Assembly (NCBI RefSeq): GCF_056746865.1
Contig: NZ_CM163382.1
Reading direction: 5' to 3' (one strand)
Length of the DNA stretch: 64,000 bases
Shown: piece after piece, positions 1-64,000 of the stretch
Numbering within the stretch: position 1 is the first letter of the stretch
How the letters are laid out: each line of letters opens with the position of its first letter
Position numbers and translations under genes: made by a program
The notes under the pieces: model-generated
Seen by the model: only the letters and a program-made list of their open reading frames with translations
Told to the model about the DNA's origin: nothing
Databases searched by the model: none

Positions 1-702
1 TTCGCGCAGCGCGCCCGCCATTTCGTACTCGGACTGATCATATTTCAGCGGCGTGGCCCCCATCAGCGTGATGATCGGATCGTTACCGAGCGTGATCGCA
101 ATCGGCAGATCTTCACCGCGCTCTTCCGCTTTATGCAGATGCAGGGCAATATCGTGCATCGGCACCGGTTGCAGGCCGAGCTTACGTTTGCCTTTCACTT
201 CCATACGATAGATACCGACGTTCTGCTTGCCGAAGTTATCCGGGTCGAGCGGATCGCGGGAAACTACGCACGCTTTGTCGAGATAGAAACCGCCATCACC
301 GTCGTTTAAACGAAACAGTGGCAGAATATCGAACAGGTTAATCTCGTCGCCATCGACGGTGTTCTGCGCCCAGGCTGGATTGGCGCGGCGCTCCGGGGCA
401 ATGGGGAAGTTATCCCAGCGGCGGATAAACTCATCAATCTGTTTTTTAACCGGGGTGTTTGGCGGCAGGCCGAGGGAAATCGCGTGGTTCTGCCAGGAAC
501 CGATGGTGTTCATTGCCACGCGGGCATCGATAAAGCCGCGAATATTATCAAACCAAAGCGCGGGCGCGCCGTCGCCGATACGCCCGGTGGCGTTGGCTGC
601 GGCTGCCAGATCCGGTTCCGCGTTCACCTCTTCGCTGATTTTCAGTAACTGGCCGTGGTCATCAAGCGCCTGTAAAAAGCTGCGTAAATCATCAAATGCC
701 AT
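1..702 (-). CDS. ecdC: UbiD-family (de)carboxylase; only the N-terminal 234 codons are in the window and the gene runs off the left edge
   Basis: Minus-strand frame is open from the ATG at 702-700 down to position 1. It begins MAFDDLRSFLQALDDHGQLLKISEEV (UbiD/YclC-like). TAATG overlap with the ecdB stop. Missing from the ORF track because no stop lies in the window. Confidence 0.8.
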   Translation of the reverse strand, partial: MAFDDLRSFLQALDDHGQLLKISEEVNAEPDLAAAANATGRIGDGAPALWFDNIRGFIDARVAMNTIGSWQNHAISLGLPPNTPVKKQIDEFIRRWDNFPIAPERRANPAWAQNTVDGDEINLFDILPLFRLNDGDGGFYLDKACVVSRDPLDPDNFGKQNVGIYRMEVKGKRKLGLQPVPMHDIALHLHKAEERGEDLPIAITLGNDPIITLMGATPLKYDQSEYEMAGALRE

Positions 703-1295
703 TATTCATTCTCCTGAGAAAAATTCCGGGCCTGCGGCAATCCTTGCCAGCGCCTGGCGTGAGGATGTTCGAGGCCAAATTGATCCAGCACGCGGGCTAC
801 CACATGGTGGACAATGTCATCTACCGTTTCGGGATGGTTATAAAAGGCAGGCATCGGCGGCACCATCGCCACACCCATGCGCGAAAGTGCGAGCATATTT
901 TCGAGATGGATTGTGCTAAGCGGCATTTCACGCGGCACCAGCACCAGTTTGCGGCCTTCTTTGAGCACGACGTCCGCCGCGCGCCCTACGAGACCATCGG
1001 CGTAACCAGCGCGGATACCGGCGAGCGTTTTCATACTGCATGGAATAACGATCATGCCGTCGGTACGAAAGGAGCCGGAAGAGATAGTCGCAGCCTGATC
1101 CGCCGGGTTATGGCTGAAGTCTGCGAGGGCGGCAACATCGCGAGCGCTGTAAGGCGTTTCCAGTTCAATGGTGGTTTTCGCCCACTTCGACATCACCAGA
1201 TGAGTCTCGACATTCGGCATCTCCCGCAGCGCTTGCAGTAATGCCACCCCAAGAGGCGCACCGGTAGCCCCTGTCATCCCGACGATCAGTCTCAT
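702..1295 (-). CDS. ecdB: UbiX-like flavin prenyltransferase (Pad1/EcdB)
   Basis: 197-aa ORF starting MRLIVGMTGATGAPLG, with typical UbiX/Pad1 flavoprotein motifs. Translationally coupled to the downstream UbiD-like gene. Confidence 0.9.
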   Translation of the reverse strand: MRLIVGMTGATGAPLGVALLQALREMPNVETHLVMSKWAKTTIELETPYSARDVAALADFSHNPADQAATISSGSFRTDGMIVIPCSMKTLAGIRAGYADGLVGRAADVVLKEGRKLVLVPREMPLSTIHLENMLALSRMGVAMVPPMPAFYNHPETVDDIVHHVVARVLDQFGLEHPHARRWQGLPQARNFSQENE

Positions 1296-1441
1296 TGTTT
1301 ATTCTCTTAATTGTTCGTATACGAACGTTATTATTAAAATACGCCTCTGTTTTCATCGCGGCAAGCACTGAAAAGTAACAACATCTTCTTCGTCACTGAA
1401 AAACCGCTATGATAGCGGCAGATAGTTTGCCCGGAGTTTAC

Positions 1442-1849
1442 ATGGCGTTACGAAATAAAGCGTTCCATCAGTTACGACAGCTTTTTCAGCAGCACACGGC
1501 TCGCTGGCAGCACGAGTTACCTGACCTCACCAAACCACAGTACGCGGTGATGCGCGCCATTGCTGATAAGCCTGGTATTGAACAGGTGGCACTGATAGAA
1601 GCAGCAGTCAGCACCAAAGCAACGCTGGCAGAAATGTTGGCAAGAATGGAAAATCGTGGCTTAGTCAGACGTGAACATGACGCCGCTGACAAGCGGCGAC
1701 GCTTTGTCTGGCTGACTGCCGAAGGAGAAAAGGTACTTGCTGCGGCGATACCGATTGGTGACAGTGTGGATGCGGAATTTTTGGGGCGTTTGAGTGGAGA
1801 AGAGCAGGAGCTGTTTATGCAGCTGGTGCGCAAGATGATGAGCAAATAG
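1442..1849 (+). CDS. MarR/SlyA-family transcriptional regulator
   Basis: Winged-helix MarR pattern (QYAVMRAIADKPGIEQVALIEAAVSTKATLAEMLARMENRGLVRR). I chose the ATG at 1442 (MALRNK), which follows a GGAG RBS, over the longer track start at 1409. Confidence 0.8.
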   Translation: MALRNKAFHQLRQLFQQHTARWQHELPDLTKPQYAVMRAIADKPGIEQVALIEAAVSTKATLAEMLARMENRGLVRREHDAADKRRRFVWLTAEGEKVLAAAIPIGDSVDAEFLGRLSGEEQELFMQLVRKMMSK

Positions 1850-1859
1850 GATGCTGATT

Positions 1860-1892
1860 GCCGGGTAGGACGCTGACGAGTCTTATCCAGGC
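1860..1892. repeat. Degenerate REP-like palindromic element
   Basis: GCCGGGTAGGACGCTGACGAGTCTTATCCAGGC resembles the enterobacterial REP consensus (GCCGGATG...CTTATCCGGCC). Intergenic. Confidence 0.35.
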
Positions 1893-1920
1893 GACAAAAC
1901 ACACCGACTTCCCAAACAAA

Positions 1921-1956
1921 AGAAAAAGGCCAGCCTCGCTTGAGACTGGCCTTTCT
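1921..1956 (-). terminator. Rho-independent terminator downstream of rpoS; the hairpin could also serve the + strand
   Basis: Stem AAAGGCCAG (1925-1933) pairs with CTGGCCTTT (1946-1954), with extra inner pairs. On the minus strand the hairpin is followed by TTTTTCT. Confidence 0.7.
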
Positions 1957-1969
1957 GACAGATGCTTAC

Positions 1970-2962
1970 TTACTCGCGGAACAGCGCTTCGATATTCAGC
2001 CCCTGCGTTTGCAGGATTTCGCGCAAACGGCGCAGGCCTTCAACCTGAATCTGGCGAACACGTTCACGGGTGAGGCCAATTTCACGACCTACATCTTCCA
2101 GTGTTGCCGCTTCGTACCCCAGCAAACCGAATCGACGTGCCAGCACTTCACGCTGTTTGGCGTTCAGCTCGAACAGCCATTTGACGATGCTCTGCTTCAT
2201 ATCGTCATCTTGCGTGGTATCTTCCGGACCGTTCTCTTTTTCATCGGCCAGGATGTCCAGCAACGCTTTTTCGGAATCACCACCCAGCGGGGTGTCTACC
2301 GAGGTAATGCGCTCGTTAAGACGAAGCATACGGCTGACGTCATCAACTGGCTTATCCAGTTGCTCTGCGATCTCTTCCGCACTTGGTTCGTGGTCCAGTT
2401 TATGGGACAACTCGCGTGCGGTTCGCAGGTAAACGTTCAGCTCCTTTACGATGTGAATCGGCAAACGAATAGTACGGGTTTGGTTCATAATCGCCCGTTC
2501 GATCGTCTGGCGGATCCACCAGGTTGCGTATGTTGAGAAGCGGAAACCACGTTCCGGGTCAAACTTCTCTACCGCGCGGATCAGCCCCAGGTTGCCCTCT
2601 TCGATCAGGTCCAACAGCGCCAGACCACGATTGCCATAACGGCGGGCAATCTTCACGACCAGACGCAGGTTACTTTCAATCATCCGGCGACGTGAAGCGA
2701 CATCTCCACGCAGTGCGCGACGCGCGAAATAAACTTCTTCTTCGGCCGTTAACAGTGGCGAATAACCAATCTCACCAAGGTAAAGCTGAGTCGCGTCCAA
2801 CACACGCTGTGTGGCCCCTTGCGATAACAGCTCCTCTTCAGCCAAATCGTTATCACTGGGTTCCTCTTCAACTAAGGCTTTCTCGTCAAAAACCTCAACT
2901 CCGTTCTCATCAAATTCCGCGTCTTCATTTAAATCATGAACTTTCAGCGTATTCTGACTCAT
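1970..2962 (-). CDS. rpoS: RNA polymerase sigma factor RpoS (sigma-38), full length, 330 aa
   Basis: [67 protein letters not shown]... through ...NIEALFRE. Codon 33 is Glu. No premature stop. Confidence 0.98.
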
Positions 2963-3024
2963 AAGGTGGCTCCTACCCGTGATCCCTTGACGGAACTAGC
3001 AAGCAAAAGCCTGGTTCCGCCGAA

Positions 3025-4164
3025 TTATCGCTGCGGTAAATAACGCAGCGGGTTTACGGATTTCCCCTTGTAACGAATTTCAAAATGCAAGCGTGTTGAA
3101 CTGGTTCCGGTGCTACCCATGGTTGCTATTTTTTGCCCCGCCTTCACTTCTTGTTGTTCCCGGACCAGCATTGTGTCGTTATGGGCGTAGGCACTCAGGT
3201 AATCATCATTATGTTTGATGATAATCAGATTACCGTAGCCGCGCAGCGCGTTACCGGCATAAACAACGCGGCCATCTGCGGTCGCGATAATTGCCTGTCC
3301 TTTGCTGCCTGCGATATCAATCCCCTTGTTGCCCCCCTCAGAAGCGCCAAAGGTTTCGATCACTTTGCCCTCAGTCGGCCAGCGCCAGGTGGAGATAGGC
3401 GTACTGGTTGATGTACTGCTGACAGTCGGCTCGGTTGTGCTTGCTGTTGGTACCGTTACAGGCGCTGTGACCGTGGTCGCAGTTGGCTTGTTGTTCGGCA
3501 ACATTTTGTTAGCACTCTGTTCACCCGAAGACTCAGAATACGTAATTGTCGGTTGCGACGCAACAGCAACGGTGGAATTTTGTGCAGGCTTGATCACAAC
3601 TCCTTGCTCTGCTGCGTCGGCCTGGGTAATGGCATTTCCGCCAGTGATTGGCGTACCGGAAGCATTACCCACCTGTAAGGTCTGACCGACGTTCAGCGCG
3701 TATGGTGCCTGAATATTGTTGCGCTGAGCAAGGTCACGGAAATCGTTGCCAGTAATCCAGGCGATATAGAAAAGTGTGTCGCCTTTTTTCACGGTATAGG
3801 TACTGCCGCTATAACTGCCTTTCGGAATGTTCCCATACTGACGGTTATAGACGATGCGTCCGTTTTCCATCTGTACCGGCTGCTGAGCTACTGGCTGTAC
3901 TGGCTGGATTTGCGGTTGTTGAGTAGCCTGAATTTGTGGCTGCTGTACCGGCTGAATTTGCGGTTGCTGCGCTGTAGACGTCGTTCCCATTTTCGGCGGT
4001 GGCGTAATCAACATACCAGAATTGGTATTTGCAGGCGCATTGCCATTAACGGAGCTTACCGGTGCCGGTGGATTTGAAGTGTCAGAACAGCCTGCCAGCC
4101 ATAGCGAAACCAGTGACAAAGCCGCAATGCGGCGAACGGTGAATTTTGGGCTTCCCGCGCTCAT
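3025..4164 (-). CDS. nlpD: Murein hydrolase activator lipoprotein NlpD (LysM + M23 domains)
   Basis: 379 aa with lipobox LAGCS, a Q/P-rich repeat region, a LysM segment ([14 protein letters not shown]) and a C-terminal M23-like domain. Confidence 0.95.
3535..3563 (-). promoter_or_regulatory. Main rpoS promoter inside nlpD (-35 TTGCGT, 17-nt spacer, -10 TATTCT)
   Basis: On the minus strand, TTGCGT lies at 3563-3558 and TATTCT at 3540-3535. The predicted TSS near 3528 gives a leader of about 566 nt, which matches the long rpoS 5' UTR as I remember it. Confidence 0.55.
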
Positions 4165-4303
4165 TTATCCCCCAGGAAAAATTGGTTAATAACCAGTGAC
4201 ATAATTACCGTGCAAGGCACCATACTGAACACTGGAAAAGATGTTCACGATACGCTGACCTGCGGCAAAATAACCAGGAAAAATCCAGGTATTTCCTCAC
4301 GTT

Positions 4304-5665
<1,362 letters not shown>

Positions 5666-5685
<20 letters not shown>

Positions 5686-6715
5686 AATCACCTGTTGTGT
5701 TGATAAGTTCCCTGACAACGCTGGTTGCAAAACTACCCGCCGGAAGCCAGAAACGGATTTCTACGGTGACGTCATCCCACCAGTTCCAGCTTAATTGTTG
5801 CGGATACAGCAGCATCGCTCTGCGCGCGGCTTCAACTTTTTCGCGCACCAGTAAGGCTTGTAATTCAGTTTCTGCGGCGACAGCTGCTTGTTCGAATGCC
5901 AACGCTTCACGCTGAGTTCCCCATTCGCCACTGCCCGGCAATGCGGCGGTTATCATCAGCTCTTTATCGTTGACGCGACGCTGTAATTCCGCCAGTTCTT
6001 CGGTGGTTGCGACAAACCAGCTACCACGTCCGGCTAATTGTAGCGCATCGCCGTCAACAACTTGATTAACGTCTGCTTTTTTGAGGCGCTCAGCAACAAT
6101 CTGATTAAACAACGCACTGCGGGCTGCCGACAACCAAAAACTCCGTTTATTGCGATCGCGCACCGGAGTATTGGTTTGCGCCCAGCGCAGCGCGCCCTGC
6201 AAGTTGCTACCGCCAATCCCGAAACGTTGGGCACCGAAGTAGTTCGGTACACCTTTTACGCAAATATCGATCAGACGTTGTTCAACGTCATCGCGATTGC
6301 TCACTTCGCGCAGAACCAGGGTAAAGGCGTTACCTTTCAGCGCCCCTAAACGCAGCTTGCGCTTGTGCCGCACATACTCCAGCACCTGGCAGCCTTCCAG
6401 TTGAAAGGCGCTCAGATCGGGCATTTCCTTGCCCGGCACGCGAGCACATAACCACTGTTCCGTTACAGCATGTTTGTCTTTTTGCCCAGCGAAGCTGACT
6501 TCACGGGCATGAATTTTCAGGAATTTCGCCAGTGCATCCGCCACAAAACGGGTATTGCAGCCGTTTTTGAGGATTCTAACCAGAATATGCTCACCTTCAC
6601 CATCAGGCTCAAAGCCCAAATCTTCCACCACCACAAAGTCTTCCGGATTGGCTTTCAGCAACCCGGTGCCTTGCGGTTTACCGTGGAGGTAAGTGAGATT
6701 ATCAAACTCAATCAT
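5666..6715 (-). CDS. truD: tRNA pseudouridine(13) synthase TruD
   Basis: 349 aa starting [35 protein letters not shown]. Conserved operon position. Confidence 0.95.
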
Positions 6716-7191
6716 TTTGTTGCCTTAATGAGTAGCGCCACCGCTTCACAGGCAATCCCTTCCCCACGTCCGGTAAATCCAAGTTTTTCCGTAGTAGTGG
6801 CTTTCACGTTAACATCATCCATATGGCAGCCGAGATCTTCGGCAATAAACACGCGCATTTGTGGTATGTGCGGCAACATCTTCGGTGCCTGAGCGATGAT
6901 AGTGACATCGACGTTGCCCAGCGTATAACCCTTCGCCTGAATACGACGCCAGGCTTCGCGTAGCAGCTCGCGGCTGTCGGCACCTTTAAATGCCGGATCG
7001 GTATCCGGGAACAGCTTGCCGATATCCCCCAGCGCCGCCGCGCCAAGCAATGCATCGGTCAACGCATGGAGCGCCACGTCGCCATCAGAATGCGCCAGCA
7101 ATCCTTTTTCGTAAGGAATGCGTACGCCACCAATGATAATTGGGCCTTCACCGCCAAAGGCGTGTACGTCAAAACCGTGTCCAATTCGCAT
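6712..7191 (-). CDS. ispF: 2-C-methyl-D-erythritol 2,4-cyclodiphosphate synthase
   Basis: 159 aa starting [39 protein letters not shown]. Confidence 0.95.
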
Positions 7192-7901
7192 TATGTATTC
7201 TCCTGATGGATGGTTCGGGTGAGGTAAAACTCGGCCAGTGCCAAATCTTCCGGGCGCGTGACTTTAATGTTATCCGCGCGGCCTTCGACCAACTGCGGAT
7301 GAAATCCGCAATATTCCAGCGCCGAGGCTTCGTCGGTAATGGTAGCGCCTTCATTTAGAGCGCGCGTCAGGCAGTCATGTAACAGCTCACGAGGGAAAAA
7401 TTGCGGCGTCAGCGCGTGCCATAAGCCGTTGCGATCAACGGTATGAGCAATAGCATTTTTGCCCGGTTCGGCACGTTTCATCGTATCGCGCACTGGTGCG
7501 GCGAGGATCCCCCCCGTGCGGCTGGTTTCGCTCAACGTCAACAATCGCGCGAGGTCATCCTGATGCAGACAAGGACGAGCGGCGTCATGCACCAATACCC
7601 ACTGCGCGTCGCCAGCGGCTTTCAGACCTGCCAGCACCGAATCGGCACGCTCATCACCGCCATCTACAACGGTGATTTGCGGATGATTCGCCAGAGGAAG
7701 TTGTGCAAAACGGCTATCGCCAGGACTTATGGCAATGACGACACGTTTCACCCGGGGATGCGCCAGCAGCGCATGCACCGAGTGTTCAAGAATGGTTTGA
7801 TTACCGATTGAGAGATATTGCTTAGGACATTCCGTTTGCATTCGACGGCCAAATCCGGCCGCCGGAACCACGGCGCAAACATCCAAATGAGTGGTTGCCA
7901 T
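7191..7901 (-). CDS. ispD: 2-C-methyl-D-erythritol 4-phosphate cytidylyltransferase
   Basis: 236 aa with the motif [20 protein letters not shown]. Coupled to ispF. Confidence 0.95.
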
Positions 7902-7919
7902 GTTAATTCCCGGGCTGAT

Positions 7920-8231
7920 TTATCGATTGTTTTGCCCCGCAGACTGTGCGCGCTTCGACGCGTCAGGCACCAGACGATAAAAAGTTTCGCCCGGCCTGGT
8001 CATGCTGAGTTCATTACGCGCACGCTCTTCGAGCGCCTCCTGGCCGCCATTGAGATCGTCAATTTCGGCAAAAAGTTGATCGTTTCGCGCTTTAAGTTTC
8101 GCGTTTGTAGCTTGCTGTGCCGCCACATCATCATTGACGCGGGTATAGTCATGTATACCGTTCTTACCGAACCACAGCGAATACTGTAGCCAGACCAGAA
8201 TAGCCAGCAACAGCAGCGTTAGTTTACCCAT
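7920..8231 (-). CDS. ftsB: Cell division protein FtsB
   Basis: 103 aa: N-terminal TM segment ([18 protein letters not shown]) followed by a coiled coil. Confidence 0.92.
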
Positions 8232-8424
8232 CCTGCCCCCTGAAAAACGGCATCATCATCCCATGCATCCGAAGACGACTCTACATCCTCTGTTGGGGAT
8301 ACCGCGACAACGCGGGCAAATGTACCACATTTGTCCATTGTTACGTATACCCAGGGCGTGCAGAACATAATCTCATTATTAGTTACGGTTTGAATTATGA
8401 ACAGAGGAGACAAGAAAGTACAAA

Positions 8425-8748
8425 TTAGCCCAGTAGCCACATAAACAGTGCGCCAAACATAATGCCTACTGTCATCAGGGTGAAAACAATACTGTAGCGT
8501 AGCTTTCCGTCCATCAATGAATGCAGCGCAATCCCCACCACTACTGCGACAGGCATCAGTGCCAGAAAGAAAGGCCAGGTGTAGATAAAGAAGAACAGCG
8601 TGTTAGAGCCATAAATCAACATCGGCATCGCCAGCGCAAATAACCAGGAGATAAAACCGACCACGGCACCAGGCAGTGACCATGTGGTTTCTTCATCCTC
8701 AGTAAGGCTGTCGTTATTTGTTAGTGTAATGTTATGGCTATTACGCAT
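8425..8748 (-). CDS. ygbE: Inner membrane protein YgbE (DUF3561)
   Basis: 107 aa, multi-TM hydrophobic protein in the conserved position between ftsB and cysC. Confidence 0.8.
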   Translation of the reverse strand: MRNSHNITLTNNDSLTEDEETTWSLPGAVVGFISWLFALAMPMLIYGSNTLFFFIYTWPFFLALMPVAVVVGIALHSLMDGKLRYSIVFTLMTVGIMFGALFMWLLG

Positions 8749-8797
8749 ATTTGATCCTGTTACTTTGACGAACCGGGCATGGAAACCCGGTGGTGTC

Positions 8798-9403
8798 TCA
8801 GGATCTGATAATATCGTTCTGTCTCAACAGATCTAATAATTGCTGTACCAAATTTGTTACTAATTGTTCACCATTGAGATGAATTTCTGCCGATTCAGGC
8901 GCTTCGTAAACGGAATCTATTCCCGTAAAGTTGCGCAGTTCACCGGCACGCGCTTTCTTATATAAGCCTTTTGGATCGCGGGCTTCGCAAATCGCCAGCG
9001 GCGTATCGACAAATACTTCGATAAAGCGCCCTTCTCCTACGCGTTCACGAACCATCTGGCGTTCGGCGCGGTGTGGCGAGATGAATGCGGTCAGCACCAC
9101 CAGTCCGGCTTCAACCATCAAATTCGCCACTTCACCGACGCGACGGATATTCTCTTTACGATCGGCATCGCTAAAACCGAGATCGCTGCATAATCCGTGG
9201 CGAACATTGTCGCCATCCAGCAGATACGTACTGACGCCGAGTTTATGTAACGCCTCCTCCAGCGCCCCGGCGACCGTTGATTTACCGGACCCGGAGAGGC
9301 CGGTAAACCACAGCACTACACCACGATGACCGTGGTGTAGCTCGCGTTGTTGTACAGTGACTGGATGGCTATGCCAGACGACGTTTTCGTCATGCAGCGC
9401 CAT
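8798..9403 (-). CDS. cysC: Adenylylsulfate kinase
   Basis: 201 aa with P-loop GLSGSGKST. Overlaps the cysN stop. Confidence 0.95.
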
Positions 9404-10830
9404 TATTTATCCCCCAGCAAATCGCGTGCGCCCCAGTGCGGAAAGTGGCGACGAACCAGGGCATTCAATTCCAGTTCAAATGCACTGAATTCAGATGGCG
9501 CAGCAGTTGCCTGGCTAACTGGCTCGTGCACCATACCGGCACCCACGGTCACATTGCTCAGGCGATCGATAAAAATCAGCCCACCGGTAACCGGATTTTG
9601 CTGATAACGATCTAACACCAGTGGCTCGTCAAAAGTGAGATCCACCAGGCCGATGCCGTTCAGCGGCAGGTTTTCAACTTCGCGTTGGGTAAGGTTATTA
9701 ATATCAACCTGATAACGAATACCATCAACACGAGCACGCGTCTTCTTACCGGCAATTTTGATGTCATAACTCTGGCCCGCGGAAAGCGGCTGTTCCGCCA
9801 TCCATACCACATCCACCGACGCGCTCTGCACAGCCGGTAACGCTTCGTCTGCCGCCAGCAGCAGATCGCCACGGCTGATGTCGATCTCATCCGTCAGCAC
9901 TAGGGTGATCGCTTCTCCGGCAAAGGCTTCTTCGCGATCGCCATCAAAAGTCACGATCCGCGCGACGTTTGATTCCACACCAGAGGGCAGCACTTTGACA
10001 CGTTGCCCGACTTCCACTCGACCGGATGCCAGCGTTCCGGCGTAGCCACGAAAATCGAGATTCGGGCGATTAACGTACTGCACCGGGAAGCGCATTGGCT
10101 GGGCATCCACCACTCGCTGGATCTCCACGGTTTCCAGCACTTCGAGCAGTGTCGGACCGCTGTACCACGGCATACTTTCACTTTGCGAAGCCACGTTGTC
10201 GCCTTCCAGTGCAGAGAGCGGCACAAAGCGGATATCCAGATTACCCGGCAGCTGCCCGGCAAACGTCAGATAATCTTCGCGAATACGGGTGAACGTCTCT
10301 TCACTGTAACCCACCAGATCCATTTTGTTGATCGCCACGACCAGATGTTTGATCCCCAACAGTGTGGAGATAAAACTGTGACGACGGGTTTGATCGAGCA
10401 CGCCTTTACGGGCATCGATCAGTAAGATCGCCAGTTCACATGTCGATGCGCCAGTCGCCATATTGCGAGTGTACTGCTCGTGCCCTGGGGTATCGGCGAT
10501 AATAAATTTACGCTTCTCGGTAGAGAAATAACGGTAAGCCACGTCAATGGTGATGCCCTGTTCGCGCTCAGCTTGCAGGCCGTCCACCAGCAGAGCCAGA
10601 TCCAGCTTTTCGCCCTGGGTGCCGTGACGCTTACTGTCGTTATGCAGCGATGAGAGCTGATCTTCGTAGATTTGGCGGGTATCGTGCAGCAGACGACCAA
10701 TCAGGGTACTTTTTCCGTCATCGACGCTACCACAAGTCAGAAAACGCAGCAGGCTTTTATGTTGTTGCGCAATCATCCAGGCTTCGACGCCGCCTTCATT
10801 GGCGATTTGTTGTGCAAGTGCGGTGTTCAT
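9403..10830 (-). CDS. cysN: Sulfate adenylyltransferase subunit 1 (GTPase)
   Basis: 475 aa with GTPase motifs GSVDDGKST and DTPGH. Confidence 0.95.
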
Positions 10831-10831
10831 C

Positions 10832-11740
10832 TTAAAAATACCCCTGACGTTTTTTCAACTCCATGGATCCCGCCTGGTCGCGGTCAATCACGCGACCCTG
10901 ACGTTCACTGGTGGTGGAAACCAGCATCTCTTCGATGATTTCCGGCAGTGTTTGTGCATTTGACTCCACCGCACCGGTCAGCGGCCAGCAGCCCAGCGTA
11001 CGGAAACGCACCATCCGTTTTTTAATCACTTCTCCCGGTTGCAGGTCGATACGGTTGTCATCAATCATCATCAACATACCGTCGCGTTCCAGAACCGGTC
11101 GTTCCGCAGCGAGATACAGTGGAACAATGTCAATATTTTCCAGCCAGATGTATTGCCAGATATCCTGCTCGGTCCAGTTAGAGAGCGGGAAGACGCGGAT
11201 GCTTTCGCCTTTGTTAATTTGCCCGTTGTAGTTGTGCCACAGCTCCGGGCGCTGATTTTTCGGATCCCAGCGATGGAAGCGGTCACGGAAAGAGTAGATT
11301 CGCTCTTTAGCGCGGGATTTCTCTTCGTCGCGGCGCGCACCACCGAAGGCGGCATCAAAACCGTATTTGTTCAGCGCCTGTTTCAGGCCTTCAGTTTTCA
11401 TAATATCGGTATGTTTCGCGCTGCCATGAACGAATGGATTAATCCCCATCGCTACGCCTTCCGGGTTTTTATGCACCAGCAGCTCGCAGCCGTAGGCTTT
11501 AGCCGTACGATCGCGGAACTCATACATCTCGCGGAATTTCCAGCCGGTATCGACATGCAGCAACGGGAAAGGCAGCGTACCTGGATAAAACGCCTTGCGC
11601 GCCAGATGCAGCATGACGCTGGAATCTTTACCGATAGAGTAGAGCATCACCGGATTTGAGAATTCTGCCGCCACCTCGCGAATAATGTGGATGCTTTCCG
11701 CCTCCAGTTGCCGCAGGTGAGTAAGTCGTTTTTGATCCAT
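10832..11740 (-). CDS. cysD: Sulfate adenylyltransferase subunit 2
   Basis: 302 aa, PAPS-reductase-like fold ([12 protein letters not shown]). First gene of cysDNC. Confidence 0.95.
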
Positions 11741-11991
11741 AACCGTTCCTTTGCAATACCGCTATTTTCTTGCCATCAGATGTTTCGACTATAGGGAGCG
11801 CAGGAGAACGAATGAAATTACCAATTAGAATGAGTAGTTCCTTAACGGAATAACGATTTGGCAAAGCTAATATCAAAAAGTGCTTAAGGCACCGGATTTC
11901 GGGCGTTTAGGAAGATTTGAAATTGTTTTAGCGCATCGGCAGTTTCATACTATGGCGGTAAAAAAATTTGCATGGTATTTAAGGACTCACT

Positions 11992-13029
11992 ATGTTTTCC
12001 GCATTGCGCCACCGTACCGCTGCCCTGGCGCTCGGCGTATGCTTTATTCTCCCCGTACACGCCTCGTCATCTAAACCTGGCGATTTTGCTAATACTCAGG
12101 CACGACATATTGCTACTTTCTTTCCGGGACGCATGACCGGAACTCCAGCAGAAATGTTATCTGCCGATTATATTCGCCAACAGTTTCAGCAAATGGGTTA
12201 TCGCAGTGATATTCGGACATTTAATAGTCGGTATATTTATACCGCCCGCGATAATCGCAAGAGCTGGCATAACGTGACGGGAAGTACGGTGATTGCCGCT
12301 CATGAAGGCAAAGCGCCGCAGCAGATCATCATTATGGCGCATCTGGATACTTACGCCCCGCTGAGCGATGCTGACGCCGATGCCAATCTCGGCGGGCTGA
12401 CGTTACAAGGAATGGATGATAACGCCGCAGGTTTAGGTGTCATGCTGGAATTGGCAGAACGCCTGAAAAATACGCCTACCGAGTATGGTATTCGATTTGT
12501 GGCGACCAGTGGTGAAGAGGAAGGGAAATTAGGTGCTGAGAATTTACTCAAGCGGATGAGTGACACCGAAAAGAAAAATACGCTGCTGGTGATTAATCTC
12601 GATAACTTAATTGTTGGCGATAAATTGTATTTCAACAGCGGCGTAAAAACCCCTGAAGCAGTAAGGAAATTAACGCGCGACAGGGCGCTGGCAATTGCGC
12701 GTAGTCATGGAATTGCCGCAACGACCAATCCGGGTTTGAATAAAAATTATCCGAAGGGTACTGGCTGTTGTAATGACGCCGAAGTTTTCGACAAAGCCGG
12801 TATTGCCGTACTTTCGGTAGAAGCAACAAATTGGAATCTTGGGAATAAGGATGGTTATCAGCAACGCGCAAAAACAGCTGCATTCCCTGCGGGAAATAGC
12901 TGGCATGACGTAAGACTGGATAATCAACAACATATTGATAAGGCACTTCCAGGAAGAATAGAACGTCGCTGCCGTGATGTTATGCGGATAATGCTACCGC
13001 TGGTGAAGGAGCTGGCGAAGGCGTCTTGA
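11992..13029 (+). CDS. iap: Alkaline phosphatase isozyme conversion aminopeptidase (M28 family)
   Basis: 345 aa with a signal peptide and an M28 peptidase core (MAHLDTY...DDNAAG...GEEEG). Classic neighbour of the E. coli CRISPR-1 array. Confidence 0.9.
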   Translation: MFSALRHRTAALALGVCFILPVHASSSKPGDFANTQARHIATFFPGRMTGTPAEMLSADYIRQQFQQMGYRSDIRTFNSRYIYTARDNRKSWHNVTGSTVIAAHEGKAPQQIIIMAHLDTYAPLSDADADANLGGLTLQGMDDNAAGLGVMLELAERLKNTPTEYGIRFVATSGEEEGKLGAENLLKRMSDTEKKNTLLVINLDNLIVGDKLYFNSGVKTPEAVRKLTRDRALAIARSHGIAATTNPGLNKNYPKGTGCCNDAEVFDKAGIAVLSVEATNWNLGNKDGYQQRAKTAAFPAGNSWHDVRLDNQQHIDKALPGRIERRCRDVMRIMLPLVKELAKAS

Positions 13030-13049
13030 TGGGTTTGAAAATAGGAGCT

Positions 13050-14176
13050 GGGAGTTCTACCGCAGGGGCGGGGAACTCCAAGTGATGTCCATCATCGCAT
13101 CCAGTGCGTCCGGTTTATCCCCGCTGACGCGGGGAACACACATGAATGTCGGTTCAGACCGTGTTTTTACCCGGTTTATCCCCGCTGGCGCGGGGAACAC
13201 TGCCTCGGCGGCGGCTCTGCGCAACCGCGAAACGGTTTATCCCCGCTGGCGCGGGGAACACGTTAAACCGTGATGATCAGCAAAAGCTATTTCCGGTTTA
13301 TCTCCGCTGACGCGGGGAACACGTCAATAGGCGGCGTCCCGTAGCCGTCCCCTTCGGTTTATCCCCGCTGGCGCGGGGAACACTTGAAATGGTCCAGCAC
13401 TGCGACCGTCGGCCCCGGTTTATCCCCGCTGGCGCGGGGAACACGCTGGTGGCGCGGGCAAACGGAACAATCCCGCCGGTTTATCCCCGCTGGCGCGGGG
13501 AACACGCTAACCTATAACACGGAAAATCACACGCTAACGGTTTATCCCCGCTGGCGCGGGGAACACGGCCATTCCCCCAAGCAGACGCAGGAAGTTAACG
13601 GTTTATCCCCGCTGGCGCGGGGAACACCTGGATTTCACCTCAGCAAATGCTGGATGTGGCGGTTTATCCCCGCTGGCGCGGGGAACACCACCCCTGATAT
13701 TTTTGCCACCGTGGTTACTCCGGTTTATCCCCGCTGGCGCGGGGAACACAGAAATCAAACTCAGCGTGCAAATGGGGTAGCCGGTTTATCCCCGCTGGCG
13801 CGGGGAACACTTGCGTTATTTCTATCTGGTGAGTCGCGGCACCGGTTTATCCCCGCTGGCGCGGGGAACACGTATTTTTTATCGTCGCATGAGTCGCGGT
13901 AACCGGTTTATCCCCGCTGGCGCGGGGAACACTTCTGCCGCGCCAGCAAACGTATCGGCGGTCACGGTTTATCCCCGCTGGCGCGGGGAACACCCCAGGC
14001 CAAGCATTATATCCTGTGCGTCGTTCGGTTTATCCCCGCTGGCGCGGGGAACACACCAAGAAGCTGACGAATCAGCCCGACACGCACGGTTTATCCCCGC
14101 TGGCGCGGGGAACACCCAGTTTCATATGAGCCGCCGCGCTGGATCATCGGTTTATCCCCGCTGGCGCGGGGAACAC
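13050..14176 (-). CRISPR. Type I-E CRISPR array: 19 repeats of 29 bp (18 well formed plus one degenerate terminal repeat at 13050-13078) and 18 spacers of 32 bp
   Basis: The + strand reads CGGTTTATCCCCGCTGGCGCGGGGAACAC with an exact 61-bp period from 13111 to 14176. On the minus strand this is GTGTTCCCCGCGCCAGCGGGGATAAACCG. Variant repeats at 13111 and 13294 and the degenerate copy lie at the iap end, which fits a leader at the cas2 end. Confidence 0.97.
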
Positions 14177-14272
14177 ACTAAGCATACATAACTGTTTTTA
14201 AACAAATTTATTCCGCATCAACAATCTACCAACTAAATTAAAACATTTCCTTATTTTTAAAGAACAGATAAC
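14177..14272 (-). promoter_or_regulatory. AT-rich CRISPR leader between cas2 and the first repeat
   Basis: 96 bp of AT-rich non-coding sequence directly abutting the best-conserved repeat. Same orientation as the cas genes. Confidence 0.6.
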
Positions 14273-15482
<1,210 letters not shown>

Positions 15483-15486
<4 letters not shown>

Positions 15487-16133
15487 GCCTCTGCTCCGGG
15501 TTTGATCAGCATCAGACCACAGCCGAACGCGCGGCTTTTGCCATACCCCTGGCTCAGACGTTGCAGAAATAACCCGGGATCGGTGACCGTAAGCATCCCC
15601 GTATAATCCACGCTACTGAACTGGATCAGTTGCCGGGAGTTTTCCCGCCACAGTTGCTGTTGTCGGTAGGCATCAACCGAGGTATCCAGCAGTGTAAAAC
15701 CGCTTCTCTCCCCCTGCGCTGCCAGCCAGTCCAGCGCCGCCTGTTGTTGATGCAACCAGACATCACTTCCTTCCGCCTGCCCCCTCACCTGCCGTTTCGC
15801 CTCCATCAGCAGATCGTGGCGCTTGCCCGCTTTACAGATTGTTGGATTCGCCCGCAGGTTGAAACAAAGTTGTTGTCCGGTACGCAGCTCGGGCACAAAT
15901 GACCGGCATTCGATGGTGAACGTTTCACTTTCTGCCGGGCGTTCCTGCGACAGTACAAAAAAGCGAAACGCGCCCTGGAGTTCTTCCCGACGATAAAGAA
16001 ATTGCCTTTCTTTGCCGCCAGGGAAGAGATCCCACAGCCACTGATGCATCACATATTCCCCGCGATCCACCAGATGCAGCAACTGCGCAGGCGAAAGCTG
16101 GCCGGTATGTAAGGTTATTCTTGAGAGGTACAT
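15483..16133 (-). CDS. cas6e: Cas6e (CasE) crRNA endoribonuclease, non-K-12 I-E variant
   Basis: 216 aa from MYLSRITLHTGQ, with an AAGGAGG RBS upstream of the ATG at 16133. C-terminal G-rich motif GKSRAFGCGLMLIKP. The longer 262-aa track ORF was rejected. Confidence 0.85.
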
Positions 16134-16806
16134 GGTTCCTCCTTGCTGAGCCACGGCCCCTGATTGACGGTGCGTTCCCCAAACAACCATTGCTGACGAT
16201 TTAAAGGAACATCCCGGCGGCGCAATATTTTGCTCGCGACCAGGCCGTCGTGCTCCCCTTCCCACCAGCATTCATCCTGAAGTTTCGGGAGTGCGATTTT
16301 CAGGTCGTGGAAATGCTCCTGATACTGGTGATATGCGTTACGTAAAACATCAGACGCGTTGCCTTCAAGCAGTAACGGCGCAAGTGGTAATGCCAGCGGA
16401 TGACTTTTTCGCCCCAGATAAAGCGGAAAAACTGGATGGCGTAAACCGCCCTGCAACTGTTCGAGGCTGTAAGGCGCATCGGCTGTTGTTGCCACCGCCA
16501 CCATCCACCAGGCGTCGGTGTAGTAGTCGCGCCGGGAGATAATCGCGCTCAGAAGATCAGGGTCGCTCAACTCTTCGCGACGGCTGAAATAACGCGCTTT
16601 ACGCACCTCTTTTGGCATCTGGATTGTGTGATAATCCCGTGCCCAGCGCGGGTTACGGCTGGCGCAAACCACCAGTGAATAGTGGCGGTTAAACACGTTT
16701 AATCGTTCGGTATCATCACGCCGAATCCCTACCCCGGCAGCCAGCAGCCCCAGCAATGCTGAGCGCGAAGGCAGTTCATGGGTATGACGCACTTCGCCCG
16801 CTCCAA
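16115..16806 (-). pseudogene. cas5e: cas5e (casD) lacking its 5' end; homology stops at the island junction
   Basis: The frame reads ...GAGEVRHTHELPSRSALLGLLAAGVGIRRDD...PLYLGRKSHPLALPL (Cas5e hallmarks). The roughly 15-20 N-terminal codons, including the conserved WG segment, are missing. The TTG start at 16810 in the track is created by the junction. Confidence 0.8.
16792..16806 (+). repeat. Left island junction core (attL-like): CTTCGCCCGCTCCAA
   Basis: Identical 15-mer at 36704-36718. It lies inside the cas5e reading frame, where the reverse complement encodes GAGE. Confidence 0.75.
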
Positions 16807-16969
16807 ACAAACATTTCTCAACGTCTACTGAAGTCCATCAAATCCACGAATATCAAGCCTTTCAGCCATTTTCATAGCTTATTAACGTCTACTCACAACT
16901 ACCAGAATCTACACACAGAAGTGTATAGTAATGCGTATAGGACAAAATTTATTTTTTGGAGCTATACAC

Positions 16970-18184
16970 ATGCTGCTTTCAGACCTTGCTATCAGGCGCG
17001 CGAAGCCGAAAGAAAAGGCTTATACACTCAATGACGGTAACGGGCTTTCGTTACTCATTGAGCCGAACGGCTCGAAAGGGTGGCGACTACGTTACAGATT
17101 TGCAGGAAAGCCCAAAATGTTGTCGTTGGGCGTGTACCCTGATGTGTCTCTGTCTGATGCCAGAGCGGCAAGGGATGAGGCTAAAAGGCTTCTTGCTGGT
17201 GGTATAAATCCAAGTGAGGCCAGAAAAGCTCAAAAGCGAGAACAGGCGAGCAAATTTGGCAATACTTTTGAGGGTATCGCTCGCGAATGGTATGAAAAGC
17301 GGATCGACAGGTGGTCATCGTCATACGCCGAGGAAATGATCGAGACGTTTGAAAAAGACGTTTTTCCGTACATTGGCGGCAGGCCGATCGCAGAAATTAA
17401 GCCAATGGAGTTGCTTGCGGTTCTCTCCCGTCTTAATGACCGTGGGGCGACCGAAAAATTGCGTAAGGTTCGCCAGCGATGCGGCGAGGTGTTCCGGTAC
17501 GCAATCATCACCGGACGCGCTGAATATAACCCCGCACCAGATCTGGCAAGCGCATTTGCTCCACACAAAAAAGAGCATTATGCCTATTTGAAGGCCGACG
17601 AACTGCCGGAATTTTTCCGCGTTCTTAATACGTACACCGGAAGCCAGATCGTCAAGCTGGGTATGCGATTATTGATTCTGACAGGGCTCCGGCCAGGGGA
17701 ATTACGACAGGCAGAATGGCAGGAGATCGATTTTGATAATCGTTTGTGGGAAGTGCCTAAAGAACGAATGAAGATGCGCCGTCCTCATTGTGTGCCGCTT
17801 TCAGAACAGGCGATCGCTATTCTGGAACAGTTAAAACACATGACGGGGCAGTATCAGTTTATTTTCCCTGGTCGAATCCAGCACAGTAAGCCGATGAGTG
17901 AAATGGCGATGAACGTGCTTATTCGTCGTATTGGCTATTCTGGGCGCGTTACTGGTCATGGGTTCCGGCACACGATGAGCACGATTTTACATGAGCAGGG
18001 CTATAACACCGCGTGGATAGAAACGCAGCTTGCACACGTTGATAAGAACTCAATTCGTGGCACGTACAATCATGCGCAATATCTGGACGGGCGGCGCGAG
18101 ATGCTCCAGTGGTACGCCGACTATATGGACTCACTGGAACAGGGCGGCAACGTGGTGCATGGCAAGTTCGGAAAATGTGGATGA
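16970..18184 (+). CDS. int: P4-type tyrosine recombinase / integrase
   Basis: 404 aa from MLLSDLAIRRAKPKEKAYTLNDGNGLSLLIEPNGSKGWRLRYRF (typical P4-integrase N-terminus). Catalytic region HGFRHT...RGTYNH. GGAG RBS upstream. Confidence 0.92.
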   Translation: MLLSDLAIRRAKPKEKAYTLNDGNGLSLLIEPNGSKGWRLRYRFAGKPKMLSLGVYPDVSLSDARAARDEAKRLLAGGINPSEARKAQKREQASKFGNTFEGIAREWYEKRIDRWSSSYAEEMIETFEKDVFPYIGGRPIAEIKPMELLAVLSRLNDRGATEKLRKVRQRCGEVFRYAIITGRAEYNPAPDLASAFAPHKKEHYAYLKADELPEFFRVLNTYTGSQIVKLGMRLLILTGLRPGELRQAEWQEIDFDNRLWEVPKERMKMRRPHCVPLSEQAIAILEQLKHMTGQYQFIFPGRIQHSKPMSEMAMNVLIRRIGYSGRVTGHGFRHTMSTILHEQGYNTAWIETQLAHVDKNSIRGTYNHAQYLDGRREMLQWYADYMDSLEQGGNVVHGKFGKCG

Positions 18185-18312
18185 CTGGTTGAGTATACAG
18201 TAGTAGACTTTGAGCGACGAAAGAAAAAGCTGTGTCTAGGGTCGCTCCCGAAAAACCGTATACCTCGACGGGCTGGCACAGCCACTACAGTAGAGGACGC
18301 TGAGGTGTGCGT

Positions 18313-19110
18313 ATGATTGATATTCATGCCGAATTAAACGAATACAAAAAAGATTTTATTTCTTTACGTGAATTTCTTGAGGTCGTGCTTAAGGTCGCTG
18401 GTGATGATTATGATGTTTCAGATCTCATAACTTGGATACTCAGGAGAATAAGCGGAGAACATATCCGCCTGTACACAGTAAATGAATTTAAGCTGTTGGA
18501 ATCTTTTTGTAACCCGTATCGGGATGAATTTGATTATGATGTTCTTTATAGAAATCTGGATGCGGTTCGGAAACATGGTTGTTTACCTGGTGAGAGGGAT
18601 GAAAATGGTTTTCTGGTGTCCGGTTATTGGGAAGATCCCGAATTTGAGAACATTGGATTTATAAGGGGTGAAATTTTCGCAATTTTTCCCGATGTCCTTG
18701 ACGCGTTAACGAAGCTGGAAGGCGCTAACTCTTCTGAAAATGACGAGGTACAAGGACGCGATATTGAAAAGAAAGAGTTGCGTACAGAGGATGATTTATT
18801 ATCCCAAATCGCAATGCTGGAAAGAGAAAACGCAGAGTTAAGGGCAAGGATAGAGCAGTTAGAGCAAGAGCGCCCGATACACTTATATAAATACTGGGAT
18901 AAAGACCCATTAGCTAAGGCTATTGAGATTAGAAACAGAGAGTGGGCCAATTACGATCCAGAAAATGATTTTGCCACCAGGGGAAATCAAGAAGCGATAA
19001 CTAGGGAGCTTAAGCAGTGGGGGGCAAGTAATGCTCTTGCAACGCTCATAGAGAGGACTGCCTGCCCTATTAACCGAGACAACAGCCAAAAGAACGCAAA
19101 GCCGGATTAA
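18313..19110 (+). CDS. Hypothetical protein with a central acidic region and a coiled coil (LSQIAMLERENAELRARIEQLEQE)
   Basis: 265-aa ORF (ATG at 18313 after GAGGTG). Lower GC than the flanking int. I recognise no family motif. Confidence 0.6.
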   Translation: MIDIHAELNEYKKDFISLREFLEVVLKVAGDDYDVSDLITWILRRISGEHIRLYTVNEFKLLESFCNPYRDEFDYDVLYRNLDAVRKHGCLPGERDENGFLVSGYWEDPEFENIGFIRGEIFAIFPDVLDALTKLEGANSSENDEVQGRDIEKKELRTEDDLLSQIAMLERENAELRARIEQLEQERPIHLYKYWDKDPLAKAIEIRNREWANYDPENDFATRGNQEAITRELKQWGASNALATLIERTACPINRDNSQKNAKPD

Positions 19111-19125
19111 CGCACCATACCGCAT

Positions 19126-19270
19126 ACCCTGAGGGTGATTTACTGTTACCCTGAGGGTATTTTTTTATCTTCCCCGTCAATTTTACCATCACCCTTAGGG
19201 TAGATTTCCTCCCGATTACCATCACCCTTAGGGTTAATTTCCTTCCGGTAACCATTAGGCCTGAGGGTAT
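19126..19270. promoter_or_regulatory. Array of five CCYTNAGGGT palindromic motifs, including a ~30-bp direct repeat, upstream of alpA
   Basis: ACCCTGAGGGT at 19126 and 19148. TACCATCACCCTTAGGGT(A/T)(G/A)ATTTCCT(C/T)CC at 19184-19213 and 19217-19246. CCTGAGGGTAT at 19260. Confidence 0.5.
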
Positions 19271-19337
19271 GAAAATATTCGTTATTTCTGTGCCATGATT
19301 ACCTCGTCAAATTGAGTAGACGTTATGAGGTAAATAG

Positions 19338-19535
19338 ATGTCAAATACGCTTATTCGTTTAACAGAAGTTCAGCGTAGAACTGGATATAGCAAGGCATGG
19401 ATTTATCGCCTTATGGGGCAAGGTAAATTTCCTGCATCAGTTAAAATTGGCTCGCGAGCGATTGCTTTCGTTGAAAGTGAAATTGACGAATGGATCAATC
19501 AGCGTATTGCCGAATCACGCGGAACGGCTGCCTGA
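19338..19535 (+). CDS. alpA: AlpA/Vis-family small DNA-binding regulator or excisionase
   Basis: 65 aa: LIRLTEVQRRTGYSKAWIYRLMGQGKFPASVKIGSRAIAFVESEIDEWI, the classic AlpA HTH pattern. Confidence 0.85.
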   Translation: MSNTLIRLTEVQRRTGYSKAWIYRLMGQGKFPASVKIGSRAIAFVESEIDEWINQRIAESRGTAA

Positions 19536-19610
19536 TTAAATAGCTACGGGTTATTGCCCAAGCTATCCACTAGCAAATAAAAAGTAACTTAATTCGATAG
19601 CGGAGTTTTT

Positions 19611-20435
19611 ATGAAACTGCGAAAAACGCCCGTACAGGGGCAGGGCTTTGTTCGGCCTGAAAACCAGAATCTGCAAAATTTCGGCGAAATTATCCCGGTT
19701 ATTTCCGGCGTTATTGGCGGGCGTGAAGCCGCTGTTGTTAGCGCAAAAGCGTTACACAAAGCGTTGGGCGTGGGAAAAGACTTCTCTACATGGATCACTG
19801 ATCGTATCTCTGAATATGACTTCACCATTGGGTACGATTACTCAGTCCATAAAACAATTTCCCCAAATTTGGGGAAAAGCCCGAATGGCGAGGCTTACAG
19901 CAAGATTAAGCACTCTGGCAGACCCGGTAAAGACTATCTGTTAAGTGTCGGAATGGCGAAAGAACTGGCAATGATCGAACGCACCGAACAGGGCCGCGCC
20001 GTTCGTCAGTACTTCATCAAATGCGAGGAGGAGCTACACAAGGTAGCGCCTGTACGTTCCGCAGCGTTACGCCGGGAACTGAAAGCCCGTATCACCGTAG
20101 CCAGCTACTTTAAGCCAATGTGTGCCGCGCTGGAGGCGTACCGGGCTGAACTGGGTAAAAACACGCTCCAGCACCACTACACCACGGAAGCCAATATGCT
20201 GGCGCGTATCGTGCTGGGTGGCATGAATGCAAAACAGTGGGCGCAGGCGAACGGCATCACAGGCGAACCACGCGACCACATGAGCACGCTGCAGCTTGAG
20301 CACCTTTCTTACCTTGAGCAGAGCAATATCACGCTGATTGAGTTAGGCCAGGACTACCACCAGCGGAAAGCTGAATTAATTCGTCTTTCGCAACGCTGGT
20401 TAGCCCGCCGCATGGAGGTGAGCAGCCATGCGTAA
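19611..20435 (+). CDS. AntA/AntB-type phage antirepressor domain protein
   Basis: 274 aa. The N-terminal segment VVSAKALHKALGVGKDFSTWITDRISEYDF and LLSVGMAKELAMIERTEQGRAVRQYFIKCEEEL resemble AntA/KilAC antirepressor domains. Confidence 0.65.
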   Translation: MKLRKTPVQGQGFVRPENQNLQNFGEIIPVISGVIGGREAAVVSAKALHKALGVGKDFSTWITDRISEYDFTIGYDYSVHKTISPNLGKSPNGEAYSKIKHSGRPGKDYLLSVGMAKELAMIERTEQGRAVRQYFIKCEEELHKVAPVRSAALRRELKARITVASYFKPMCAALEAYRAELGKNTLQHHYTTEANMLARIVLGGMNAKQWAQANGITGEPRDHMSTLQLEHLSYLEQSNITLIELGQDYHQRKAELIRLSQRWLARRMEVSSHA

Positions 20436-20985
20436 ACCTGTCTTTTATGCCGGTCGCACTGAAATCTCTGTCATTAAATTCGATGACATTCAGGTGCGCA
20501 TAGTGAGTATCAACGGCGAGCCGTGGTTTGTTGGCGCTGATGTGTGTGCCGCGCTGGAAATCAGCAATGTTACTGATGCCGTTTCAGTTCTGGATAACGA
20601 TGAGGTAATGACCCTAGCTTTAACCGAGGGTCATTCCGGTAAGCGTGGTGGTGCCAGAAGCTGGAATGTTGTCTCTGAATCAGGTTTCTACAAACTGATC
20701 GCCCGCAGCCGTAAAGCTTCCACACCAGGCACATTTGCGCACCGTTTCAGTAACTGGGTATTCCGCGAGGTGATTCCTTCAATCCGCAAAACGGGGGGTT
20801 ATGGTGTTCCGTTTGCCATGCTGAATGATTTCAGTAAACGTCAGGCTGCATATCAACAGGAAGCCAGCAAACGCGGTTACAGGTTACAGCAATGCAAAGA
20901 GGCAAAAGATGCACTGGAACGAGAAGAGCGGGCGCTATGGCGTAAATATCAGCCTGATTTTCTGGAGGGTGAAAGCAATGTGTAA
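20428..20985 (+). CDS. Bro-N domain (prophage antirepressor-like) protein
   Basis: 185 aa. FDDIQVRIVSINGEPWFVGADVCAALEI...SESGFYKLIARSRK...FSNWVFREVIPSIRKTGGY is a typical Bro-N pattern. Overlaps the upstream gene by 8 nt. Confidence 0.75.
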   Translation: MRKPVFYAGRTEISVIKFDDIQVRIVSINGEPWFVGADVCAALEISNVTDAVSVLDNDEVMTLALTEGHSGKRGGARSWNVVSESGFYKLIARSRKASTPGTFAHRFSNWVFREVIPSIRKTGGYGVPFAMLNDFSKRQAAYQQEASKRGYRLQQCKEAKDALEREERALWRKYQPDFLEGESNV

Positions 20986-21153
20986 CGATCCGAACGTTAC
21001 AGAAAGAAAAAGCGCCCCGTTGCTGGATAACAGGCAAAACAAAGGCGACCGGGATAGGTCGCCAGTGGGAACAAAGGAAATCAAACGCATCGCCAACAAT
21101 GCCAGATTTGCGGCTGGTGGGCAATGTGATCAGTGTGCTGGCTTGCTGGTGGG

Positions 21154-21351
21154 CTATTCCTGCTCTTTAGCATCGCCATACTGCGATGTTTTCCAGGTAT
21201 GCGATTCCATTTTTGTGCGCCTGTACTCTTTTAAGAACTTCTCAAGGACAAACGCACATGGCGCAAATCTTTCCTGTTCTTGTTCGCTTACCGCATTTTT
21301 GCGTTGTTTTTTCCTGGATGAGGATAATTTCTTTAATGATTTGTCAGTCAT
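21154..21351 (-). CDS. Small basic hypothetical protein (65 aa); its C-terminus is paralogous to the neighbouring RHH protein
   Basis: ORF ending ...GDAKEQE. Weak RBS. Same size and tail as the 21409-21606 ORF. Confidence 0.4.
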   Translation of the reverse strand: MTDKSLKKLSSSRKKQRKNAVSEQEQERFAPCAFVLEKFLKEYRRTKMESHTWKTSQYGDAKEQE

Positions 21352-21408
21352 CGTAGATACCTGTAACCCTGTGCGCCACAGTTCACCGCACCACGGCGCT
21401 GGTGATGG

Positions 21409-21606
21409 TTACTCCTGCTCTTTGGCCTTCCGGCGCTGTTCATATTTTAATTTGCGTCCACAGGCATCTAAGACCCATGCGGAAAAATTAGCACTAGGAT
21501 TAGTTAATTTTTCTTGTTCAACACTGGCATCAATCCCATCTATAAGCTCGTGCGGGAATCGAATATTTTTCTTTGCTGATTTGTTGTTTGTGTTTCCGCT
21601 AGACAT
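21409..21606 (-). CDS. Ribbon-helix-helix (Arc/MetJ-like) DNA-binding protein; candidate island repressor
   Basis: 65 aa. NIRFPHELIDGIDASVEQEK...NFSAWVLDACGRKL fits a beta-strand/helix/helix RHH pattern. Good GAGGTG RBS. Divergent from the replication operon. Confidence 0.55.
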   Translation of the reverse strand: MSSGNTNNKSAKKNIRFPHELIDGIDASVEQEKLTNPSANFSAWVLDACGRKLKYEQRRKAKEQE

Positions 21607-21674
21607 TGGTACACCTCACTTAAATGGATTTGATGGGCGCACACAATACAGCAAAAAAAGTGAGAAGTTAAGTA

Positions 21675-21703
21675 TTGACATGTGCGCACACATGATTTTA
21701 ATC
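21675..21703 (+). promoter_or_regulatory. Putative sigma-70 promoter with a palindromic operator in the spacer, driving the icd-like/primase operon
   Basis: TTGACA (21675-21680), then the perfect palindrome TGTGCGCACA (21681-21690), then a TTAATC/TAATCT -10 candidate 17-18 nt downstream. Related GCGCACACA and TGTGCGCAAG copies lie nearby. Confidence 0.4.
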
Positions 21704-21810
21704 TGTGCGCAAGTTTGGGTTGCATTGCTCAAATTAAGCAACGCCCCGCAGTGCTCGCAACACATGCAGGGCGTCTAACCACCAACGATAGAAAGCGTAT
21801 CGAGGTAGCT

Positions 21811-22014
21811 ATGTTAAATCATACCACACACCCGCAAGGGCGGGACTCGCACAACCTGAATAAATACATCTGGCGTTTTATCGCCCTGAGCACCGCACAA
21901 CCACGCGTAATACACATCGAGGCCGCCAGCGAACAGGAAGCCCGTCAGCAATCCCCGGCTGGCTGCGTGATGGTATTTACTGCCCGCATCCGTCAGGGGG
22001 AATACTATGCGTGA
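21811..22014 (+). CDS. Small protein resembling satellite/prophage Icd-like cell division inhibitor family
   Basis: 67 aa from the ATG at 21811 (GAGGTA RBS). The YIWRFIALS...VIHIEAASEQEARQQSP pattern resembles Icd-like proteins of P4-type islands. This assignment is from memory only. Confidence 0.5.
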   Translation: MLNHTTHPQGRDSHNLNKYIWRFIALSTAQPRVIHIEAASEQEARQQSPAGCVMVFTARIRQGEYYA

Positions 22015-22264
22015 TGAACGATTTATTCTTCTGGAGCAAAAATTCAGTGAAGCGCCAAAAAATGAAATTGATGCTCTTTTGCATATCGCGAATATGCTAA
22101 AAGTAGCAACGTTCCTTATAGTTTCGAATCTGGAGCATGAAACGGCGTTAGATATACTGAACAGTGCTGTCGATTATTCTGAATATATTGCCGAGGATAA
22201 ATACAGGCAATTACCAGATTTGTTAGCCCATAAATATAAAGAAGAACCTCACACCGGGAAATAA
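22007..22264 (+). CDS. Hypothetical protein (85 aa); the gene is AT-rich
   Basis: ORF overlaps the upstream stop. Visibly lower GC than its neighbours. Confidence 0.5.
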   Translation: MRDERFILLEQKFSEAPKNEIDALLHIANMLKVATFLIVSNLEHETALDILNSAVDYSEYIAEDKYRQLPDLLAHKYKEEPHTGK

Positions 22265-22266
22265 AC

Positions 22267-22569
22267 ATGAAGAAGATTAAATTTACTGGCTTAAATGCCA
22301 GCGGACAGACTCACCCGAAAATCAGGATCGGGGATATTTTCCGGGATAAATATGGTGACAGCGTGGTTATTAATTCCGTGTATGAACGGCACATTACATA
22401 CCGCCGCGCAGGGTACGACTATGACTGTGTGATGCCCGTTCATCAGTTCCGGCGTGATTTTTCACTGGTATGTGCAGCACCACGCAGTAAGCCCACCAGT
22501 AAAGAGAAAGCACGGGCAAATATTCAGGTAATAAAGAACATGATTAACGCATTCAGGGGCAAGAAATGA
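22267..22569 (+). CDS. Hypothetical protein (100 aa), possibly DUF4222-like
   Basis: ORF tightly packed between neighbours. Its 3' end overlaps the primase start (ATGA). Confidence 0.5.
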   Translation: MKKIKFTGLNASGQTHPKIRIGDIFRDKYGDSVVINSVYERHITYRRAGYDYDCVMPVHQFRRDFSLVCAAPRSKPTSKEKARANIQVIKNMINAFRGKK

Positions 22570-24692
22570 AACGCGCACCGAATTTAAAGCACCAGCCGAA
22601 AGACAAAATGACGGAGGTGATTATCTTTGCGGGTAGTGATGCCTGGGCACATGCGAAAGAGTGGAGCGAATGGGCCGGAAAGCATATTGCGGCAGATGAT
22701 ACACATCCAGTTATTCTTGGACCGGAACAACTGGCGAGTCTGGCAGACACGCAAATCATCGACAAAGGGCGCTATTACGTGCGCGTTTATCGTGCTGGTG
22801 AAATATCAGAGCAGCACCTTACACAGATAGCGACACTGCTTGCAGTGGCGGGTGTGAAGGAGGCGCGTTGCTACCGCAGCTTTGTTGATCAGCAGCCGGA
22901 GGACTGGACACCGCGCATGGCTGGACTGAAGGATGATGCGGAACGCGGTAACAGTCTGGTGATCAACCTTCCGGCGAAGACAAATTTCACCGGAAATTAT
23001 GATGACGAATTAAAGCCTCGTGTTGAAAGTCGCGTCGATGGTGTTTTCTGGGTAACGCCCAAAGTGGACAAGCAGTCAGGCGAAATTATCCGGCCTGAGA
23101 CGTGGTTATGTTCTCCGCTTGAACTACTGGGAACAGGAACAATCGGCAAAGAGCATTACCGCGTGATGCGCTGGAAAAAACCAGCAAACCATGAGGTCAT
23201 TACAATGGCGGTCCCGTGCGGAGGCATTGGTGACCGTGACGGCTGGCGGTTGCTGAAAGACCACGGCCTTAACGTGACGACCAACGGCAAATACAGGGCT
23301 ATCTTGGCTGACTGGATGCAGTTAAGCGGAAACCATGAGGAATGGCAGTTAAGCACAACAACGGGGTGGCATTTTGGTGCGTACATCATGCCGGATGGTT
23401 CGATCATCGGTGAATCAGAGAAACCCATCCTGTTTACCGGAAAAACTGCCGCTGTTAATGGCTATTCCGTGGCGGGAACAGCGGAGGGCTGGCGCGATAC
23501 CGTGGCACGGCTGGCTGGTGGTAATCCGTCCATGATGCTGGGTGTGGCGGTATCGCTATCTGCACCATTAATCGGGCTGGTGGGTGCTGACGGCTTCGGG
23601 GTTCATCTTTTTGAGCAATCATCAGCAGGTAAAACCACCACACAGAACATTGCATCAAGTTTATGGGGAGAGCCGGACGCGCAACGGCTGACCTGGTACG
23701 GAACGGCGTTAGGTATCGCCAACGAGGCCGAAGCACATAATGACGGGCTGTTACCCCTGGATGAAATAGGCCAGGCCGGAAACGCACGGGAGGTGTCCAC
23801 GTCAGCCTATACGCTGTTTAACGGTTCCGGGAAATTACAGGGGGCGAAGGACGGCGGCAACAGGGAGATAAAACACTGGCGTACGGTGGCAATCAGCACC
23901 GGAGAAATGGACGTTGAAACATTCCTCAAAACGGAAGGGATAAAAATTAAAGCGGGACAGCTTGTCCGTCTGCTTAACGTACCGATGGAAAAGGCCTCGC
24001 AGTTTCACGAATACAGCACCGGAAAGGCGCACGCAGACGCGTTAAAAGATGCCTGGACAGAAAATCACGGGGCGGCAGGTCGTGAGTGGGTTAAATGGCT
24101 GGCAGGCCACCAGCAGGAGGCAAAGGACGCGGTAAGGGCATGTCGCGAGCGGTGGCGCAACCTGATACCGGAGAGCTACGGCGAGCAGGTTCACCGTGTG
24201 GGGGAAAGATTCGCCGTACTGGAGGCCGCGCTTGTGCTTTCCGGTCATGTTACAGGCTGGGATGTTCAGGCGTGCCGTGATGCAGTTCAGCATAACTTTA
24301 ATGCCTGGGTGAAGGAATTCGGCACGGGCAACAGGGAATTTAAACAGATGGTTGAACAGGCTGAGGCGTTTTTGTCGTCGTTCGGGTTCAGTCGATACCT
24401 TCCCTATCCAAACAGCGACGAGCGTGATTTACCGATTAAAGACCTTGCCGGATACAGAAAGGGGAGTATCAGAAACGAAGATGACGAGTTCCGTTTTTAC
24501 ACGTTCCCGCATGTGTTTGAGGGTGAGATAGCACAGGGATTTAATCCGTCTCACTTTGCCCGCGCGTTGAGTGCAGCCGGAATGCTGGAAGCGGGAGGCG
24601 ACCGCCGTTACAAGAAAAAGGCGCTCGGCAGGATTGGCGGGAAGCAACATATTTTTTACGTGCTGATGTTCCAGCCTGAAGCAGAAGATTAA
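22566..24692 (+). CDS. Satellite/prophage replication protein: primase-helicase with P-loop (DUF927-type)
   Basis: 708 aa. Walker A FEQSSAGKTTTQ and Walker-B-like LLPLDEIGQ. The size and its position just before the iterons match P4-alpha / PICI Pri-Rep-like proteins. Confidence 0.8.
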   Translation: MKRAPNLKHQPKDKMTEVIIFAGSDAWAHAKEWSEWAGKHIAADDTHPVILGPEQLASLADTQIIDKGRYYVRVYRAGEISEQHLTQIATLLAVAGVKEARCYRSFVDQQPEDWTPRMAGLKDDAERGNSLVINLPAKTNFTGNYDDELKPRVESRVDGVFWVTPKVDKQSGEIIRPETWLCSPLELLGTGTIGKEHYRVMRWKKPANHEVITMAVPCGGIGDRDGWRLLKDHGLNVTTNGKYRAILADWMQLSGNHEEWQLSTTTGWHFGAYIMPDGSIIGESEKPILFTGKTAAVNGYSVAGTAEGWRDTVARLAGGNPSMMLGVAVSLSAPLIGLVGADGFGVHLFEQSSAGKTTTQNIASSLWGEPDAQRLTWYGTALGIANEAEAHNDGLLPLDEIGQAGNAREVSTSAYTLFNGSGKLQGAKDGGNREIKHWRTVAISTGEMDVETFLKTEGIKIKAGQLVRLLNVPMEKASQFHEYSTGKAHADALKDAWTENHGAAGREWVKWLAGHQQEAKDAVRACRERWRNLIPESYGEQVHRVGERFAVLEAALVLSGHVTGWDVQACRDAVQHNFNAWVKEFGTGNREFKQMVEQAEAFLSSFGFSRYLPYPNSDERDLPIKDLAGYRKGSIRNEDDEFRFYTFPHVFEGEIAQGFNPSHFARALSAAGMLEAGGDRRYKKKALGRIGGKQHIFYVLMFQPEAED

Positions 24693-24716
24693 CTTCCCTG
24701 TGTGAGGTAAAAAGTT

Positions 24717-24841
24717 GCGGGTTATGCGGGTTATCCTGTGCATAAGTTAATTAACTGAATGATTAAAAAGGAAATTAATAACCCGCACGTAACCCGCAAA
24801 ACGGCAGTTATAACCCGCAAATGTGCGATTGTAACCCGCAA
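24717..24841. repeat. Iteron cluster 1 (ori/crr-like): 2 tandem TGCGGGTTA, an AT-rich spacer, then 4 inverted TAACCCGCA spaced 11/21/21 bp
   Basis: TGCGGGTTA at 24717 and 24726. TAACCCGCA at 24780, 24791, 24812 and 24833. The AT-rich core is 24745-24779. The cluster starts 25 bp after the primase stop. Confidence 0.7.
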
Positions 24842-24902
24842 AATTTCACTGTAAGAGTGTAAACAAGCGTAACTATCACGTTAAAACCGGAGAACAAACA
24901 GC

Positions 24903-25328
24903 ATGACGGCGCAAATATCAGCTTACGGGCGGCTGGTGGCTGACCCGCAGTTAAAGACCACCAGCAAGGGCACACAAATGGCGATGGCGAGTATGGCGGT
25001 CCCCCTTCCATGCAATCAGACAGATGACGGAACGGCGACGATGTGGTTATCCGTCCTGGCGTTTGGCAGACAGGCTGACGCACTGGCAAAACACCACAAA
25101 GGCGAACTGGTGAGCGTGGCCGGTAACATGCAGGTGAGCTGGTGGACGGGCCAGAACGGCGAAACGAGGCAGGGATGGCAGGTTATCGCAGACAGCGTAA
25201 TCAGTGCGCGAACGGCGCGACCGGGCGGCAAAAAAGGCCAGCAGGGGCAGGCTACTGATGCACTGAACAGGGCAAAGCAACAGACAGGCCAGCACGATGA
25301 TCCGTACGGGGACGGGATACCGTTTTAA
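24903..25328 (+). CDS. ssb: Single-stranded DNA-binding protein (OB fold) with SSB-like acidic C-terminal tip
   Basis: 141 aa. YGRLVADPQLKTTSKGTQMA... is an OB-fold pattern. A G/Q-rich linker leads to the C-terminus DDPYGDGIPF (compare E. coli SSB, ...DDDIPF). Confidence 0.7.
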   Translation: MTAQISAYGRLVADPQLKTTSKGTQMAMASMAVPLPCNQTDDGTATMWLSVLAFGRQADALAKHHKGELVSVAGNMQVSWWTGQNGETRQGWQVIADSVISARTARPGGKKGQQGQATDALNRAKQQTGQHDDPYGDGIPF

Positions 25329-25411
25329 TTCACAACAGCGAACAGAGTAATTACCCAGTGCGCCGTAAAGCCCCGTCCTTCAGGTCGGGGATATAAGGCG
25401 CGGTTTTCCAC

Positions 25412-25828
25412 CTAACTAGGTGTTTGCTGTTGTTCAATGTATTGGCGGATGATGGATATTGGCGCACCTCCGCAGCTACTGGCAAAATAGCTGGGACTCC
25501 ATAAAACGCCTTTGTAGTAATACCTGACTGCAATATCTGGTCGATCTCGTCGCAATAATCTACTCGATACGCCCTTGAGACTGTTCACCAGGGTGGATAT
25601 CGCCAATTTGGGAGGATAGTTAATTAGCAGGTGAACGTGATCTCGTTCTCCATCCATTTCAACCAGTTCAGCTTCAAAATCAGCACATACACTTGAAAAG
25701 TAAGTGCGTAGTTTTTCTATTGCGTCATGGTCAAAAATCTGGCGTCGGTACTTGGTAACAAAGACCAGGTGAACGTGCATCAGGAAGACACAGTGCCTTC
25801 CACGTCGGATATCGGTTTCTTTTTTCAT
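25412..25828 (-). CDS. tnpA: IS200/IS605 Y1 (HUH) transposase TnpA
   Basis: 138 aa from MKKETDIRRGRHCVFLMHVHLVFVTKYRR, with HUH motif HVHLL and catalytic-Tyr region SPSYFASSCGG. The longer 178-aa track ORF was rejected. Confidence 0.9.
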   Translation of the reverse strand: MKKETDIRRGRHCVFLMHVHLVFVTKYRRQIFDHDAIEKLRTYFSSVCADFEAELVEMDGERDHVHLLINYPPKLAISTLVNSLKGVSSRLLRRDRPDIAVRYYYKGVLWSPSYFASSCGGAPISIIRQYIEQQQTPS

Positions 25829-25850
25829 AGGCCAAAGTATAATTTGGCAT

Positions 25851-27059
25851 ATGAAACGACTACAAGCTTTCAAATTCCAGTTAAGACCAAATGGAAAACA
25901 GGAGCGTGAAATGAGGCGCTTCGCGGGCGCATGTCGTTTCGTTTTCAATCGTGCTCTGGCGCTTCAGAATGAGAATCATGAGGCCGGGAACAAATATATT
26001 TCTTATGCAAAGATGACTTCCTGGCTGGTTGAATGGAAAAATGCTACTGAAACGCAATGGCTTAAAGATTCTCCCTCACAGCCATTGCAGCAGTCACTGA
26101 AAGACCTTGAGCGAGCCTACAAAAATTTCTTTCAGAAGCGTGCCGCTTTTCCCCGATTCAAAAAGCGGGGACAGCATGATGCATTCCGCTATCCGCAGGG
26201 TGTTAAGCTCGATCAGGAAAACAGCCGTATTTTTCTGCCGAAACTGGGCTGGATGCGCTACCGGAACAGCCGTCAGGTCACGGGTGTTGTGAAAAATGTC
26301 ACTGTCAGCCAGTCCTGCGGTAAGTGGTACATCAGTATTCAGACAGAAAGTGAAGTATCAACTCCGGTTCACCCTTCAGCATTAATGGTCGGGCTGGATG
26401 CTGGCGTGGCTAAACTCGCCACGCTGTCAGATGGCACGGTCTTTGAGCCTGTAAACAGTTTTCATAAAAACCAGAAGAAGCTGGCGAGACTTCAGCGCCA
26501 GTTAAGCCGCAAGGTTAAATTCAGCAACAACTGGCAGAAGCAGAAACGCAAAATACAGCGACTGCATTCCCGTATCGCAAATATCCGCAGGGACTACCTT
26601 CACAAAGTCACAACGACCATCAGCAAAAACCACGCAATGATAGTCATTGAGGATTTGAAGGTCAGCAACATGTCAAAGTCAGCCTCGGGTACGGTCAGCC
26701 AGCCGGGGCGCAATGTCCGGGCAAAATCAGGTTTAAACCGTTCGATACTGGATCAGGGCTGGTATGAAATGCGCCGTCAGCTTGAGTACAAGCAGCTCTG
26801 GTGTGGCGGTCAGGTGCTTGCTGTTCCGCCAGCGTACACAAGCCAGCGTTGCGCGTGCTGTGGTCATACAGCGAAAGAAAATCGCCTGTCACAAAGTCAA
26901 TTCAGATGCCAGGTATGTGGATATACAGCGAACGCCGATGTAAACGGCGCTCGTAACATTTTAGCGGCGGGGCACGCCGTTCTTGCCTGTGGAGGGATGG
27001 TGCAGTCAGGCCGCCCGTTGAAGCAGGAACCCACCGAAATGATTCAGGCGACAGCCTGA
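25851..27059 (+). CDS. tnpB: TnpB (OrfB_IS605) RuvC-like RNA-guided nuclease
   Basis: 402 aa. RuvC triad contexts GLDAGV, VIEDLK and ADVNGARNI, plus a zinc finger CACCGH...CQVCG. All appear intact. Confidence 0.9.
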
Positions 27060-27264
27060 ACGTAGCAGGAATCCACGTCCTTCAGGGCGTGGAGGATGTC
27101 AAATATCAATGCGACGACTGGAATGTTCCAGGAAGGCACAGAGGCCACCGAAGCAACCGGATAATTTAGAAGACCTGAAACGGTCGCTTAAACGCACTGA
27201 AAAAGAAATGGGGATAGATGGGATCGGGAAATCAGTATGGCGTAACTACCAGAAGTAAGCACAG

Positions 27265-27289
27265 AGCCGGAGCAATCCGGCTTTTTTTT
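27265..27289 (+). terminator. Rho-independent terminator
   Basis: AGCCGG-AGCAAT-CCGGCT hairpin followed by T8. Confidence 0.6.
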
Positions 27290-27389
27290 GGCTGAAATCA
27301 ATCAATCTGTTTTTGTGATAGAAATATATTTATCTACCACTTTTTTCGATCAATAATGTGCATAATTTAGTCATTAAGAGGAAATTGCT

Positions 27390-27596
27390 GTGAATTGTAT
27401 TAACGACCTGAACACAGGCGATGTCAGAGGTGGTTCCGTTCATCTGGATGCACAGACCGTGATGCGCCTTAAGCAGTACAGAATCGACCATGTGAACAAT
27501 CACCCTGATCAGCCATTACCAGGCGTGGCGCAGATTGTCAGACATGCCGTAAACGCCTGGCTTAATCAGAATGGTTTTGCATCGGGGGGTGAGTAA
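27390..27596 (+). CDS. Small RHH-like protein (68 aa, GTG start) preceding the giant-protein operon
   Basis: GAGGA RBS. SVHLDAQTVMRLKQYRIDH...GVAQIVRHAVNAWL fits a strand-helix-helix pattern. Confidence 0.45.
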   Translation: MNCINDLNTGDVRGGSVHLDAQTVMRLKQYRIDHVNNHPDQPLPGVAQIVRHAVNAWLNQNGFASGGE

Positions 27597-27692
27597 TGAA
27601 TCGCTGGTACAGCATCAAAGCAGAGGGACGCCAATGTTATCTAACTCAGGTTTTATGAATTCTGACTCCCGATTCAAAATAGGAGGTTACTA

Positions 27693-30224
27693 ATGCCAGT
27701 CGTACCAACAGTATCCGGACGTCAGGTTGAGAGCCGTGGAGTTCAGTCAGCAGGCTTGCAGACGTTTTCTCAGCCAGGTATTGGTGATGCTTTTGTTCGG
27801 GCAGGGGCAGAGGCAATTGATGTTTTTGGTCAGGCAAAACAGCGTGCCAATATTGCCTTGATTCAGGAGGCATCCCTTAAACTCAGTCAGATAGGCAGTG
27901 ATCTGCTGAATAATCCTGAAACAGGATTGCTTAACCTGAAAGGGAAAAATGCTATTGGAAAAGGCCATGAGTATACACAGCAGTTTGATGCTCAGATCGA
28001 ACAACTGGCTATGTCGCTGCCGGATGAACAGGCTCGTAATGCTTTCATGCAGCAGGCGCAGCAGCAGCGTATTCAGTTCGCTACGCAGGCCGGGAGGTAC
28101 GAGATAGGGCAAATAAATGCCTACGAAGAAGGCCAGTTTCAGGCGACACTGCTGAATAATGGTAAAAATGCCTCAGCATTATATGGCGACAACGCAGCAT
28201 ACATATTGGCTAATACGCAAACTTTCCAGCAAATTGAGGATTACGGTATTGCGCATGGCTGGAGCGACGAGCAAATCCAGGCCAAGAAAATCGAGTTTAA
28301 AGAAGCAACAGCAAAAGCAACTGCTCAAAATGCTATTGGAGCAAACTATCTTCAGGTAAGACAGCAAAATGGCGAGTTAAGCGATACTGCTGCTGGATCT
28401 CGCCGTGCTGTAGCAGATAGTGGCTCTTCCGATCGTACCCGCGGTATACGCAACAATAACCCCGGCAATCTTGAATACAGCAAAACTAATCCGTGGATTG
28501 GGCAGACTGGTGATGATGGTCGCTTTGCCAAATTCGAAACCCCTGAACACGGTATTCGCGCGCTTGGTCGCAATTTGCTGTCGTATCAGCGTCAGGGTTA
28601 TGACACCATCAGCGAAATAATTAATCGCTGGGCACCGGCCAGTGATGATAATAAAACTGATGCTTATATACGGGCAGTATGTGCTCAGCTCGGTGTAACT
28701 CCTGACCAGCCGCTTGACGCATCAAATCCTGACACACTGAAATCTCTGTGCAAAGCAATTATTCATCATGAGCAAGGCAGTCAGCCGTACAGTGATCAGC
28801 AATTGGCCGCTGGCGTTAGTGCCGCACTGGGGCTTTCTCAGCTACCGACAAAAAATAAACGTTATACCGGTGTAGCCTGGTTCGATGCTTTAAGTGAATC
28901 AGATCAGGCCAGCGTGTTGCGACAGACGGATGCATTAGCCAGACAGCAGCAGGCTGAATATAGAACGATGCTCGAAAGCCGGGTTCGCGATGCAACGGCT
29001 GCGTATATGCGTGGCGTTGAATTTCCTAACCCGCCTGGTGAGGGTGAGTTCATTGCTGCTTATGGTGTCAGAGAAGGAAACCTGCGATATACCGAGTTCA
29101 GAAATTTGCAGATCGCCGGACAGTATATAGGCTCTTTCCGCAACATGCCGACAAGCAGCATTACCGCATATGTTGAGCAATTACGCCCGGATACTGGTGA
29201 GACAGGGGAGGGGTATGCGTCTCGTGCGGAGTTATTCGACCGGGTATCGGCGGCAGCCACGAAGGTAATAACCCAGAGGCAGAATAATCCGTTTAGTGCA
29301 GCGGTGGAAATCGGAGCCTATAAGCCGATCACCAGCAACAACCCTGACGACATCACTGCCGAGGTGGCTAACCGTTTCTCGTCGCAGGAAAGCTTACGCG
29401 CGTTGGGAATTAATGCCCCACTCCTCAACAGTGAAGAGGCGGCTGCGCTGGCACAGCAGGTGCGCGGCACTCAGAACGTTGACCAGACAATTAAACTGTT
29501 GCAGAGCATGGGGGAGAAGCTGCCTGCGCCAGCAATACGGCAGGTGGCATCTGTAATTGCTCCGAACAGTGCGGCAACAGCCTATTCTGCGCTGCTGCTG
29601 GGCACGCCGGATAACCAGTACGACAACACCAGGCCGACGATCCCATATAGTCAGTTCATCGGGTATAAGCCGACGATGAACAAGTACGACGTTGCAAAGG
29701 TTATTCTTTCCGGCGACCAACTACTGAATCCGACGAAGGCCATGAAGAATGCGGGCATAACTCCGGTACAGTTGCCGAGCGAAGATAAGATGAAAGACGC
29801 TTTCGACGAACAGGTAGGTAATGCATTTGCCCGTAACCCGCAGTTACGCCAGATCAGTTATAGCCTTTTCAAAGCCGCTTACGCAGGAATAGCTTATCAA
29901 TCTGGTGATGCCTCTACGGTAAGAACCAGTATGCCTGATACAGACATTGTAGCTGATGCCGTGAAGTATGCTACTGGCGGTATATACAATGGTTTTAATG
30001 GCGGCGACGTTGTAATGCCTTTTGGCATGGATAAATCTACTTTCAAAGATCGCTATACCACATCTGCGAAACAAGCACTGAAAGATGCCGGACTTAACGT
30101 AAATGCAGTGTCAAATTTCACGCCAGTTAATATCGGCAATAACCGGTATCGGCTTGTAAATGGTAGCGGACGCTGGGCAACAGATCCCAGAACCAATAAA
30201 GCTATTGTCGTGAGGGTTGAATAA
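27693..30224 (+). CDS. Large protein (843 aa); candidate phage internal-virion/ejection-type protein with an RNNNPGN-motif central domain
   Basis: Strong AGGAGG RBS. N-terminus MPVVPTVSGRQVESRGVQSAGLQ. Q/A-rich helical regions. GIRNNNPGNLEY at nt 28449-28469. No nucleotide-binding motifs seen. The function call is tentative. Confidence 0.75.
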   Translation: MPVVPTVSGRQVESRGVQSAGLQTFSQPGIGDAFVRAGAEAIDVFGQAKQRANIALIQEASLKLSQIGSDLLNNPETGLLNLKGKNAIGKGHEYTQQFDAQIEQLAMSLPDEQARNAFMQQAQQQRIQFATQAGRYEIGQINAYEEGQFQATLLNNGKNASALYGDNAAYILANTQTFQQIEDYGIAHGWSDEQIQAKKIEFKEATAKATAQNAIGANYLQVRQQNGELSDTAAGSRRAVADSGSSDRTRGIRNNNPGNLEYSKTNPWIGQTGDDGRFAKFETPEHGIRALGRNLLSYQRQGYDTISEIINRWAPASDDNKTDAYIRAVCAQLGVTPDQPLDASNPDTLKSLCKAIIHHEQGSQPYSDQQLAAGVSAALGLSQLPTKNKRYTGVAWFDALSESDQASVLRQTDALARQQQAEYRTMLESRVRDATAAYMRGVEFPNPPGEGEFIAAYGVREGNLRYTEFRNLQIAGQYIGSFRNMPTSSITAYVEQLRPDTGETGEGYASRAELFDRVSAAATKVITQRQNNPFSAAVEIGAYKPITSNNPDDITAEVANRFSSQESLRALGINAPLLNSEEAAALAQQVRGTQNVDQTIKLLQSMGEKLPAPAIRQVASVIAPNSAATAYSALLLGTPDNQYDNTRPTIPYSQFIGYKPTMNKYDVAKVILSGDQLLNPTKAMKNAGITPVQLPSEDKMKDAFDEQVGNAFARNPQLRQISYSLFKAAYAGIAYQSGDASTVRTSMPDTDIVADAVKYATGGIYNGFNGGDVVMPFGMDKSTFKDRYTTSAKQALKDAGLNVNAVSNFTPVNIGNNRYRLVNGSGRWATDPRTNKAIVVRVE

Positions 30225-32284
30225 TGTCTGATGTTTTTTCTTTGGCTCCAGAAGGTCAGGCATGGATTGACGACAAAACAGTTGCCAACCCAGCAAGGCC
30301 AGAAGACTACGATCCGACTCCCTTCCAGGGTTCAGGTACTGCACTTTTGAGCGGCGTGGCGGAGGGGGCTCTCGGTCTCGCGCAGTCTGCCGTCGGATTC
30401 AGCAAGCGTCTGATTAGCGATCCGGCATTTACCGCAGACGTGGCACCGACAGTTAATATTTTTCGGGAGATGTTCCCTGATGCTGACAAAACACTGAATG
30501 ATACATACGACACGATCGGAAAACAGTTACAGGATGCCCGCAGCTATGTGAAGCCTGATGCAGGCAGCCAGGGAATGGCGGCTGAGGTATTAAATGAGCT
30601 TGGTAAATTTGTTCCTGCAATCGGAACAACTATGTTTGGTGGTCCGCTCATCGGCGCTGCTACAGCCTTCAGTTCTACGTATGAGCAGTCCTATCAGGAT
30701 TTTAAAGGGAAGGGAGTAGACGAGGCTACAGCGCGTAACCTGGCAACGCAGCAGAGCCTTTTCAATGCTGTGGGTATGGCCTTACCCGCTGCCGTCGGCA
30801 CCACACTGGCAACGCGCATTGCCTCAGGTGTGGCAATCAACACCGGATTCGGTGGACTGAACCGTTACTCAGTAGGCGCAACACTGGAGGAAAAAGGCTA
30901 CACGGAGATGGCAAAACAGTATCGGGTATTTGACGGTCAGGCGATGTTAGTCGATGCCGTTTTAGGCGGGGTCTTTGGTGGCGTTCATCACCTGACTACC
31001 CATAATAACCATGATGGTACAGAGTCGAACATTTCTGCAGAAGAAATAAAATCAACTTTTGGTGAACATTATCAGCAATCTCCTGATGGTAACATTGAGT
31101 CAATGGTTCGTGATTTATCTGATTCAGGAGTAATAGAACTTATTAATGAACCAGCAATAAAAAATAGTGATGGAGAAATACTTCTGAATAAAGGTCATGT
31201 GACAGTAGCTTCCGGAAAAGAACCAATAATAAGAATAAATATTAATGGATTAAAAGACCATGAAGAACTGTTAGAAACCCTTCATCACGAGGCGCTTCAT
31301 CTTGAGCAGCGCCATTACCCTGACTGGAAGGCCAGAAAGCTAGCTAATGCTGTACTTAAATCTGCAAACAAGCATTCTGACTATCCTGAATTTGCATATG
31401 GGATGTCACAATATTATGAATATAAGAAAAGGGGTGAGTACCCTGAAACATATCCTGAGTGGTTGTACGCTGAAGAAGTTGCCGCACATGCAGTAAATCC
31501 ATCTCTAAAGACAAGCGTTTCATCATGGGAAAAAATTATTTCAGGTTTTAAAGCCTATATATTCAGATACAGTGGTATTCAGGTTGGAACCGTTACACCT
31601 GAGCAGTTACGGTTACTCGTAAGTATGCGTCTTCGCAATATGAAACTGGAAGCCGCAGTAGAAAAAGTTTTTGGTATCCGGGCGAGGGAAAGAATAAAAC
31701 CAAGCGATATTGATGCAGCCCACATTTTGAATGAGGGGCTTCATTACGATATTGAATCGTCACCAGTGCTTCATACCAGCAATGAGAGCATCAACAGCCA
31801 TGTTGACGCCATGGATGAAGCATACAGGCAACTTAATGATGGTCAGCCTGTAAATGTTGGGGGGATGGCGCGAGGGCTTGATGGTCCATTGCGATCAGAT
31901 ATATCTGATACTTACCAAGAGCAATACCATGAAATACAAAAGGTTTTTGAAGAAAATGGTGTCAGATACGAAACATCATCAGAGCCAATTAGTGAATCGC
32001 CTGTCCCTCGTGCTGAAAGTGCTTTCTCATCGGCTGGTGAACACAGAGGGGACATCAGCGTTGATCCAGATACAGGGCAGGTTCTCTCATCCAACAGCTA
32101 TGACCTTATGGCTGCCAGGGACATGGCTGTTGCCAATCCTGAGCTGACTATAGCTCACCCGGAAACCGGAAACCCGACAAAACTTTCTGATCTCCTGGCT
32201 GAGTTGGATGAACAGATTAAGACAGTCCAGAACGAATCGAAGGTTTATTCTGTAGCAGCAGCGTGCTTCTTGAGGAACCCATAA
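30224..32284 (+). CDS. Large protein (686 aa) with Gly/Ala-rich hydrophobic segments and an internal HExxH (zincin-like) module
   Basis: TAATG overlap with the upstream gene. Hydrophobic G/A-rich stretches (GTTMFGGPLIGAATAF, AVGMALPAAVGTTLATRIASGVAINTGFGG). HHEALH at nt 31283-31300 within an AT-rich segment. Confidence 0.75.
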   Translation: MSDVFSLAPEGQAWIDDKTVANPARPEDYDPTPFQGSGTALLSGVAEGALGLAQSAVGFSKRLISDPAFTADVAPTVNIFREMFPDADKTLNDTYDTIGKQLQDARSYVKPDAGSQGMAAEVLNELGKFVPAIGTTMFGGPLIGAATAFSSTYEQSYQDFKGKGVDEATARNLATQQSLFNAVGMALPAAVGTTLATRIASGVAINTGFGGLNRYSVGATLEEKGYTEMAKQYRVFDGQAMLVDAVLGGVFGGVHHLTTHNNHDGTESNISAEEIKSTFGEHYQQSPDGNIESMVRDLSDSGVIELINEPAIKNSDGEILLNKGHVTVASGKEPIIRININGLKDHEELLETLHHEALHLEQRHYPDWKARKLANAVLKSANKHSDYPEFAYGMSQYYEYKKRGEYPETYPEWLYAEEVAAHAVNPSLKTSVSSWEKIISGFKAYIFRYSGIQVGTVTPEQLRLLVSMRLRNMKLEAAVEKVFGIRARERIKPSDIDAAHILNEGLHYDIESSPVLHTSNESINSHVDAMDEAYRQLNDGQPVNVGGMARGLDGPLRSDISDTYQEQYHEIQKVFEENGVRYETSSEPISESPVPRAESAFSSAGEHRGDISVDPDTGQVLSSNSYDLMAARDMAVANPELTIAHPETGNPTKLSDLLAELDEQIKTVQNESKVYSVAAACFLRNP

Positions 32285-35040
32285 TGAAACAGGCATGTGT
32301 GGAAGCTATTGCGCAGACACTTGGTCGCCAGCCAAAGGCTGATGAGCTGAAAAATATTGAAGATCGTATCAAAGAAGCTGTGCAGCATGTGCACAGAAAG
32401 AATGCCAAAGAAGGCAAAAGTGGTATTCCTGATGCTCAAACATACATGGATGCAGCAGAACTGGTACGCCAGCGTGTGGTTCATGATGTGTACAAGAAAA
32501 GACAGCGTGTTGCCCAGAATGCGATCGCCATCAGTAAAATTACTGACACTCTCGATGCTAACATCCCGCCTGATCAGCAGACACCTGTTAATTTGCAGCA
32601 GTTTATTTTTGCTGGCCGACGATCGAGAGACAAAGCTGATATCTCCGTTACTTCTGCTGAAGAACTTGCAATTGGGGCATATCAGGACTGGTCCCGTCAG
32701 CTCAGTGCTGAACTTCTAAAAGCAGGTGATGACGTCCGCAAATTCTTCGAGCAGAGCAGGGCGCTTGGAGAGCAGCGGTTTCGGAGTGTATTCGACAGGC
32801 AGGCGGCAAAGTCTGCACAACTCCAGATCCTGAAAGAAATATATGGCGAAGATACCGGGAATCCCCTGGCGAAGAAAATTGCACAGATTTGGAAGGATGT
32901 AACAGGCCGTGTTCGTCATGAGATGAACGACAATGGCTTTGACATAGGCCTGCGAGAAGACTGGCATACGCCATATGTGGATGATGCTGACCTTATTCGC
33001 AATGCCGGGCGCGAAGAATGGCTGGCATCGTTACCAGTGGCAGAGCAAGCTACAGCACGTCTTTCAGGTCGCCAGCCACCGATTGAGTTTGCCCGCCAGA
33101 AATGGGTTGATGACGCTTACAACACGCAGGATCGCAGCAATTACGTTAATCCTGACGGCAGCATTATGAATGACGTCGAGTACCGTCAGGCACTGGAAGC
33201 GATCTTTGAAACGAAGGCCACTGATGGGGCAAACAAAATTGAGCCTGGTACATTTATGGGAGCCGGAGGAATAAAGAGCCGTGGTTCTCAGCACAGGGTG
33301 ATGGCGTTCAAGGATGCGCAGTCACACTTCGCCTATATGGAACGATACACTCAGCAGCCGCTGGTGGGGGTGATGATGTCGCACCTGCAATCATCATCCA
33401 GGGATTTGGGCGTCGTTAAAGCCTTTGGTCCGGACGCCGAAAGAAACTTTTCCCTGGTACTGGATCGCATCTATAAGCGCGCAGTAACAGGCGGGAAACG
33501 CAAAAAAGAAATGGAGGATGAGGCCAAATTAGTTGCCCGTATGTTCAACTCAATGGCTGGCCTAAATGGTGTCGCTTCATCGAGTGTGTTCTCTTCAGCA
33601 GTTGGTGGTCTGCGTAACCTGATGACCAGCGCCATGCTTGGCACCAGCGTACTGACAGCAACCAGCGACCAGGCAATTATGCGGGCAAATGCGCAGGCGC
33701 TGGGCTTTACCCGTGGTGGAATGCGGCTTTCCGTTAACACTATCAAAAACCTGTTTAGTGGAGATGCCAAAAAGGCGAATGCTGAACTCGGTCTGCTGGT
33801 GGATTCACATGCTGCTGTGGTTTCGAAAATGGGCGGGTTTGACTTGTCTCGCGGCATAACTGGCTGGTTCGCAGAGAAGACACTGAAGTGGTCCGGGCTG
33901 ATCGCTATGGACCGCGCAAACAAAGCGTCGTTTGGTCTCCTGATGTACAAAAACATTGGCGAGCTGACCAGAAAATTTAAGACGCTGGACGATATGAAAG
34001 GAACCGATAAAACCATTCTGGCTAACAAGGGATGGAGCAATGAGGACTGGGCCATCATGGCAGCGGCAGAACTCAGGCCGATGACTACTGCCGGGCATAT
34101 GGGGATGACGCCAGACGCGATTTACGCTGTGCCCGATAACGTAATAGCCGACATTATGGCAGACCGTATTACCCGGATTCGTGCCGGGAGTGAAAAGGCA
34201 CTGGCAGCCCTTGGAGATCTCCCTCCAGAACGCCTGAAACGGATGAAAGAAGCATTCGACGCTGAGGCTGAGCAGACCATCACGCGCATGATTCGTAATG
34301 CACGCGCTGAAGCAGCCCAGAAATTGCTGGGAATTACGCACGGTGAGATGACCAATGCTGTGACCACCGCTACGGGTATTGATACATATGCCCGTGATGA
34401 TGCTGGCGAGTTAATGAAGAGCTTCATGCTCTTCAAAACAACCCCATTTGCTGGATTTCGGCAACTTGTTAACAGAACACGGGATTTGGACACCGTTCCG
34501 GCCATTAAATTTCTGGCCTCATATATCGGGGGAACAACTCTTGCTGGTATGTTTGCGATCCAGATGAACAGTTTGTTAAATGGTAATGATCCGCTGGATA
34601 TGACAAAACCAACCACATGGGTTCAGGCTTTACTGAAAGGTGGTTCGTTCGGTATCTACGGTGATTTTATTTTCCAGGACCATACGCAATATGGCTCCAG
34701 CATCGGTGCCACTATGGGTGGCCCTGTGTTGAGCTTTGCAGAGCAGTTAACAAAATTACTGATTACTAACCCACAGAAGGCTCTACAGGGTGAAGAAACA
34801 TCATTCGGTGCCGATGCACTGAAAACAGCCCGCATGATCACCCCATTCGCAAACCTGTGGTATGCGAAAGCGATAACCAATCACCTGATATTGCAACAAC
34901 TTCAGGAGATGGCAAACCCTGGTTACAATGATCGAGTAAGGGACCGCGCGCAACGGGAGTTCGACATAACGAGTTGGTGGGAACCGGGTGCTATTGCGCC
35001 ACGTAGAGCACCGGATTTTGGAAAGGCGGTGGGGAACTGA
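32284..35040 (+). CDS. Large protein (918 aa), unknown function; candidate ejection/structural-type protein
   Basis: ATG at 32284 in a TAATG overlap (preferred over the track start at 32263). Long uninterrupted frame with only antisense shadow ORFs opposite. C-terminal hydrophobic G-rich region (IGGTTLAGMFAIQMN...GGSFGIYGDFIF). Confidence 0.75.
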   Translation: MKQACVEAIAQTLGRQPKADELKNIEDRIKEAVQHVHRKNAKEGKSGIPDAQTYMDAAELVRQRVVHDVYKKRQRVAQNAIAISKITDTLDANIPPDQQTPVNLQQFIFAGRRSRDKADISVTSAEELAIGAYQDWSRQLSAELLKAGDDVRKFFEQSRALGEQRFRSVFDRQAAKSAQLQILKEIYGEDTGNPLAKKIAQIWKDVTGRVRHEMNDNGFDIGLREDWHTPYVDDADLIRNAGREEWLASLPVAEQATARLSGRQPPIEFARQKWVDDAYNTQDRSNYVNPDGSIMNDVEYRQALEAIFETKATDGANKIEPGTFMGAGGIKSRGSQHRVMAFKDAQSHFAYMERYTQQPLVGVMMSHLQSSSRDLGVVKAFGPDAERNFSLVLDRIYKRAVTGGKRKKEMEDEAKLVARMFNSMAGLNGVASSSVFSSAVGGLRNLMTSAMLGTSVLTATSDQAIMRANAQALGFTRGGMRLSVNTIKNLFSGDAKKANAELGLLVDSHAAVVSKMGGFDLSRGITGWFAEKTLKWSGLIAMDRANKASFGLLMYKNIGELTRKFKTLDDMKGTDKTILANKGWSNEDWAIMAAAELRPMTTAGHMGMTPDAIYAVPDNVIADIMADRITRIRAGSEKALAALGDLPPERLKRMKEAFDAEAEQTITRMIRNARAEAAQKLLGITHGEMTNAVTTATGIDTYARDDAGELMKSFMLFKTTPFAGFRQLVNRTRDLDTVPAIKFLASYIGGTTLAGMFAIQMNSLLNGNDPLDMTKPTTWVQALLKGGSFGIYGDFIFQDHTQYGSSIGATMGGPVLSFAEQLTKLLITNPQKALQGEETSFGADALKTARMITPFANLWYAKAITNHLILQQLQEMANPGYNDRVRDRAQREFDITSWWEPGAIAPRRAPDFGKAVGN

Positions 35041-35354
35041 TGACGAGAGATAAAATTGAATATATTGCTTCTCTTAAATATGAAGCTGAGAAATGGAGAA
35101 GGATTGGCGGGTGGGGAACATTAATATCACTCTCTGCTTTACTTATAGACTCCTGGTTCAGACATATTGATGCAGCATCATTACTTTTTGAATCAGCAGT
35201 ACTTGGTGGATTCATTTGCTGTTGGGGTGGTAATTATGATCGGGCGTCCAAACATAAGAGAGAACTTGACGCGATATGTTTTGCTTTATTCGGTAAGGAT
35301 TACGAAAGTTCTGACCTTGATATAATTGAATTCAACAAAACGGAACTATCGTGA
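35040..35354 (+). CDS. Small predicted two-TM membrane protein (104 aa), last gene of the operon
   Basis: TGATG overlap with the upstream gene. Hydrophobic segments WGTLISLSALLIDSWF and SAVLGGFICCWGG. AT-rich. Confidence 0.55.
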   Translation: MTRDKIEYIASLKYEAEKWRRIGGWGTLISLSALLIDSWFRHIDAASLLFESAVLGGFICCWGGNYDRASKHKRELDAICFALFGKDYESSDLDIIEFNKTELS

Positions 35355-35362
35355 CATGTCAC

Positions 35363-35387
35363 AGGCCGCTTTCGCGGCCTTGTTTTT
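35363..35387 (+). terminator. Rho-independent terminator of the giant-protein operon
   Basis: AGGCCGC-TTTC-GCGGCCT hairpin followed by TGTTTTT, 9 nt after the stop codon. Confidence 0.65.
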
Positions 35388-36058
35388 AACGAATGCCACC
35401 GCCGCCCGGGCGGGAATTCGCAGATAAAAAAGCACGCTGCACGGTTTTATTAATACTTATACCATTAGGATTGATCCTTCAATGGACAATCCTTCCATCG
35501 TGTGGCCAGCCATTCATATTCTTTGTCTTTTCTTCAGTATCGGCTTTGCATCTTCTACACCCTGAAAGATGTCGTTTTATGGTGTATCTGATGATTTATT
35601 CCCTAACAATAGATATTCGAAAAATTAATCAGTTAAAACAATTATTTGGATAATTTCAGGTAAAACTATCTTAATCTTCTGGTGGATCTCAATGCGTAGT
35701 GACGGTATCGGGATTAAGGGCGTGGATATTCGCGATATATGCCGCTACACCCCTCAACAGTAATAGATATGAGCTTTTCACGCTCTCCTTTCACTGCTGA
35801 GAACGGCAACAACGTGCCACAGGAACGCGCTGTAATCGATTCTGACGCACTTAATTGCGTTGGGTAATGGTTTTTGCCAGCCTGTGGGGGTAACTCTGTT
35901 TTATGAGGCTTTGGCTATAGTGCAAAAATACACTTTGTCTTGCCTCTCAATTTGATGAGACTGGAACGACAACAGGACAGACCACCAGCAACAGTTACCG
36001 TATTCAGCCGTTCTGTGGCACCAGTGGAACTATCAACCCCTGCTTTCAGCAATGTGTT

Positions 36059-36212
36059 TGCGGGTTATTTTGGGGCGTTTGCGGGTTATTTGGGATGTTT
36101 TGCGGGTTATGTGATGCTTGAATAATGAACAGTGTATTTTGCAACATATTGATACTAAAGAACAAAAAATAGTTAGCATACTAAGATAACCCGGTAACCC
36201 GCATAACCCGCA
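36059..36212. repeat. Iteron cluster 2: 3 TGCGGGTTA spaced 21/21 bp, an AT-rich spacer, then tandem inverted TAACCCGCA copies; a mirror image of cluster 1
   Basis: TGCGGGTTA at 36059, 36080 and 36101. TAACCCGG (degenerate) at 36187 and TAACCCGCA at 36195 and 36204. The AT-rich core is about 36121-36186. Confidence 0.65.
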
Positions 36213-36618
36213 CTGTTTTGTATATATATACGAAAAATTGCATTCAGGAGGGGGGGAGCGAAATCCCTACAATCCATTGCTTATGGGACCGCCCGCCTCG
36301 TCAAATTTTTACACCCGCGAAATAAAAAAATACTTCACGCTGGTGGGCATGATGCTGATATGGGAGGCTTCCATAACGCCACCATTCGGAACTATGCAAA
36401 TCTGCATAGAAAAGGGGATGCCTGATACAATACCCTCGCCCGATAAAATCACACCGATAAACTCATCTGCCACGAGTAGAAAGAGCGAACGAACCCGATA
36501 CGCAGTAATGCTTGTCGGGTACAGCTTTTTAAGGCGGCTGTAGATATCAGGCCATCCGTGATCATCCACCAGCGAGATAGCCGATAACGATGACGCATAA
36601 CCCTCAAGCGAGGGATAA

Positions 36619-36642
36619 ATGTGTATAGAAATGTGTATAGAA
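36619..36642. repeat. Tandem 12-bp repeat ATGTGTATAGAA x2; candidate integrase arm-type sites
   Basis: Exact tandem copies 62-85 bp left of the right core. GTGTATAG also occurs at 16921-16928, and inverted (CTATACAC) at 16962-16969, next to the int start at the other end. Confidence 0.35.
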
Positions 36643-36699
36643 TTGATTTTAGAACTCGCAGGATTCGCGCTATTACTGGCCTTGTGTGATGTTGTATTG

Positions 36700-36718
36700 T
36701 TCCCTTCGCCCGCTCCAA
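36700..36718 (+). other. Right island junction (attR-like): an 18-nt copy of a tRNA 3' end (TTCCCTTCGCCCGCTCCA) plus A; not a complete tRNA
   Basis: It matches the T-arm/acceptor/CCA end of E. coli tRNA-Gly(CCC) glyU as I remember it (…GGTTCGATTCCCTTCGCCCGCTCCA). Upstream sequence has no tRNA body. The 15-nt core is repeated at 16792-16806. Confidence 0.7.
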
Positions 36719-36949
36719 TTTATCTTCACCTCATCAACCTGCCATTTTTGTTGTATCTGATTTTCTATATTATCTTAATTCAATCGCTTCAGACTTTTCG
36801 CAATCGCCGTAATACTTCCCCATTTTTTTGTAAATAAAAGCGTTTACGCAATGCAATCCATTTGTAACAACCCAGGTAAAATACCTTATTTTCAAGTTGT
36901 TAAATAAGTGGTTATCTACGCTTTTAACAAACGATTGATGGAATCTTTT

Positions 36950-38559
36950 ATGAAAGGGAAATCTACATTAACTCTTCTGCTCGCTGGTATATTTTCATGC
37001 TGCACATGCCAGGCGACAGGGGCAGAAGTGACGAGTGAATCTGTATTTAACATTCTTAATTCCACGGGGGCAGCAACTGATAAAAGTTATTTATCGTTAA
37101 ATCCAGATAAGTATCCTAATTATCGTCTTCTGATTCACTCAGCCAAATTAAAAAATGAAATAAAGAGCCACTATACCAAAGACGAAATTCAAGGATTGTT
37201 AACATTAACAGAAAATACACGAAAGTTAACGTTGACGGAGAAACCATGGGGAACATTTATTCTTGCTTCTACTTTCGAAGATGACAAAACAGCGGCAGAA
37301 ACCCACTATGATGCTGTCTGGCTGAGGGATAGTTTATGGGGCTATATGGCATTAGTATCAGATCAGGAAAATAGTGTAGCCGCAAAAAAGGTTCTGCTCA
37401 CTCTGTGGGATTATATGTCTACGCCAGACCAGATTAAACGGATGCAGGACGTCATTAGCAACCCAAAACGACTGGATGGTATTCCTGGGCAAATGAATGC
37501 TGTGCATATCCGATTTGACAGCAACTCCCCCGTGATGGCAGATGTGCAGGAAGAAGGCAAGCCGCAGCTGTGGAACCATAAACAAAATGATGCGTTAGGT
37601 CTTTATCTTGATCTCCTTATACAAGCAATCGACACTGGTACTATTAACGCTGAAGATTGGCAAAAAGGTGACCGATTAAAATCGGTTGCGCTGCTGATTG
37701 CTTATCTGGATAAAGCCAATTTCTATGTTATGGAAGATTCCGGAGCGTGGGAAGAAGATGCCAGATTAAACACATCTTCCGTTGCACTGGTGACCTCTGG
37801 ACTGGAACGTTTGTCGAACTTACTCTCGAAGAAAGACTCTGTTTTTGTCTCTGATTTACTACGCGAAGCTAAAGCTAATGAACTGGATGAACCACTTTCA
37901 ACAACGAGGTTGAACCACCTCATAGATAAAGGTTATGAAAGAATAACGTTACAGCTTGATTTAGGGGGAGAATCCCCAGGTTATCTGGAAAAAGATAAAC
38001 ATTACAGAGAAGCCGATGCGGCTTTACTTAATGTTATTTATCCTGCAAATCTTTCAAAGATAAATACCAGAAGAAAAGAGCAAGTTCTAAAAATAGTTAA
38101 AAAACTAGCAGGTCCGTATGGTATAAAAAGATACGAGAAGGATAATTATCAGTCGGCAAATTTTGGTTCAATGATATTAAAACCGATACCGATCAAAATT
38201 CACATGCAAAAAGAGAAATGAGCTTCATTCCATCAACAGAAGCAGAATGGTTTTTTGACTCATGGTATGCAAAATCAGCAGCAATTGTTTATAAAGAATC
38301 AAGAAAAGAAGAGTATTTGAATGACTCAGTGCAATTTATGAATAGATCATTGGCCCAAATAACAGGCGAGAATATGATTGGTGCAAATGGCAGGAGCGTA
38401 CCTGAAATGGCACTTCCCGAAAGCTATAACTATATCCACAAGTCAGGAACTTTGCATGAAGCGCCAAGCCCTATCATTCCGCTAAACTGGTCGAAAGCCT
38501 CAATGACTCTTATGTTGAAAGAAATGTCCAATCTTATCAATGATGAGGGAATTAAATAG
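36950..38559 (+). pseudogene. ygeQ: GH15-like (glucoamylase/YgeQ-family) secreted glycoside hydrolase, split by a frameshift near 38158-38220
   Basis: Signal/lipobox-like N-terminus MKGKSTLTLLLAGIFSCC. GH15-like DAVWLRDSLWGYMAL. The second ORF (38218-38559) continues in the -1 frame, and that frame stays open back to about 38155 (GKFWFNDIKTDTDQNSHAKRE). The likely slip is in the AAATTTT run. Confidence 0.65.
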
Positions 38560-38624
38560 TTTTCATAATGAAGCGGTCCTGGATTAAAAGGACCGCTCAA
38601 AGAGAAATCGTAAGGGAGGTAAAA

Positions 38625-38804
38625 GTGATCAATAAATTACTGTTAGCTTACCTGATAGGTCTGGTTGTGACATCGACCTTAATATTTATCTTCTCGGAAG
38701 AAAAAGTAACATATCGGTTGTTTGCTGCAGTAATTACAGGGTTGACATGGCCGCTTAGCCTCATTCCATCCATCATAAGTCTCATGATTCGTAAATCCGA
38801 CTAA
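38625..38804 (+). CDS. Small two-TM membrane protein (59 aa from a GTG after a GGGAGG RBS; the track ORF starts at 38568)
   Basis: Hydrophobic LLLAYLIGLVVTSTLIFIF and FAAVITGLTWPLSLIPSIISLMI. Strong RBS 5 nt upstream of the GTG at 38625. Confidence 0.4.
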   Translation: MINKLLLAYLIGLVVTSTLIFIFSEEKVTYRLFAAVITGLTWPLSLIPSIISLMIRKSD

Positions 38805-39149
38805 CAAGAAAATTATATGAACGATTAAGAAAAATAGAATCGGAAAAGAGAATAAAATATATGCAGGGAGTAACAAAACACTCGCAGTGCGTTAATGTGT
38901 AACTAACAAATATGATTTTTATTGAAAATAGTCACCAAACAAGTGTTATAAGAAATACGGGGTATGTTTAAGTAAAACATATCAACAGTTGCAATTCTGT
39001 ATATGGACAGGATGACGTACAAGTGTAAGTGGCTGATAGCTATTCGCTCATAACAAAATCATTATTTTATAAATAGGAATCATCACTTTTTAATCATGTT
39101 TTTATTGCAAGTTTATGGAGAATGAGAATATGGAATAAGGAGATGAAAC

Positions 39150-39899
39150 ATGATTGAAGAAGGGCTGTTACTTCCAATGAATGTTTTGCTTCAAGGACAG
39201 AAGTTAACCCTACTGGACCCTGAAATGTGGTTCTTACGGGGAAATGAAAACAAGGATGTAACCCTTGTTATTACGATTGGTAATAACCATCAAAAATTAA
39301 TGGTAGTGGAAGACATATTACTGCTCATTGACCGAAGCCAAATTGAGGTAACTGCAGGGAAAGTAATTTATCATCCACTTCGCATTGATATCCTGAGTAA
39401 ATTATTAGCTTTTATTGATGAATCAACGGGGAGTGTGGAAAGGGAACACCATGAGTTGTTTGCTGATGCCTTGCCCTTTGCATCAGAAGTTGTGCTATTC
39501 AGTAAAGTTGCAAGTGAAGCCTGGTTTTTAGCCACTTATCTGAGCAGCGATAATATTAATGAAATTCTGTTTCAGCATCTAAGAAAAACAGAATGCTATA
39601 AACTGGTTCGCTATTTATTATCGCAATCGCTCATACAGACTTCACTCTATGATCTTGGTGAGCTTTACGGCGTATCGTATTCACATTTTCGCCGTTTATG
39701 TAGTTATGCATTGGGTGGTAAAGTTAAAACGGAATTATGTGGCTGGAGAGTTGCCAGAGCCGTGTTGGAAATCATTGAAGGAAACAGTGATATGACAACT
39801 ATTGCGCATAAATATGGCTACTCATCCTCATCACACTTTTCAGCTGAAGTAAAAAGTCGGTTAGGAAAAACACCGAGAGAACTATGTAAAAAGTTATGA
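39150..39899 (+). CDS. eivF: AraC-family T3SS regulator (InvF homologue)
   Basis: 249 aa with a C-terminal AraC HTH (YGVSYSHFRRLCSYALGGK...IAHKYGYSSSSHFSAEVKSRLGKTPRE). ATGA overlap with eivG. Confidence 0.85.
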   Translation: MIEEGLLLPMNVLLQGQKLTLLDPEMWFLRGNENKDVTLVITIGNNHQKLMVVEDILLLIDRSQIEVTAGKVIYHPLRIDILSKLLAFIDESTGSVEREHHELFADALPFASEVVLFSKVASEAWFLATYLSSDNINEILFQHLRKTECYKLVRYLLSQSLIQTSLYDLGELYGVSYSHFRRLCSYALGGKVKTELCGWRVARAVLEIIEGNSDMTTIAHKYGYSSSSHFSAEVKSRLGKTPRELCKKL

Positions 39900-41599
39900 A
39901 AATAAAATTACGTATTACTATTATATTAATTTCAGCCTTATGCATTTTTAATGGATTATTGACTCCTGGTGCATATGCCGCAACAGCGAATGGATACGTA
40001 GCAAATAAAGAAAATCTACGTAGTTTTTTTGAAACGGTTTCATCATATGCGGGTAAGCCTACAATAGTAAGTAAGCTTGCCATGAAGAAACAGATCAGCG
40101 GAAATTTTGATTTAACCGAACCCTATGCCTTGATTGAACGCCTGTCGGCGCAGATGGGACTTATTTGGTACGATGATGGCAAAGCTATTTATATCTATGA
40201 CTCATCAGAGATGCGTAATGCTCTGATTAATCTGAGAAAGGTATCGACTAATGAGTTTAATAATTTCTTAAAAAAATCGGGTCTGTATAACTCTCGTTAT
40301 GAAATTAAAGGGGGCGGCAATGGTACTTTCTATGTATCGGGGCCACCGGTTTATGTTGACCTGGTCGTTAATGCTGCAAAATTAATGGAGCAAAACAGTG
40401 ATGGCATCGAGATCGGACGCAATAAAGTAGGGATTATTCACCTGGTCAACACATTCGTTAATGATCGGACTTATGAATTACGTGGCGAAAAGATAGTTAT
40501 TCCTGGCATGGCAAAAGTACTATCGACGTTGTTAAATAATAACATTAAGCAAAGCACTGGGGTTAACGTACTTTCTGAAATTTCAAGTCGTCAACAACTA
40601 AAAAACGTATCACGTATGCCTCCTTTTCCTGGTGCTGAAGAAGATGATGATCTACAAGTAGAGAAAATAATATCGACAGCTGGAGCGCCAGAGACTGACG
40701 ATATACAAATTATTGCATATCCTGATACCAACAGTTTACTTGTTAAAGGAACAGTATCTCAGGTTGATTTTATCGAGAAGTTAGTAGCTACACTCGATAT
40801 TCCAAAGCGACACATTGAATTATCTTTATGGATAATAGATATTGATAAGACTGATCTAGAACAGTTAGGAGCTGACTGGTCGGGCACGATAAAAATTGGA
40901 TCCAGCCTAAGTGCATCATTTAATAATTCAGGTTCAATTAGTACCCTGGATGGGACACAGTTTATTGCAACAATACAGGCACTTGCGCAAAAAAGAAGAG
41001 CCGCCGTTGTTGCTCGTCCTGTCGTTTTAACACAGGAGAATATTCCTGCTATATTTGATAATAACCGTACTTTCTATACTAAATTAGTCGGCGAGCGTAC
41101 TGCGGAGTTGGATGAAGTAACCTATGGTACGATGATTAGCGTGCTACCACGATTTGCTTCGCGAAATCAAATTGAATTACTCTTGAATATTGAAGATGGC
41201 AATGAAATCAATTCTGACAAGACCAATGTTGATGATCTGCCTCAGGTTGGTAGAACGCTTATAAGTACTATTGCGCGCGTGCCTCAAGGGAAAAGTCTTT
41301 TGATTGGTGGATATACACGAGATACGAATACCTATGAAAGTCGCAAGATCCCAATATTAGGCAGTATTCCATTTATTGGTAAATTATTTGGATATGAAGG
41401 AACAAATGCGAATAACATCGTTCGTGTCTTTCTTATTGAGCCAAGAGAGATCGATGAGCGCATGATGAATAATGCGAATGAGGCTGCGGTTGACGCCAGA
41501 GCAATAACACAGCAAATGGCAAAAAATAAAGAAATCAACGATGAATTACTGCAGAAATGGATAAAAACTTACCTGAATCGTGAAGTCGTCGGAGGATAG
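39896..41599 (+). CDS. eivG: T3SS outer-membrane secretin (InvG/SctC homologue)
   Basis: 567 aa with a signal peptide and the secretin C-domain (VVARPVVLTQENIPAIFDNNRTFY...KIPILGSIPFIGKLF). Confidence 0.92.
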   Translation: MKIKLRITIILISALCIFNGLLTPGAYAATANGYVANKENLRSFFETVSSYAGKPTIVSKLAMKKQISGNFDLTEPYALIERLSAQMGLIWYDDGKAIYIYDSSEMRNALINLRKVSTNEFNNFLKKSGLYNSRYEIKGGGNGTFYVSGPPVYVDLVVNAAKLMEQNSDGIEIGRNKVGIIHLVNTFVNDRTYELRGEKIVIPGMAKVLSTLLNNNIKQSTGVNVLSEISSRQQLKNVSRMPPFPGAEEDDDLQVEKIISTAGAPETDDIQIIAYPDTNSLLVKGTVSQVDFIEKLVATLDIPKRHIELSLWIIDIDKTDLEQLGADWSGTIKIGSSLSASFNNSGSISTLDGTQFIATIQALAQKRRAAVVARPVVLTQENIPAIFDNNRTFYTKLVGERTAELDEVTYGTMISVLPRFASRNQIELLLNIEDGNEINSDKTNVDDLPQVGRTLISTIARVPQGKSLLIGGYTRDTNTYESRKIPILGSIPFIGKLFGYEGTNANNIVRVFLIEPREIDERMMNNANEAAVDARAITQQMAKNKEINDELLQKWIKTYLNREVVGG

Positions 41600-41603
41600 T
41601 GAA

Positions 41604-42749
41604 ATGGCGATTCATGTAGAGCATGTCGGTGTATTAGAAAGAGCCAGAGAAGTTTCTCGCTTAGAGGACATTATCACAGAAGATAATGAAGATATTGAAG
41701 CTGAAATGCCTAAAATGGGGGATGATCCCGCCGGTAAAGAAGCTCGATTCTTACAAGCTACTGACGAGATGTCAGCAGCGTTAACGCAGTTTATGAAGAA
41801 AAAAATCTACGAAGAACAACTGGCCAACTTTCTGGACGGAGAAGAATATGTCCTGGAAGATCAGCCAATAGAAAAAACCGATAAAGTCATGGAGGCGCTT
41901 AAGGCTGCAACTACCCATGACTATGAAGTGTATAGCTTTGCTAAAAAATTATTTCCAGATGAAAGCGATCTGGTGGTTGTATTACGTGCAATTTTACGTA
42001 AAAAACAAATATCTGAAAATGTGCGGCTAAACGCTGAAGCATTACTTAGAAAAGTTAATCAAGAGACTACTAAAAAATTCATTAATAGTGGCATTAACTC
42101 GGCATTAAAAGCAAAGTTATTTGGCCAGGCATTGTCATTAAATCCAAAATTACTAAGGGCAAGTTATCGACAATTTTTAATGGCAGAAGACGATGCTGTA
42201 GATACTTATGTAGAATGGATTGGTAGTTATGGCTATCAAAATAGAATGCTAGTGACAAAATTTATCAAAGAGACGCTTTTCTCAGATATAAATGCACTTG
42301 ATGCGAGTTGTTCATCATTGGAATTTGGTATGTTTCTCAATAAGTTGTCACAACTATTGTCTCTTCAGTCGGCAGAGGCTTTATTTCTGAAAACTTTAAT
42401 GAATAACCCAATAATTAAAAAATTTATTAGCGCAGAAGATTACTGGATATTTTTTCTGATATCGTTAATAAAGTTTCCTGAGACTGCAGAGGAACTCCTG
42501 AAAAATGCACTGGTAACCCTACCCGCAGATGCTAATTATAAAGACAAAACGTTACTCCTGAAGGCGATTTACAGCGGATGTACAAATCTTCCATTTTCAC
42601 TTTTTATTAATAATGAACAATTATTAGAGATTAGGGAGTGTTGTAAACAGGCAATAAAAGTAACATTTGCAGCAGAGCTCTTTGATACACAAAACAGTAA
42701 TAAAAAACAAAATAAAAAACCATGGAAGAAGGTAATGTTCAATGTTTAA
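41604..42749 (+). CDS. eivE: T3SS gatekeeper (InvE/SctW homologue)
   Basis: 381 aa from the ATG at 41604 after a GGAGGA RBS. Position between the secretin and the export-gate gene, as in SPI-1. Confidence 0.8.
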   Translation: MAIHVEHVGVLERAREVSRLEDIITEDNEDIEAEMPKMGDDPAGKEARFLQATDEMSAALTQFMKKKIYEEQLANFLDGEEYVLEDQPIEKTDKVMEALKAATTHDYEVYSFAKKLFPDESDLVVVLRAILRKKQISENVRLNAEALLRKVNQETTKKFINSGINSALKAKLFGQALSLNPKLLRASYRQFLMAEDDAVDTYVEWIGSYGYQNRMLVTKFIKETLFSDINALDASCSSLEFGMFLNKLSQLLSLQSAEALFLKTLMNNPIIKKFISAEDYWIFFLISLIKFPETAEELLKNALVTLPADANYKDKTLLLKAIYSGCTNLPFSLFINNEQLLEIRECCKQAIKVTFAAELFDTQNSNKKQNKKPWKKVMFNV

Positions 42750-44802
42750 CAAAGTTTTGATAGGGTTAAGGAGTCATCCAGAATTAATAATTCTTGGATT
42801 AATGGTGATGATTATCGCCATGCTCATAATTCCATTGCCCACCTACTTAATCGATTTTTTGATTGGGCTGAACTTAACATTGGCAATACTTGTGTTTTTA
42901 GGATCATTCTATGTTGATAGGATTTTAAGTTTTTCTTCATTCCCATCAATTCTTCTCATCACAACGTTATTTCGTTTGGCGCTGGCGATCAGTACCAGCC
43001 GACTTATACTTCTTGAGGCGGACGCCGGAGAAATTATAACGAGTTTTGGTGAATTCGTTATTGGAGATAGCCTGGTAGTTGGTTTTGTTATTTTCTCCAT
43101 TGTTACTATTGTTCAGTTTATCGTGATTACTAAAGGTTCGGAACGTGTGGCTGAAGTTGCTGCCCGCTTTTCGCTTGACGGTATGCCAGGTAAACAAATG
43201 AGTATTGACGCCGATCTACGCGCCGGGATCATTGATGCAGATTTAGCAAAAGAACGTCGTAGCGTATTAGAACGAGAGAGTCAGCTGTATGGTTCCTTTG
43301 ATGGTGCGATGAAATTTATCAAAGGTGATGCTATTGCAAACATTATTATTATCTTTGTTAATATTATCGGTGGGCTATCAGTAGGAGTAGGCCAAAATGG
43401 AATGGATTTCTCGACAGCGTTGACCGTCTACACAATTCTTACCGTCGGTGATGGTCTTGTTTCACAAATTCCAGCTTTATTAATTGCTATTAGTGCAGGG
43501 TTTATCGTAACGCGCGTGAATGGCGATAGTGATAATATGGGGCAAAATATAATGTCCCAGTTATTAAGTAATTCTTTTGTCATTATTGTGACATGTGTCC
43601 TCGCGCTAAGTATTGGGTTGCTTCCAGGTTTTCCCCTTCTTGTGTTTTTATGTTTGGCAGTAATCTTAGGAATTTATTTTTACTTTAAATTCAAAAAGAA
43701 AGGGGTTGAAGAAACGGTTGTTGAGGGAGATATCACCGTTGGGTTGGAACCCTATAATCAGGATGATGATATTTCATTAGGTATTATTAATAAACTTGAT
43801 CAGGTTATTACCGAAACGGTACCCTTGGTTTTGATTATGAATAGTGTACAGGCTAAAAAATACACTGAAATCAATCTTGCTGATAGGATTCGTAGTCAGT
43901 TTTTTATTGAGTATGGTATCCGTATTCCCGGTATTGTCATTCGCGAGGGGGAAGGCCTTAATGATGAAGATGTCATATTAATGCTAAATGAAGTCAGAGC
44001 CTCGCAATTTAAAATTTATCATGATCTTGTCTTGTTGGTTGAATATTCAGATGAAGTGGTTTCGACTTTGATCAAGAAACCTGTCATCGTAAATAATAAT
44101 GGTGAACAATATTATTGGGTTACAAAAAGTGATGCCCAAAAATTAACAAAAATTGGCTGTTATACTCGCACGGCCATGGATGAAATGTACAATCATTTAT
44201 CTGTATGTCTGGCTCATAATATTAATGAGTATTTTGGTATACAAGAAACCAAATATATTCTTGATCAATTAGAGATGAAGTATCCTGATCTATTAAAAGA
44301 AATATTAAGATATATAACCGTGCAGCGCATTTCAGAGGTAATTCAGCGTCTGATCCAGGAGCGAATTTCAGTGCGCAATATGCGTTTAGTTATGGAGGCT
44401 TTAGCATTATGGAGCCCACGAGAGAAAGATATAATTACACTCGTCGAGCATGTACGAGGTGCATTAGGTCGCTACATTTGCCATAAGTTTTCATATTCTG
44501 GAGAAATTAAAGCAATTGTGATTTCGCCTGAAATAGAGGACAGAATCAGAGATGGTGTCAGGCCTACCGCTGGCGGTACTTTTCTTAATCTCGATGCATC
44601 CGAAGCTGAGATGATTCTGGATAATTTTAAACTGGCTCTTTCTGGAATCAATATTCCTATTAAAGACATTATTTTACTGGGATCTGTGGATATTCGTCGT
44701 TTTATCAAAAAACTTATTGAATCTAGTTATCGAGACCTCGAAGTACTTTCGTACGGGGAACTAACGGAAAATGTTCCCGTTAATATTCTGAAAACTATTT
44801 AG
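42742..44802 (+). CDS. eivA: T3SS export gate major subunit (InvA/SctV homologue)
   Basis: 686 aa, strongly InvA-like throughout ([23 protein letters not shown]...[24 protein letters not shown]...). Confidence 0.95.
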
Positions 44803-44833
44803 GATAATGTCTTGCGATATGGAGCATGCTGGT

Positions 44834-46126
44834 ATGAAAAAATTAAAACTATTAAATAAATACAGCTACTTACATAGCATAAACGGCTCGCTGATTGAAG
44901 CAGAGCTTGACGACGTTTCAGTGGGCGAAGTATGCGAAATTTATGCGAGCTGGCAAGCAAATGAACGTATAGCCAGGGCTCAGGTCGTTGGCTTTCGCAA
45001 TGGAAAGACATTATTAAACCTTATAGGCAGCTCTGTGGGGCTTACACGTACTGCAGTTTTGAAACCAACGGGAGAGCAGTTAACCATACAGATCAGTGAT
45101 GCCTTTCTTGGTTCAGTTTTGAATGCTTCTGGTCAAATTATGGAAAGGTTTGTCCCGGACACTCCAGGCGAAAGGGGAAATTTACGCCTGATTGATGAAC
45201 TGCCACCGTCGTATCAGGAACGTCGAGTTATTAATACACCACTAGAGACACGGATAAGAGTCATTGATGGCGTACTGACATGTGGCATTGGTCAACGTGT
45301 TGGGATTTTCGCATCGGCTGGCTGTGGCAAAACGGTTTTAATGCATATGCTTGTAAACAACACTGAAGCTGATGTGTTTGTTATTGGCTTGATTGGCGAA
45401 CGTGGAAGGGAAGTTACGGAATGCGCGGAATCGCTGAAAAAATCAGTAAATGCAGCAAAATGTGTTTTGGTTTATGCCACCTCTGATTTTTCGTCAGTAG
45501 ATCGGTGTAATGCCGCCCTGATGGCGACAACCGTGGCAGAGTATTTTAGAGATCGTGGAAAGAGAGTTGTACTTTTTATCGACTCAATGACGCGGTATGC
45601 ACGAGCACTACGCGATATGAAGCTGGCAGCGGGTGAACCACCTGCCAGGCGTGGTTATCCTGCTTCTGTTTTTGACAGTTTACCTCGCTTACTGGAGAGG
45701 CCGGGACCAACATTAAAAGGAAGTATTACTGCGTTTTATACCGTATTACTGGAGGGGGAGGATGAATCAGACCCACTGGGTGATGAAATTCGCTCAATCC
45801 TTGATGGCCATATCTATCTAAGTCGCAAACTCGCTGGGCAAGGTCATTATCCGGCAATAGATGTACTAAAAAGTGTGAGTCGAGTATTTGGTCAGGTCAC
45901 TGATGAAAAACACAGAGATAATGCAGCACGGGTAAGGAAGATCCTCACAACTTTGGAAGATCTACAGGTGTTTATTGATTTAGGGGAATATCGCGCTGGG
46001 CAAAATGCTGAAAATGATTTTGCTATGAATGCCCGGCCTAAACTCACAAATTGGTTAAAACAGTCAGTTAATGAAAAAATGCCAATGAGTGAAACGCTAA
46101 AAGAGCTTGAACGAATTGTTAAGTAA
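44834..46126 (+). CDS. eivC: T3SS ATPase (InvC/SctN homologue)
   Basis: 430 aa from [10 protein letters not shown]. Walker [15 protein letters not shown] and Walker [13 protein letters not shown]. Confidence 0.92.
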
Positions 46127-46574
46127 AGTTAATCGACTTATCAGAAGAACAGCGCAGAGCCTGGCTGCATGTGAAGCATCATTACAAAAGTTAAATGCAG
46201 AAAAAGAAAAGTTAGTCGAAAAGGAACGCCTGTATGATATGCAACTTAAAAACCTACAGTCACTGTTAGATATGAAGGAATTACTCGGCGAAGTTGTATT
46301 TCGCCAGGATATATTTTACTCGTTACGTAAAGTTGCAGTCATTCAGCAGCAGATCGCTGAGATAAATCTTGAAAAGCAAAAAATAGCAGAGCGGCGAAAA
46401 ATACTTAACAAGGAAATAGTTCAACAGCAAGCACAAAGAAAACACTGGTGGCTAAAAGGAGAAAAGTACGATCGACTAAAGAAGCGCATCAAAAAACAAC
46501 TTTTAAATCAGATGCTTTATCAAGACGAGCTTGAACAGGAGGAGAAATATAATGGACGAAGTCAAGAAAATTGA
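46107..46574 (+). CDS. eivI: T3SS stalk/chaperone-like coiled-coil protein (InvI/SctO homologue); non-ATG start uncertain
   Basis: 155-aa highly charged coiled-coil ORF overlapping the eivC end. The only starts near the 5' end are TTG codons (46107 and 46116). Confidence 0.55.
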
Positions 46575-47427
46575 ACATTATAAAAATTTAAACACAGACA
46601 CATCCGAGAATTCTGCTGCGGATTTAGACAGTTTCTTAAAGAAAAACAAAAAAAATAAAGAAATGAGTGAGATTGTTGCTGGATCCATTCTCCAGTTATT
46701 ACGTCAGGCTCAGGATAGCCAATTCCTTACGTTTGGGAAAAAGAATGGGCAAATGAAGTCTATTGATAACAAATCGTCTCTCCAGGTTGACAGGAATTCT
46801 TCTTTTTCTTTGCAAACAAATGGAATAGAGCAACTTTCTACAAAGAAAGTCCTCAATATGACTTCACGAGATCAGGGTGTTAATTCTGAACTATCTGATA
46901 AAGCGATACAATTTAAGGGGGAAATCCATAATGGTATCCATACAGAAAACATCACGGTTCAAAACCACAGTAATAATAAAGAGCGTGAAAAAAAATATCG
47001 CGATGGAGACAAAAAAAATGGAGAGCAGGCCCATTTATTAGATATTACTAACGAAAGAAGGTTTGCTGATAACAAAACCATGTTTACTCAACATATCGAA
47101 AAGCAAAGGAATATTCATACGCTCAATCAGAATGATATAAATAATTCTGTTAATAGTGCCAATGTACCCGAAAATGAATTGACATATCAGTTTCAGCGTT
47201 GGGGACAGAATCATACAGTTCGGATTCTGGAAAGTAGTGAAGGGATACGACTAAAACCATCAGACACGATTGTCTCCGACAGACTCCATGAAGCCCAACA
47301 CAATGATGTTACAGCACAACGTTGGGTATTGACTGAGCAAGATGAACGACAAGGGCAACGACATCAGCCTCATGATGAGCAAGAAAATGAAGGTAAATTC
47401 GAAAACGATCAGAAGGACGAAAGTTAA
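46552..47427 (+). CDS. eivJ: T3SS needle-length regulator candidate (InvJ/SctP homologue)
   Basis: 291 aa from the ATG at 46552 (GGAG RBS). Low-complexity N/Q/K-rich protein in the SPI-1 invJ position. The frame is uninterrupted. Confidence 0.6.
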   Translation: MDEVKKIEHYKNLNTDTSENSAADLDSFLKKNKKNKEMSEIVAGSILQLLRQAQDSQFLTFGKKNGQMKSIDNKSSLQVDRNSSFSLQTNGIEQLSTKKVLNMTSRDQGVNSELSDKAIQFKGEIHNGIHTENITVQNHSNNKEREKKYRDGDKKNGEQAHLLDITNERRFADNKTMFTQHIEKQRNIHTLNQNDINNSVNSANVPENELTYQFQRWGQNHTVRILESSEGIRLKPSDTIVSDRLHEAQHNDVTAQRWVLTEQDERQGQRHQPHDEQENEGKFENDQKDES

Positions 47428-48374
47428 TGTTCGGTCTGAGAAAAGTAAATGGAAACACTCATTCCTTTGAAACCACTTTTCAAAATTGGAAAGAAAAGGG
47501 TGAAGATGTTGCGTTATTAATGCCCGAATTTAGCGCCAAATGGCTACCGATAGCAGAAGAGAGCGGCAGCTGGTCTGGATGGGTGTTACTTCGAGAGTTA
47601 TTTCCCTTAATTTCTGCCGAGCTCGCTGGGATGGCTTTAATGCCAGAAACGGAAAGGTTAATAGGGGAATGGCTCAGTTTATCTAGTACCCCGTTAAATC
47701 TAAAGTATCCTGAACTAAAATATAATCGTTTGTGTGTCGGTAAAGTATTTGATGGAGTATTGAGTCCAGCTCAACCACTGATAAGAATATGGACAGGGGA
47801 ATTAAATATTTGGTTAGATAAAGTCACAGTCTGCCAATACGAAAACGCTCCAACGCTAGACAAAAAATCATTATATTGGCCCATTCATTTTGTAATTGGA
47901 TTTAGTAAAACATGTTATAGAACCATTGTTGATATTGAAGTTGGTGATGTTTTATTAATTTCAAATAATTTTGCTTATGCGGTTATTTATAATACAAAGA
48001 TTTGTGATTTAATTTATCCAGAGGAGTTAAAAATGGTTGATCATTTTGAGTACGAGGAAGATTTTGAAACAGATGACTTTGATATCAAAAAAAGCGAAAT
48101 CGAGATTAATGATGAAAATGACTATCAGCAGATTAATAGTTTTGAAGACTTGCCTGTAAAAATTGAGTTTGTTCTTGGAAAGAAAATTATGAATCTATAT
48201 GAAATAGATGATCTCTGTGCAAAAAGAATTATATCTTTGCTTCCTGAAGCGGAGAAAAATATAGAGATACGTGTAAATGGCGCGCTAACTGGCTATGGCG
48301 AACTTGTTGAAGTGGATGATAAATTGGGCGTAGAAATTCATTCTTGGTTATCAGGGAATAATAATGTCAAATAG
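47427..48374 (+). CDS. epaO: T3SS C-ring/sorting platform protein (SpaO/SctQ homologue)
   Basis: 315 aa with a C-terminal SpoA-like segment (LPVKIEFVLGKKIMNLYEIDDL...VEVDDKLGVEIHSW). Confidence 0.8.
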   Translation: MFGLRKVNGNTHSFETTFQNWKEKGEDVALLMPEFSAKWLPIAEESGSWSGWVLLRELFPLISAELAGMALMPETERLIGEWLSLSSTPLNLKYPELKYNRLCVGKVFDGVLSPAQPLIRIWTGELNIWLDKVTVCQYENAPTLDKKSLYWPIHFVIGFSKTCYRTIVDIEVGDVLLISNNFAYAVIYNTKICDLIYPEELKMVDHFEYEEDFETDDFDIKKSEIEINDENDYQQINSFEDLPVKIEFVLGKKIMNLYEIDDLCAKRIISLLPEAEKNIEIRVNGALTGYGELVEVDDKLGVEIHSWLSGNNNVK

Positions 48375-49029
48375 CATTTCGCTGATAGCGATATTATCAT
48401 TATTTACACTATTACCGTTTATAATAGCATCCGGGACATGTTTTATTAAATTCTCGATTGTTTTTGTTATTGTACGAAACGCTTTGGGACTTCAGCAAGT
48501 GCCATCAAATATGACACTTAATGGGGTAGCTTTGCTATTGTCAATGTTCGTAATGATGCCGGTTGGGAAGGAAATATATAATAACAGTCAGAATGAGAAT
48601 CTTTCATTCAATAATGTTGCGTCGGTTGTTAATTTTGTTGAGACAGGCATGAGTGGTTATAAATCATATTTGATAAAATATTCTGAACCGGAGTTGGTTA
48701 GCTTTTTTGAAAAGATTCAGAAGGTGAATAGTTCTGAAGACAATGAAGAGATAATCGATGATGATAATATTTCAATTTTCTCGTTACTCCCGGCATATGC
48801 GTTGAGTGAGATAAAAAGTGCATTTATTATAGGTTTTTATATTTATTTACCCTTTGTTGTAGTTGATCTGGTTATATCCAGCGTTCTGTTAACGTTAGGT
48901 ATGATGATGATGAGTCCGGTAACCATATCTACACCGATAAAATTAATTCTGTTTGTCGCGATGGACGGTTGGACAATGTTATCGAAAGGACTCATTTTAC
49001 AATATTTTGACCTATCCATTAATCCCTGA
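48364..49029 (+). CDS. epaP: T3SS export apparatus protein SctR (SpaP homologue)
   Basis: 221 aa polytopic membrane protein. [23 protein letters not shown] is the conserved FliP/SctR motif. Confidence 0.9.
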
Positions 49030-49039
49030 GGAAAAAAAT

Positions 49040-49300
49040 ATGGACGACATTGTTTTTGCGGGGAATAGGGCGCTGTATCTGATTTTAGTTATGTCTGCAG
49101 GACCTATTGCAGTTGCGACATTCGTTGGTTTATTGGTAGGGCTTTTTCAAACGGTAACACAGTTGCAAGAACAGACGTTGCCATTTGGCGTCAAATTATT
49201 GTGCGTAAGTATTTGCTTTTTTTTAATGAGCGGATGGTATGGTGAAAAATTATATTCGTTTGGTATCGAAATGCTGAATTTAGCATTCGCGAGAGGATAG
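49040..49300 (+). CDS. epaQ: T3SS export apparatus protein SctS (SpaQ homologue)
   Basis: 86 aa from the ATG at 49040. [47 protein letters not shown] is the FliQ/SctS pattern. Confidence 0.9.
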
Positions 49301-49301
49301 C

Positions 49302-50069
49302 ATGGGGGAGGCGATGCTCTATCAGTTGCATAGTCTGCTGGCTGCTACAGCGCTCGGTTTTTGCCGATTGGCACCAACTTTCTATTTGTTACCATTTTTC
49401 GCCAGTGGGAATATACCAACAGTAGTCCGTCATCCAATAATAATAGTGGTATCATGTGCATTAGTTCAGCATTACCACTATGAATTATCTACCCTAAATG
49501 AAATAGATGTCGCTTTGTTTGCTGCCAGAGAAATTATCATAGGGTTGTTTATTGCTTGCTTATTAGCATCCCCATTTTGGATTTTCCTTGCTATAGGTAG
49601 CTTTATCGATAACCAACGTGGTGCAACGTTAAGTAGTACTTTGGATCCGGCTACAGGTGTCGATACATCGGAATTAGCAAGATTATTTAACCTTTTCTCT
49701 GCAGCAGTTTATCTTACTAACGGTGGATTGAACTTTATTCTGGAGACTCTATGGCAAAGTTATAACTTATGGCCTTCAGGAAATTTTAATTTTCCTAAAT
49801 TAGAGCCTTTATTCTCATATATTAATAATATAATGACTCATACTATCGTTTACGCAAGCCCCGTGATTGCGGTTATGCTGGGCGGTGAAGCTGTCCTGGG
49901 ATTGCTGGCACGTTATGCTTCACAACTAAATGCTTTTGCCATCTCACTGACTGTCAAAAGTGCGCTGGCATTTTTAATATTAATTATTTATTTTGGCCCA
50001 ATACTGGCTGAACGAGTTATGCCGTTATCCTTTTTCCAAGAACAATTGCAATTATACATTGATAAATAG
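49302..50069 (+). CDS. epaR: T3SS export apparatus protein SctT (SpaR homologue), uninterrupted
   Basis: 255-aa polytopic membrane ORF with the FliR/SctT-like IDNQRGATLSS segment. Confidence 0.88.
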   Translation: MGEAMLYQLHSLLAATALGFCRLAPTFYLLPFFASGNIPTVVRHPIIIVVSCALVQHYHYELSTLNEIDVALFAAREIIIGLFIACLLASPFWIFLAIGSFIDNQRGATLSSTLDPATGVDTSELARLFNLFSAAVYLTNGGLNFILETLWQSYNLWPSGNFNFPKLEPLFSYINNIMTHTIVYASPVIAVMLGGEAVLGLLARYASQLNAFAISLTVKSALAFLILIIYFGPILAERVMPLSFFQEQLQLYIDK

Positions 50070-50077
50070 AGTGTTTC

Positions 50078-51190
50078 ATGGCAAATAAAACTGAAAAGCC
50101 AACACAAAAGAAACTCCAGGATGCTTCTAAAAAAGGTCAAATTCTAAAAAGTAGAGACTTAACAGTCTCTGTAATAATGCTTGTGGGTACTTTATATCTC
50201 GGATATGTATTTGATGTGCATCACATTATGTCGATTCTTGAATACATCCTTGATCATAACGCTAAACCGGATATTTGGGACTATTTTAAAGCTATGGGGA
50301 TAGGTTGGTTGAAAACGATCATTCCTTTTTTGCTGGTTTGTATGTTTACAACAATACTTGTTTCATGGTTTCAAAGTAAAATGCAATTAGCAACTGAAGC
50401 TATTAAGTTTAAGTTTGATTCATTAAATCCAGTAAATGGCTTAAAACGTATATTTGGCTTAAAAACCGTAAAAGAATTTGTTAAAGCAATACTTTATATT
50501 ATTTTTTTTGCATTGGCGATCAAATTATTTTGGAGTAACCATAAATCACTGCTTTTTAAAACTCTTGATGGAGATATCATTTCTTTATTATCAGATTGGG
50601 GAGAGATGCTATTCCTTCTCATACTGTATTGTCTCGGCAGTATGATAATTGTCTTAATTTTTGATTTTATCGCTGAATATTTTTTATTTATGAAAGATAT
50701 GAAAATGGATAAACAAGAAGTTAAAAGAGAATACAAGGAACAAGAAGGAAGTCCAGAAATTAAGTCTAAACGCAGAGAGCGCCATCAAGAAATTCTTTCT
50801 GAGCAATTGAAATCTGATGTCAGTAATAGCCGTTTGATGATTGCCAACCCTACTCACATTGCCATAGGGATATACTTTAAGCCACATCTGTCACCTATCC
50901 CATTGATTTCTGTAAGAGAAACTAATGAGGTAGCATTAGCCGTAAGGAAATATGCAAAGGAAATCGGGATACCAATTATTACAGATAAAAAATTAGCACG
51001 AAAAATTTATGCTACCCATCGTCGCTACGATTATGTGAGCTTCGAAAATATAGATGAAATATTACGTCTTCTGCTGTGGCTTGAAGATGTGGAGAATGCC
51101 GGACAACCTGTTCCAGATGAACAGTTCTCTTCAGAAGATAAATTCATTGAGGGTGAAGACACAGAAATCGAGAATAAAGATAATAATTGA
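50078..51190 (+). CDS. epaS: T3SS autoprotease/substrate switch SctU (SpaS homologue)
   Basis: 370 aa. N-terminal MANKTEKPTQKKLQDASKKGQILKSRDL. The NPTH autocleavage motif (MIANPTHIAIGIYF) is present. Confidence 0.92.
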   Translation: MANKTEKPTQKKLQDASKKGQILKSRDLTVSVIMLVGTLYLGYVFDVHHIMSILEYILDHNAKPDIWDYFKAMGIGWLKTIIPFLLVCMFTTILVSWFQSKMQLATEAIKFKFDSLNPVNGLKRIFGLKTVKEFVKAILYIIFFALAIKLFWSNHKSLLFKTLDGDIISLLSDWGEMLFLLILYCLGSMIIVLIFDFIAEYFLFMKDMKMDKQEVKREYKEQEGSPEIKSKRRERHQEILSEQLKSDVSNSRLMIANPTHIAIGIYFKPHLSPIPLISVRETNEVALAVRKYAKEIGIPIITDKKLARKIYATHRRYDYVSFENIDEILRLLLWLEDVENAGQPVPDEQFSSEDKFIEGEDTEIENKDNN

Positions 51191-51260
51191 ATAAATTAAT
51201 TTCTATCGTAGTCAGATATTTAAAAATAATCTACACGCAAAAAGCGTGTAGATTCATTAT

Positions 51261-51554
51261 TTAATGAGTTAAACGATCTTGCGAAATGAGAAGCAATTGA
51301 TACATACTCATCTCTTTATAAGCTGGAACTGTAGTAACCTGTGCAAATTCGCGATATAGCTTTTGCTCCAGTTCTGCTGAAGATATATATTCCGGGTGTT
51401 CGCTAAAGAACTGTCTTGCATCTACTATCGCTTGGGATTCGCCACTTCTTTTATTTTGATTCTCCTTTAATGAATTTTCTCTGGTGCATGCAGAGAGCAA
51501 CGATATCAGCGCGACAGTTATTATGATTTTACTATTATATCTTACTAATGACAT
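51261..51554 (-). CDS. Small lipoprotein of unknown function (97 aa)
   Basis: Lipobox LLSAC after a hydrophobic signal. Abuts the etrA stop in the same orientation (1-nt gap, etrA stop at 51556-51558). Confidence 0.5.
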   Translation of the reverse strand: MSLVRYNSKIIITVALISLLSACTRENSLKENQNKRSGESQAIVDARQFFSEHPEYISSAELEQKLYREFAQVTTVPAYKEMSMYQLLLISQDRLTH

Positions 51555-51555
51555 A

Positions 51556-64000: not shown

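Follow-up and report, generated by a model that had tools for sequence, protein, structure and literature searches.

A break inside cas5e of Escherichia coli at a probable secondary site of a glyU island integrase, and the large inversion that ends there

The secondary att sites of phage lambda are examples of pseudo-attB sequences used by a tyrosine integrase. Staphylococcal phages of the Sa3int type are described as turning to alternative sites when their primary site is altered (PMC8649754), and a satellite/PICI integrase clade is reported to target prophage late genes repeatedly (PMC10111431). Chromosomal rearrangements connected with such elements are represented by the prophage-associated rearrangements of Streptococcus pneumoniae (PMC8637289) and the integrase-driven inversions of Thermococcales (PMC5495485), while CRISPR-Cas systems are described as being inactivated by IS transposition into cas genes (PMC10359306). 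The locus described here touches on all of these, as a Cascade gene is cut within the attachment core of an integrative island and the cut coincides with one end of a large inversion. A literature search for an integrase-site break in cas5e returned no published description but only such related phenomena; the earlier note likewise knew of no such way of inactivating a CRISPR-Cas operon. The break is a new example of known processes.

The window, by which the whole analysed stretch of 64,000 nucleotides is meant, carries on its minus strand a CRISPR-Cas region (13050..16133) comprising an array of 17 spacers (13050-14176), cas2 (14273-14566), cas1 with an internal stop (14563-15486) and cas6e (15483-16133), in the same gene order as annotated in strains 118UI and SCU-105. 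It is followed by a remnant of cas5e (casD; 16115..16798, minus strand) that consists of codons 22-248 and the stop codon at 16115-16117 and is 100% identical to the intact alleles of many E. coli, with zero identity beyond 16798 (megablast, 5,426 complete E. coli genomes). In an alignment with the intact cas5e of 118UI the break falls between 16798 and 16799, where the window reads GACGCA CTTCGCC CGCTCCAAACAAAC and 118UI reads GACGCA CTTCGCC GGGGGCATCGACGCC. Since intact Cas5e is a protein of 248 residues with the N-terminus MSQYLIFQLHGPMASWGVDAP-GEV, codons 1-21 including the WG motif are missing, in line with the 15-20 codons that the earlier note had taken to be replaced by island DNA. The minus-strand translation of 16115-16900 runs ...LFGAGEVRHTHELPSRSALLGLLAAG..., in which G-E-V of the supposed cas5e stretch G-A-G-E-V does belong to the gene and the remaining residues do not. 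The window thus has no complete cas5e reading frame placed between cas7e and cas6e: cas7e is absent from it as well, and island DNA follows 16798. A 225-aa product of the remnant with a GTG start matches PF09704 (Cas_Cas5d, Pfam), and a 231-aa version with a TTG start was not found on record. Most other Cas5e entries of 225 or 233 aa (L008-L010, L012, L013, L015, and P0022 and P0025 of Shigella), considered as further junctions, proved to be genes with an intact site that differ by a 1-nt frameshift or a different start call. The junction itself recurs in two independent assemblies of the window's clone, GCA_031020925.1 (10,754 nt matched to the window with 1 mismatch) and SRR17709973; with three assemblies behind it, it is no assembly quirk.

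The DNA on the other side of the break is island Y (16799..36703, plus strand, 19.9 kb), which is 99.5-99.7% identical to the island that the comparison strain SCU-105 carries at glyU, except for an insertion of the IS200/IS605 family at 25412-27059. Its non-coding left arm (16807..16969, plus strand) lies upstream of the integrase gene and is the sequence that follows glyU in SCU-105, with 100% identity to the glyU-attached arm from SCU-105 position 979500 on. The integrase (16970..18184, plus strand) is an intact tyrosine integrase of 404 aa and of the P4/lambda heterobivalent type, composed of an arm-binding, a core-binding and a catalytic domain (PF13356 Arm-DNA-bind_3, PF22022 Phage_int_M and PF00589 Phage_integrase, all above the Pfam gathering score), and it matches the integrase family PHROG 1. 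The same gene stands directly after an intact glyU in SCU-105 and ETEC1747, where part of the glyU 3' end is repeated at the far end of the island, and homologous integrase genes adjoin tRNA-Gly in 78 complete genomes; the predicted primary target of the enzyme is thus the 3' end of a tRNA gene (glyU), and the island is bounded by a direct repeat of that end. The gene of an AlpA-like HTH protein of 65 aa (19338..19535, plus strand), annotated as an HTH regulator in SCU-105 and matching PF05930 (Phage_AlpA) in its equivalent in L018, encodes a candidate factor for excision and regulation of the island. Besides int and this gene, island Y encodes AntA, Bro-N, Icd-like and DUF4222 proteins, a DUF927 primase/helicase, SSB, ProQ/FinO, PerC and three large cargo ORFs. 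The int, AlpA-like and primase/helicase genes could make up a satellite-like set, but the three large cargo ORFs match virion and ejection-type families of PHROG. The three cargo ORFs were also considered as defence systems, for which they gave neither PADLOC nor Pfam matches.

The window contains exactly two copies of a 15-nt core, CTTCGCCCGCTCCAA, one at 16792 and one at 36704, where 0.36 matches would be expected if up to 2 mismatches are allowed. The core is the 3' end of glyU (tRNA-Gly) as read in SCU-105, and ARAGORN found no tRNA genes in the window. The right copy is part of attR (TTCCCTTCGCCCGCTCCAA, 36700..36718, plus strand), 19 nt of which match the glyU 3' end. By contrast the left copy (16792..16806, plus strand) is a hybrid, termed attL*: CTTCGCC at 16792..16798 is common to intact cas5e and the glyU/att core, and 16799-16806 (CGCTCCAA) derive from the island/tRNA side and not from cas5e. 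At the position of the break intact cas5e reads CTTCGCC|GGGGGCAT. The earlier note had proposed a match of 13-15 nt between cas5e and the glyU core and had expected GGAGCGGGCGAAG in intact alleles; this does not hold, because the alleles read CTTCGCCGGGGGCAT and share with CTTCGCCCGCTCCAA only 7 contiguous bases, or 10/15 positions overall. Its placing of the break inside the integrase core was nevertheless right, as the parental sequences switch within CTTCGCC in every hybrid junction (attL*, attR* and the island-free joint described below). Because all exchanges map within these 7 bp, CTTCGCC probably lies in or forms the crossover (overlap) region of the integrase. Beyond the block the cas5e site is, by sequence comparison, no outstanding copy of attB: its flanks agree with attB at 11/27 positions, and other CTTCGCC sites score 12-13.

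The right end of island Y abuts the normal downstream chromosome of glyU (36719..64000, plus strand), which runs from a ygeQ-like GH15 gene through the ETT2 type III secretion cluster to yqeH. This part is collinear with SCU-105 and runs opposite to the cas side of the window: positions 16792-64000 correspond to 979,493-1,027,273 of the SCU-105 plus strand, and positions 1-16798 to 1,151,880-1,135,937 of its minus strand. Because island DNA passes directly into normal glyU-downstream DNA, what the window shows is not a simple insertion but one of the joints of a 156-kb inversion. A simple deletion between cas5e and glyU was discarded, as the glyU-downstream DNA that meets the right island end is inverted, and as eno, pyrG and relA are among the genes that lie between the two loci in ETEC1747. 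Short-read contigs of the same clone end exactly k bases past 16791, at 16868 in L007 (k=77) and at 16821 in L011 (k-1=30), which points to a second copy of the core and left arm in this genome; the proposed two-copy state is based on this contig-end arithmetic, the other end of the inversion lying outside the window.

The same junction is found in other genomes. In ETEC1747 a related island, X, occupies glyU and has an intact int, and a second copy of it lies in cas5e in inverted orientation; the two copies are 99.9-100% identical to each other, and the arms of X are 98% identical to those of Y (5/254 differences). Both junctions in cas5e, attL* (GACGCA[CTTCGCC]CGCTCCAAAC) and attR* (TTGTTCC[CTTCGCC]GGGGGCATC), are exchanged inside the 7-bp block with no bases gained or lost. 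ETEC1747 presents two inverted island copies flanking a segment before any flip. A hybrid ORF of 154 aa, predicted from cas5e codons 1-21 read into the right arm of Y, was matched exactly in public assemblies. GCA_046604685.1, which has the same cas allele and island Y as the window's clone, contains both reciprocal junctions of a glyU/cas5e inversion and one island: contig 10 runs actS, intact glyU, int, Y, attR*, cas5e-5', cas7, cse2, cse1 and cas3, and contig 4 runs yqeG, the native glyU flank, CGCTCCAA/CTTCGCC, cas5e-3' and cas6e, with a glyU flank that is a different, ETT2-less allele. The two joints are unique, free of repeats and lie inside contigs of 197 kb and 138 kb, and SRR23378764 has two junctions identical to them. 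In SRR8989464 the junction is the same, on cas3-cas7 sequence whose identity is only 95% as far as the joint; the cas allele of L019 is 95.2-95.4% identical, and that of ETEC1747 shows 26/684 differences. The junction is therefore base-exact on three cas alleles that are 4-5% apart and with two island types, which bears out the view that cas5e has served as a secondary recombination site, and a recurrent one. It is nonetheless a rare event, with ETEC1747 the only carrier (1/2,648) among complete genomes with this cas5e type, and its repeated use may partly reflect a search made at cas5e only. The attL*/scar pattern was absent from metagenomes and gave two matches among GTDB representatives (Marinobacterium and Longimicrobium MAGs), which were treated as chance without inspection. 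Self-targeting was considered as a selective cause and dropped, as none of the 17 spacers of the window and the 13 + 7 of ETEC1747 has a match in island X or Y, even with 6 mismatches allowed.

It is proposed, with a probability of about 0.8, that the island's own tyrosine integrase made the 16798/16799 junction by acting on a weak secondary site in cas5e, and that the resulting second copy was then used for a flip by homologous recombination. The junction sequences, their reciprocity and recurrence and the inversion relative to SCU-105 are read directly; catalysis by the integrase is suggested by junction geometry alone, and the order of steps and the second copy in the window's genome are parts of the model. 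Island Y would already have occupied glyU when another copy entered cas5e by way of its attP. As glyU and the site in cas5e face in opposite directions, the new copy would have been inverted with respect to the resident one, a state of the kind seen in ETEC1747. Homologous recombination between the inverted copies would then have flipped the approximately 138 kb between them, or about 156 kb including the island, to give the order of the window: cas5e-3', attL*, Y, attR and ygeQ/ETT2. In other strains one hybrid copy may later have been excised, so that only one island remains and the other joint is free of island DNA, the situation in GCA_046604685.1. As far as the sequences tell, the junction sits in the att core, the putative crossover bases are shared with the primary site and the products are reciprocal and conservative, all of which would be expected of secondary attachment.

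A shorter route would be a one-step inversion in which the integrase joins the site of the resident glyU island directly to the inverted pseudo-site in cas5e with no second copy, using attL in the window's lineage and attR in GCA_046604685.1. Lambda Int is able to recombine attL with attB-like sites, and GCA_046604685.1 and SRR23378764 contain exactly two products of attR x cas5e and one island, for which one step is more parsimonious than insertion, homologous recombination and excision. This route is nevertheless rather unlikely, as the contigs of the window's clone break k bases after 16791 and so indicate a second core and left arm, the insertion intermediate really exists in ETEC1747, and attL x cas5e would destroy glyU; the joint of the glyU body with cas5e-5' thus predicted (..GATTCCCTTCGCC|GGGGGCATCGAC..) was searched with a synthetic junction query and is absent from 5,426 complete genomes and from JGI metagenomes. 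An integrase would not be needed at all if the joint had formed by illegitimate recombination or repair at a chance microhomology, since 7 bp of identity are typical of such joints and the DNA scanned has a CTTCGCC roughly every 5-7 kb. The probability of this is close to negligible: the joint lies inside the island att core in every case, is reciprocal and conservative, and recurs to the base with two island types and three cas alleles, and in one of the cases the whole island has been inserted cleanly with its normal ends, which random breakage would not yield.

The apparent recurrence could also go back to a single cas5e::island junction that spread by homologous recombination of the cas region, in which case cas5e would not be a recurrent target. 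The cas allele and island Y shared by the window's clone and GCA_046604685.1 and the frequent recombination in E. coli are compatible with such a history, but it is improbable in view of the different island X in ETEC1747, a near-perfect copy of that strain's own glyU island, the 95% identity of SRR8989464 up to the junction and the different ETT2-less glyU flank of GCA_046604685.1. Lastly, the second island copy suspected in the window's clone means that the inverted connectivity might be an assembler's choice between two inverted 20-kb copies, the true state being a simple insertion like that of ETEC1747; inverted repeats of 20 kb may be resolved wrongly, or both orientations may be present in one culture. 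Only a small chance is given to this, as real inversions with unique, repeat-free joints occur in GCA_046604685.1, and it would touch the right-hand connectivity only, the cas5e/core junction being present in three assemblies.

The break deprives Cas5e of its first 21 codons and its start, and Cascade presumably cannot be made. Under the preferred reading of secondary integration followed by a flip, cas3-cse1-cse2-cas7 would in addition lie about 140-156 kb from cas6e-cas1-cas2-CRISPR and in the opposite orientation. For E. coli the functional consequences are probably small; cas1 of this allele already has an internal stop, and the I-E system of E. coli is usually silenced. The natural products by themselves map the crossover region of a glyU-specific integrase to at most 7 bp, and attP and int paired with the cas5e site offer a tractable system for asking what makes a pseudo-attB usable. 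In some strains the cas5e-3' joint is free of mobile DNA, and such joints would be counted as unexplained cas truncations in surveys. It is a highly doubtful proposition that glyU-type satellite integrases have been selected to use cas5e as a back-up target, an 'anti-CRISPR by integration' in which an incoming element disables Cascade when glyU is occupied. Were it true, precise excision, or flipping between the inverted copies, could restore or re-break the operon, which could amount to a reversible switch of CRISPR immunity.

Like phage secondary attachment sites, the cas5e site appears to be weak and to have its crossover bases in common with the primary attB of a heterobivalent tyrosine integrase, to be used when that attB is not available, as in ETEC1747 with its occupied glyU, and to yield conservative, reciprocal junctions. 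Unlike them, it lies inside a Cascade gene and has been hit repeatedly in natural isolates. It also faces the other way from the primary site at a distance of only about 140 kb, so that the arrival of a second copy prepares the ground for a large inversion. With the rearrangements of S. pneumoniae and Thermococcales, as far as the cited accounts describe them, the locus shares a large inversion that ends at attachment sequences of mobile elements; here, however, one endpoint is provided not by a second element or a second tRNA gene but by a unique host gene, cas5e, and both reciprocal joints fall within a 7-bp block. The inactivation of cas genes by IS elements, in the form reported, is likewise a natural insertion of mobile DNA that breaks a cas gene and abolishes interference (predicted here), but the agent at this locus would be the site-specific integrase of a tRNA-targeting island and not a transposase; the cut falls at one defined position, could in principle be undone by exact excision, and can also divide the operon through an inversion. 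The described PICI clade resembles island Y in that a satellite-like island (int, alpA-like, primase/helicase) is integrated within an ORF. In that account the gene is the primary evolved target, whereas here glyU is primary and cas5e an occasional secondary site, occupied in 1/2,648 complete genomes.

The left 16.8 kb of the window holds the cysCND-iap-CRISPR-cas region of E. coli, in which cas2 (14273-14566), cas1 with an internal stop (14563-15486), cas6e (15483-16133) and a cas5e ORF ending at 16115 all lie on the minus strand. This cas5e type occurs in 2,667 of 5,426 complete E. coli genomes (megablast, query 16115-17400), and the match to intact cas5e, at 100% identity in many of them, is restricted to 16115-16798. 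When aligned with the intact cas5e of strain 118UI, the gene is seen to break between 16798 and 16799, where the window reads GACGCA-CTTCGCC-CGCTCCAAACAAAC and 118UI reads GACGCA-CTTCGCC-GGGGGCATCGACGCC. Intact Cas5e begins with MSQYLIFQLHGPMASWGVDAP-GEV and the remnant has therefore lost its start and first 21 codons, including the WG motif; with island sequence following 16798, this bears out the earlier note, which had the N-terminus replaced by island DNA. The window's own junction is also found in GCA_031020925.1 (1 mismatch in 10,754 nt) and SRR17709973, which belong to the same clone. The sole mismatch to these 10.7 kb of GCA_031020925.1 lies in the core at 16804, a C in the window (CTCCAAAC) versus an A (CTCAAAAC) in both relatives, and this A, in the cas5e orientation, gives rise to a TGA immediately upstream of the remnant ORF. 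In the public contigs L008, L009, L010, L012, L013 and L015, in which the site is intact, there are 1-nt length changes near the equivalent of window ~16799-16830, some in the C5/G5 run adjoining CTTCGCC, the rest lying close to the WG codons a few bases further upstream, which shorten the called Cas5e to 225 aa and could be sequencing errors or genuine frameshifts.

From 16792 the window carries CTTCGCCCGCTCCAA, the tRNA-Gly gene glyU's 3' end as in strain SCU-105, and a tRNA search of the whole window found no tRNA gene. The core is followed by a non-coding left arm of 163 nt and an intact integrase of 404 aa (16970-18184) with matches to arm-binding, core-binding and catalytic domains, and it recurs once, at 36704-36718 (36700-36718 in the longer form TTCCCTTCGCCCGCTCCAA), beyond which lie a ygeQ-like gene and then ETT2, a type III secretion cluster. 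In SCU-105 an island 99.5-100% identical to that of the window directly follows intact glyU and adjoins the same ygeQ/ETT2 flank at its far end. The integrase gene is present in 78 complete genomes (query coverage at least 80%), with tRNA-Gly adjacent in every match listed. The island encodes the integrase, an AlpA-like HTH protein, AntA, Bro-N, Icd-like and DUF4222 proteins, a DUF927 primase/helicase, SSB, ProQ/FinO and PerC, a content that appears satellite/PICI-like. Its cargo of three large ORFs (843, 686 and 925 aa; 27693-35040) has no Pfam or PADLOC match and very strong matches to the PHROG families 'head protein / injection transglycosylase' and 'virion structural protein', which is odd for an int-alpA-primase island; the version in GCA_046604685.1 is without these ORFs. 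An IS200/IS605-family element within the island (25412-27059; minus-strand Y1 TnpA and plus-strand TnpB/OrfB, the latter with a Cas12f-like TNB domain) is missing from the SCU-105 island, which is otherwise 99.5-99.7% identical.

The window joins two blocks of the SCU-105 chromosome in local BLAST, 1-16798 matching 1,151,880 to 1,135,937 on the minus strand and 16792-64000 matching 979,493 to 1,027,273 on the plus strand, with an overlap of 7 bp, CTTCGCC. As the blocks lie on opposite strands, the cas and glyU sides are joined head-to-head, as after an inversion of ~156 kb relative to SCU-105 (the island and ~138 kb of chromosome). A deletion between cas5e and glyU is excluded, given that the intervening DNA contains eno, pyrG, relA and other genes and that the orientation would also be wrong. 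SCU-105 carries an IS3-family element within ETT2 (1,019,635-1,020,967) that is not in the window (57694-57698); apart from this the two ETT2 regions are collinear, with 99-99.8% identity.

The glyU sequence CTTCGCCCGCTCCAA corresponds to CTTCGCCGGGGGCAT in intact cas5e, with 7 contiguous identities and 10/15 overall, so that the 13-15 nt of identity to the glyU core claimed earlier shrink to this match, and the GGAGCGGGCGAAG expected in the earlier note is absent from intact cas5e alleles. With its flanks the cas5e site matches attB at 11/27 positions, and of the ~30 further CTTCGCC sites present in ~200 kb of E. coli DNA, several reach 12-13; the likeness to attB therefore appears to come down essentially to the 7 bp. 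In the islands at glyU in SCU-105 and strain ETEC1747 the attR core has one C fewer, CTTCGCC-GCTCCAA (loci L004 38641-38654 and L005 25565-25578), which limits attL/attR identity there to CTTCGCC and what lies to its left; the full CTTCGCCCGCTCCAA is present at window 36704-36718 and in the island-free joint of SRR23378764. ORFs that cross attR into the island (proteins P0002-P0015) have varied N-termini, and among the 15 members listed the cas5e hybrid alone has a non-tRNA core. One such protein, MFGAGEGNN..., is encoded in 20 contigs in the order right arm, core, left arm, an arrangement that points to islands in tandem at glyU, or to excised circles, in other strains.

The same exchange is found elsewhere. 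ETEC1747 (pig, Belgium) has an island of a related type with an intact int at glyU and a second copy in cas5e, inverted, 99.9-100% identical and with most of int deleted, whose junctions GACGCA[CTTCGCC]CGCTCCAAAC and TTGTTCC[CTTCGCC]GGGGGCATC make it a clean, conservative product of attP and a pseudo-attB. It differs from the window at 26/684 positions of cas5e and 5/254 of the island arm. A 154-aa hybrid ORF predicted for the window's island type joined to the 5' part of cas5e was found as an exact protein in a public collection. In GCA_046604685.1, contig 10 (138 kb) runs from actS through an intact glyU, int, island, attR* (the hybrid right junction), cas5e-5', cas7, cse2 and cse1 to cas3, and contig 4 (197 kb) reads yqeF, yqeG, native glyU flank, TTGGAGCG/GGCGAAG, cas5e-3', cas6e, cas1, cas2, iap; these are both reciprocal joints of a glyU/cas5e inversion, with a single island and a cas5e-3' joint without mobile DNA. 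SRR23378764 has both joints as well, and SRR8989464 has an identical attR* joint, yet its cas3-cas7 is only ~95% identical to both other alleles. Three cas alleles and two island types show this base-exact exchange, which argues for recurrence over a single inherited event, as had been predicted for this site. Of the 2,648 complete genomes that have the cas5e region in question, the site is uninterrupted in 2,643, the hybrid junctions attL*/attR* occur in ETEC1747 only and the island-free joint is in none; a direct joint of the glyU body to cas5e-5' was found in no complete genome, and a junction search of JGI metagenomes gave no match.

At every hybrid site the switch between parents falls within CTTCGCC; the exchange products, reciprocal and conservative, have an island side that always begins at its normal end. 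Judged from these sequences, the pattern appears to be a signature of strand exchange by the island's tyrosine integrase, with an overlap region probably within the 7 bp. A copy integrated at the cas5e site, whose orientation is opposite to that of glyU, is inverted with respect to the copy at glyU; homologous recombination between the two would invert the interval and not delete it. Three stages of such a path are found in nature: insertion with two copies (ETEC1747), the flipped form with the island at the cas5e-3' joint (the window) and the flipped form with one hybrid copy gone (GCA_046604685.1). In the window's clone the ends of short-read contigs lie precisely 77 nt (L007) and 30 nt (L011) beyond 16791, the k and k-1 of the assemblers, which would indicate a second copy of the core and left arm. 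A one-step inversion between attL or attR and cas5e is possible, and is the more economical reading for GCA_046604685.1.

The operon is now split into cas3-cse1-cse2-cas7 and cas6e-cas1-cas2-CRISPR. The cas1e stop, at codon 200, is annotated in 118UI and SCU-105 with cas5e intact, so the system was already decaying and adaptation was lost before cas5e was broken. No spacer in the arrays of the window or ETEC1747 matches the islands at up to 6 mismatches, and there is therefore no sign that self-targeting selected for the disruption.

A literature search found no description of a glyU-type integrase using cas5e. The use of secondary att sites (PMC8649754), inversions linked to prophages or integrases (PMC8637289, PMC5495485), inactivation of cas genes through IS elements (PMC10359306) and gene-targeting satellite integrases (PMC10111431) are already described. 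The case is solid and neatly documented, in our view of moderate interest, and a fresh example of processes already known.

Follow-up and report, generated by a model that had tools for sequence, protein, structure and literature searches.

An integrase island with one end in cas5e and the other at glyU: a probable secondary attachment site and inversion breakpoint in E. coli

EcCIMP1 is a phage-inducible chromosomal island (PICI) of E. coli MP1 (19,963 bp) that is mobilised by phage Kapi1 (PMC11773190). It encodes, in order, an integrase, AlpA, an antirepressor, a DNA primase and a PerC-family regulator, and three hypothetical genes downstream of the primase resemble the DNA-transfer (ejection) proteins of the helper (PMC11773190). 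Its attachment site is tRNA-Thr, with the core TCCTATTATC, and its helper is P22-like (PMC11773190). Another tRNA gene, glyU, is an integration hotspot beside ETT2 in E. coli and the site of the GI-glyU islands (bioRxiv 10.1101/860726). Secondary attachment sites have been described for phage lambda (Shimada et al., 1975, as cited in PMC8637289), and integrase-driven chromosomal inversions for pTN3-like elements of Thermococcus (PMC5495485). Secondary attachment site use and island-mediated inversion are both kinds of event already known; their combination at the present locus is a variant.

The locus lies in a 64,000-nucleotide stretch of DNA that was analysed as a whole (the window; Table 1) and contains a 19.9-kb island. 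A satellite normally found at glyU has probably used a secondary attachment site in cas5e, and the window probably represents one breakpoint of a cas5e–glyU inversion of about 136 kb. This reading draws on the observed junction sequences, flank identities, inversion relative to strain 118UI, and same or reciprocal junctions in other assemblies.

Table 1. Positions of the cas5e-side flank, the island and the glyU-side flank within the window
Feature	Position	Strand	Evidence
Type I-E CRISPR array, 18 repeats of CGGTTTATCCCCGCTGGCGCGGGGAACAC, 17 spacers	13111..14176	-	
cas2e	14273..14566	-	NCBIfam TIGR01873, E=8e-39
cas1e, broken	14563..15486	-	ORF 14887-15486 spans profile positions 3-195 of 269 only
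cas6e	15483..16133	-	NCBIfam TIGR01907, E=8e-87
cas5e 3' part, codons 22-248	16115..16798	-	Translations; NCBIfam casD_Cas5e from profile position 20
attL crossover core CTTCGCC	16792..16798	+	Junction alignment
Island left arm: CGCTCCAA (island's own tRNA 3' end copy), then arm region	16799..16969	+	
Tyrosine integrase, 404 aa: Arm-DNA-bind_3, Phage_int_M, Phage_integrase	16970..18184	+	Pfam
int-alpA RNA motif (Rfam RF02996)	18229..18296	+	46.9 bits; gathering score 35.8
AlpA-type HTH regulator/excisionase, 65 aa	19338..19535	+	PHROG 'excisionase and transcriptional regulator'
AntA/AntB antirepressor and BRO-N genes	19611..20985	+	SCU-105 copy annotation; Pfam tags
Replication module: DUF4222 protein, DUF927 primase (708 aa), SSB	22267..25328	+	Pfam DUF927
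TnpB-carrying segment (TnpB 25851-27059)	25355..27102	+	
Three large genes, 843, 686 and 925 aa	27693..35040	+	PHROG 992/1145/684
Island right arm, with tandem GTGTATAG	36554..36703	+	
attR: TTCC, core CTTCGCC and CGCTCCAA, 19-nt copy of glyU 3' end	36700..36718	+	
Chromosome normally downstream of glyU: ygeQ/GH15 gene, then ETT2 type III secretion genes	36719..64000	+	

Gene content of the island

Judged by its predicted genes, the island looks like a PICI-type phage satellite similar to EcCIMP1. The integrase gene stands at one end and is followed by alpA and a primase/replication module, all in one direction, with an int-alpA motif. The integrase has the P4 architecture of arm-binding, SAM-like/central and catalytic domains (PF13356, PF22022 and PF00589; E-values 2e-26 to 6e-33). 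Its exact protein sequence occurs in 2239 blocks of a public collection, and all 10 of the 10 places listed adjoin actS-glyU; the best phage relative among the matches listed, from Erwinia phage phiEt88, is 49% identical. The original prediction of a tRNA-targeting integrative element is borne out, the element being glyU-specific and its tyrosine integrase of P4 architecture, but the left junction sits in cas5e rather than at a tRNA locus.

The copy of the island in SCU-105 is 99.5% identical to that in the window, and PF05930 is recorded for the 65-aa gene at the alpA position in other copies. The primase matches phrog_1139 (DNA primase, E=4e-174). The TnpB segment replaces 983 bp of the SCU-105 copy that comprise ProQ/FinO, a hypothetical gene and part of PerC. 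The three large genes correspond, in the same order, to three adjacent homologous virion genes of an epsilon15-like Uetakevirus: their region is 79.5% identical to phage VB_ST_E15, and the proteins show 73-96% amino acid identity per aligned segment, except for a central part of the 686-aa protein (aa 246-479), which is unmatched. EcCIMP1 likewise has three genes akin to phage proteins after its primase gene. No Pfam or PADLOC matches were found for these three genes, and the island has no terminase, capsid or lysis matches. Among P4-like genes, Psu, Delta, Sid, Ash/epsilon and the alpha primase-helicase are absent from the annotation of the SCU-105 copy, and the window proteins scanned gave no Pfam or PHROG matches to such genes.

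Junctions in cas5e and glyU

The sequence CTTCGCCCGCTCCAA occurs at 16792-16806 and 36704-36718, on the + strand both times, as had been noted for a 15-bp direct repeat; it has no further match in the window, even at one mismatch, and none in shuffled sequence. The integrase ATG (16970) does lie 164 bp inside the left copy, which ends at 16806. The right copy extends to TTCCCTTCGCCCGCTCCA(A), identical to positions 57-74 of the tRNA-Gly annotated in 118UI, SCU-105 and ETEC1747, in all of which ARAGORN reports the anticodon CCC (glyU); its earlier assignment to the 3' end of this tRNA therefore holds. Arm-type repeats near both ends were also correctly anticipated: GTGTATAG is present at 16921 (+), 16962 (-), 36621 (+) and 36633 (+), and six times in the window as a whole (1.19 expected). 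In SCU-105 and ten further genomes glyU is followed by this left-arm sequence, and the end of the right arm is common to other glyU island variants (many genomes match from query position 355). The island ends agree exactly with those in other genomes, where copies at glyU align from 16792 to 36718. At glyU the tRNA is rebuilt, with a complete tRNA-Gly(CCC) abutting the island in SCU-105, ETEC1747 and a contig of GCA_046604685.1 (L043).

Neither end carries a tRNA body, as had been noted, and ARAGORN finds no tRNA gene in the whole window. The body is absent because the two island ends come from two chromosomal sites. Junctions were resolved in an alignment of the window, the 118UI cas5e and glyU sites and both ETEC1747 junctions. 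Native cas5e reads GACGCA-CTTCGCC-GGGGGCATC and native glyU reads GATTCC-CTTCGCC-CGCTCCAATTTATC, and the 7 bp CTTCGCC are the only bases that intact cas5e shares with glyU. The attL of the window consists of the left half of cas5e, the core and the island, and its attR of the island, the core and the glyU flank. The view that the repeat is a tRNA 3' end accordingly stands for the right junction, an ordinary glyU attR, but at the left site only 7 of the 15 bases (CTTCGCC) are native, the other 8 being island-derived. Around the core, the cas5e site is no more like glyU than two unused CTTCGCC sites are (15 of 36 flanking bases, compared with 17 and 16), which speaks for no particular fitness of cas5e as a target.

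On the left, cas5e is cut after codon 21; its first 21 codons are absent from this flank, and the remainder is separated from casA-casB-cas7 and their promoter. As far as 16798 this flank matches 118UI at 100% identity, and the identical cas1e of 118UI is annotated 'internal stop'. None of the 17 spacers matches the island (longest exact match 13 nt). On the right, positions 39001-64000 match the minus strand of 118UI at 3315045-3340044 with 100% identity, and the ygeQ/GH15 gene is split through a 1-nt homopolymer difference near 38165, the single indel by which the two flanks depart from 118UI. Strain 118UI has intact cas5e, intact glyU and no island, and its cas5e and glyU sites, oppositely oriented, are separated by 136 kb. 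Relative to 118UI the right flank is inverted with respect to the left, and a cas5e-type left junction is joined to a glyU-type right junction; the window with its island therefore appears to be one breakpoint of an inversion of about 136 kb. The glyU body must then lie at the other breakpoint, outside the window. GC skew changes sign across the island, an observation weakly suggestive of inversion.

Related arrangements and alternative origins

In ETEC1747, two inverted copies encoding the same proteins are present, one at glyU and one inside cas5e. The latter is flanked by both cas5e halves, its attL and attR' bracket CTTCGCC, and on either side of this core cas5e and the island have different bases. 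A 154-aa fusion ORF of the 5' cas5e stub and the right end of the island, predicted beforehand, has an exact match in public data. The first breakpoint (cas5e 3' part and glyU flank) is seen in the window and in L007, and the reciprocal one (cas5e 5' stub with island or glyU) in L043, L044 and L045; pooled over these assemblies, both breakpoints fall exactly at the att cores. L043, a single 138.6-kb contig, runs from cas3-cse1-cse2-cas7 and a cas5e stub through the island to complete glyU. Data set SRR23378764, a sample that could be mixed, contains both a cas5e-stub/island junction (L045) and an island-free scar, cas5e-CTTCGCC-CGCTCCAATTTATC (L007). At least three cas backgrounds carry the cas5e event: the 118UI type, ETEC1747 (19 mismatches in 492 nt) and SRR8989464 (94.6% identity). 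It is rare: the cas5e insertion is found in 1 of 5426 complete E. coli genomes, of which 2667 carry this cas5e allele, whereas full-length copies lie at glyU, between actS-glyU and ygeQ, in 17 (SCU-105 and 16 others); glyU is occupied in ETEC1747 as well. Neither the scar nor a naked glyU::cas5e hybrid occurs among the 5426.

In the proposed sequence of events, the integrase would normally recombine the island attP with the 19 nt at the 3' end of glyU, and cas5e would serve as a secondary attachment site sharing only the 7-bp strand-exchange region. One copy would enter glyU and a sister copy would enter cas5e in opposite orientation, the state seen in ETEC1747. The inverted copies would then recombine, either via RecA or through an Int/AlpA reaction between the attL of one copy and the attR of its partner; RecA on two island copies appears an equally good candidate. 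The source genome presumably has, or had, a second copy of the island.

An ordinary insertion in the tRNA-Gly gene followed by deletion or decay of its body, as originally read, is almost certainly wrong. It would account for a 15 to 19-nt repeat equal to the glyU 3' end, but to the left of 16792 cas5e continues unbroken without a tRNA remnant, native cas5e has the 7-bp core at exactly this point, and a related assembly has the glyU body at its reciprocal junction; the identity of cas5e to 118UI and the junction alignment refute it. It is also decidedly improbable that two separate non-inverted insertions, as in ETEC1747, were misjoined during assembly through halves of the ~20-kb copies. A near-identical inverted 20-kb repeat pair is hard to resolve, clone-mate short-read contigs end at the island edge, and the single difference from 118UI in homopolymer length is of the sort that long-read consensus errors typically produce. 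Nevertheless, junctions of the inverted configuration occur in independent assemblies that need no repeat bridging (L007 and L043), and the secondary insertion in cas5e would hold even if the artefact were real.

An unlikely but more serious rival is that the island was present at glyU only (or at cas5e only) and that its integrase recombined a flanking att site with the inverted other site, flipping 136 kb. Neither a second copy nor homologous recombination would be involved, and the other breakpoint would be a naked hybrid of glyU body and cas5e stub, with glyU inactivated. There is a precedent for an integrase inverting DNA between att sites (PMC5495485). SRR23378764 contains both products expected of exchange between attR and the cas5e site, the scar and the right end joined to the stub, and the island is probably single-copy in GCA_046604685.1, since the contig passes straight through it. 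However, for arm-binding integrases such as lambda-type Int, the canonical reactions are integrative and excisive, and recombination between a bare attB-like site and attL or attR is neither of these. Moreover, the two-copy intermediate is directly seen in ETEC1747, and two clone-mate contigs (L008 and L012) end exactly 77 and 30 nt past the core start, at the island edge, which indicates a second context for the left end. Two copies followed by excision of one would give the same end states.

Under the preferred reading of a secondary attachment and a two-copy inversion, natural events alone show that a widespread glyU-specific integrase exchanges strands within 7 bp, and that the type I-E cas operon of E. 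coli contains an off-target site which is hit repeatedly. Integration in cas5e would split casA-casB-cas7-cas5e-cas6e-cas1-cas2, removing Cas5e, uncoupling cas6e-cas1-cas2 from the promoter and presumably abolishing Cascade function. The practical weight is limited, because E. coli generally keeps its type I-E CRISPR-Cas silent and cas1 is already broken in this lineage. That the insertion is a selected, reversible switch, in which a copy parked in the 7-bp site shuts down Cascade, seems very doubtful; with the same core on either side, intact cas5e would be restored by re-inversion or by precise excision through Int/AlpA, and the comK phage regulatory switches of Listeria would be a parallel. 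A satellite island may rearrange 136 kb of core chromosome, an interval that we take from K-12 gene order to include eno, pyrG, recBCD and thyA. For annotation, perfect tRNA-type repeats need not mean location in a tRNA gene, and the two ends of one island may derive from different loci.

Comparison with known systems

The island is like satellite phage P4 in its integrase architecture (DUF4102-type arm-binding, SAM-like and catalytic domains), in targeting a tRNA 3' end and in its AlpA-type regulator. It differs in that Psu, Sid and Delta are annotated neither in the island nor in its 99.5% identical copy, and its cargo is epsilon15-like rather than P2-related. EcCIMP1 is closer: it is also ~20 kb, has the same gene order and no recognisable capsid or terminase genes, and its PerC-family regulator has a counterpart in sister copies of the island. 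EcCIMP1 uses tRNA-Thr and a P22-like helper, whereas the present island uses glyU and carries epsilon15-like Uetakevirus genes; neither cas-gene insertion nor inversion is reported for EcCIMP1 (PMC11773190). The GI-glyU islands share the primary attachment site and chromosomal neighbourhood, but in the window cas5e replaces the glyU body at the left junction. As in pTN3, the tyrosine integrase of an integrated element is linked to large inversions with att/tRNA-derived breakpoints, although the pTN3 integrase is archaeal and acts in a manner like homologous recombination on segments of at least 104 bp (PMC5495485), in contrast to the common core of 7 bp here. Lambda secondary sites (PMC8637289) are alike in low-frequency insertion, in sharing little beyond the overlap region with the primary site and in clean hybrid junctions; here, by contrast, the secondary site lies in a defence gene, has been used repeatedly in nature and, combined with an occupied primary site, appears to have led to an inversion.

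Attachment sequences at cas5e and glyU

The original prediction described the repeat, its tRNA origin and the integrase end accurately. The 15-mer CTTCGCCCGCTCCAA is present in the window as two exact copies, both on the plus strand (none in shuffled sequence), the integrase ORF starts 164 bp inward of the left copy, and the arm-type short repeat GTGTATAG is found inside both ends (six copies in the window versus 1.19 expected). As already noted there, the tRNA body is absent from both ends, with no tRNA detected by ARAGORN in the whole window. The right copy is the 3' end of glyU: TTCCCTTCGCCCGCTCCA equals the final 18 nt of the annotated tRNA-Gly in the E. coli strains 118UI, SCU-105 and ETEC1747, and this tRNA is identified as glyU because ARAGORN assigns it the anticodon CCC. 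Placing the left end in a tRNA locus did not hold, as the flank there is instead cas5e of a set of type I-E cas genes (Table).

The cas5e frame enters the left repeat without its first 21 codons, and the NCBIfam Cas5e profile is matched from position 20 onward only. The DNA of the right flank lies directly downstream of glyU in other strains. Only 7 of the 15 repeat bases are native to cas5e; the other 8 in the left copy come from the tRNA 3' end that the island itself carries. The island in cas5e of ETEC1747 has kept the same left hybrid junction (GACGCA-CTTCGCC-CGCTCCAAacaaac), and its other hybrid junction reads GTTCC-CTTCGCC-GGGGGCATC, followed by the cas5e 5' stub and cas7e. Because cas5e and the island diverge on both sides of CTTCGCC, the exchange of strands must lie inside these 7 bp, which is the size expected of a tyrosine-recombinase overlap region.

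Small differences are found near the junctions. One C is missing just right of the core in attR of SCU-105 (locus L005, 20647) and of the ETEC1747 glyU copy (L006, 25564), both reading CTTCGCC-GCTCCAA, which could impair excision of these copies; the window attR, unlike theirs, is complete. In two clone-mates of the window (loci L008 and L012), attL in cas5e is CGCTCAAAAC and not CGCTCCAAAC at window position 16804. Near window position 38165, ygeQ is split into two ORFs due to a TTTT versus TTTTT homopolymer difference between the window and 118UI, which may be a genuine frameshift or an error in the long-read consensus.

The insertion removes the N-terminus of Cas5e and cuts off cas6e-cas1-cas2 and the array from casA-casB-cas7 and their promoter. 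From the biology of type I-E systems, Cascade would presumably be unable to assemble once the Cas5e N-terminus is lost and the operon split. The adaptation module was dead before the island arrived: cas1e is already a pseudogene in the lineage, and the identical 118UI gene is annotated 'internal stop'. Loss of cas function through selection against self-targeting of the island was considered and rejected, as none of the 17 spacers of the adjacent array matches the island; nothing indicates that relief from self-targeting favored the insertion.

Features of the window and core-flanking sequences in the window and in 118UI
Feature	Position	Strand	Details
Left flank	1-16791	- (cas genes)	nlpD ... 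cysDNC, iap, type I-E CRISPR array, cas2e, broken cas1e, cas6e, most of cas5e
Broken cas1e	14563-15486	-	199-aa ORF covering profile positions 3-195 of 269
Left repeat	16792-16806	+	
Left junction			cas5e left half + CTTCGCC + CGCTCCAAacaaac (island)
GTGTATAG	16921	+	
GTGTATAG	16962	-	
Integrase	from 16970	+	Arm-DNA-bind_3, Phage_int_M, Phage_integrase
int-alpA RNA motif	18229-18296	+	Rfam RF02996, 46.9 bits; between integrase gene and next ORF
267-aa unknown protein			After int-alpA motif, before AlpA-type gene
AlpA-type HTH protein			After 267-aa protein
AntA/B and BRO-N			After AlpA-type gene
YlcI/YnfO and Icd-like protein			After AntA/B and BRO-N
DUF4222, 708-aa DUF927 primase, SSB			In this order after YlcI/YnfO and Icd-like protein
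TnpB-bearing segment (1.75 kb)	25355-27102		After SSB; 402-aa TnpB (IS200/IS605-type RNA-guided nuclease family)
Three large genes	27693-35040		843, 686 and 925 aa; after TnpB segment
GTGTATAG	36621	+	
GTGTATAG	36633	+	
Right repeat	36704-36718	+	
Right junction			island ...GTTGTATTGTTCC + CTTCGCC + CGCTCCAATTTATC (glyU flank)
ygeQ ORFs	36908-38221; 38218-38559		
Right flank			ygeQ (GH15 gene), then ETT2 type III secretion genes
Intact cas5e (118UI)			...GGTATGACGCA-CTTCGCC-GGGGGCATCGACG...
glyU (118UI)			...GGTTCGATTCC-CTTCGCC-CGCTCCAATTTATCTTCACC...

Inverted arrangement relative to 118UI and related assemblies

In 118UI, both cas5e and glyU are intact, the island is absent, and the two cores (at about 3,206,326 and 3,342,336) lie 136 kb apart in opposite orientation. 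Window 1-16791 corresponds to 118UI 3,189,535-3,206,325 on the plus strand and window 39001-64000 to 3,315,045-3,340,044 on the minus strand, each at 100% identity; window 36700-41000 matches 118UI with a single 1-nt gap. These strand relationships fit an inversion, and the window appears to contain one of its breakpoints. Deletion of the 136-kb interval was ruled out because the interval carries essential genes. The GC skew, which shifts over the island from about -0.1 to about +0.1, agrees with an inversion as weak evidence. In exact look-ups for the other breakpoint of the window's genome, neither the truncated Cas5e nor the frameshifted YgeQ was on record.

Related states are found in public assemblies. 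ETEC1747 carries two island copies with the same encoded proteins, a complete one at glyU and a second inside cas5e, in opposite orientation and with the integrase gene mostly deleted; it is the two-copy state before inversion. The integrase of the cas5e copy is reduced to 93 nt of the arm-binding domain (locus L001, 12663-12755), and for any movement this copy depends on Int provided in trans by the one at glyU. A 154-aa fusion ORF (Cas5e N-terminus plus island right end) was predicted from the model and then sought, and the predicted protein has an exact match in the public collection. On one 138.6-kb contig of GCA_046604685.1, cas3-cse1-cse2-cas7 and the cas5e stub are followed by a 10.3-kb variant of the island, a complete glyU and about 122 kb beyond it; the cas part matches 118UI at 99.98% identity, and the contig is the reciprocal breakpoint. 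The same cas5e-stub junction is present in SRR23378764 (locus L045), in which cas5e is also joined straight to the glyU flank without the island (locus L007, ...GACGCA-CTTCGCC-CGCTCCAATTTATCTTCAC..., then yqeG). This joint is the scar of an island excision from an inverted chromosome, whose backbone is 98% and whose cas genes are 100% identical to 118UI. In L007 (9673-10001), the glyU-proximal flank (156 nt) leads almost directly into yqeG, the whole ETT2/ygeQ region being absent.

In SRR8989464, the junction between the island right end and the cas5e stub lies in a cas allele only 94.6% identical to 118UI; the cas backgrounds in which the cas5e site was used thus number at least three. The clone-mate GCA_031020925.1 (1 mismatch in 10,754 nt) and SRR17709973 both carry the cas5e-island junction of the window, on contigs that end exactly 77 and 30 nt past the core start. 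Such lengths are the k and k-1 of typical assemblers, and the island left end therefore has a second upstream context in both clone-mate genomes. This contig-end pattern implies that the second context carries the same variant at 16804, in which case the glyU 3' end there would be CAA rather than CCA.

Site choice and a probable route to inversion

The public collection lists the exact integrase protein in 2239 blocks, and its neighborhood is actS-glyU in all 10 places among the matches listed. The full island is found at glyU in 17 complete genomes, with ends exactly at window positions 16792 and 36718. Roughly half of the complete E. coli genomes (5426 in all) carry this cas5e allele, with an insertion in ETEC1747 only; thus, cas5e is a rare secondary site. 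BLAST of these 5426 genomes returned neither the scar nor a naked glyU::cas5e hybrid (synthetic query), and the cas5e-attL 20-mer gave only chance matches in unrelated taxa among GTDB species representatives and JGI metagenomes. The alternative-start Cas5e variants P0001, P0003 and P0011 (Shigella) were rejected as insertions, their cas loci being intact or frameshifted. Among 49 CTTCGCC contexts, the cas5e flanks do not stand out in their similarity to glyU attB (15 of 36 positions, versus 17 and 16 at two apparently unused sites). Flank similarity was therefore discarded as the reason for the preference, these two sites matching as well or better.

The sequences show that glyU is the target of the integrase family and that the 7-bp core is available in cas5e. 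An excised or replicating copy may have entered cas5e, with glyU already or later occupied, to give the pair of inverted copies found in ETEC1747. If these copies then recombined, whether through RecA, with as much as 20 kb of homology to work on, or through Int/AlpA joining attL from one copy to attR from its partner, the 136-kb interval would flip and yield the hybrid copy of the window, with cas5e attL and glyU attR. Subsequent loss of one hybrid copy by excision could produce the SRR23378764 scar and the single copy of GCA_046604685.1. Alternatively, Int could recombine attL or attR of a single copy directly with the bare secondary site; this route leads to the same end products and is considered unlikely. 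The two differ at the other breakpoint, which would read actS-glyU-island-TTCCCTTCGCCGGGGGCATCG-cas7 if two copies recombined and actS-glyU(5' 67 nt)-GGGGGCATCG-cas7, with glyU inactivated, if a single copy did. Misassembly of the window across two copies is improbable, and would leave the cas5e finding unchanged; assemblies in which no repeat has to be bridged also show the inverted configuration.

Gene content and comparison with known elements

The int-alpA motif is the sole gathering-level Rfam match in the 64-kb window. The TnpB segment, in which no TnpA was seen beside TnpB, stands in place of 983 bp of the SCU-105 copy (ProQ/FinO, a hypothetical gene and part of PerC). The three large genes had no matches as defense cargo in PADLOC and Pfam, and this reading was abandoned when PHROGs and tblastn identified them as epsilon15-like virion genes. 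An epsilon15-like Uetakevirus has three consecutive collinear counterparts immediately before its tailspike gene, with 73-96% amino acid identity over the aligned segments; aa 246-479, in the center of the 686-aa protein, had no match in this comparison. The 843-aa protein contains a lytic-transglycosylase segment (aa 249-364) common to T7-like internal virion proteins. This suggests that ejection or tail-tube proteins are supplied by the satellite itself and that it uses a helper, probably an epsilon15/phiV10-like podophage.

Islands that target tRNA genes at glyU, secondary attachment sites, integrase-linked inversions and PICIs with helper-like ejection proteins are already known. Neither an attachment site in cas5e nor an inversion between glyU and cas5e was described in the literature searched (subscription journals were outside its coverage). 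EcCIMP1, an experimentally verified PICI of 19,963 bp, encodes int, AlpA, antirepressor, primase and PerC, with three homologues of helper-like DNA-transfer proteins downstream of the primase (PMC11773190). The island in the window matches this architecture.

Follow-up and report, generated by a model that had tools for sequence, protein, structure and literature searches.

An Escherichia coli PICI-type island with homologues of podovirus ejection-protein genes in the capsid slot of its relatives

What kind of element carries the regulatory and replication genes of a phage satellite with no capsid, packaging or capsid-size-redirection gene recognisable among them? The window examined here, a stretch of 64,000 nucleotides, harbors an E. 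coli PICI-type island, a parasite of phages, of about 20 kb. The sequence-only reading had flagged positions 16970-25328 (8.4 kb) as a P4/PICI-type satellite core, which covers no more than the leftmost 42% of the element. The whole 19.9-kb island (16793-36717) is bounded by direct repeats of the 3' end of tRNA-Gly glyU, an exact 13-bp repeat, TTCGCCCGCTCCA, that extends to 18 bp in the right copy:

16793-16805, plus strand: attL core, last 13 nt of tRNA-Gly glyU, exact repeat of 36705-36717
36700-36717, plus strand: attR, glyU 3' end repeated over 18 bp

Because these repeats lie outside both, the insertion sequence (25355-27102) and the giant-protein operon (27693-35040), which lie beyond the flagged positions, belong to the island. 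A tRNA scan of the 64-kb window found no tRNA gene, and comparison with the attL of strain fS10a at glyU and with an intact cas5e showed cas5e sequence in place of the remaining tRNA, the left end of this copy lying at a rearranged junction in cas5e. Intact copies measure 19.2-19.5 kb. Related elements occupy glyU, yicC-dinD and a secondary site within cas5e, and the glyU and yicC-dinD copies have the same replication and cassette modules but different integrases. A second copy of the element is found within cas5e with both junctions present, indicating recent integrase activity in the lineage. Such a range of sites with exchangeable integrases does not describe a widespread, non-mobilisable genomic island, the outcome that had been named as counting against a satellite.

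The genes listed earlier from int to SSB were each confirmed at their positions, and the left part of the island, with the distal iterons, reads as follows:

16970-18184, plus strand: tyrosine integrase, P4-Int-like, three-domain (PF13356 Arm-DNA-bind_3, PF22022 Phage_int_M, PF00589 Phage_integrase, E 1e-26 to 1e-33; phrog_1)
18229-18296, plus strand: int-alpA RNA motif (Rfam RF02996, score 46.9 bits, gathering threshold 35.8)
18307-19110, plus strand: 267-aa coiled-coil orphan, differing among relatives (OkiPb01688 homologue 66% identical)
19338-19535, plus strand: AlpA regulator/excisionase (PF05930, 2.4e-19)
19611-20435, plus strand: AntA-type antirepressor-like gene (PF08346, 7e-21; PHROG anti-repressor family)
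20428-20985, plus strand: Bro-N-type antirepressor-like gene (PF02498, 5e-18; PHROG anti-repressor family)
21154-21351, minus strand: divergent 65-aa gene (phrog_21027)
21409-21606, minus strand: second divergent 65-aa gene (DUF3950/YlcI-YnfO)
21811-22014, plus strand: Icd-like gene (phrog_6196)
22007-22264, plus strand: 85-aa ORF (phrog_24341)
22267-22569, plus strand: DUF4222 gene (PF13973), leading into the primase gene
22566-24692, plus strand: DUF927 primase-helicase, pri-rep (PF06048, 1e-46; phrog_1139 'DNA primase', 4e-174)
24717-24839, no strand: iteron cluster 1, six 8-mers GCGGGTTA/TAACCCGC, with two forward and four reverse GCGGGTTA
24903-25328, plus strand: SSB (PF00436; phrog_44)
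36060-36211, no strand: iteron cluster 2, three forward and two reverse copies of the GCGGGTTA 8-mer

The integrase at one end with flanking att repeats, AlpA downstream of int in the same orientation, the primase with adjacent iterons, and a size within about 10-20 kb free of lysis and tail genes (profile searches of the island matched no holin, endolysin or tail family) are the marks of a PICI, and the proposal of a satellite-type island held up. The one lysis-like feature, a transglycosylase-like region in gp15, is part of a core protein. The divergent gene described as RHH is also there, as two divergent 65-aa genes that are both kept in relatives, the family match of the second being DUF3950/YlcI. 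The 267-aa orphan reached no family above threshold among Pfam, PHROGs and NCBIfam profiles. Iteron cluster 1, the pattern of which is common to all relatives, is the probable origin; cluster 2 keeps its right-end position in relatives and adjoins cluster 1 in the EDL933 element.

To the right of SSB, the window copy is damaged:

25355-27102, no strand: IS200/IS605 element, tnpA on the minus and tnpB on the plus strand (PF01797, PF01385, PF07282)
27103-27284, plus strand: 3' remnant of a PerC-family regulator (aligned to the PerC of relative L001; phrog_994)
27263-27284, plus strand: terminator after the PerC remnant (terminator scan)

According to blastn breakpoints against fS10a, the IS replaces 983 bp comprising ProQ/FinO, a 138-aa gene and the 5' part of PerC, a region kept in all intact copies. 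Because it lost these genes and has its left end at the secondary cas5e site, the window copy is probably crippled, so that of the two possibilities offered before, a new satellite flavour or a decayed one, partial decay does apply to this copy. In intact relatives, PerC is annotated as frameshifted.

The remainder of the island is the slot that the sequence-only reading regarded as taken over by a foreign operon:

27390-27596, plus strand: 68-aa lead-in gene of the module slot (phrog_4934, 2e-31)
27625-27692, plus strand: 3'-terminal remnant of a core-protein gene of the 'T7 gp14-family', marking where cassette capture left its scar on the left
27693-30224, plus strand: epsilon15 gp15 homologue, 843 aa, with a transglycosylase-like region (phrog_992, 4e-289)
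30224-32284, plus strand: epsilon15 gp16 homologue, 686 aa (phrog_1145)
32284-35040, plus strand: epsilon15 gp17 homologue, 918 aa from ATG 32284 (phrog_684, 2.5e-295); 925 aa from GTG 32263 in the ORF list
from 35040, plus strand: 104-aa small ORF, without a family match, with an 82% identical counterpart in prophage L005
35363-35380, plus strand: operon terminator (terminator scan)

Judged by homology, the giant-protein operon is the island's own helper-derived virion module, encoding predicted internal-core/ejection proteins homologous to Uetakevirus gp15-gp17. The gp15 homologue is 79% identical to gp15 of Salmonella phage epsilon15 over its full length and the gp17 homologue 89% to its counterpart, and the gp16 homologue is 83% identical in its N-terminal and 74% in its C-terminal part, the central ~200 aa being swapped for an unrelated segment containing HEALH, for which a homologue search found none and the structure model was of low confidence. 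DNA homology begins where gp15 starts (27692) and ends with the stop codon of gp17 (35042); matches to prophages start at 27625 (query 523), under gp14-family genes, and a 59-bp stretch beside the operon terminator is 97% identical to the late-operon terminator region of phiV10. The cassette, with virion genes filling ~40% of the element, lies between a terminator that precedes the 68-aa gene and one that comes from the late operon of the phage itself. The 68-aa gene is identical in islands bearing other cassettes, and in other PICIs the same DNA stands ahead of prohead protease/capsid genes. No sigma-70-like promoter was found before the operon, which is cut off from PerC by a terminator; this suggests activator-dependent late expression rather than expression in uninduced cells. 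The claim that the island lacks recognisable virion genes therefore fails, because the operon consists of gp15-gp17 homologues, whereas the absence of capsid and packaging genes stands: Pfam, PHROGs and NCBIfam gave no match in the island to sid/psu/delta, terS, rpp/ppi, capsid or size-redirection families and no cos was found, so that a PICI's usual packaging or capsid-hijack components (terS, ppi/rpp, a capsid morphogenesis gene) are missing. Neither pac- nor cos-like similarity to Uetakevirus terS regions was found in the island.

Comparison with known elements places the backbone in the PICI/cfPICI lineage, not with P4 as first suggested. The cfPICIs of EDL933 (L020, taken to be EcCIEDL933) and of ETEC4085 (L021, prophage-embedded) share the Icd-DUF4222-DUF927-SSB-PerC string with the window, including the order Icd-like gene, 85-aa ORF, DUF4222 and primase; their primases are 83-86% and their SSBs 67-96% identical to those of the window, and the iteron 8-mer and its arrangement are identical. 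After this string the cfPICIs carry MCP, prohead protease, portal, connector/head-closure, HNH, terS and terL genes, whereas the window has the gp15-17 homologues instead, and a cfPICI's own MCP, protease, portal, connector/adaptor, terS and terL are all absent from 16793-36717. Epsilon15 gp15-gp17 and phiV10 gp18-gp20 show collinear full-length homology, with the gene order and downstream terminator of the window. In Uetakevirus phages the core genes lie within the late operon, after tail-tube genes and gp13/gp14; here they stand alone behind PICI regulators, with the middle of gp16 replaced. A complete or defective Uetakevirus prophage was considered and rejected: tblastn with terS/terL, portal, MCP, gp11/12, gp13/14, tailspike and lysis proteins returned nothing in the window island or its sister islands, and found these proteins in 12 of the 13 species-representative loci, where the core genes sit in complete prophages.

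Among published elements EcCIMP1 comes nearest, a PICI that resides in E. coli MP1 and has the temperate podovirus vB_EcoP_Kapi1 as its helper (Pick, Stadel & Raivio, ISME J 2025, PMC11773190). Excision and transfer of EcCIMP1 depend on Kapi1 and require the AlpA of EcCIMP1, its transfer frequency is very low, and it adds to the superinfection immunity of Kapi1 lysogens without lowering helper titre (PMC11773190). Like the window island, EcCIMP1 (19,963 bp) has int, AlpA, AntA, DUF4222, Icd-like, PerC and DUF927 primase genes, lacks capsid and terminase genes, and carries a podovirus ejection-protein block directly downstream of the primase; identities are 66% for Int, 78% for AlpA, 74% for AntA and 62% for the primase. 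Unlike the window island, it has PerC and DUF4222 elsewhere in the gene order, is attached at tRNA-Thr rather than glyU or yicC-dinD, has a primase with a zinc-ribbon/Toprim N-terminus, and bears a cassette of P22 type (gp14/gp7/gp20/gp16 PHROGs), which is non-homologous to the Uetakevirus gp15-17 type; SSB, ProQ and GCGGGTTA iterons are absent from it. Its authors saw likeness to 'DNA transfer proteins', with no ejectosome module or cassette swapping described (PMC11773190). If EcCIMP1-like PICIs are defined, as a working definition, by podovirus ejection-protein genes on a DUF927-primase PICI backbone that has neither capsid nor terminase genes, the window island belongs among them both by backbone homology and by the ejection block downstream of its primase. 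The scheme of SatelliteFinder (PMC10085698), applied by component count and not by running the tool, gives three of five core components and thus Type C, as EcCIMP1 was called; the authors of that scheme regard elements with int, alpA and primase only as uncertain (PMC10085698). PICMIs, minimalist satellites of Vibrionaceae, have no capsid-remodelling genes and, according to PMC10803314, are packaged as a concatemer, which the half-helper size suggests for the window island too; they differ from it in taxon, in their virulent helpers and in having no virion genes at all.

The slot has been refilled in relatives. Islands of F11 and OkiPb01688 carry a phiV10-type trio of 837 or 935, 600 and 824 aa that is 91-99% identical to phiV10, and one flanking protein accession is common to phiV10-type islands and the phiV10-like prophage of SF-468; the Z1323CEC0012 island has a third, divergent trio. 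One backbone has undergone at least three precise cassette replacements, the cassettes being swapped and matched to a phage type. Between island copies, cassette genes show dN/dS of 0.04-0.19 (epsilon15-type 0.04-0.09), whereas the primase genes of the same copies are one synonymous site apart; dS is 0.03-0.16 in the cassette against 0.002 in the backbone, which, with the mosaic gp15, points to frequent exchange with phages. Epsilon15-type cassette DNA is only 75-79% identical to every known phage or prophage, and 5,426 E. coli genomes held no near-identical phage partner of epsilon15-type gp16 and gp17. The PerC-68aa-gp15 junction occurs in 44 of these 5,426 complete genomes (0.8%), from humans, poultry, pigs and cattle, and the window-type primase at ≥95% identity in about 45. 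Potential helpers in E. coli comprise one complete epsilon15-like and one phiV10-like prophage. A Pectobacterium island combines a Toprim-DUF927 primase, SSB and gp15-17 homologues without capsid genes; the ejection-cassette PICI design, barely described before, therefore occurs in E. coli and Pectobacterium.

We favor, with a probability of roughly 0.6, the reading that the island is a PICI/cfPICI-lineage element adapted to Uetakevirus, the epsilon15/phiV10 group of temperate podoviruses, to which it would supply matched ejection proteins. Helper dependence is here extrapolated from EcCIMP1 and the cfPICIs, and the role of the ejection proteins for the satellite is inferred from their homology. 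An infecting or induced helper would turn on AlpA, the island would excise and replicate from its iterons, the late-type operon would be transcribed, and gp15-17-type proteins would enter helper-made procapsids as internal core. The helper's headful machinery would then package island DNA, probably as a dimer because an intact island of 19.2-19.5 kb is about half of the 39.1-39.7-kb helper genome. In the next cell, island-encoded proteins would form the injection channel and the exchangeable gp16 middle may act as an injected effector. Several points count against this reading. When T7- and P22-like particles assemble, procapsids take up their core and ejection proteins ahead of DNA, so the island copies could not be reserved for island-filled heads, and the helper already makes its own core proteins; a selective benefit of the cassette is therefore hard to explain. 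The missing packaging determinant, the lack of a near-identical phage partner for epsilon15-type gp16 and gp17, the very low transfer of EcCIMP1 and the three genes lost from the window copy weigh on the same side.

The cassette might instead act as DNA, its ~8 kb of helper homology allowing recombination with helper concatemers and cointegrate packaging from the helper pac, as in homology-facilitated transduction, while phage gene conversion keeps the ORFs intact. Plasmids that carry cloned phage fragments are known to be transduced more efficiently by P22 and SPP1, both epsilon15 and phiV10 encode RecET-like recombinases, and the missing packaging signal and terS-like gene, the 97-99% identity of the phiV10-type cassette to phiV10 proteins, flanking small genes matching resident-type prophage and the greater divergence of cassette than backbone would all fit. 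Any segment would serve for homology, yet the ejection block alone was captured three times independently, with borders that coincide with the ends of genes (Uetakevirus gp15-17 in both E. coli and Pectobacterium, P22-type gp14-16 in EcCIMP1), and sits in a regulated slot behind PerC and the 68-aa gene; 75-79% DNA identity is poor for recombination, yet the epsilon15-type genes are those with dN/dS of 0.04-0.09. We consider this account unlikely. Somewhat less probable still is that the cassette is cargo shielding the resident cell, its products blocking or misdirecting DNA entry of phages of the same type, by superinfection exclusion or interference, with no part in the island's own transfer. 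The immunity and unlowered helper titre seen with EcCIMP1 would agree with it, although that effect was not tied to a gene (PMC11773190); satellites are often described as bearing anti-phage cargo, and a type-specific blocker would also produce the matching of cassette and phage type. No PADLOC defence family was matched, full-length giant virion trios up to 99% identical to phage are unlike known exclusion proteins, and the late, activator-dependent expression suggested by the promoter and terminator scan argues against protection of uninduced cells.

It is improbable that the island is inert, a chimera in which illegitimate or homologous recombination joined a piece of prophage to a decayed PICI backbone that has no satellite life cycle left. 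The IS, the 983-bp deletion and the rearranged left end of the window copy, the annotated PerC frameshift, the uncertain standing of Type C elements (PMC10085698) and a prevalence of only 0.8% would be expected of such a remnant; against it, the architecture is conserved across the 44 genomes and their hosts, none of the three giant ORFs is disrupted and their dN/dS between island copies is low, cassettes were precisely replaced at least three times, integrase modules and sites were exchanged, the second copy tells of recent integrase activity and the analogous EcCIMP1 is functional. Descent from a P4-type satellite that lost sid, delta and psu is very improbable. P4 ori and crr are two separated clusters of one iteron, which the window recalls, and a P4-type integrase, AlpA, antirepressor-like genes and a primase-helicase are shared in concept; only the int and alpA equivalents were found, however, among the P4 components sought (psu, sid, delta, epsilon, alpha primase and cos), the primase is of another family, 83-86% identical to those of cfPICIs, and the virion genes come from podoviruses, not from P2-like myoviruses.

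Beyond the favored reading of a Uetakevirus-specialised element, we tentatively suggest, at somewhat less than even odds, that such islands form a distinct class of PICIs of temperate podoviruses, which would neither build nor resize capsids but supply an ejectosome cassette from the slot that holds capsid genes in cfPICIs. If so, a phage-matched cassette would have been captured repeatedly from different podovirus lineages, and the variable middle of gp16, DarB-like in Pectobacterium and a HExxH segment here, would be an injected effector that helps the satellite DNA to become established in the recipient, for instance by countering restriction or the exclusion that a resident helper imposes.

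An island of 19,925 bp (16793-36717) could be delimited in the window, part of an E. coli chromosome, because the 3′-end of the tRNA-Gly gene glyU is repeated at both of its ends: the plus strand has just two exact copies of the last 13 nt of glyU, TTCGCCCGCTCCA, at 16793 and 36705, and the right copy of the repeat is 18 nt long. In other E. coli, 8.6 kb of this island begins within glyU, downstream of actS. The sequence-only reading had described a satellite-like core at 16970-25328 and had placed an IS element and a "giant-protein operon" outside it; the att repeats put both inside. With the boundaries corrected in this way, the observation as a whole was confirmed, and every gene listed was found where it had been placed.

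Backbone genes of the island
16970-18184: three-domain tyrosine integrase (int)
Between int and alpA: 267-aa coiled-coil orphan
AlpA, AntA, and Bro-N genes, as originally listed
Two divergent 65-aa genes, one of them DUF3950/YlcI
Icd-like gene, then an 85-aa ORF, then DUF4222
DUF927 primase-helicase (708 aa) and SSB

An int-alpA RNA motif (RF02996; Rfam, 46.9 bits) lies at 18229-18296, between int and the coiled-coil gene, and six copies of the GCGGGTTA/TAACCCGC iteron are located between the primase gene and ssb. The same 8-mer forms a second cluster at 36060-36211, just inside attR and 11 kb from the first; this second cluster recalls P4 ori/crr and could serve module exchange as a recombination site. 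Immediately 5′ of alpA there is also a 33-bp tandem repeat (19183-19255, 2.2 copies, 87% match), which could bind a regulator.

Profile scans of every island ORF against Pfam, PHROGs, and NCBIfam, which also took in three genes absent from the window copy and present in intact islands, identified no standard P4 or PICI morphogenesis or packaging gene: there was no match to sid, psu, delta, or epsilon of P4, to the PICI packaging genes terS, ppi, and rpp, or to capsid families, and a P4 relative was rejected on these grounds. The 138-aa gene of intact copies, whose N terminus has a weak match to a "terminase" PHROG (2e-10) and none in Pfam, is a candidate only. When an intact island was compared by sensitive blastn with epsilon15, phiV10, and a Uetakevirus prophage of E. 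coli, similarity was confined to the cassette, the terminator, and, weakly, Bro-N; no packaging determinant was found by this comparison, and the idea that the island had copied its helper's pac or cos site was rejected. A pseudogenic tRNA-Gly is annotated between terL and the portal gene in the Uetakevirus prophage of strain USMARC-50748 (locus L003, 5977-6091); the pseudo-tRNA-Gly of the E. coli Uetakevirus prophage was rejected as an att decoy, being unrelated to the glyU core.

The closest relatives of the backbone by sequence are capsid-forming PICIs (cfPICIs). Elements of EDL933 and ETEC4085 have a primase-SSB segment 88-92% identical in DNA to that of the window, with primases 83-86% identical, and share with it the string Icd-DUF4222-DUF927-SSB-PerC-small gene. 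In these two elements, however, the string is followed by genes for a major capsid protein, prohead protease, portal, connector, HNH, terS, and terL, which the window island lacks and which identify both as cfPICIs. The ETEC4085 element sits within a prophage terL gene, an embedding of the kind that a published account describes for helper-embedded PICIs (PMC10111431). All these elements have an identical iteron 8-mer in an identical arrangement; the clusters are contiguous in EDL933 and in other relatives bracket SSB, regulators, and the module slot, the site following PerC and a 68-aa gene. The DNA of this 68-aa lead-in gene also occurs in another PICI lineage, there 5′ of a gene for a prohead-protease/capsid fusion. 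In TW10828 (L028, 4718-22318), two PICI-like elements are nested, the second, integrase-led, lying within the prohead-protease/capsid fusion gene of the first. Because its backbone is shared with cfPICIs, the window island is a PICI/cfPICI carrying a podovirus ejectosome module in place of the capsid/packaging module. The earlier interpretation holds insofar as the island is a satellite without capsid or packaging genes; its type is PICI, not P4, and the "giant operon" is its own virion module.

The three giant proteins match phrog_992 (4e-289), phrog_1145 (2e-136), and phrog_684 (2.5e-295), respectively, from end to end.

Products of the cassette (27693-35040) and their epsilon15 homologues
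843 aa: gp15, 79% identity over the full length
686 aa: gp16, 83% identity over the N-terminal 281 aa and 74% over the C-terminal 207 aa; central ~200 aa unrelated, containing HEALH
925 aa: gp17, 89% identity

In the late operons of epsilon15 and phiV10, the tail-tube genes and the "internal virion proteins" gp13/gp14 are followed by these three genes, whose products we take, from their position and annotation, to be counterparts of the T7-type internal core/ejection proteins. DNA homology to epsilon15 spans 27692 (gp15 start) to 35042 (gp17 stop); ~68 nt of the preceding gp14-family gene also match E. coli prophages, and 59 bp 3′ of the operon share 97% identity with the terminator region of the phiV10 late operon. 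A terminator at each end (27263-27284 and 35363-35380) marks off a unit that consists of the 68-aa gene, the giant genes, and an ORF of 104 aa without a family match; no sigma-70-like promoter was found ahead of this unit. The middle of the gp16 homologue (31040-31690, residues ~273-489), ~200 aa with the HExxH motif HEALH, is a replaceable segment. Its homologue search was empty, comparison with PDB sequences gave one insignificant match, and a single-sequence AlphaFold model reached a pLDDT of 53; the gp16 middle of a Pectobacterium locus (L012, 12535-15033) matches a DarB-like antirestriction PHROG (6e-8).

Sequence comparison shows that the cassette can be exchanged and goes with phage type. 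For example, F11 and OkiPb01688 carry at glyU an island that is otherwise 98-99% identical and encodes proteins of 837 (or 935), 600, and 824 aa, which are 91-99% identical to phiV10 gp18, gp19, and gp20 and only 27-73% identical to the window trio; the product of one small flanking gene of this island type shares its accession with a protein of the phiV10-like SF-468 prophage. The window-type cassette also occurs at yicC-dinD, in strain GF4, with a different integrase in front, and at this site Z1323CEC0012 carries a third trio (873, 565, and 849 aa) whose best phage relatives are only 45-49% identical. The gp15 gene is mosaic, its first ~1.5 kb showing 98% DNA identity between cassette types. 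Between the window and GF4, the primase genes differ by a single synonymous change and the cassette genes have a dS of 0.03-0.16 and a dN/dS of 0.04-0.19; dN/dS relative to the phage copies is 0.04-0.25, and all three ORFs are intact in every copy inspected. These alignments demonstrate cassette swapping, purifying selection, and the use of multiple integration sites.

Of 5,426 complete E. coli genomes, 44, with humans, poultry, pigs, and cattle as hosts, have the junction PerC-68-aa gene-gp15, in agreement with the ~45 genomes carrying the primase at an identity of at least 95%. Prophages of the helper type occur in E. coli, among them a complete epsilon15-like and a phiV10-like prophage, and the gp15 5′ region adjoining a gp14-family core-protein gene has matches in hundreds of genomes. 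A survey of gp15 relatives, with one genome per species, gave 13 loci, 12 of which are complete Uetakevirus-like prophages with portal, MCP, and gp11-14 upstream. The remaining one, in Pectobacterium zantedeschiae, encodes a Toprim-DUF927 primase (61%), SSB (62%), and gp15/16/17 homologues (49/42/73%) and has no capsid genes, so the design extends to a second genus.

The window island is a new variation on an already described kind of satellite, the PICI, and its closest published element is EcCIMP1. This 19,963-bp PICI of E. coli MP1 excises only in the presence of the podovirus Kapi1, which moves it at low frequency, and both its alpA and int are needed (PMC11773190). Its authors detected neither capsid nor terminase genes in it, assigned it to the Type C PICIs, and likened EcCIMP1_017-019, 3′ of the primase, to "DNA transfer proteins" and Kapi1 proteins (PMC11773190). 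In our analysis, four genes at this locus match the PHROGs of P22-type gp14, gp7, gp20, and gp16, and EcCIMP1 and the window island share 62-78% identity in Int, AlpA, AntA, and primase. An ejectosome module as such was not found described in the searched literature on satellites with ejection proteins, epsilon15, or Uetakevirus.

The anatomy and homologies of the island are established at the level of sequence; for the use of the cassette, we infer a mechanism in which a Uetakevirus helper would switch on AlpA, the island would excise and then replicate from its iterons, and the activator-dependent cassette operon would be turned on. The cassette proteins would enter the internal core of procapsids made by the helper, and island DNA would be packaged by headful; intact islands measure 19.2-19.5 kb and the helper 39.1-39.7 kb, so a dimer would fill one head. 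On entry to the next cell the cassette proteins would act, and the variable gp16 segment would perhaps be delivered as an effector. The mechanism has three weak points: no packaging determinant was found in the comparison with helper genomes, the helper already produces its own copies of gp15-17, and core proteins load before DNA does, so that they could not be set aside for heads filled with satellite DNA.

Co-packaging with helper concatemers, driven by homology, would accommodate the near-identity of the phiV10-type cassette to the phage, but we consider it unlikely, given that exactly the ejection block was captured three times independently and that the epsilon15-type cassette has only 75-79% DNA identity to every known phage. 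Expression in the resident cell might instead confer superinfection exclusion, and EcCIMP1 does add to immunity (PMC11773190); this appears a little less likely again, as the expression signals look late-type and the cassette has no PADLOC match. Defence cargo was rejected, since neither the cassette nor its neighbors matched in PADLOC. That the island is an inert chimera seems the least probable of these explanations.

The window copy itself is probably defective, because of an IS replacement and a rearranged left flank. Relative to fS10a, an IS200/IS605 element (25355-27102) stands in place of 983 bp that hold ProQ/FinO, the 138-aa gene, and a 5′ portion of PerC. In every intact island inspected (L001, 24478-24703, and equivalents in L017, L018, L023, and L029), the PerC-family gene that precedes the cassette carries a frameshift according to its annotation; programmed frameshifting, a pseudogene common to these islands, or an error of annotation could be the reason. 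The left flank is not glyU but type I-E cas5e (16115-16810), of which ~17 N-terminal codons are gone, and the crossover (16792-16798) lies within a 7-bp identity, CTTCGCC, common to cas5e and the tRNA-Gly end. Comparison of cas5e junctions (L024, L026, and L027) showed that ETEC1747 has a related island at glyU and, within cas5e, another copy in inverted orientation, for which both junctions are found and which splits the cas operon into cas3-casA-casB-cas7 and cas5e-cas6e-cas1-cas2. The cas5e insertion event shows an active integrase lineage. In the window, the island has the cas5e junction on its left and, on its right, the flank from the glyU side (GH15 gene, ETT2), a configuration that would fit an inversion via recombination between two such inverted copies; a 120-kb deletion at the left junction was rejected from gene orientation and the complete second cas5e insertion in ETEC1747. 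The GH15 gene adjoining attR (36908-38559) is split into ORFs of 437 and 113 aa and is probably frameshifted, because other strains annotate one ~1.6-kb gene (L001, L018). Beyond the island lies a low-GC (33-40%) region (~39150-56900), whose first ORF (249 aa, 39150-39899) corresponds in position to eivF, the regulator gene of ETT2 type III secretion that precedes sctC in fS10a; this region is the usual neighbor of glyU.

Satellites are known to hijack helpers by capsid resizing (P4, SaPIs, and PLE), by packaging redirection (terS and Rpp), or by making their own capsids (cfPICI). Here, 40% of a satellite genome consists of helper injection proteins, in a block swapped with phage type, which points to next-cell entry as the contested step. 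The design is recurrent, under selection, phage-type matched, and experimentally tractable; the putative function of the cassette is directly testable because phiV10 and epsilon15 are characterised and complete genomes of intact-island strains (fS10a, F11, and GF4) exist. The island inside cas5e provides a case of a satellite breaking a type I-E CRISPR-Cas operon. Reading the cassette as an ejection module could also account for the so far unassigned genes EcCIMP1_017-019. From a classification point of view, more than 6,000 "Type C" PICI-like elements were left as uncertain by the SatelliteFinder authors (PMC10085698), and a satellite with injection proteins would reclassify part of them.

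What the first reader, a model, noticed from the sequence alone, without database searches (positions are those of the whole stretch)
18313..19110. Orphan low-GC gene wedged between int and alpA
This 265-aa protein has no motif I can assign. It has an acidic centre and a strong heptad coiled coil (ERENAELRARIEQLEQE), and its gene has lower GC than int. It sits in the integrase-proximal cargo slot, where satellites and prophages often carry accessory or anti-phage genes.
Basis: inference. Interest (0 to 1): 0.4.

Follow-up and report, generated by a model that had tools for sequence, protein, structure and literature searches.

The report
Likely regulator of satellite switch gene alpA
The orphan gene between int and alpA is probably not cargo: it looks like a core, swappable regulator that binds a phased row of palindromes in front of alpA, the gene that wakes this phage-satellite island, which makes it a testable candidate for how such islands sense their helper phage.

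Summary
The ORF (18313-19110, +, 265 aa) is real, has lower GC than int and matches no described family. It is not variable cargo. In 21 genome loci and 80 viral-contig loci, a single gene of about 230-355 aa almost always lies 100-330 nt upstream of alpA. A conserved RNA leader (Rfam int-alpA, 18229-18296) precedes that gene in most loci scanned.

The protein has four parts: a variable N-terminal domain, an acidic disordered linker, a four-heptad zipper with Asn at an a position, and a conserved 70-aa helical C-terminal domain.

Between its stop codon and alpA lie four copies of ACCCTnAGGGT, the only copies in 64 kb. A degenerate fifth copy abuts the predicted -35 region of the alpA promoter. 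The spacings are multiples of about 11 bp.

The palindrome tracks the C-terminal domain type, not AlpA or Int. Islands whose AlpA is 97% identical but whose slot protein has a different C-terminal domain carry other repeats.

I conclude that this is the sequence-specific regulator of the alpA promoter, about 0.65-0.7 for either sign. I lean to a helper-sensing activator, with an Stl-like repressor as the main rival. DNA binding is inferred: no fold or sequence match supports it. This is a new variant of a known kind. Interest 0.58.

The parts
16793..16805 (+). attL core (TTCGCCCGCTCCA), left end of the 19.9-kb island
   Evidence: The exact 13-nt repeat recurs at 36705-36717. Related islands match the window from 16792 onward.
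16970..18184 (+). int, a P4-type tyrosine integrase
   Evidence: Pfam Arm-DNA-bind_3, Phage_int_M and Phage_integrase domains. RefSeq start as in L001.
18229..18296 (+). int-alpA RNA motif (Rfam RF02996), the structured leader that ends 17 nt before the ATG of the ORF
   Evidence: 46.9 bits against a gathering score of 35.8. The same motif lies 14-17 nt before the slot gene in most slot classes scanned.
18313..19110 (+). The ORF in question ('X'), 265 aa, proposed alpA-promoter regulator
18313..18726 (+). N-terminal alpha/beta domain (residues 1-138). It is variable or mosaic between homologues and is proposed as the signal-input domain.
   Evidence: pLDDT about 87. Variable in alignment A1. 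Found with a different C-terminal domain in P0094, P0097 and P0101. Present as a separate 106-aa ORF in L007 and L009.
18727..18786 (+). Acidic disordered linker (residues 139-158)
   Evidence: pLDDT below 50 over residues 139-157. pI 4.66.
18787..18873 (+). Leucine-zipper-like coiled coil (residues 159-187) with Asn173 at an a position
   Evidence: Single helix over residues 159-186. L169, L176 and L183 are invariant. Heptad register.
18874..19077 (+). Conserved C-terminal helical domain (residues 188-255; W211, E247, A250, C251, P252 and R255 invariant among C-terminal domains of this family), proposed DNA-recognition domain
   Evidence: Alignments A1 and A4. Modelled alone: pLDDT 89.3, pTM 0.72. 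Occurs as a free-standing protein of 64-67 aa.
19124..19167 (+). Intrinsic-terminator-like hairpin formed by O1 and O2, followed by U7, directly after the stop codon
   Evidence: -24.8 kcal/mol, z = -5.8. Terminator scan.
19126..19136 (.). Operator O1, ACCCTGAGGGT
19148..19158 (.). Operator O2, ACCCTGAGGGT
19191..19201 (.). Operator O3, ACCCTTAGGGT, inside the 33-bp tandem unit 19183-19215
19224..19234 (.). Operator O4, ACCCTTAGGGT, inside the 33-bp tandem unit 19216-19248. An extra direct half-site (TACCAT) lies 6 bp upstream.
19258..19268 (.). Degenerate promoter-proximal site, GGCCTGAGGGT, whose right half abuts the predicted -35 region
   Evidence: Conserved block in the footprint alignment. 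My reading of the sequence.
19270..19299 (+). Predicted alpA promoter: weak -35 (TGAAAA, 19270-19275) and extended -10 (TGcCATGAT, 19291-19299)
   Evidence: This block is conserved across genera and slot types. It is an inference: the tool's sigma-70 scan reported no site.
19338..19535 (+). alpA, the proposed regulated target
   Evidence: Pfam Phage_AlpA, E = 2.4e-19.

Best explanation
The ORF encodes the island's own regulator of the alpA promoter.

Shown. It is a modular protein made of a variable N-terminal domain, an acidic flexible linker, a short zipper and a conserved C-terminal helical domain. Four perfect ACCCTnAGGGT palindromes and one degenerate copy lie between its stop codon and alpA, in helical register, and nowhere else in the window. 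This palindrome type follows the C-terminal domain type across islands. It does not follow AlpA or Int.

Inferred. The zipper, which has Asn at an a position, makes a parallel dimer. Each C-terminal domain reads one ACCCT half-site. Dimers fill the phased array cooperatively down to the weak site that abuts the poor -35 region of the alpA promoter. The protein is made constitutively with int, downstream of the int-alpA RNA leader. The terminator formed by O1 and O2 insulates alpA from that transcript. The variable N-terminal half receives the cue, most likely a helper-phage protein.

I lean to positive control: the bound and activated array recruits RNA polymerase to the alpA promoter and starts excision and replication. 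A regulator of alpA of either sign is about 0.65-0.7. The activator version given here is about 0.4.
For: - **Conserved order.** The order int, X, alpA is conserved in Enterobacterales, Orbaceae and Pasteurellaceae, with Int at 37-71% identity.
- **X travels with alpA.** X at 95% identity or more is in 141 complete E. coli genomes. This int covers at least 80% in only 78. X plus spacer plus alpA occurs as one block in 142.
- **Pairing without int.** Distant homologues keep X, then about 158 nt, then an alpA-like gene, with no adjacent int.
- **Palindromes are local.** CCCTNAGGG occurs 4 times, all within 19127-19233, against 0.37 expected in the window. Allowing one mismatch adds no site anywhere in 64 kb.
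- **Covariation.** Of 42 distinct intergenic regions next to a type-A C-terminal domain, 38 carry the motif. Of the other 40, only 2 do, and both lie next to broken type-A genes. At the level of protein clusters at 70% identity the counts are 12 of 17 against 1 of 31, Fisher p = 1e-6.
- **AlpA is not the determinant.** L054-L059 have AlpA 97% identical to this one but a type-B protein and TGGTG/CACCA-type repeats. Type-D loci have ACCGCAATTGCGGT twice.
- **Deep relatives.** They keep the same 5-1-5 palindrome shape as ACTATnATAGT, although their AlpA is only 20-29% identical.
- **Spacing and position.** Adjacent sites are 21-24, 32-33, 42-44 or 54-55 bp apart. They sit at fixed distances from the alpA ATG across genera: -206, -174, -151 and -108.
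- **Footprint.** In an 18-locus alignment only the palindromes and the core promoter are conserved.
- **Positive sign.** The proximal site is centred near -44 next to a poor -35 region (my reading). In Vibrio PICMI satellites the gene between int and alpA is constitutive with int and required for helper-induced excision (PMC10803314).
Against: - **Linkage.** Covariation could partly reflect physical linkage, because the operators lie inside the same swappable cassette.
- **O1 and O2 have another reading.** They also form a plausible terminator, so they need no protein-binding explanation.
- **The promoter is my prediction.** The sigma-70 scan found none, so the positions -44 and -35 are uncertain.
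- **The array could repress.** A constitutively made protein next to int is also where Stl-type repressors sit.
- **The slot protein is not universal.** Characterised islands without a slot protein (EcCICFT073, EcCIMP1) still show helper-dependent alpA induction.
Confidence: 0.4

Rival explanations
1. The DNA-binding model is the same but the sign is opposite. X is the island's maintenance repressor, a functional analogue of SaPI Stl. It is made constitutively with int and coats the phased operator array, which occludes the -35 and upstream region of the alpA promoter. A helper-phage protein that binds the variable N-terminal domain removes it.
For: - X sits between int and the first induction gene and is probably co-transcribed with int, which is the Stl position (PMC6092414).
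- Operator specificity has diversified into several cassette types next to nearly identical alpA genes. This resembles the hetero-immunity regions of temperate phages (my knowledge).
- The variable N-terminal half resembles the variable inducer-binding parts of Stl.
- In several genera the proximal element is a wide-spaced pair of X half-sites (CCCTCAtgccTGAGGG). It occupies the place where other loci carry a different palindrome (CCATTAGgcCTAATGG), so the two may compete.
Against: - The best sites lie 80-175 bp upstream of the predicted start, and only a degenerate site touches the promoter.
- In PICMI115, deleting the positional analogue abolished excision instead of derepressing it.
- X has no XRE-type helix-turn-helix and is not divergent from alpA.
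Confidence: 0.27
2. X is a protein cofactor of the Int-AlpA excision machinery, as proposed for IOLG of PICMI satellites. The palindromes are then read by another factor: AlpA, a host protein or a helper protein.
For: - The PICMI authors propose that Int, IOLG and AlpA form the excision complex (PMC10803314).
- No known DNA-binding fold was found in X.
Against: - The palindromes are 2.3 kb from attL and occur only in front of alpA.
- They do not follow AlpA (97% identical AlpA with other repeats) or Int (37-100% identity with the same repeats).
- X stays paired with alpA where no int is adjacent.
Confidence: 0.12
3. X is an accessory or anti-phage cargo gene in an integrase-proximal hotspot.
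For: - Low GC and orphan status.
- The slot shows turnover between unrelated protein classes.
- Satellites do carry defence hotspots (PMC13586616; only its abstract was seen).
Against: - The slot holds one gene of similar size in all but a few of more than 100 loci (two loci had no ORF called, and a few genera split it into two ORFs), never a multi-gene system.
- X and 10 representative occupants of other classes give no PADLOC hit.
- A common RNA leader precedes the slot and class-specific operators follow it.
- 50,697 phage genomes hold no homologue.
- Better cargo candidates lie at 27693-35040.
Confidence: 0.05
4. The palindromes act only at the RNA level, as terminator or attenuator hairpins between the int-X transcript and alpA. 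They have no link to the X protein.
For: O1 and O2 fold into a hairpin of -24.8 kcal/mol followed by U7.
Against: - O3 and O4 have no U-run. The U-run after O2 is absent in most genera.
- The sequence is conserved, not only the ability to pair.
- Spacings are multiples of about 11 bp and the distances to the alpA ATG are fixed.
- The motif switches with the C-terminal domain type.
Confidence: 0.05

Closest known systems
IOLG / ICG genes of Vibrio PICMI satellites (Nat Commun 2024, PMC10803314)
   Same: Both are single genes of unknown function between int and alpA in a phage satellite. Both positions hold many unrelated families (13 in PICMIs, at least 5 here). IOLG is expressed with int and required for helper-induced excision.
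   Different: IOLG overlaps int by 1-13 nt, whereas here a 128-nt spacer carries a structured RNA. No operator arrays or DNA binding were reported for IOLG. Sequence relationship was not tested. The host clade differs.
Stl / Rpr master repressors of SaPIs and Gram-positive PICIs
   Same: Both lie next to int and in front of the induction genes. Both are modular, with one part conserved for DNA and another variable for helper proteins. In both, the operators lie in the adjacent intergenic region (PMC6092414, PMC6695447).
   Different: Stl has an N-terminal XRE-type helix-turn-helix and is divergent from its target. X has no detectable helix-turn-helix, its conserved domain is C-terminal, and it is co-directional with alpA. 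The sign of control is unknown.
Activator-dependent promoters with phased upstream sites (class II activators such as lambda CI at PRM, Mu Mor/C and OmpR/PhoB; from my knowledge)
   Same: Both have a poor -35 region, a proximal site centred in the low -40s, and further sites on the same face of the helix.
   Different: There is no homology. The promoter here is a prediction, and the 5-1-5 palindrome with extra direct half-sites at 6-bp spacing is unusual.
bZIP / GCN4-type leucine zippers (RefSeq names some orthologues 'bZIP transcription factor')
   Same: Four heptads with Leu at d positions and Asn at one a position.
   Different: There is no basic region: the segment before the zipper is acidic. 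Pfam bZIP_2 scores 14.0 bits against a cut-off of 22.3. The RefSeq name is a misnomer.
int-alpA RNA motif (Rfam RF02996)
   Same: The element at 18229-18296 is a member (46.9 bits).
   Different: It is catalogued as an sRNA between int and alpA. Here and in 17 other loci it sits 14-17 nt before the start of the slot gene where that start is clear, in most slot classes scanned (type B was not covered). This suggests a cis-acting leader.

Membership tests
bZIP transcription factor | Basic DNA-contact region directly N-terminal to the zipper | tested here: not met
   Residues 139-158 have D+E = 6 against K+R = 4 (pI 4.66) and are predicted disordered.
bZIP transcription factor | Pfam bZIP_1 or bZIP_2 score above the gathering threshold | tested here: not met
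   bZIP_2 scores 14.0 bits against 22.3, E = 0.055, over the zipper only.
bZIP transcription factor | Heptad Leu repeat | tested here: met
   L169, L176 and L183 are invariant and N173 is at an a position.
SaPI Stl / PICI Rpr repressor | N-terminal XRE/CI-type helix-turn-helix | tested here: not met
   No HTH_3 or HTH_31 hit, even at E up to 5 on the N-terminal domain alone.
SaPI Stl / PICI Rpr repressor | Transcribed with int and divergently from the induction operon | tested here: not met
   int, X and alpA are all on the + strand.
SaPI Stl / PICI Rpr repressor | Represses island genes and is relieved by a helper-phage protein | not testable with these tools
   Needs reporter, binding and interaction assays.
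PICMI IOLG/ICG (positional class) | Single gene of unknown function between int and alpA of a satellite | tested here: met
PICMI IOLG/ICG (positional class) | Start overlaps the int stop by 1-13 nt (iolg) | tested here: not met
   A 128-nt spacer holds RF02996. X would count as an 'icg'-type neighbour at best.
PICMI IOLG/ICG (positional class) | Required for helper-induced excision | not testable with these tools
   Needs a deletion mutant and a helper phage.
PICMI IOLG/ICG (positional class) | Sequence homology to one of the 13 IOLG/ICG families | not tested
DUF6387 (PF19924), occupant of the same slot in other islands | Pfam score above threshold | tested here: not met
   X gives no hit. The slot proteins of L088 and L093 do hit it, as does L031 according to RefSeq.
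Known anti-phage defence proteins (PADLOC-DB 2.0) | Match to any defence model | tested here: not met
   No families at E up to 1. The same holds for 10 other slot proteins.
Gram-negative PICI-type satellite (context of the gene) | Zones in the order int plus alpA, Bro/AntA, primase/SSB replication, late or cargo, bounded by att repeats | tested here: met
   Pfam domains. att repeats. Zone scheme from PMC10111431.
Gram-negative PICI-type satellite (context of the gene) | Helper-phage-dependent induction and packaging | not testable with these tools
   No capsid-redirecting or packaging genes were recognised in this island.
Rfam RF02996 int-alpA RNA (leader of the gene) | Covariance-model score above the gathering score | tested here: met
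   46.9 bits against 35.8, over the full model length 1-71.

The most novel reading that the evidence does not exclude
The int-alpA interval of a large clade of Gram-negative satellites is a swappable 'sensor cassette'. It has three parts: a common structured RNA leader, a modular protein, and that protein's own phased operators reaching into the -35 region of the alpA promoter. The protein's variable N-terminal domain recognises a helper-phage product. Its C-terminal domain, a DNA-binding fold not yet described, recognises the operators. Exchanging the cassette would re-wire which helper wakes the island. This would answer the open question of how helper phages induce alpA in these islands.
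Probability: 0.3. Interest if true: 0.8.

Novelty: new variant of a known kind. Interest (0 to 1): 0.58.

Why it matters
Work on Gram-negative phage-inducible islands says two things remain open. Whether these islands have a global repressor is 'unclear', and the way the helper phage switches on alpA is unknown (PMC6092414; PMC10803314). This gene, its operator array and its RNA leader give a concrete and cheaply testable candidate for that missing link in a widespread island clade. Complete E. coli genomes carrying it include the O104:H4 outbreak lineage. It would also define an unannotated protein family, about 124 clusters at 50% identity, and would correct the misleading 'bZIP transcription factor' label. 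If the cassettes prove orthogonal, each pairing a regulator with its own operators, they could serve as parts for engineered satellites.

Tried and rejected
- **Family searches of X.** Pfam, NCBIfam, PHROGs and PADLOC gave only coiled-coil noise. Pfam at E up to 5 on the isolated N- and C-terminal domains gave nothing.
- **PDB sequence profile of the C-terminal domain.** The best hit was a CsbD-like protein at E = 0.019, which I judged spurious.
- **Phage genomes.** tblastn against 50,697 phage genomes found no match.
- **Fusions to known domains.** Scanning 118 family representatives turned up one Peripla_BP (LacI-family ligand-binding) hit. The member was not identified, and the sequence I suspected (P0054) shows no obvious LacI-like region. 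I did not use it.
- **AlpA or Int as reader of the palindromes.** Rejected on covariation.
- **Excisionase-like winged helix in the N-terminal half.** I considered one because of the motif YGFRRxEL. No profile supports it, so I do not claim it.
- **EcCIMP1 and EcCICFT073.** I checked whether these characterised islands carry a homologue. EcCIMP1 has a 427-bp gap with no homologue. In EcCICFT073 alpA appears to be the second ORF.
- **K-12 CP4-57 yfjH.** It lies between intA and alpA but on the opposite strand, and has no family match.

Full report
**1.
An ATG-initiated ORF of 265 codons lies at 18313-19110 on the + strand. It sits between a P4-type tyrosine integrase (16970-18184) and an AlpA-family gene (19338-19535). 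RefSeq annotates the identical CDS in other E. coli genomes as 'hypothetical' or 'coiled-coil domain-containing' protein. Its GC content is 41.4% against 50.7% for int. Pfam, NCBIfam, PHROGs and PADLOC give no hit apart from sub-threshold coiled-coil matches. The heptad repeat is real: I166, L169, N173, L176, I180 and L183.

**2. Setting.**
The gene lies in a 19.9-kb island bounded by the 13-nt repeat TTCGCCCGCTCCA at 16793 and 36705. The gene order is int, X, alpA, antA, bro, an Icd-like gene, DUF4222, a DUF927 primase and SSB. An IS200/IS605 element follows, and then three large unannotated ORFs. This is the zone order integration, Bro, replication, late that has been described for Gram-negative PICI-type satellites (PMC10111431). 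In other strains the same island sits at tRNA-Gly next to actS.

**3. The protein family and its architecture.**
A search of 5.8 billion proteins found 43 homologues, those with a source name all Enterobacterales (E. coli, Salmonella, Citrobacter, Yersinia). An exhaustive profile search of 1.84 billion cluster representatives found 124. Conservation is concentrated in the zipper and the last 70 residues or so, with the pattern DPLxLAIxxRNxEWxNYD...IE.VACPI.R. The N-terminal half is mosaic.

AlphaFold2 predicts four parts:
- a confident alpha/beta N-terminal domain (residues 1-138, pLDDT about 87);
- a disordered acidic linker (139-157);
- one long helix (159-186);
- a small helical C-terminal domain.

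Modelled alone, the C-terminal domain reaches pLDDT 89 and pTM 0.72. The modules are separable. The C-terminal domain occurs as a free-standing protein of 64-67 aa. The N-terminal domain occurs fused to an unrelated C-terminus. In Kluyvera and Pantoea the N-lobe is a separate 106-aa ORF followed by a 152-aa protein that carries the zipper and C-terminal domain.

**4. It is a core gene tied to alpA, not cargo.**
In 21 loci drawn from one genome per species, a homologue lies 70-330 nt upstream of an alpA gene in nearly every case. These loci cover Kluyvera, Raoultella, Pantoea, Xenorhabdus, Photorhabdus, Cedecea, Sodalis, Orbaceae and Pasteurellaceae. Where an integrase is present upstream, it is 37-71% identical to this one.

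In complete E. coli genomes X occurs in 147 genomes, 141 of them at 95% identity or more. This particular integrase covers at least 80% in only 78. X, the spacer and alpA occur together as one block in 142. O104:H4 and APEC strains carry the same X and alpA behind an integrase only 66% identical, at other insertion sites. Metagenomic relatives keep the arrangement X, about 158 nt, alpA-like gene, with no integrase next to it. No homologue exists in 50,697 phage genomes.

**5. The slot is a swappable cassette.**
Upstream of alpA genes 75-100% identical to this one (80 IMG/VR loci), the preceding gene falls into at least five classes by its C-terminal domain:
- type A, which is X;
- type B (...LILRP..IGRR), which aligns with type A and looks like a distant homologue;
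- type C;
- type D;
- DUF6387, plus a few others.

A few loci had no clean call: none was made for two, and some calls were truncated or mis-started. Otherwise each locus has one gene, mostly of about 230-355 aa, and none of the ten representatives scanned (nor X) hits a defence model. The left border of the cassette is the Rfam int-alpA RNA motif (RF02996). In the window it lies at 18229-18296 (46.9 bits against a gathering score of 35.8), 17 nt before the ATG. In 17 of 20 other loci scanned, covering most slot classes, the same motif was found; where the start codon is clear it ends 14-17 nt before the slot gene. The one clear type-B locus gave no hit. The right border lies between the -35 and -10 regions of the predicted alpA promoter. 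From about the -10 region onward the sequence is shared by the type-A and type-B cassettes compared; one type-D locus differs there.

**6. The palindromes.**
Four copies of ACCCTnAGGGT lie at 19126, 19148, 19191 and 19224. They are the only matches in 64 kb even when one mismatch is allowed. A degenerate fifth copy, GGCCTGAGGGT, lies at 19258-19268.

The motif follows the type-A C-terminal domain across loci:

| Comparison | Type A | Not type A | Source |
|---|---|---|---|
| Distinct intergenic regions with the motif (one mismatch allowed) | 38 of 42 | 2 of 40, both next to broken type-A genes | |
| Protein clusters at 70% identity with at least two sites | 12 of 17 | 1 of 31 (Fisher p = 1e-6) | |

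The type-A clusters that lack strict sites carry the variant ACTATnATAGT or ACTATnAGGGT. Loci with AlpA 97% identical to this one but a type-B protein have TGGTG/CACCA-type repeats instead. Type-D loci have ACCGCAATTGCGGT twice. The motif persists where AlpA is only 20-29% identical and where Int is 37-100% identical. So neither AlpA nor Int is the determinant.

Adjacent sites are 21-24, 32-33, 42-44 or 54-55 bp apart, which are multiples of about 11 bp. Across genera they sit at fixed distances from the alpA ATG: -206, -174, -151 and -108. In an 18-locus alignment only the palindromes and the core promoter are conserved. This is the signature of a protein that binds one face of the helix cooperatively. 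The only component that varies with the motif is the C-terminal domain of the slot protein.

**7. Promoter geometry (inferred).**
The block TGcCATGAT (19291-19299) is conserved across all cassettes and looks like an extended -10 region. The -35 position is poor (TGAAAA). The degenerate site is centred near -44 and the good sites near -78, -111, -154 and -176 (my reading). The tool's sigma-70 scan reported no promoter, so these positions are provisional. O1 and O2 also fold as a hairpin of -24.8 kcal/mol followed by U7, right after the stop codon. That is a likely terminator which insulates alpA from int-X transcription in the E. coli variant.

**8. What did not help.**
Fold and sequence comparisons give no support for, or against, DNA binding by the C-terminal domain. 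The helix-Gly-helix pattern (ELxxRGFSxxQAxxIE) resembles a helix-turn-helix by eye only. The DNA-binding claim rests on genomic covariation, site phasing and the adjacent dimerising zipper.

**9. Mechanism.**
I commit to X as the sequence-specific regulator of the alpA promoter, at about 0.65-0.7 for either sign. The sign cannot be read from the sequence.
- For activation: the weak -35 region, a proximal site in the low -40s, and the PICMI precedent. There the gene between int and alpA is constitutive with int, and its deletion abolishes helper-induced excision (PMC10803314).
- For repression: the Stl-like position next to int, constitutive expression, and hetero-immunity-like diversification of operator specificity.

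I lean to activation (0.4) over repression (0.27). In both versions the variable N-terminal half is the natural input for a helper-phage product. Characterised islands without a slot protein (EcCICFT073, EcCIMP1) are still helper-inducible. The cassette is therefore one solution among several.

**10. Comparison with what is known.**
The closest known thing is positional: IOLG/ICG of PICMIs. The closest by logic is Stl/Rpr, or a class II activator. X fails the defining tests for bZIP (no basic region), Stl (no helix-turn-helix, not divergent), DUF6387 and the defence families. The RNA leader is a bona fide member of RF02996. Its constant position just before the start codon, wherever it was found, suggests a cis-acting role rather than the catalogued sRNA role.

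**11. Novelty and value.**
This is an uncharacterised family with no described fold relative, in a role that the field lists as an open question. It remains a computational inference, so I score interest at 0.58 and class it as a new variant of a known kind.

Noticed in passing
window 18229-18296 (+): The Rfam int-alpA RNA (RF02996) lies directly upstream of the ORF. In 17 of 20 related loci it was also found, ending 14-17 nt before the slot gene wherever the start codon is clear, in most slot classes scanned. This points to a cis-acting leader rather than a free sRNA.
   Followed up: partly
window 16115-16810 (-) and the junction at about 16792: The island's attL abuts the 5' end of cas5e/casD instead of tRNA-Gly. 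casC, casB, casA and cas3 are absent, while the right flank is the usual ETT2 type III secretion locus. The same junction exists in NZ_CP122722.1, where the 3' part of int, X and alpA are deleted. It looks like an inversion or rearrangement at attL that broke the type I-E cas operon.
   Followed up: partly
window 14563-15486 (-): cas1e carries an in-frame stop at codon 200, so the remaining adaptation module is also decayed. A CRISPR array lies at about 13030-14200.
   Followed up: partly
window 25412-27059: An IS200/IS605-type element lies inside the island after ssb: a Y1 transposase at 25412-25948 (-) and TnpB at 25851-27059 (+), which matches Cas12f models. It is absent from the otherwise identical island in strain SCU-105.
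   Followed up: partly
window 27693-35040 (+): Three contiguous large ORFs (843, 686 and 925 aa) in the island's late zone have no Pfam or PADLOC hit. They are the real candidates for cargo or an undescribed defence system.
   Followed up: partly
window 16817-16829, 16883-16895 and 19313-19325: AACGTCTACT repeats lie between attL and int, with an inverted copy in the alpA leader just before its ribosome-binding site. They are candidate AlpA/excisionase sites that would link excision to alpA autoregulation.
   Followed up: no
window 19183-19248; loci L044 and L049: The 33-bp unit that carries O3 or O4 is a tandem repeat. Its copy number varies from 1 to 3 among otherwise near-identical E. coli islands, so the number of operators is polymorphic.
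   Followed up: partly
L007 3651-4447 and L009 3633-4432: In Kluyvera, Pantoea and several other genera the slot protein is split into a 106-aa N-lobe ORF and a 152-aa ORF with the zipper and C-terminal domain. In E. coli relatives the two are fused.
   Followed up: partly
L112 (E. coli K-12 CP4-57, yfjH): In the element where AlpA was first defined, the gene between intA and alpA (yfjH, 318 aa, no family) is on the opposite strand and divergent from alpA. This is an Stl-like arrangement that may be another version of the same slot.
   Followed up: no
L007, L008, L031, L062, L065, L075, L091, L105 and L017 (Bro zones): Many related islands carry P4-type immunity RNAs (Rfam C4 and isrK) downstream of alpA. 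None reaches the gathering score in this window's island.
   Followed up: no

Follow-up and report, generated by a model that had tools for sequence, protein, structure and literature searches.

Two mirror-image iteron clusters in a phage-satellite island are probably units of a single replication origin

Satellites of the PICI and cf-PICI type are widespread among Enterobacterales as gene-transfer vehicles, and the origins described for them so far are single units, iteron/AT-rich/iteron, placed after rep. The island analysed here carries the same short iteron in two clusters, C1 and C2, about 11 kb apart and in mirror image. Do these clusters belong to one origin, or to two elements that came to lie side by side? 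We examined them in a 64,000-nucleotide stretch of DNA (the window), where the iteron TGCGGGTTA occurs 12 times against 0.58 expected, a count reached by 0 of 100 shuffles. Six copies fall in C1 (24716-24840), five in C2 (36059-36212) and one elsewhere. The two mirror-image clusters named in the original prediction are thus real, with the spacings and the architecture described there. The clusters and the gene that precedes them are laid out as follows.

22566..24692, plus strand: DUF927 initiator-helicase gene (Pfam DUF927, E=1e-46)
24366..24689, plus strand: region coding for the C-terminal ~108 residues of the helicase
24716..24733, plus strand: C1 left iterons, two abutting TGCGGGTTA copies starting at 24716 and 24725 (motif search)
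24734..24778, unstranded: C1 AT-rich core, 45 bp, between the C1 iteron sets
24779..24840, minus strand: C1 right iterons, four inverted copies starting at 24779, 24790, 24811 and 24832 (spacing 11/21/21 bp)
36059..36109, plus strand: C2 left iterons, three TGCGGGTTA copies starting at 36059, 36080 and 36101 (spacing 21/21 bp)
36110..36186, unstranded: C2 AT-rich core, 77 bp
36187..36212, minus strand: C2 right iterons, a degenerate TAACCCGG (36187-36194) and two abutting exact copies starting at 36195 and 36204
36216..36231, plus strand: conserved TA box TTTTGTATATATATAC, 3 bp beyond the abutting iterons of C2

Each cluster has opposed iterons on either side of an AT-rich centre, 2+4 in C1 and 3+2 (or 3) in C2. 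For C1, the predicted layout of two tandem copies, an AT core and four inverted copies stands, and only its start moves, from 24717 to 24716, which is 24 bp after the stop codon at 24692. The layout of C2 is also as predicted: three copies, an AT-rich core, then two exact inverted copies and one degenerate one. BLASTN recovers the expected similarity between C1 and the reverse complement of C2 in two places, with 92% identity over 26 nt (24709-24733 against 36195-36219) and 75% over 57 nt (24786-24842 against 36057-36113). No 40-mer of the island is less stable than one in the C1 core, which also has a DnaA-box-like TTATGCACA at 24737 on the minus strand. In the C2 core we found an exact IHF consensus, TATCAATATGTTG, at 36142-36154 on the minus strand; this consensus is present in 8 of the 18 C2 units examined, against a background of 0.09 per kb. 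The TA box TTTTGTATATATATAC ranks among the least stable 0.1% of the island's 20-mers.

Both clusters lie inside one 19.9-kb island of the PICI/cf-PICI type that adjoins the ETT2 secretion locus. Its borders and remaining features are these.

16792..16798, unstranded: left junction, CTTCGCC common to cas5e and the tRNA-Gly 3' end
16970..18184, plus strand: P4-type tyrosine integrase with arm-binding domain (Pfam Arm-DNA-bind_3, Phage_int_M, Phage_integrase)
24903..25328, plus strand: single-strand DNA-binding protein gene (Pfam SSB), the first gene between C1 and C2
25851..27059, plus strand: IS605-family tnpB
27693..35040, plus strand: cargo of three large ORFs resembling gp15, gp16 and gp17 (virion internal proteins) of Salmonella phage epsilon15
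36618..36641, plus strand: two direct repeats AATGTGTATAGA (read from the sequence)
36700..36717, plus strand: attR core, 18 bp, equal to the tRNA-Gly (glyU) 3' end

On the left, the match to the type I-E cas locus ends at 16798 and that to the glyU-island junction of strain GF43 begins at 16792; island DNA starts at 16799 with the attL side, followed by int. In strains fS10a and GF43 the island sits at tRNA-Gly (glyU), and both have an integrase annotated at the equivalent position. On the right, sequence common to 4317 E. coli genomes begins only at 36700, which rules out C2 as part of the ETT2 flank and places it ~490 bp from attR. A single attL/attR pair encloses both clusters. The AATGTGTATAGA repeats are probably arm-type sites of the integrase, and similar repeats occur upstream of int.

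The island has the gene order of Gram-negative PICIs (int, alpA-type regulator, rep, ori, accessory genes, all rightward; PMC6092414; PMC9371898): its integrase goes with a specific att site, an AlpA-family gene annotated in GF43 represents the alpA-type regulator, and the genes run rightward in one direction. Unlike PICIs and cf-PICIs, it lacks capsid and packaging genes (no capsid, portal, protease or terminase match among the island ORFs scanned) and carries virion genes of the epsilon15 type instead. Between the clusters lie the genes listed in the original prediction, namely the SSB gene, tnpB and three large ORFs. The tnpB insertion is absent from fS10a and GF43, which have ProQ/FinO and PerC genes there instead. 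The cargo ORFs match PHROGs at E=4e-289, 2e-136 and 2.5e-295 and are 89% identical to epsilon15 by tblastn; gp15-gp17 are contiguous in that phage. A defence system was considered for this cargo and rejected, as PADLOC, Pfam and NCBIfam gave no match and both PHROGs and tblastn led to the epsilon15 gp15-17 module. The twelfth TGCGGGTTA copy of the window, at 29834 on the minus strand, sits within a cargo gene and is at chance level. Around C2, the small ORFs had no Pfam matches, and an Rfam scan of 24500-37000 for structured RNA gave sub-threshold matches only, all within the IS element.

The protein encoded just upstream of C1 had been called a primase. Homology places it instead in the SaPI Rep/Cch (DUF927) family, as a relative of staphylococcal SaPI Rep and thus a self-loading helicase of that kind. 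By phmmer, its residues 214-603 match the SaPI Rep structure 8TCH_A ('Pathogenicity island protein' in PDB) at E=2.2e-14, and the SCCmec Cch helicase 5DGK is matched in PDB at E=9e-4. The PHROG phrog_1139 is hit at E=4e-174 and the NCBIfam model Cch1 at E=9.6e-10, which is below the family cut-off. A Pfam search relaxed to E<=5 revealed neither a TOPRIM nor a primase domain, and BLASTP gave no significant alignment with P4 alpha (E=0.12).

We surveyed 100 related loci from more than 10 genera, classing those of the TTGTCCC/GGGATAA type by box positions and base-by-base maps. C1 lies directly 3' of the helicase gene in all 100, starting at +23 to +35 in nearly all. C1 and C2 stand side by side in 67 loci, 21 have a split form with a cognate distal C2 at a C1-C2 gap of 2.3-11.4 kb, 11 are too short to judge, and a single one (L098, with 10 kb of downstream sequence) has C1 alone. 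The two-unit architecture thus recurs in 88 of the 89 judgeable relatives. Relative to the helicase gene, C2 points the same way in each of the 67 adjacent and 21 split loci. Adjacent units are joined by a linker of 17 to 169 bp, a spread which indicates that the units are separable. Every locus mapped base by base (17 shown) has a TA box next to C2, whatever the iteron type, and a strict pattern finds the box in 49 of the 100. Iterons, IHF-like motif and TA box do not vary among 25 distinct GCGGGTTA-type C2 modules, and the spacers do, diverging by about 15-20%.

The split form is no rarity of the window's island. In complete E. coli genomes it is about as frequent as the adjacent form (136 and 140, respectively), and it is present in apparently intact cf-PICIs, for example that of strain 042. 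All split forms have the distal C2 0.3-0.5 kb from attR, and in all 23 split loci, a count that includes two other copies of the window's island, ssb follows at +211 to +237 on the same strand. The sole distal C2 has intact cognate iterons in 21 of 21 split loci (23 with the two copies); this regularity rests on few independent events, as the split loci belong to two iteron families that are mutually related.

At least seven iteron sequences occur among the relatives; they always match between the units of an island's working set, and a change of iteron affects both units and goes along with a change in the last ~100 residues of the helicase. One pair makes this plain. The helicase of locus L004 is 97.2% identical to that of the window over residues 1-600 and 37.4% identical from 601 to the end, and the L004 iteron is TTGTCCCA in both its C1 and its distal C2. 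Because the drop in identity coincides with the switch of iteron, we infer that the C-terminal ~100 residues are the iteron-recognition domain. A weak, sub-threshold match to Pfam HTH_56 (the Cch HTH; E=0.022) was seen at this terminus in 7 of 27 homologues, a profile search of PDB with the C-terminal domain gave no match, and AlphaFold modelled it at low pLDDT (52 from the single sequence, 44 from a 27-sequence alignment).

Much of this agrees with published SaPI/PICI origins, which lie directly 3' of rep, have opposed iterons around an AT-rich centre and are bound by a winged-helix domain at the C-terminus of the initiator (PMC9371898; PMC6092414). For the PICI EcCICFT073, a plasmid maintenance assay has been used (PMC6092414). 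The window shares the homologous helicase, the position directly after a rep-type gene, the opposed iterons about an AT-rich centre and, to judge by covariation, specificity in the C-terminal domain. It differs in having two mirror-image units and a conserved TA box, with the units 11 kb apart in the window's lineage.

We consider it likely that C1 and C2 make up, as its two units, the replication origin of a single phage-satellite island, that is, of one element and one replicon. Each cluster would be a complete SaPI/PICI-type origin unit, with opposed iteron sets flanking an easily melted AT-rich core, and the last ~100 residues of the DUF927 helicase would be the part that reads the iterons. 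Among relatives, the normal form would be a compound origin in which the two mirror-image units adjoin directly 3' of the helicase gene and the second terminates in a conserved TATATATATA box. In the lineage of the window's island, the second unit appears to have been displaced to the right end, near attR, and this placement accounts for the SSB gene and the virion-gene cargo between the units. The excised circle would then offer the helicase two cognate loading sites, separated by 11.2 kb one way and 8.6 kb the other. Helicase hexamers may assemble on each unit's iteron sets and melt the AT core or the TA box; the distal unit could be a further site of initiation, or else a cis element that works at any position and is looped to the first unit through protein-protein contacts, as is described for ori and crr of P4.

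The original prediction had offered this P4 arrangement as one of its two readings. The bipartite origin holds in outline, on the strength of one att-bounded island, the architecture of 88 of 89 relatives and the joint change of iteron and helicase C-terminus; the protein itself is no homologue of P4 alpha. In P4, a single multifunctional replication protein with a C-terminal origin-binding domain recognises the same short iteron at two loci, of which crr lies directly after the replication gene and has, like C1, two abutting iterons followed by inverted ones, and the other locus is 4.7 kb away (NC_001609; PMC4234260). Alike in the two systems are one iteron at two separate cis loci, one of them right after the replication gene, and an iteron cluster close to attP; the resemblance is functional only. 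P4 alpha is a TOPRIM primase fused to an SF3 helicase, whereas the window protein is DUF927/Cch-like with no detectable similarity to it, and P4 crr consists of two direct 120-bp repeats with ori in another layout, whereas the window's units are mirror images that adjoin in most relatives.

The other reading offered, that C2 is the origin of a second, related and largely deleted element in inverted orientation, would explain why C2 has the reverse-complement architecture of C1. We regard it as highly improbable, given the constant orientation of C2, including the 67 loci in which it abuts C1, and the one attL/attR pair around both clusters. Nor is there a helicase or SSB remnant beside C2: tblastn of the helicase, SSB and four upstream ORFs against 35000-37500 gave nothing with E below 0.6. 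The related suggestion that the inverted clusters promote inversion of the cargo finds no footing either, as none of the 23 split loci shows an inversion and the longest stretch shared by C1 and C2 is 26 nt. A more serious rival takes the distal C2 for a functionless passenger in a mosaic right-end module (C2, box and ~450 bp to attR) that is shuffled by homologous recombination, with C1 alone replicating the island. C1 by itself has everything that the published definition asks of a complete SaPI/PICI origin, L098 has C1 only, and the right-end flank is homologous across islands at different att sites (88-92% between the window and L004, and also between the window and L021). Moreover, two islands, L020 (BH100) and L021 (STEC367), carry at their right ends GCGGGTTA-type C2 modules 93-95% identical to a cognate one although their own origins use other iterons, so that the terminal module appears to be movable by recombination and able to persist without its cognate protein. 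Both islands, however, retain a full origin of their own by the primase/helicase gene, in L021 a clear cognate C1 and C2 with TA box. Where the distal C2 is the only one, its cognate iterons are intact in every split locus, even after the switch to TTGTCCCA, and iterons, IHF-like motif and box have stayed invariant despite the divergence of the spacers. On balance we think the passenger explanation unlikely.

C2 might also be a regulatory site rather than an initiation site, controlling copy number by titration or handcuffing with C1, or gating transcription downstream of the TA box; the gated targets could be the orf-ssb operon in adjacent forms, and attP and int of the excised circle in split forms. 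In iteron plasmids, extra iteron arrays commonly serve copy-number control. In adjacent forms the start codon of the next gene follows the box by ~10-45 bp, and in split forms the short distance from C2 to attR recalls P4 crr, ~200 bp from attP. Yet a consensus scan found no sigma-70 promoter at the TA box, C2 has the full layout of an origin unit (two-sided iterons and AT core) rather than that of a simple array, and adjacent and split forms have different flanks beyond C2, which leaves no single downstream target. We hold this regulatory role to be quite improbable.

If C1 and C2 are indeed one compound origin, a stronger claim can be made, to which we give only tentative credence: the distal unit would be a required, position-independent cis element, either pairing with C1, through helicase bound at both, across 2-11 kb of cargo in the manner of P4 ori-crr looping, or firing as one of two origins on the excised circle. 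The constant distance of 0.3-0.5 kb from attR would then tie replication to the edge of the island; C2 might, for example, mark the element that is replicated last or keep forks from running on into the chromosome. The 'orphan' non-cognate C2 modules of two islands could serve to titrate or exploit a competing satellite's helicase.

On the preferred reading, the DUF927-helicase lineage would have a two-unit mirror-image origin with a TA box, and in about half of the E. coli TGCGGGTTA-group members the second unit stands at the far island end with the whole accessory module between the units. This could provide a simple sequence signature that delimits such islands and their cargo slot, the stretch from C1 to C2, and the pairing of helicase C-terminal domain with iteron offers a natural table for the study of origin specificity. 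The arrangement is also a testable parallel, in an unrelated helicase family, to the long-known and mechanistically unclear ori/crr arrangement of P4. The DnaA-box-like TTATNCACA in the C1 core is confined to the TGCGGGTTA group and hence is not a general feature of these origins.

The E. coli cf-PICIs of the EcCIEDL933 type have the same replication module as the window (Icd-like gene, DUF4222, DUF927 helicase, origin, SSB, PerC); one published account of cf-PICIs is silent on the origin. A cos or pac site was considered for C2 and judged unlikely, since in the adjacent-type cf-PICI of O157:H7 (of the experimentally studied EcCIEDL933 type) C2 is 6 kb from terS/terL, and an HK97-type layout would presumably put cos upstream of terS. 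The cf-PICIs of O157:H7 and 042 have an iteron identical to the window's TGCGGGTTA. C1 and C2 adjoin in that of O157:H7; in those of 042, O169 and O177 they are split by the capsid-terminase module, at the place where the window has its epsilon15 gp15-17 homologues.

The 64-kb window contains 12 copies of the iteron TGCGGGTTA where 0.58 are expected, and none of 100 dinucleotide-preserving shuffles reached 12. Apart from a stray copy at 29834, which is at chance level, the copies form two clusters, C1 and C2:

24716–24840, C1: six copies, comprising two abutting (+), a 45-bp AT-rich core and four (-) spaced 11/21/21 bp
36059–36212, C2: six copies, one of them degenerate and five exact, comprising three (+) spaced 21/21 bp, a 77-bp AT-rich core, TAACCCGG and two abutting (-)

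BLASTN of C1 against the reverse complement of C2 gave 92% identity over 26 nt and 75% over 57 nt; with the copy number, this makes the mirror-image pair of the original prediction a real feature. Duplex stability is low in both: of all 40-mers in the island the C1 core is the least stable, and the C2 box ranks within the bottom 0.1% of 20-mers.

The pair belongs to a known kind of origin, the SaPI/PICI iteron origin. The Reps of SaPIs are initiator-helicases that load themselves and bind iterons through a C-terminal winged-helix domain; the origin sits immediately 3′ of rep, with oppositely pointing iterons flanking an AT-rich centre (PMC9371898), and E. coli PICIs were reported to share this layout (PMC6092414). 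C1 taken singly fits this definition, as does C2. What differs is that the window has two units, which are sometimes split in relatives, an arrangement not described in the accessible literature. In the product of the gene preceding C1, a primase in the original prediction, Pfam detected no primase domain; residues 214–603 match 8TCH ('Pathogenicity island protein'; E=2e-14) and Cch, the helicase of SCCmec. Pfam has no match for the N-terminal ~170 residues (22566–23070) of this DUF927 helicase, whose more distant relatives in E. coli carry the annotation 'TOPRIM and DUF927'.

C1 starts 24 bp past the DUF927 gene and C2 lies ~490 bp inside attR; both clusters are therefore enclosed in one att-bounded element, an integrated island of 19.9 kb. 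Its right end is an 18-bp copy of the tRNA-Gly 3′ end (36700–36717), exactly where sequence common to 4,317 of 5,426 complete E. coli genomes begins and runs on into the ETT2 type III secretion locus. Strains fS10a and GF43 carry the same island at glyU, with genes for an integrase, an AlpA-type regulator, AntA, BRO-N, Icd-like, DUF4222 and DUF927 proteins, SSB, ProQ/FinO, PerC and three large ORFs. The left end in the window (16792–16798; context 13000–16810) joins the interior of cas5e, in a type I-E CRISPR-Cas operon, instead of tRNA-Gly, which is why ARAGORN found no tRNA in the window. The crossover falls within a shared 7-bp CTTCGCC, and the junction occurs in none of the 5,426 complete E. 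coli genomes. Gene orientations imply a ~110-kb inversion between cas5e and glyU that would split the cas operon, its second junction lying beyond the window.

We compared 100 loci with a related helicase (8 from complete E. coli genomes, 12 from other genera and 80 from IMG/VR). For each locus, the 200–260 bp after the stop codon served to derive the iteron de novo, and all clusters were then mapped. C1 had the same design in all 100, with two abutting iterons, an AT core and four inverted iterons at about 11/21/21. Both clusters recur in related islands, with C2 placed as follows:

Directly after C1: 67 of 100 loci, linker 17–169 bp
Distal: 21 of 100 loci, 2.3–11.4 kb downstream, orientation unchanged, 0.3–0.5 kb from the island right end
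Not judgeable: 11 of 100 loci, where the contig, or the fetched flank (two near-identical copies of the window's island), stops before any distal C2 is reachable
C1 alone: 1 of 100 loci (L098), where the downstream sequence extends for 10 kb

Irrespective of iteron sequence, a box with the consensus GTTTTGYWTATATATAC always closes C2, 3–4 bp outside the abutting iterons. The O157:H7 cf-PICI has the adjacent layout; in those of 042, O169:H41 and O177:H21 the units are split and the capsid-terminase module lies between them. Among complete E. coli genomes, 136 have the split-type junction (C1 then ssb) and 140 the adjacent one. One glyU island, L005, has three clusters: C1 with an adjacent C2 (17427–17732) and a C2 duplicate (23396–23506; 180 bp, 90.6% identical, ~300 bp from attR); the accessory genes lie between its C2 copies, which form direct repeats.

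At least seven iteron types were found: GCGGGTTA, TGGGTTA, TTGTCCCA/TTATCCCA, TTGCCTCA, GTGGTTCA, TTGGTTCA and CGGTTCA. The helicase of the related locus L004 is 97.2% identical to that of the window over residues 1–600 but only 37.4% from 601 to the end, and its iteron is TTGTCCCA, in C1 as well as in the distal C2. In the reverse case, helicases with only 66% identity over residues 1–600 retain 62% at the C terminus, and their iteron, GTGGGTTA, is near-identical. All three L005 clusters use TTGCCTCA, and among 25 distinct GCGGGTTA-type C2 modules the iterons, IHF-like motif and TA box are invariant and the spacers variable. These sequence comparisons indicate that the C-terminal ~100 helicase residues set iteron specificity, and that C2 evolves jointly with C1 and the helicase.

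Two islands, L020 (BH100) and L021 (STEC367), carry a GCGGGTTA-type C2 at the right end (15009–15155 in each), 93–95% identical to a cognate terminal C2, although the iterons of their own origins are of other types. The primase of L020 is a different one and its repeats are TGTCTAC; L021 combines a DUF927 helicase and TGTCCC iterons with an adjacent C1 and C2 of its own. Each genome has a single C2-type match and no cognate helicase evident elsewhere. Together with right-end flanks that are homologous across islands with different att sites, these orphans mean that the terminal C2 module moves between islands by recombination and can persist unused. Non-cognate C2 was confined to islands retaining a full origin of their own beside the helicase gene. 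Where a distal C2 is the sole C2 of a split locus it is always cognate and intact, a pattern with few independent events and only two iteron families behind it, and this favours a functional distal C2.

The original prediction offered a bipartite origin like P4 ori/crr or, alternatively, the relic of a second, inverted element at C2. The relic is rejected: the orientation of C2 is uniform in all relatives, and tblastn of six island proteins detected no gene remnant beside it. The bipartite reading keeps its layout: one att-bounded island, two units and iterons that covary with the helicase. It loses its kinship, as the helicase has no significant similarity to P4 alpha, leaving a functional resemblance without homology. 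In the P4 record, crr (abutting and inverted type-1 iterons) directly follows alpha, ~200 bp from attP, and ori lies 4.7 kb from crr, paralleling the split units. By analogy with the SaPI model, helicase hexamers would assemble on the iteron sets and then melt AT-rich DNA, making the mirror-image units two candidate loading sites, separated by 11.2 and 8.6 kb on the circle that excision of the split form would give. These would fire independently or communicate via looping, as reportedly happens between P4 ori and crr (Ziegelin et al. 1993). Inversion of the cargo through the clusters, also proposed, finds no support: all 23 split loci have ssb on the same strand, at +211 to +237, and the identity shared by the clusters is short (26 nt).

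The C2 core contains an exact IHF consensus, TATCAATATGTTG, at 36142–36154 (-); the consensus is present in 8 of 18 C2 units versus 1 of 17 C1 units examined, against a background of 0.09 per kb. The ~150 nt past C2 (36213–36362) are conserved across split-type islands with different att sites (88% to L004; also L021 and 042), match no ORF family or Rfam entry, and include a terminator-like hairpin on the - strand (36335–36352). The last cargo ORFs are followed, before C2, by two + strand hairpins that match the terminator consensus (35363–35380 and 35841–35864), which suggests that C2 may be shielded from transcription of the cargo.

Between C1 and C2, the 'giant operon' (27693–35040) encodes homologues of the Salmonella phage epsilon15 virion internal proteins gp15 (lytic transglycosylase), gp16 and gp17. 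Against PHROGs, the gp15- and gp17-like ORFs gave E-values of 1e-289 or lower and the gp16-like ORF 2e-136, and the 925-aa ORF is 89% identical to gp17; Pfam, PADLOC and NCBIfam gave no matches. In cf-PICI relatives this slot is taken by the capsid-terminase module, and a satellite with a helper-type ejection-protein module may deserve separate study. An IS605-family tnpB (402 aa; 25851–27059) replaces part of the ProQ/FinO–PerC region of fS10a and GF43; sub-threshold Rfam matches to HgcC, RAGATH-18 and sot0042 (26932–27115) overlap its 3′ end and may represent the TnpB guide RNA. Two direct repeats of AATGTGTATAGA (36618–36641) lie ~60 bp from the attR core, and similar repeats, GTGTATAG/GCGTATAG, lie directly upstream of int (16918–16945); both sets are probable integrase arm-type sites.

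Follow-up and report, generated by a model that had tools for sequence, protein, structure and literature searches.

The locus examined here raises the question of why three very large, translationally coupled genes with the appearance of podophage internal virion genes reside on an integrative element that has no capsid, terminase or lysis genes. A sequence-only reading had seen in them an ejectosome-like module on a satellite-type island, had considered a stranded podophage fragment among other explanations and had stated that no described system has this composition. We analyzed the window, i.e., the whole 64-kb stretch of DNA, and compared its contents with phages, prophages and known satellites. 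The outcome suggests that the machinery for DNA delivery is, in some satellites, their own and is fitted to the capsids they steal.

Architecture of the cargo operon

The late "cargo" operon is formed by a leader gene and four open reading frames, A to D, of 843, 686, 918 and 104 aa.

27263-27284, + strand: terminator-like hairpin 5' of the leader gene and the cargo operon
27390-27596, + strand: leader gene, 68 aa, GTG start
27625-35424, + strand: phage-derived block with phiV10-like flanks and an epsilon15-like core
27693-30224, + strand: A, 843 aa, homologue of epsilon15 gp15, IVP-C position; phrog_992, E 4e-289
30224-32284, + strand: B, 686 aa, homologue of epsilon15 gp16; phrog_1145, E 2e-136
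32284-35040, + strand: C, 918 aa from ATG, homologue of epsilon15 gp17, IVP-D/T7 gp16 family; phrog_684, E 2.5e-295
35040-35354, + strand: D, 104 aa, gp18 position, two hydrophobic segments in the hydropathy profile
35363-35380, + strand: terminator-like hairpin 3' of D that closes the operon

The chain of three giant proteins and one small protein was confirmed from the open reading frames, with coupling overlaps of exactly TAATG, TAATG and TGATG, and both the strong AGGAGG ribosome binding site in front of A (27681-27686) and a terminator-like hairpin behind the operon are present as described earlier. For C, the mechanically called reading frame begins at GTG 32263 (925 aa); its start was set at ATG 32284 because this codon creates the TAATG overlap and yields the same length as epsilon15 gp17. 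The order of A, B and C together with their coupling, the small membrane gene and the terminator corresponds to the conserved gp15-gp16-gp17 arrangement of Uetakevirus. Given the PHROG E-values of A, B and C and the purifying selection described below, the operon is far beyond chance. Pfam and NCBIfam scans of A to D gave no match at curated cut-off, and PADLOC found no match between the five operon proteins and known anti-phage defence models.

Proteins A to D and the leader gene

The comparison with epsilon15-like core proteins that had been proposed was run and identified A, B and C as true, full-length homologues of epsilon15 gp15, gp16 and gp17, in agreement with their interpretation as a podophage internal-virion module. 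Amino acid identity amounts to 79% for A, 89% for C and 74-83% for the two ends of B, the centre of which is non-homologous. Epsilon15 gp17 has been placed in the T7 IVP-D family, and gp15 and gp16 in the IVP-C position (Hardies et al., 2016, PMC4819975); the roles of gp15-17, as tail hub or core, are only partly resolved. Judged by homology, the operon encodes a complete, co-adapted set of large internal-virion/ejection proteins, comprising gp15 and gp16 in the IVP-C position, the IVP-D protein gp17 and a membrane protein in the gp18 position.

With regard to enzymatic motifs, the earlier statement that there are none does not hold for A and B. Residues ~248-403 of A (about nt 28425-28901) constitute a muralytic domain that matches Gp29 in PDB 9vvp (E 5.5e-39) and an "Endolysin" in PDB 7q47 (E 2.3e-16) as well as PHROG endolysin/transglycosylase families, and the "GIRNNNPGNLEY...RWAP" motif of A lies inside this domain. 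Residues 1-180 of A are phiV10-like (92-95% aa identity), whereas the rest of the set shares only 11-47% with phiV10; in addition, A exhibits recombination-like patches between island lineages. In B, the central ~200 aa (residues ~278-479, nt 31055-31660) form a low-GC domain with a HEALH (HExxH) motif. This domain is an island-specific orphan that was seen in no phage-context locus. It had no match in Pfam or in a word search of 5.8 billion proteins, tblastn against phages yielded nothing beyond marginal matches (E 3e-3) to polyvalent, DarB-like Ralstonia phage proteins, and exhaustive HMMER over 1.84 billion representative proteins recovered a self-fragment alone. Its AF2 model (pLDDT 42) was unusable. 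D contains two segments of moderate hydrophobicity, and its homologues (82-84% aa identity) follow gp17 in complete epsilon15-like prophages.

The small gene at the head of the operon exists as a 68-aa gene, while its earlier designation as an RHH gene is unconfirmed: in the AF2 model, the pLDDT of which is only 62, the topology is strand-helix-helix, and no fold in the PDB was matched by Foldseek. The gene matches phrog_4934 (E 2e-31), was not found in phage records by tblastn, and is 91% identical on the amino acid level to the leader gene of a sister island whose cargo consists of a ClpP-protease/major-capsid fusion gene, tail-gene fragments and a DUF1441 gene; the surrounding region (27261-27621) shares 89% nucleotide identity with that island. 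The leader gene belongs to the satellite backbone and possibly encodes an RHH protein. An equation with epsilon15 gp3 was rejected: both genes measure 207 nt, yet they share zero similarity.

The island backbone

The operon is embedded in the following elements:

16792-16805, no strand: attL core, last 14 nt of tRNA-Gly (glyU); homology to the SCU-105 glyU island starts at 16792
16931-18184, + strand: tyrosine integrase (Pfam Phage_integrase, Phage_int_M, Arm-DNA-bind_3)
19338-19535, + strand: AlpA-family regulator (Pfam PF05930, E 2.4e-19)
19611-20435, + strand: AntA/AntB antirepressor gene (Pfam AntA)
20428-20985, + strand: Bro-N gene (Pfam Bro-N)
22267-22569, + strand: DUF4222 gene (Pfam PF13973)
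22566-24692, + strand: DUF927 primase/replicase (Pfam DUF927, E 1e-46; phrog_1139 DNA primase, E 4e-174)
24903-25328, + strand: SSB (Pfam SSB)
25355-27102, no strand: IS200/IS605 insertion, a gap in the SCU-105 alignment (Pfam Y1_Tnp, OrfB_IS605)
25412-25948, - strand: tnpA of IS200/IS605
25851-27059, + strand: tnpB of IS200/IS605
27103-27260, + strand: PerC remnant, C-terminal part (Pfam PF06069, profile positions 40-88 of 90)
36700-36717, no strand: attR, 18-nt repeat of the glyU 3' end, TTCCCTTCGCCCGCTCCA

The att-bounded E. coli island extends from ~16792 to 36717 and, at ~19.9 kb including the 1.75-kb insertion sequence, lies within the size range of PICIs (about 10-20 kb). It possesses the PICI hallmarks integrase, AlpA, DUF927 primase, PerC and att repeats, has no capsid, terminase or lysis genes and carries the cargo block downstream of the primase, all of which bears out its assignment to the satellite type. 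Its designation as a glyU island is appropriate as far as the att core from the glyU 3' end is concerned; a glyU gene is not present, as ARAGORN found no tRNA in the 64-kb window. The tRNA body at attL is gone and a 5'-truncated cas5e takes its place. In addition, the IS200/IS605 element has taken the place of ~1 kb of the island, in which a ProQ/FinO gene, one hypothetical gene and the 5' end portion of perC had been located. The copy in the window, devoid of ProQ, the hypothetical gene, part of perC and the tRNA-side flank, may be impaired in regulation or excision. The island Bro-N protein is 54-58% identical to the product of a Bro-N gene located 3' of the ejection block in phiV10-type phages.

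When 25 morphogenesis and lysis proteins of epsilon15/phiV10-type phages were compared with the 64-kb window by tblastn, gp15, gp16 and gp17 alone found a match, in line with the earlier observation that no portal, capsid, terminase or tail gene accompanies the operon. A complete or defective Uetakevirus prophage was rejected on the same basis, terminase, portal, capsid, gp11/gp12, gp13/gp14, tailspike and lysis genes being unmatched in the window. Neither terS/pac-like similarity between island and candidate helpers nor a terS/pac-like or capsid-size-redirection function in the island was recognized.

Mosaic origin, distribution and selection

The phage-derived block is a mosaic in which phiV10-like flanks (27682-29227 and 35350-35424) enclose an epsilon15-like core (29228-35349). 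The left joint is precise at the gp14/gp15 intergenic region and the right joint at the operon terminator, with 98.7% identity between a phiV10-like prophage and the 75 bp in which the closing hairpin lies. IVP-A/IVP-B (gp13/gp14) and all other virion-building genes are absent from the block. No regulatory DNA in common with the operon leader region was found in EcCIMP1, in the complete epsilon15 sequence or in partial sequences of phiV10 and prophage loci, nor was any found in common with late regions of helpers.

The module occurs in 36 of 5,426 complete E. coli genomes and at two att sites, glyU and yicC/dinD, with different integrases. A scan of genome contigs with C, run with patterns too strict for islands, retrieved only four loci, all of them complete prophages. 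Five copies of the module were inspected, and in each of them A, B and C have precisely their full length. Within the island lineage, differences are predominantly synonymous for B (19 synonymous vs. 1 nonsynonymous, dN/dS 0.015) and C (16 vs. 4, dN/dS 0.07), and with A at 0.19 the overall dN/dS of 0.015-0.19 indicates purifying selection. Relative to phage copies, dS of the island set is saturated, and the set is therefore not a recent remnant.

Other islands carry other sets. In F11-type sister islands, this slot is filled by the complete trio of phiV10-type genes, from the gp15 start codon onwards, and the cargo shares 96.9% identity with a resident prophage. An epsilon15-type set of its own is present in a second island lineage. 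Ejection sets occupy this slot in at least three backbones, i.e., the window type, the L056 type and EcCIMP1. Whole ejection sets are thus kept and swapped as cassettes. Among the Raoultella/Klebsiella circular "plasmids" of 17.8-19.2 kb, the Raoultella record was examined; it encodes a related primase and is PICI-like without ejection genes.

Comparison with known systems

The closest counterpart is EcCIMP1, a PICI of E. coli MP1 that is mobilized by the podophage vB_EcoP_Kapi1, excises only upon Kapi1 induction and is transduced by Kapi1 at a very low rate (Pick, Stadel & Raivio 2025, PMC11773190). Kapi1 titres after induction are not lowered by EcCIMP1, which adds superinfection immunity against Kapi1, with no known defence systems detected (PMC11773190). 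Just like the island in the window, EcCIMP1 features an integrase, an AlpA-type HTH protein, AntA/AntB, DUF4222, an Icd-like gene, a DUF927 primase, a block of ejection genes and PerC, arranged in the same order, with amino acid identities of 62% for the primase, 66% for the integrase and 74% for AntA. In both, the ejection-protein block lies directly 3' of the primase and capsid, terminase and lysis genes are absent. The cargo itself differs: the genes in the EcCIMP1 slot are homologues of P22 gp14/gp7/gp20/gp16 (DUF2824/gp14, gp7, gp20 and SLT-gp16 type), include IVP-A and IVP-B equivalents and have zero sequence similarity to A-D, whereas the window island carries large Uetakevirus IVP-C/D genes only. 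The att sites differ as well (thrW for EcCIMP1, glyU or yicC/dinD for window-type islands). The earlier statement that no such system had been described therefore needs amendment, as EcCIMP1 has a P22-type set in the same position; it stands insofar as that set was labelled as "DNA packaging" candidates and was not recognized as a satellite-borne ejection set (PMC11773190).

The gp15-gp16-gp17-gp18 block of epsilon15/phiV10 agrees with the island block in gene order, lengths, translational coupling and terminator. In contrast to the phage block, that of the island is detached from gp11-gp14, portal, capsid, terminase, tailspike and lysis genes, and compared with epsilon15 it is chimeric, with a phiV10-type N-terminus of A and the orphan HEALH domain in place of the central ~200 aa of B.

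Capsid-forming cf-PICIs, which steal tails, bring along capsid, portal, connector and terminase genes of their own, while classical PICIs encode Rpp or capsid-size factors. Both cf-PICIs and classical Gram-negative PICIs (EcCICFT073 type) resemble the island in placing satellite virion/morphogenesis functions 3' of the replication module; however, ejection/internal proteins are the only virion functions of the island, and neither tblastn nor annotation revealed a capsid, portal, head-tail connector or large terminase of its own in the window. P4-like satellites share with it the enterobacterial integrative lifestyle, the possession of a primase and an Icd-like gene, and an AlpA-type regulator. 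Neither the annotation of near-identical islands nor Pfam scans of the island ORFs revealed Psu, Sid, Delta or a primase of the P4 alpha type, and the candidate helper is a podophage rather than the P2-like myophage of P4-like satellites.

Proposed role and rival explanations

The helpers are probably temperate Uetakevirus podophages of the phiV10/epsilon15 type. In ExPEC XM, the island and a complete phiV10-like prophage reside together. A second Uetakevirus-type copy is present in 11 of the 29 island genomes assessed as opposed to 6.8% (odds ratio 8.3, a statistic that ignores clonal relatedness) and lacking in the other 18.

The identity, architecture and conservation of the block, its exchange as a cassette and its co-residence with candidate helpers are established. 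We infer the mechanism, and hold with moderate confidence that the island, as a member of the EcCIMP1 lineage, is a podophage satellite which equips capsids built by the helper with a co-adapted ejection apparatus. The operon would be expressed during lytic growth of the helper, A-C would be loaded into procapsids built by the helper, and the helper-like N-terminal ~180 aa of A would dock on the gp14/portal stack of the helper. Particles from such a cell would carry a satellite-encoded ejection conduit including the muralytic domain of A, and the orphan HExxH domain of B would be delivered to the next cell. The likely payoff would be control of the DNA-entry step by the satellite, which might thereby enter cells where the ejection set of the helper itself is excluded or might establish its DNA better, and damage to some helper virions by mixed sets might be a by-product. 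Foreign E-protein sets function in P22 when they are complete, whereas particles with mixed P22/Sf6 sets are non-infectious; sensitivity to SieA likewise depends on the set. These findings account for the carriage of complete sets by the islands.

The same P22/Sf6 result can be turned into an argument for interference or exclusion without any role in island transfer, the set acting either as a dominant-negative poison of helper virions or as an envelope block to DNA entry by superinfecting relatives. As the island mostly carries the epsilon15-type set and prophages of ~300 E. coli genomes the phiV10-type set, the potential helper that is most common would as a rule be mismatched, incorporation would be ensured by the helper-like N-terminus of A, and the superinfection immunity conferred by EcCIMP1 fits as well. 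Yet mismatch in one gene would already suffice for poisoning, while complete sets of 2,447 aa are under full-length purifying selection and are swapped whole; moreover, the unaffected Kapi1 titres, the lack of PADLOC matches and the F11-type set, which at ~97% identity to the resident helper type would not poison it, make this explanation unlikely. Rather less probable still is a cassette reservoir or hitch-hiker, i.e., passenger DNA captured via common flanks and repeatedly re-imported from functional phages with no role in the island. The phiV10-like flanks that bracket the cargo in both island types, the recombination-like patches in A and the near-identity of the F11 cargo to a resident prophage are what such traffic would leave behind. 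It is opposed by the saturated dS of the epsilon15-type core from every sampled phage copy and by the central domain of B, which was encountered in no phage-context locus; there is therefore no refreshing from sampled phages. The recurrence of ejection sets in one slot of at least three backbones also speaks against it, as does the fact that the cargo follows a leader gene and a promoter region of the satellite which are conserved and which, in the sister island, drive capsid genes.

That the locus is a decaying Uetakevirus prophage remnant which came to lie beside an integrase/primase island by chance is highly improbable and largely refuted. The same genes are indeed an ordinary part of complete prophages, and to this extent the earlier suspicion was justified; the further idea of a deletion remnant or stranded podophage fragment was not. 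Full-length reading frames under purifying selection, two precise joints, the location inside an att-bounded island, movement with two different integrases and att sites, the phiV10-type set in the sister slot, the second lineage's own set and the lack of any other phage morphogenesis or lysis gene in the window all contradict it.

Implications

Known forms of satellite piracy concern capsid size (P4, SaPI), packaging specificity (TerS, Rpp, Ppi) or whole capsids (cf-PICI). Going beyond the provision of an ejection apparatus as such, we propose tentatively that podophage satellites may constitute a distinct strategy class in which exchangeable complete ejection cassettes, putatively of the Uetakevirus IVP-C/D type in the island and of the P22 gp14/7/20/16 type in EcCIMP1, re-arm helper particles without capsid remodelling or packaging redirection, and in which the orphan HExxH domain of B would be an injected satellite-specific effector. 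As natural strains such as ExPEC XM harbour a candidate helper along with the island, the idea is directly testable. The islands offer a natural system for telling the regions of podophage ejection proteins that govern incorporation from those that govern function and for studying the interplay of ejection sets with superinfection exclusion. If a satellite does supply the ejection apparatus, genome delivery would be a new stage in helper-satellite conflict, the unexplained EcCIMP1 genes would gain a function, and so, possibly, would some of the PICI-like "Type C" elements, of which thousands are unclassified.

Gene Content and Identity of the Cargo Operon

An ORF scan recovered all five genes of the operon where the sequence-only reading had placed them. 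Successive ORFs from A to D are joined by the overlaps TAATG, TAATG and TGATG, AGGAGG is located 6 nt 5' of the ATG of A, and D contains two segments of moderate hydrophobicity.

Features of the cargo operon and the island ends (window coordinates)
16792-16805: attL core, repeat of the glyU 3' end
27263-27284: terminator-like hairpin
27390-27596: leader gene, 68 aa
27693-30224: A, 843 aa
30224-32284: B, 686 aa
31055-31660: orphan central domain of B (residues ~278-479), low GC, HEALH motif
32284-35040: C, 918 aa, counted from the ATG overlapping the stop of B
35040-35354: D, 104 aa
35363-35380: terminator-like hairpin
36700-36717: attR, repeat of the glyU 3' end

None of the proteins A to D scored above the curated cut-offs of Pfam or NCBIfam. 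Among PHROGs families, end-to-end matches were obtained for A (phrog_992, "head protein", 4e-289), B (phrog_1145, 2e-136) and C (phrog_684, "virion structural protein", 2.5e-295). DNA and protein searches of phage records show that A to C correspond to gp15-gp16-gp17 of Uetakevirus, the genus of epsilon15/phiV10-type podophages. Compared with epsilon15, amino acid identity amounts to 89% for C (gp17), 79% for A (gp15) and 83% and 74% for the two ends of B (gp16). In epsilon15, gp17 has been put in the T7 IVP-D (gp16) family of internal virion proteins, gp15 and gp16 occupy the IVP-C position, and gp13 and gp14 represent IVP-A and IVP-B (Hardies et al., PMC4819975); gp15-17 are probably located in either the core or the tail hub of the virion. 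Residues ~248-403 of A, containing the GIRNNNPGNLEY motif, match the solved chains 9vvp ("Gp29", 5.5e-39) and 7q47 ("Endolysin", 2.3e-16) and therefore constitute a muralytic domain; A thus does have an enzymatic domain, where the sequence-only reading had seen no enzymatic defence motifs in these proteins. In several complete epsilon15-like prophages the gene after gp17 encodes a homologue of D (82-84% amino acid identity), and D is therefore regarded as an allele at the gp18 position. This position is also allelic among island copies, as that of strain ExPEC XM (L011 19738-20452) carries two unrelated small ORFs and not D.

The ~200-residue central domain of B stands in place of the central part of gp16, lies within a low-GC stretch (GC 0.40 over 31001-32000) and, among 71 IMG/VR loci, is present solely in the E. 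coli island copies. Pfam, two large protein searches and phage records yielded no significant relative apart from a fragment of the domain itself, a tblastn match to "DarB-like antirestriction" polyvalent proteins of Ralstonia phages was marginal (E 3e-3), and the predicted structure was unusable for fold assignment. Speculatively, the domain may be a satellite-specific effector injected by the particles.

The Island and Its Surroundings

The block is enclosed by att repeats of the glyU 3' end and thus resides on an att-bounded island, which also encodes a tyrosine integrase, AlpA (PF05930), AntA, Bro-N, DUF4222, a DUF927 primase, SSB and a PerC remnant. When 25 epsilon15 and phiV10-type morphogenesis and lysis proteins were compared with the whole 64 kb by tblastn, only gp15, gp16 and gp17 found matches, in agreement with the earlier observation that portal, capsid, terminase and tail genes are absent. 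The gp15-17 homology and the att-bounded integrase/AlpA/primase island together support the central proposal of the sequence-only reading, a podophage ejection module on a satellite-type island.

Complete E. coli genomes contain near-identical islands with the same annotation, flanked by glyU on one side and the ETT2 type III secretion island on the other. In the window, an IS200/IS605 copy (25355-27102), consisting of tnpA and a TnpB with a Cas12f-like TNB domain, has taken the place of ~1 kb of island comprising a ProQ/FinO-like gene, a hypothetical gene and the 5' part of perC; the insertion was found in no other island copy examined. The perC gene just 5' of the leader gene is marked as frameshifted by RefSeq in every island copy examined (L002, L010, L011, L012, L014), reflecting either an old inactivation or a wrong gene model. 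Without the IS element the island measures ~19.5 kb, roughly half the 39-40 kb of a Uetakevirus genome, and we infer that two copies would fill one Uetakevirus head.

To the left of the island (16115-16810) the window does not contain glyU; what adjoins the island there is the type I-E cysDN-iap-CRISPR-cas locus, which breaks off in a cas5e lacking its 5' end. Two short type I-E CRISPR arrays (13477-13934, 61-nt period, repeat CGGTTTATCCCCGCTGGCGCGGGGAACAC) are located upstream of this incomplete set of cas genes. Homology to cas stops at 16798 while that to the island begins at 16792, thereby placing the crossover in the 7-bp "CTTCGCC" common to the att core. The orientation fits an inversion of the integrase type, in which attL would have recombined with a secondary site in cas5e and the cas operon would have been split; alternatively, the junction, which was found in no complete E. 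coli genome, is an assembly chimera. On the right, the glycoside hydrolase family 15 gene (36908-38559) appears as two ORFs of 437 and 113 aa, whereas it is a single gene of 1,611 nt in E. coli SCU-105, which has a near-identical glyU island, and is therefore probably frameshifted in the window's strain.

Distribution, Selection and Age

The island version of the module occurs in 36 of 5,426 complete E. coli genomes with 96.9-99.9% nucleotide identity. It occupies two att sites, glyU and a second one between yicC and dinD, where the integrase is another one and some of the accessory genes differ, but the primase-SSB-ProQ-PerC-leader-A-B-C string is the same. All five copies examined encode A, B and C of exactly 843, 686 and 918 aa. 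Within the island lineage, B shows 19 synonymous vs. one nonsynonymous difference (dN/dS 0.015), C 16 vs. four (dN/dS 0.07) and A a dN/dS of 0.19, with two recombination-like dense substitution patches between island lineages in A (codons ~301-360 and ~721-780). Relative to phage copies dS is saturated (1.4-2.4), and capture of the block must therefore be old. The joints are precise, with phage-type DNA beginning in the gp14/gp15 intergenic region (~27625-27682) and ending in a 75-bp terminator segment (35350-35424). The two sites with their different integrases, the full-length genes, the low dN/dS, the old capture and the precise joints render a decaying prophage remnant most improbable.

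Alternative Ejection Sets and Related Islands

Residues 1-180 of A are 92-95% identical to phiV10 p18 vs. 67-78% to epsilon15; from residue ~540 of A to the end of the set, the sequence is of the epsilon15 type and its identity to phiV10 drops to 11-47%, so that the module, judged from these alignments, is a mosaic of phiV10-like and epsilon15-type parts. The same glyU island backbone in strain F11 (L014 12994-20568) carries all three phiV10-type genes (2514, 1803 and 2475 nt) followed by two small genes, a cargo that begins exactly at the gp15 start codon and is 96.9% identical to a phiV10-like prophage over 7.6 kb. This type of island is present in about four strains. A sister island, found in many E. 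coli genomes and exemplified by FDAARGOS_1260 (L003 8057-18021, PICI-like, near tRNA-Ile), shares the leader gene (91% amino acid identity) and the upstream region (89% nucleotide identity over 27261-27621), and its cargo consists of a ClpP-protease/major-capsid fusion gene, tail-gene fragments and a DUF1441 gene.

Relatives of C at the 71 IMG/VR loci reside in ordinary phage contexts in 54 cases and in island contexts in six. Three of the latter (L056, L058, L066) constitute a second lineage with the order Ash, primase (Zn-ribbon/Toprim/DUF927, only 61% identical), SSB, a different 75-aa leader and ejection genes for 837, 632 and 918 aa, with an Abi_2 (abortive-infection) gene downstream. A circular 17,779-bp record from Raoultella ornithinolytica (pB3.H1.26.c19), labeled "non-mobilizable plasmid", encodes an integrase, AlpA, a DUF927-type primase and SSB and is devoid of ejection genes; an excised satellite may have been assembled here as a plasmid, and a 19.2-kb Klebsiella pneumoniae record looks similar.

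Candidate Helpers and Proposed Function

A precedent is provided by EcCIMP1, an E. coli PICI that is excised only upon induction of its podophage helper Kapi1 and is transduced by it (PMC11773190). Its backbone has the same gene order as the window's island at 62-74% amino acid identity. 3' of the DUF927 primase it encodes DUF2824 (P22 gp14), PF25688 P22_gp7, a PF16928 injectosome translocase (gp20) and an SLT-containing "DNA transfer protein" (gp16 type), all four in P22 gene order. This cargo lacks sequence similarity to A-D and parallels them in function and position only. A literature search retrieved no paper describing satellite-borne ejection sets as such, as the sequence-only reading had supposed, but its notion that no such system had been described must be qualified, since EcCIMP1 constitutes one published analogue whose P22-type ejection set was not recognized.

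Strain ExPEC XM combines an island bearing the epsilon15-type set with a complete phiV10-like prophage possessing its own divergent set, and strain PU-1 likewise holds the island together with a phiV10-like prophage. The 5' segment of A is found in a second copy in 11 of 29 island genomes assessed vs. 6.8% of other genomes (OR 8.3, p 2e-6, uncorrected for clonal relatedness). Outside the cargo, the island and phiV10-type phages have in common only a Bro-N gene and a distant integrase, and terS/pac-like similarity between them was not found. The island Bro-N (20428-20985) has 54-58% amino acid identity to that directly 3' of the ejection block in phiV10-type phages and is a possible point of regulatory cross-talk with the helper.

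P22 can assemble and use complete foreign ejection sets, mixed gp16/gp20 pairs lead to non-infectious particles, and the set decides sensitivity to SieA exclusion (PMC10461980); co-adapted sets would for this reason be kept whole and swapped as whole cassettes. The island could merely serve as a passive reservoir of such cassettes, which appears improbable, or act by interference or exclusion alone. The latter accords with the "wrong" set being the predominant one when measured against common E. coli prophages but is unlikely, as Kapi1 titers are unchanged in the EcCIMP1 system and one mismatched gene would suffice for a pure poison, so that the retention of whole sets favors an ejection conduit.

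The element is a PICI-type satellite with a Uetakevirus ejection-protein set as its cargo. On balance, we lean toward the view that A to C would enter capsids built by the helper and there constitute the ejection conduit of the particles made in island-bearing cells. Because the island is devoid of gp13 and gp14, the helper-like N-terminus of A would act as the docking part.
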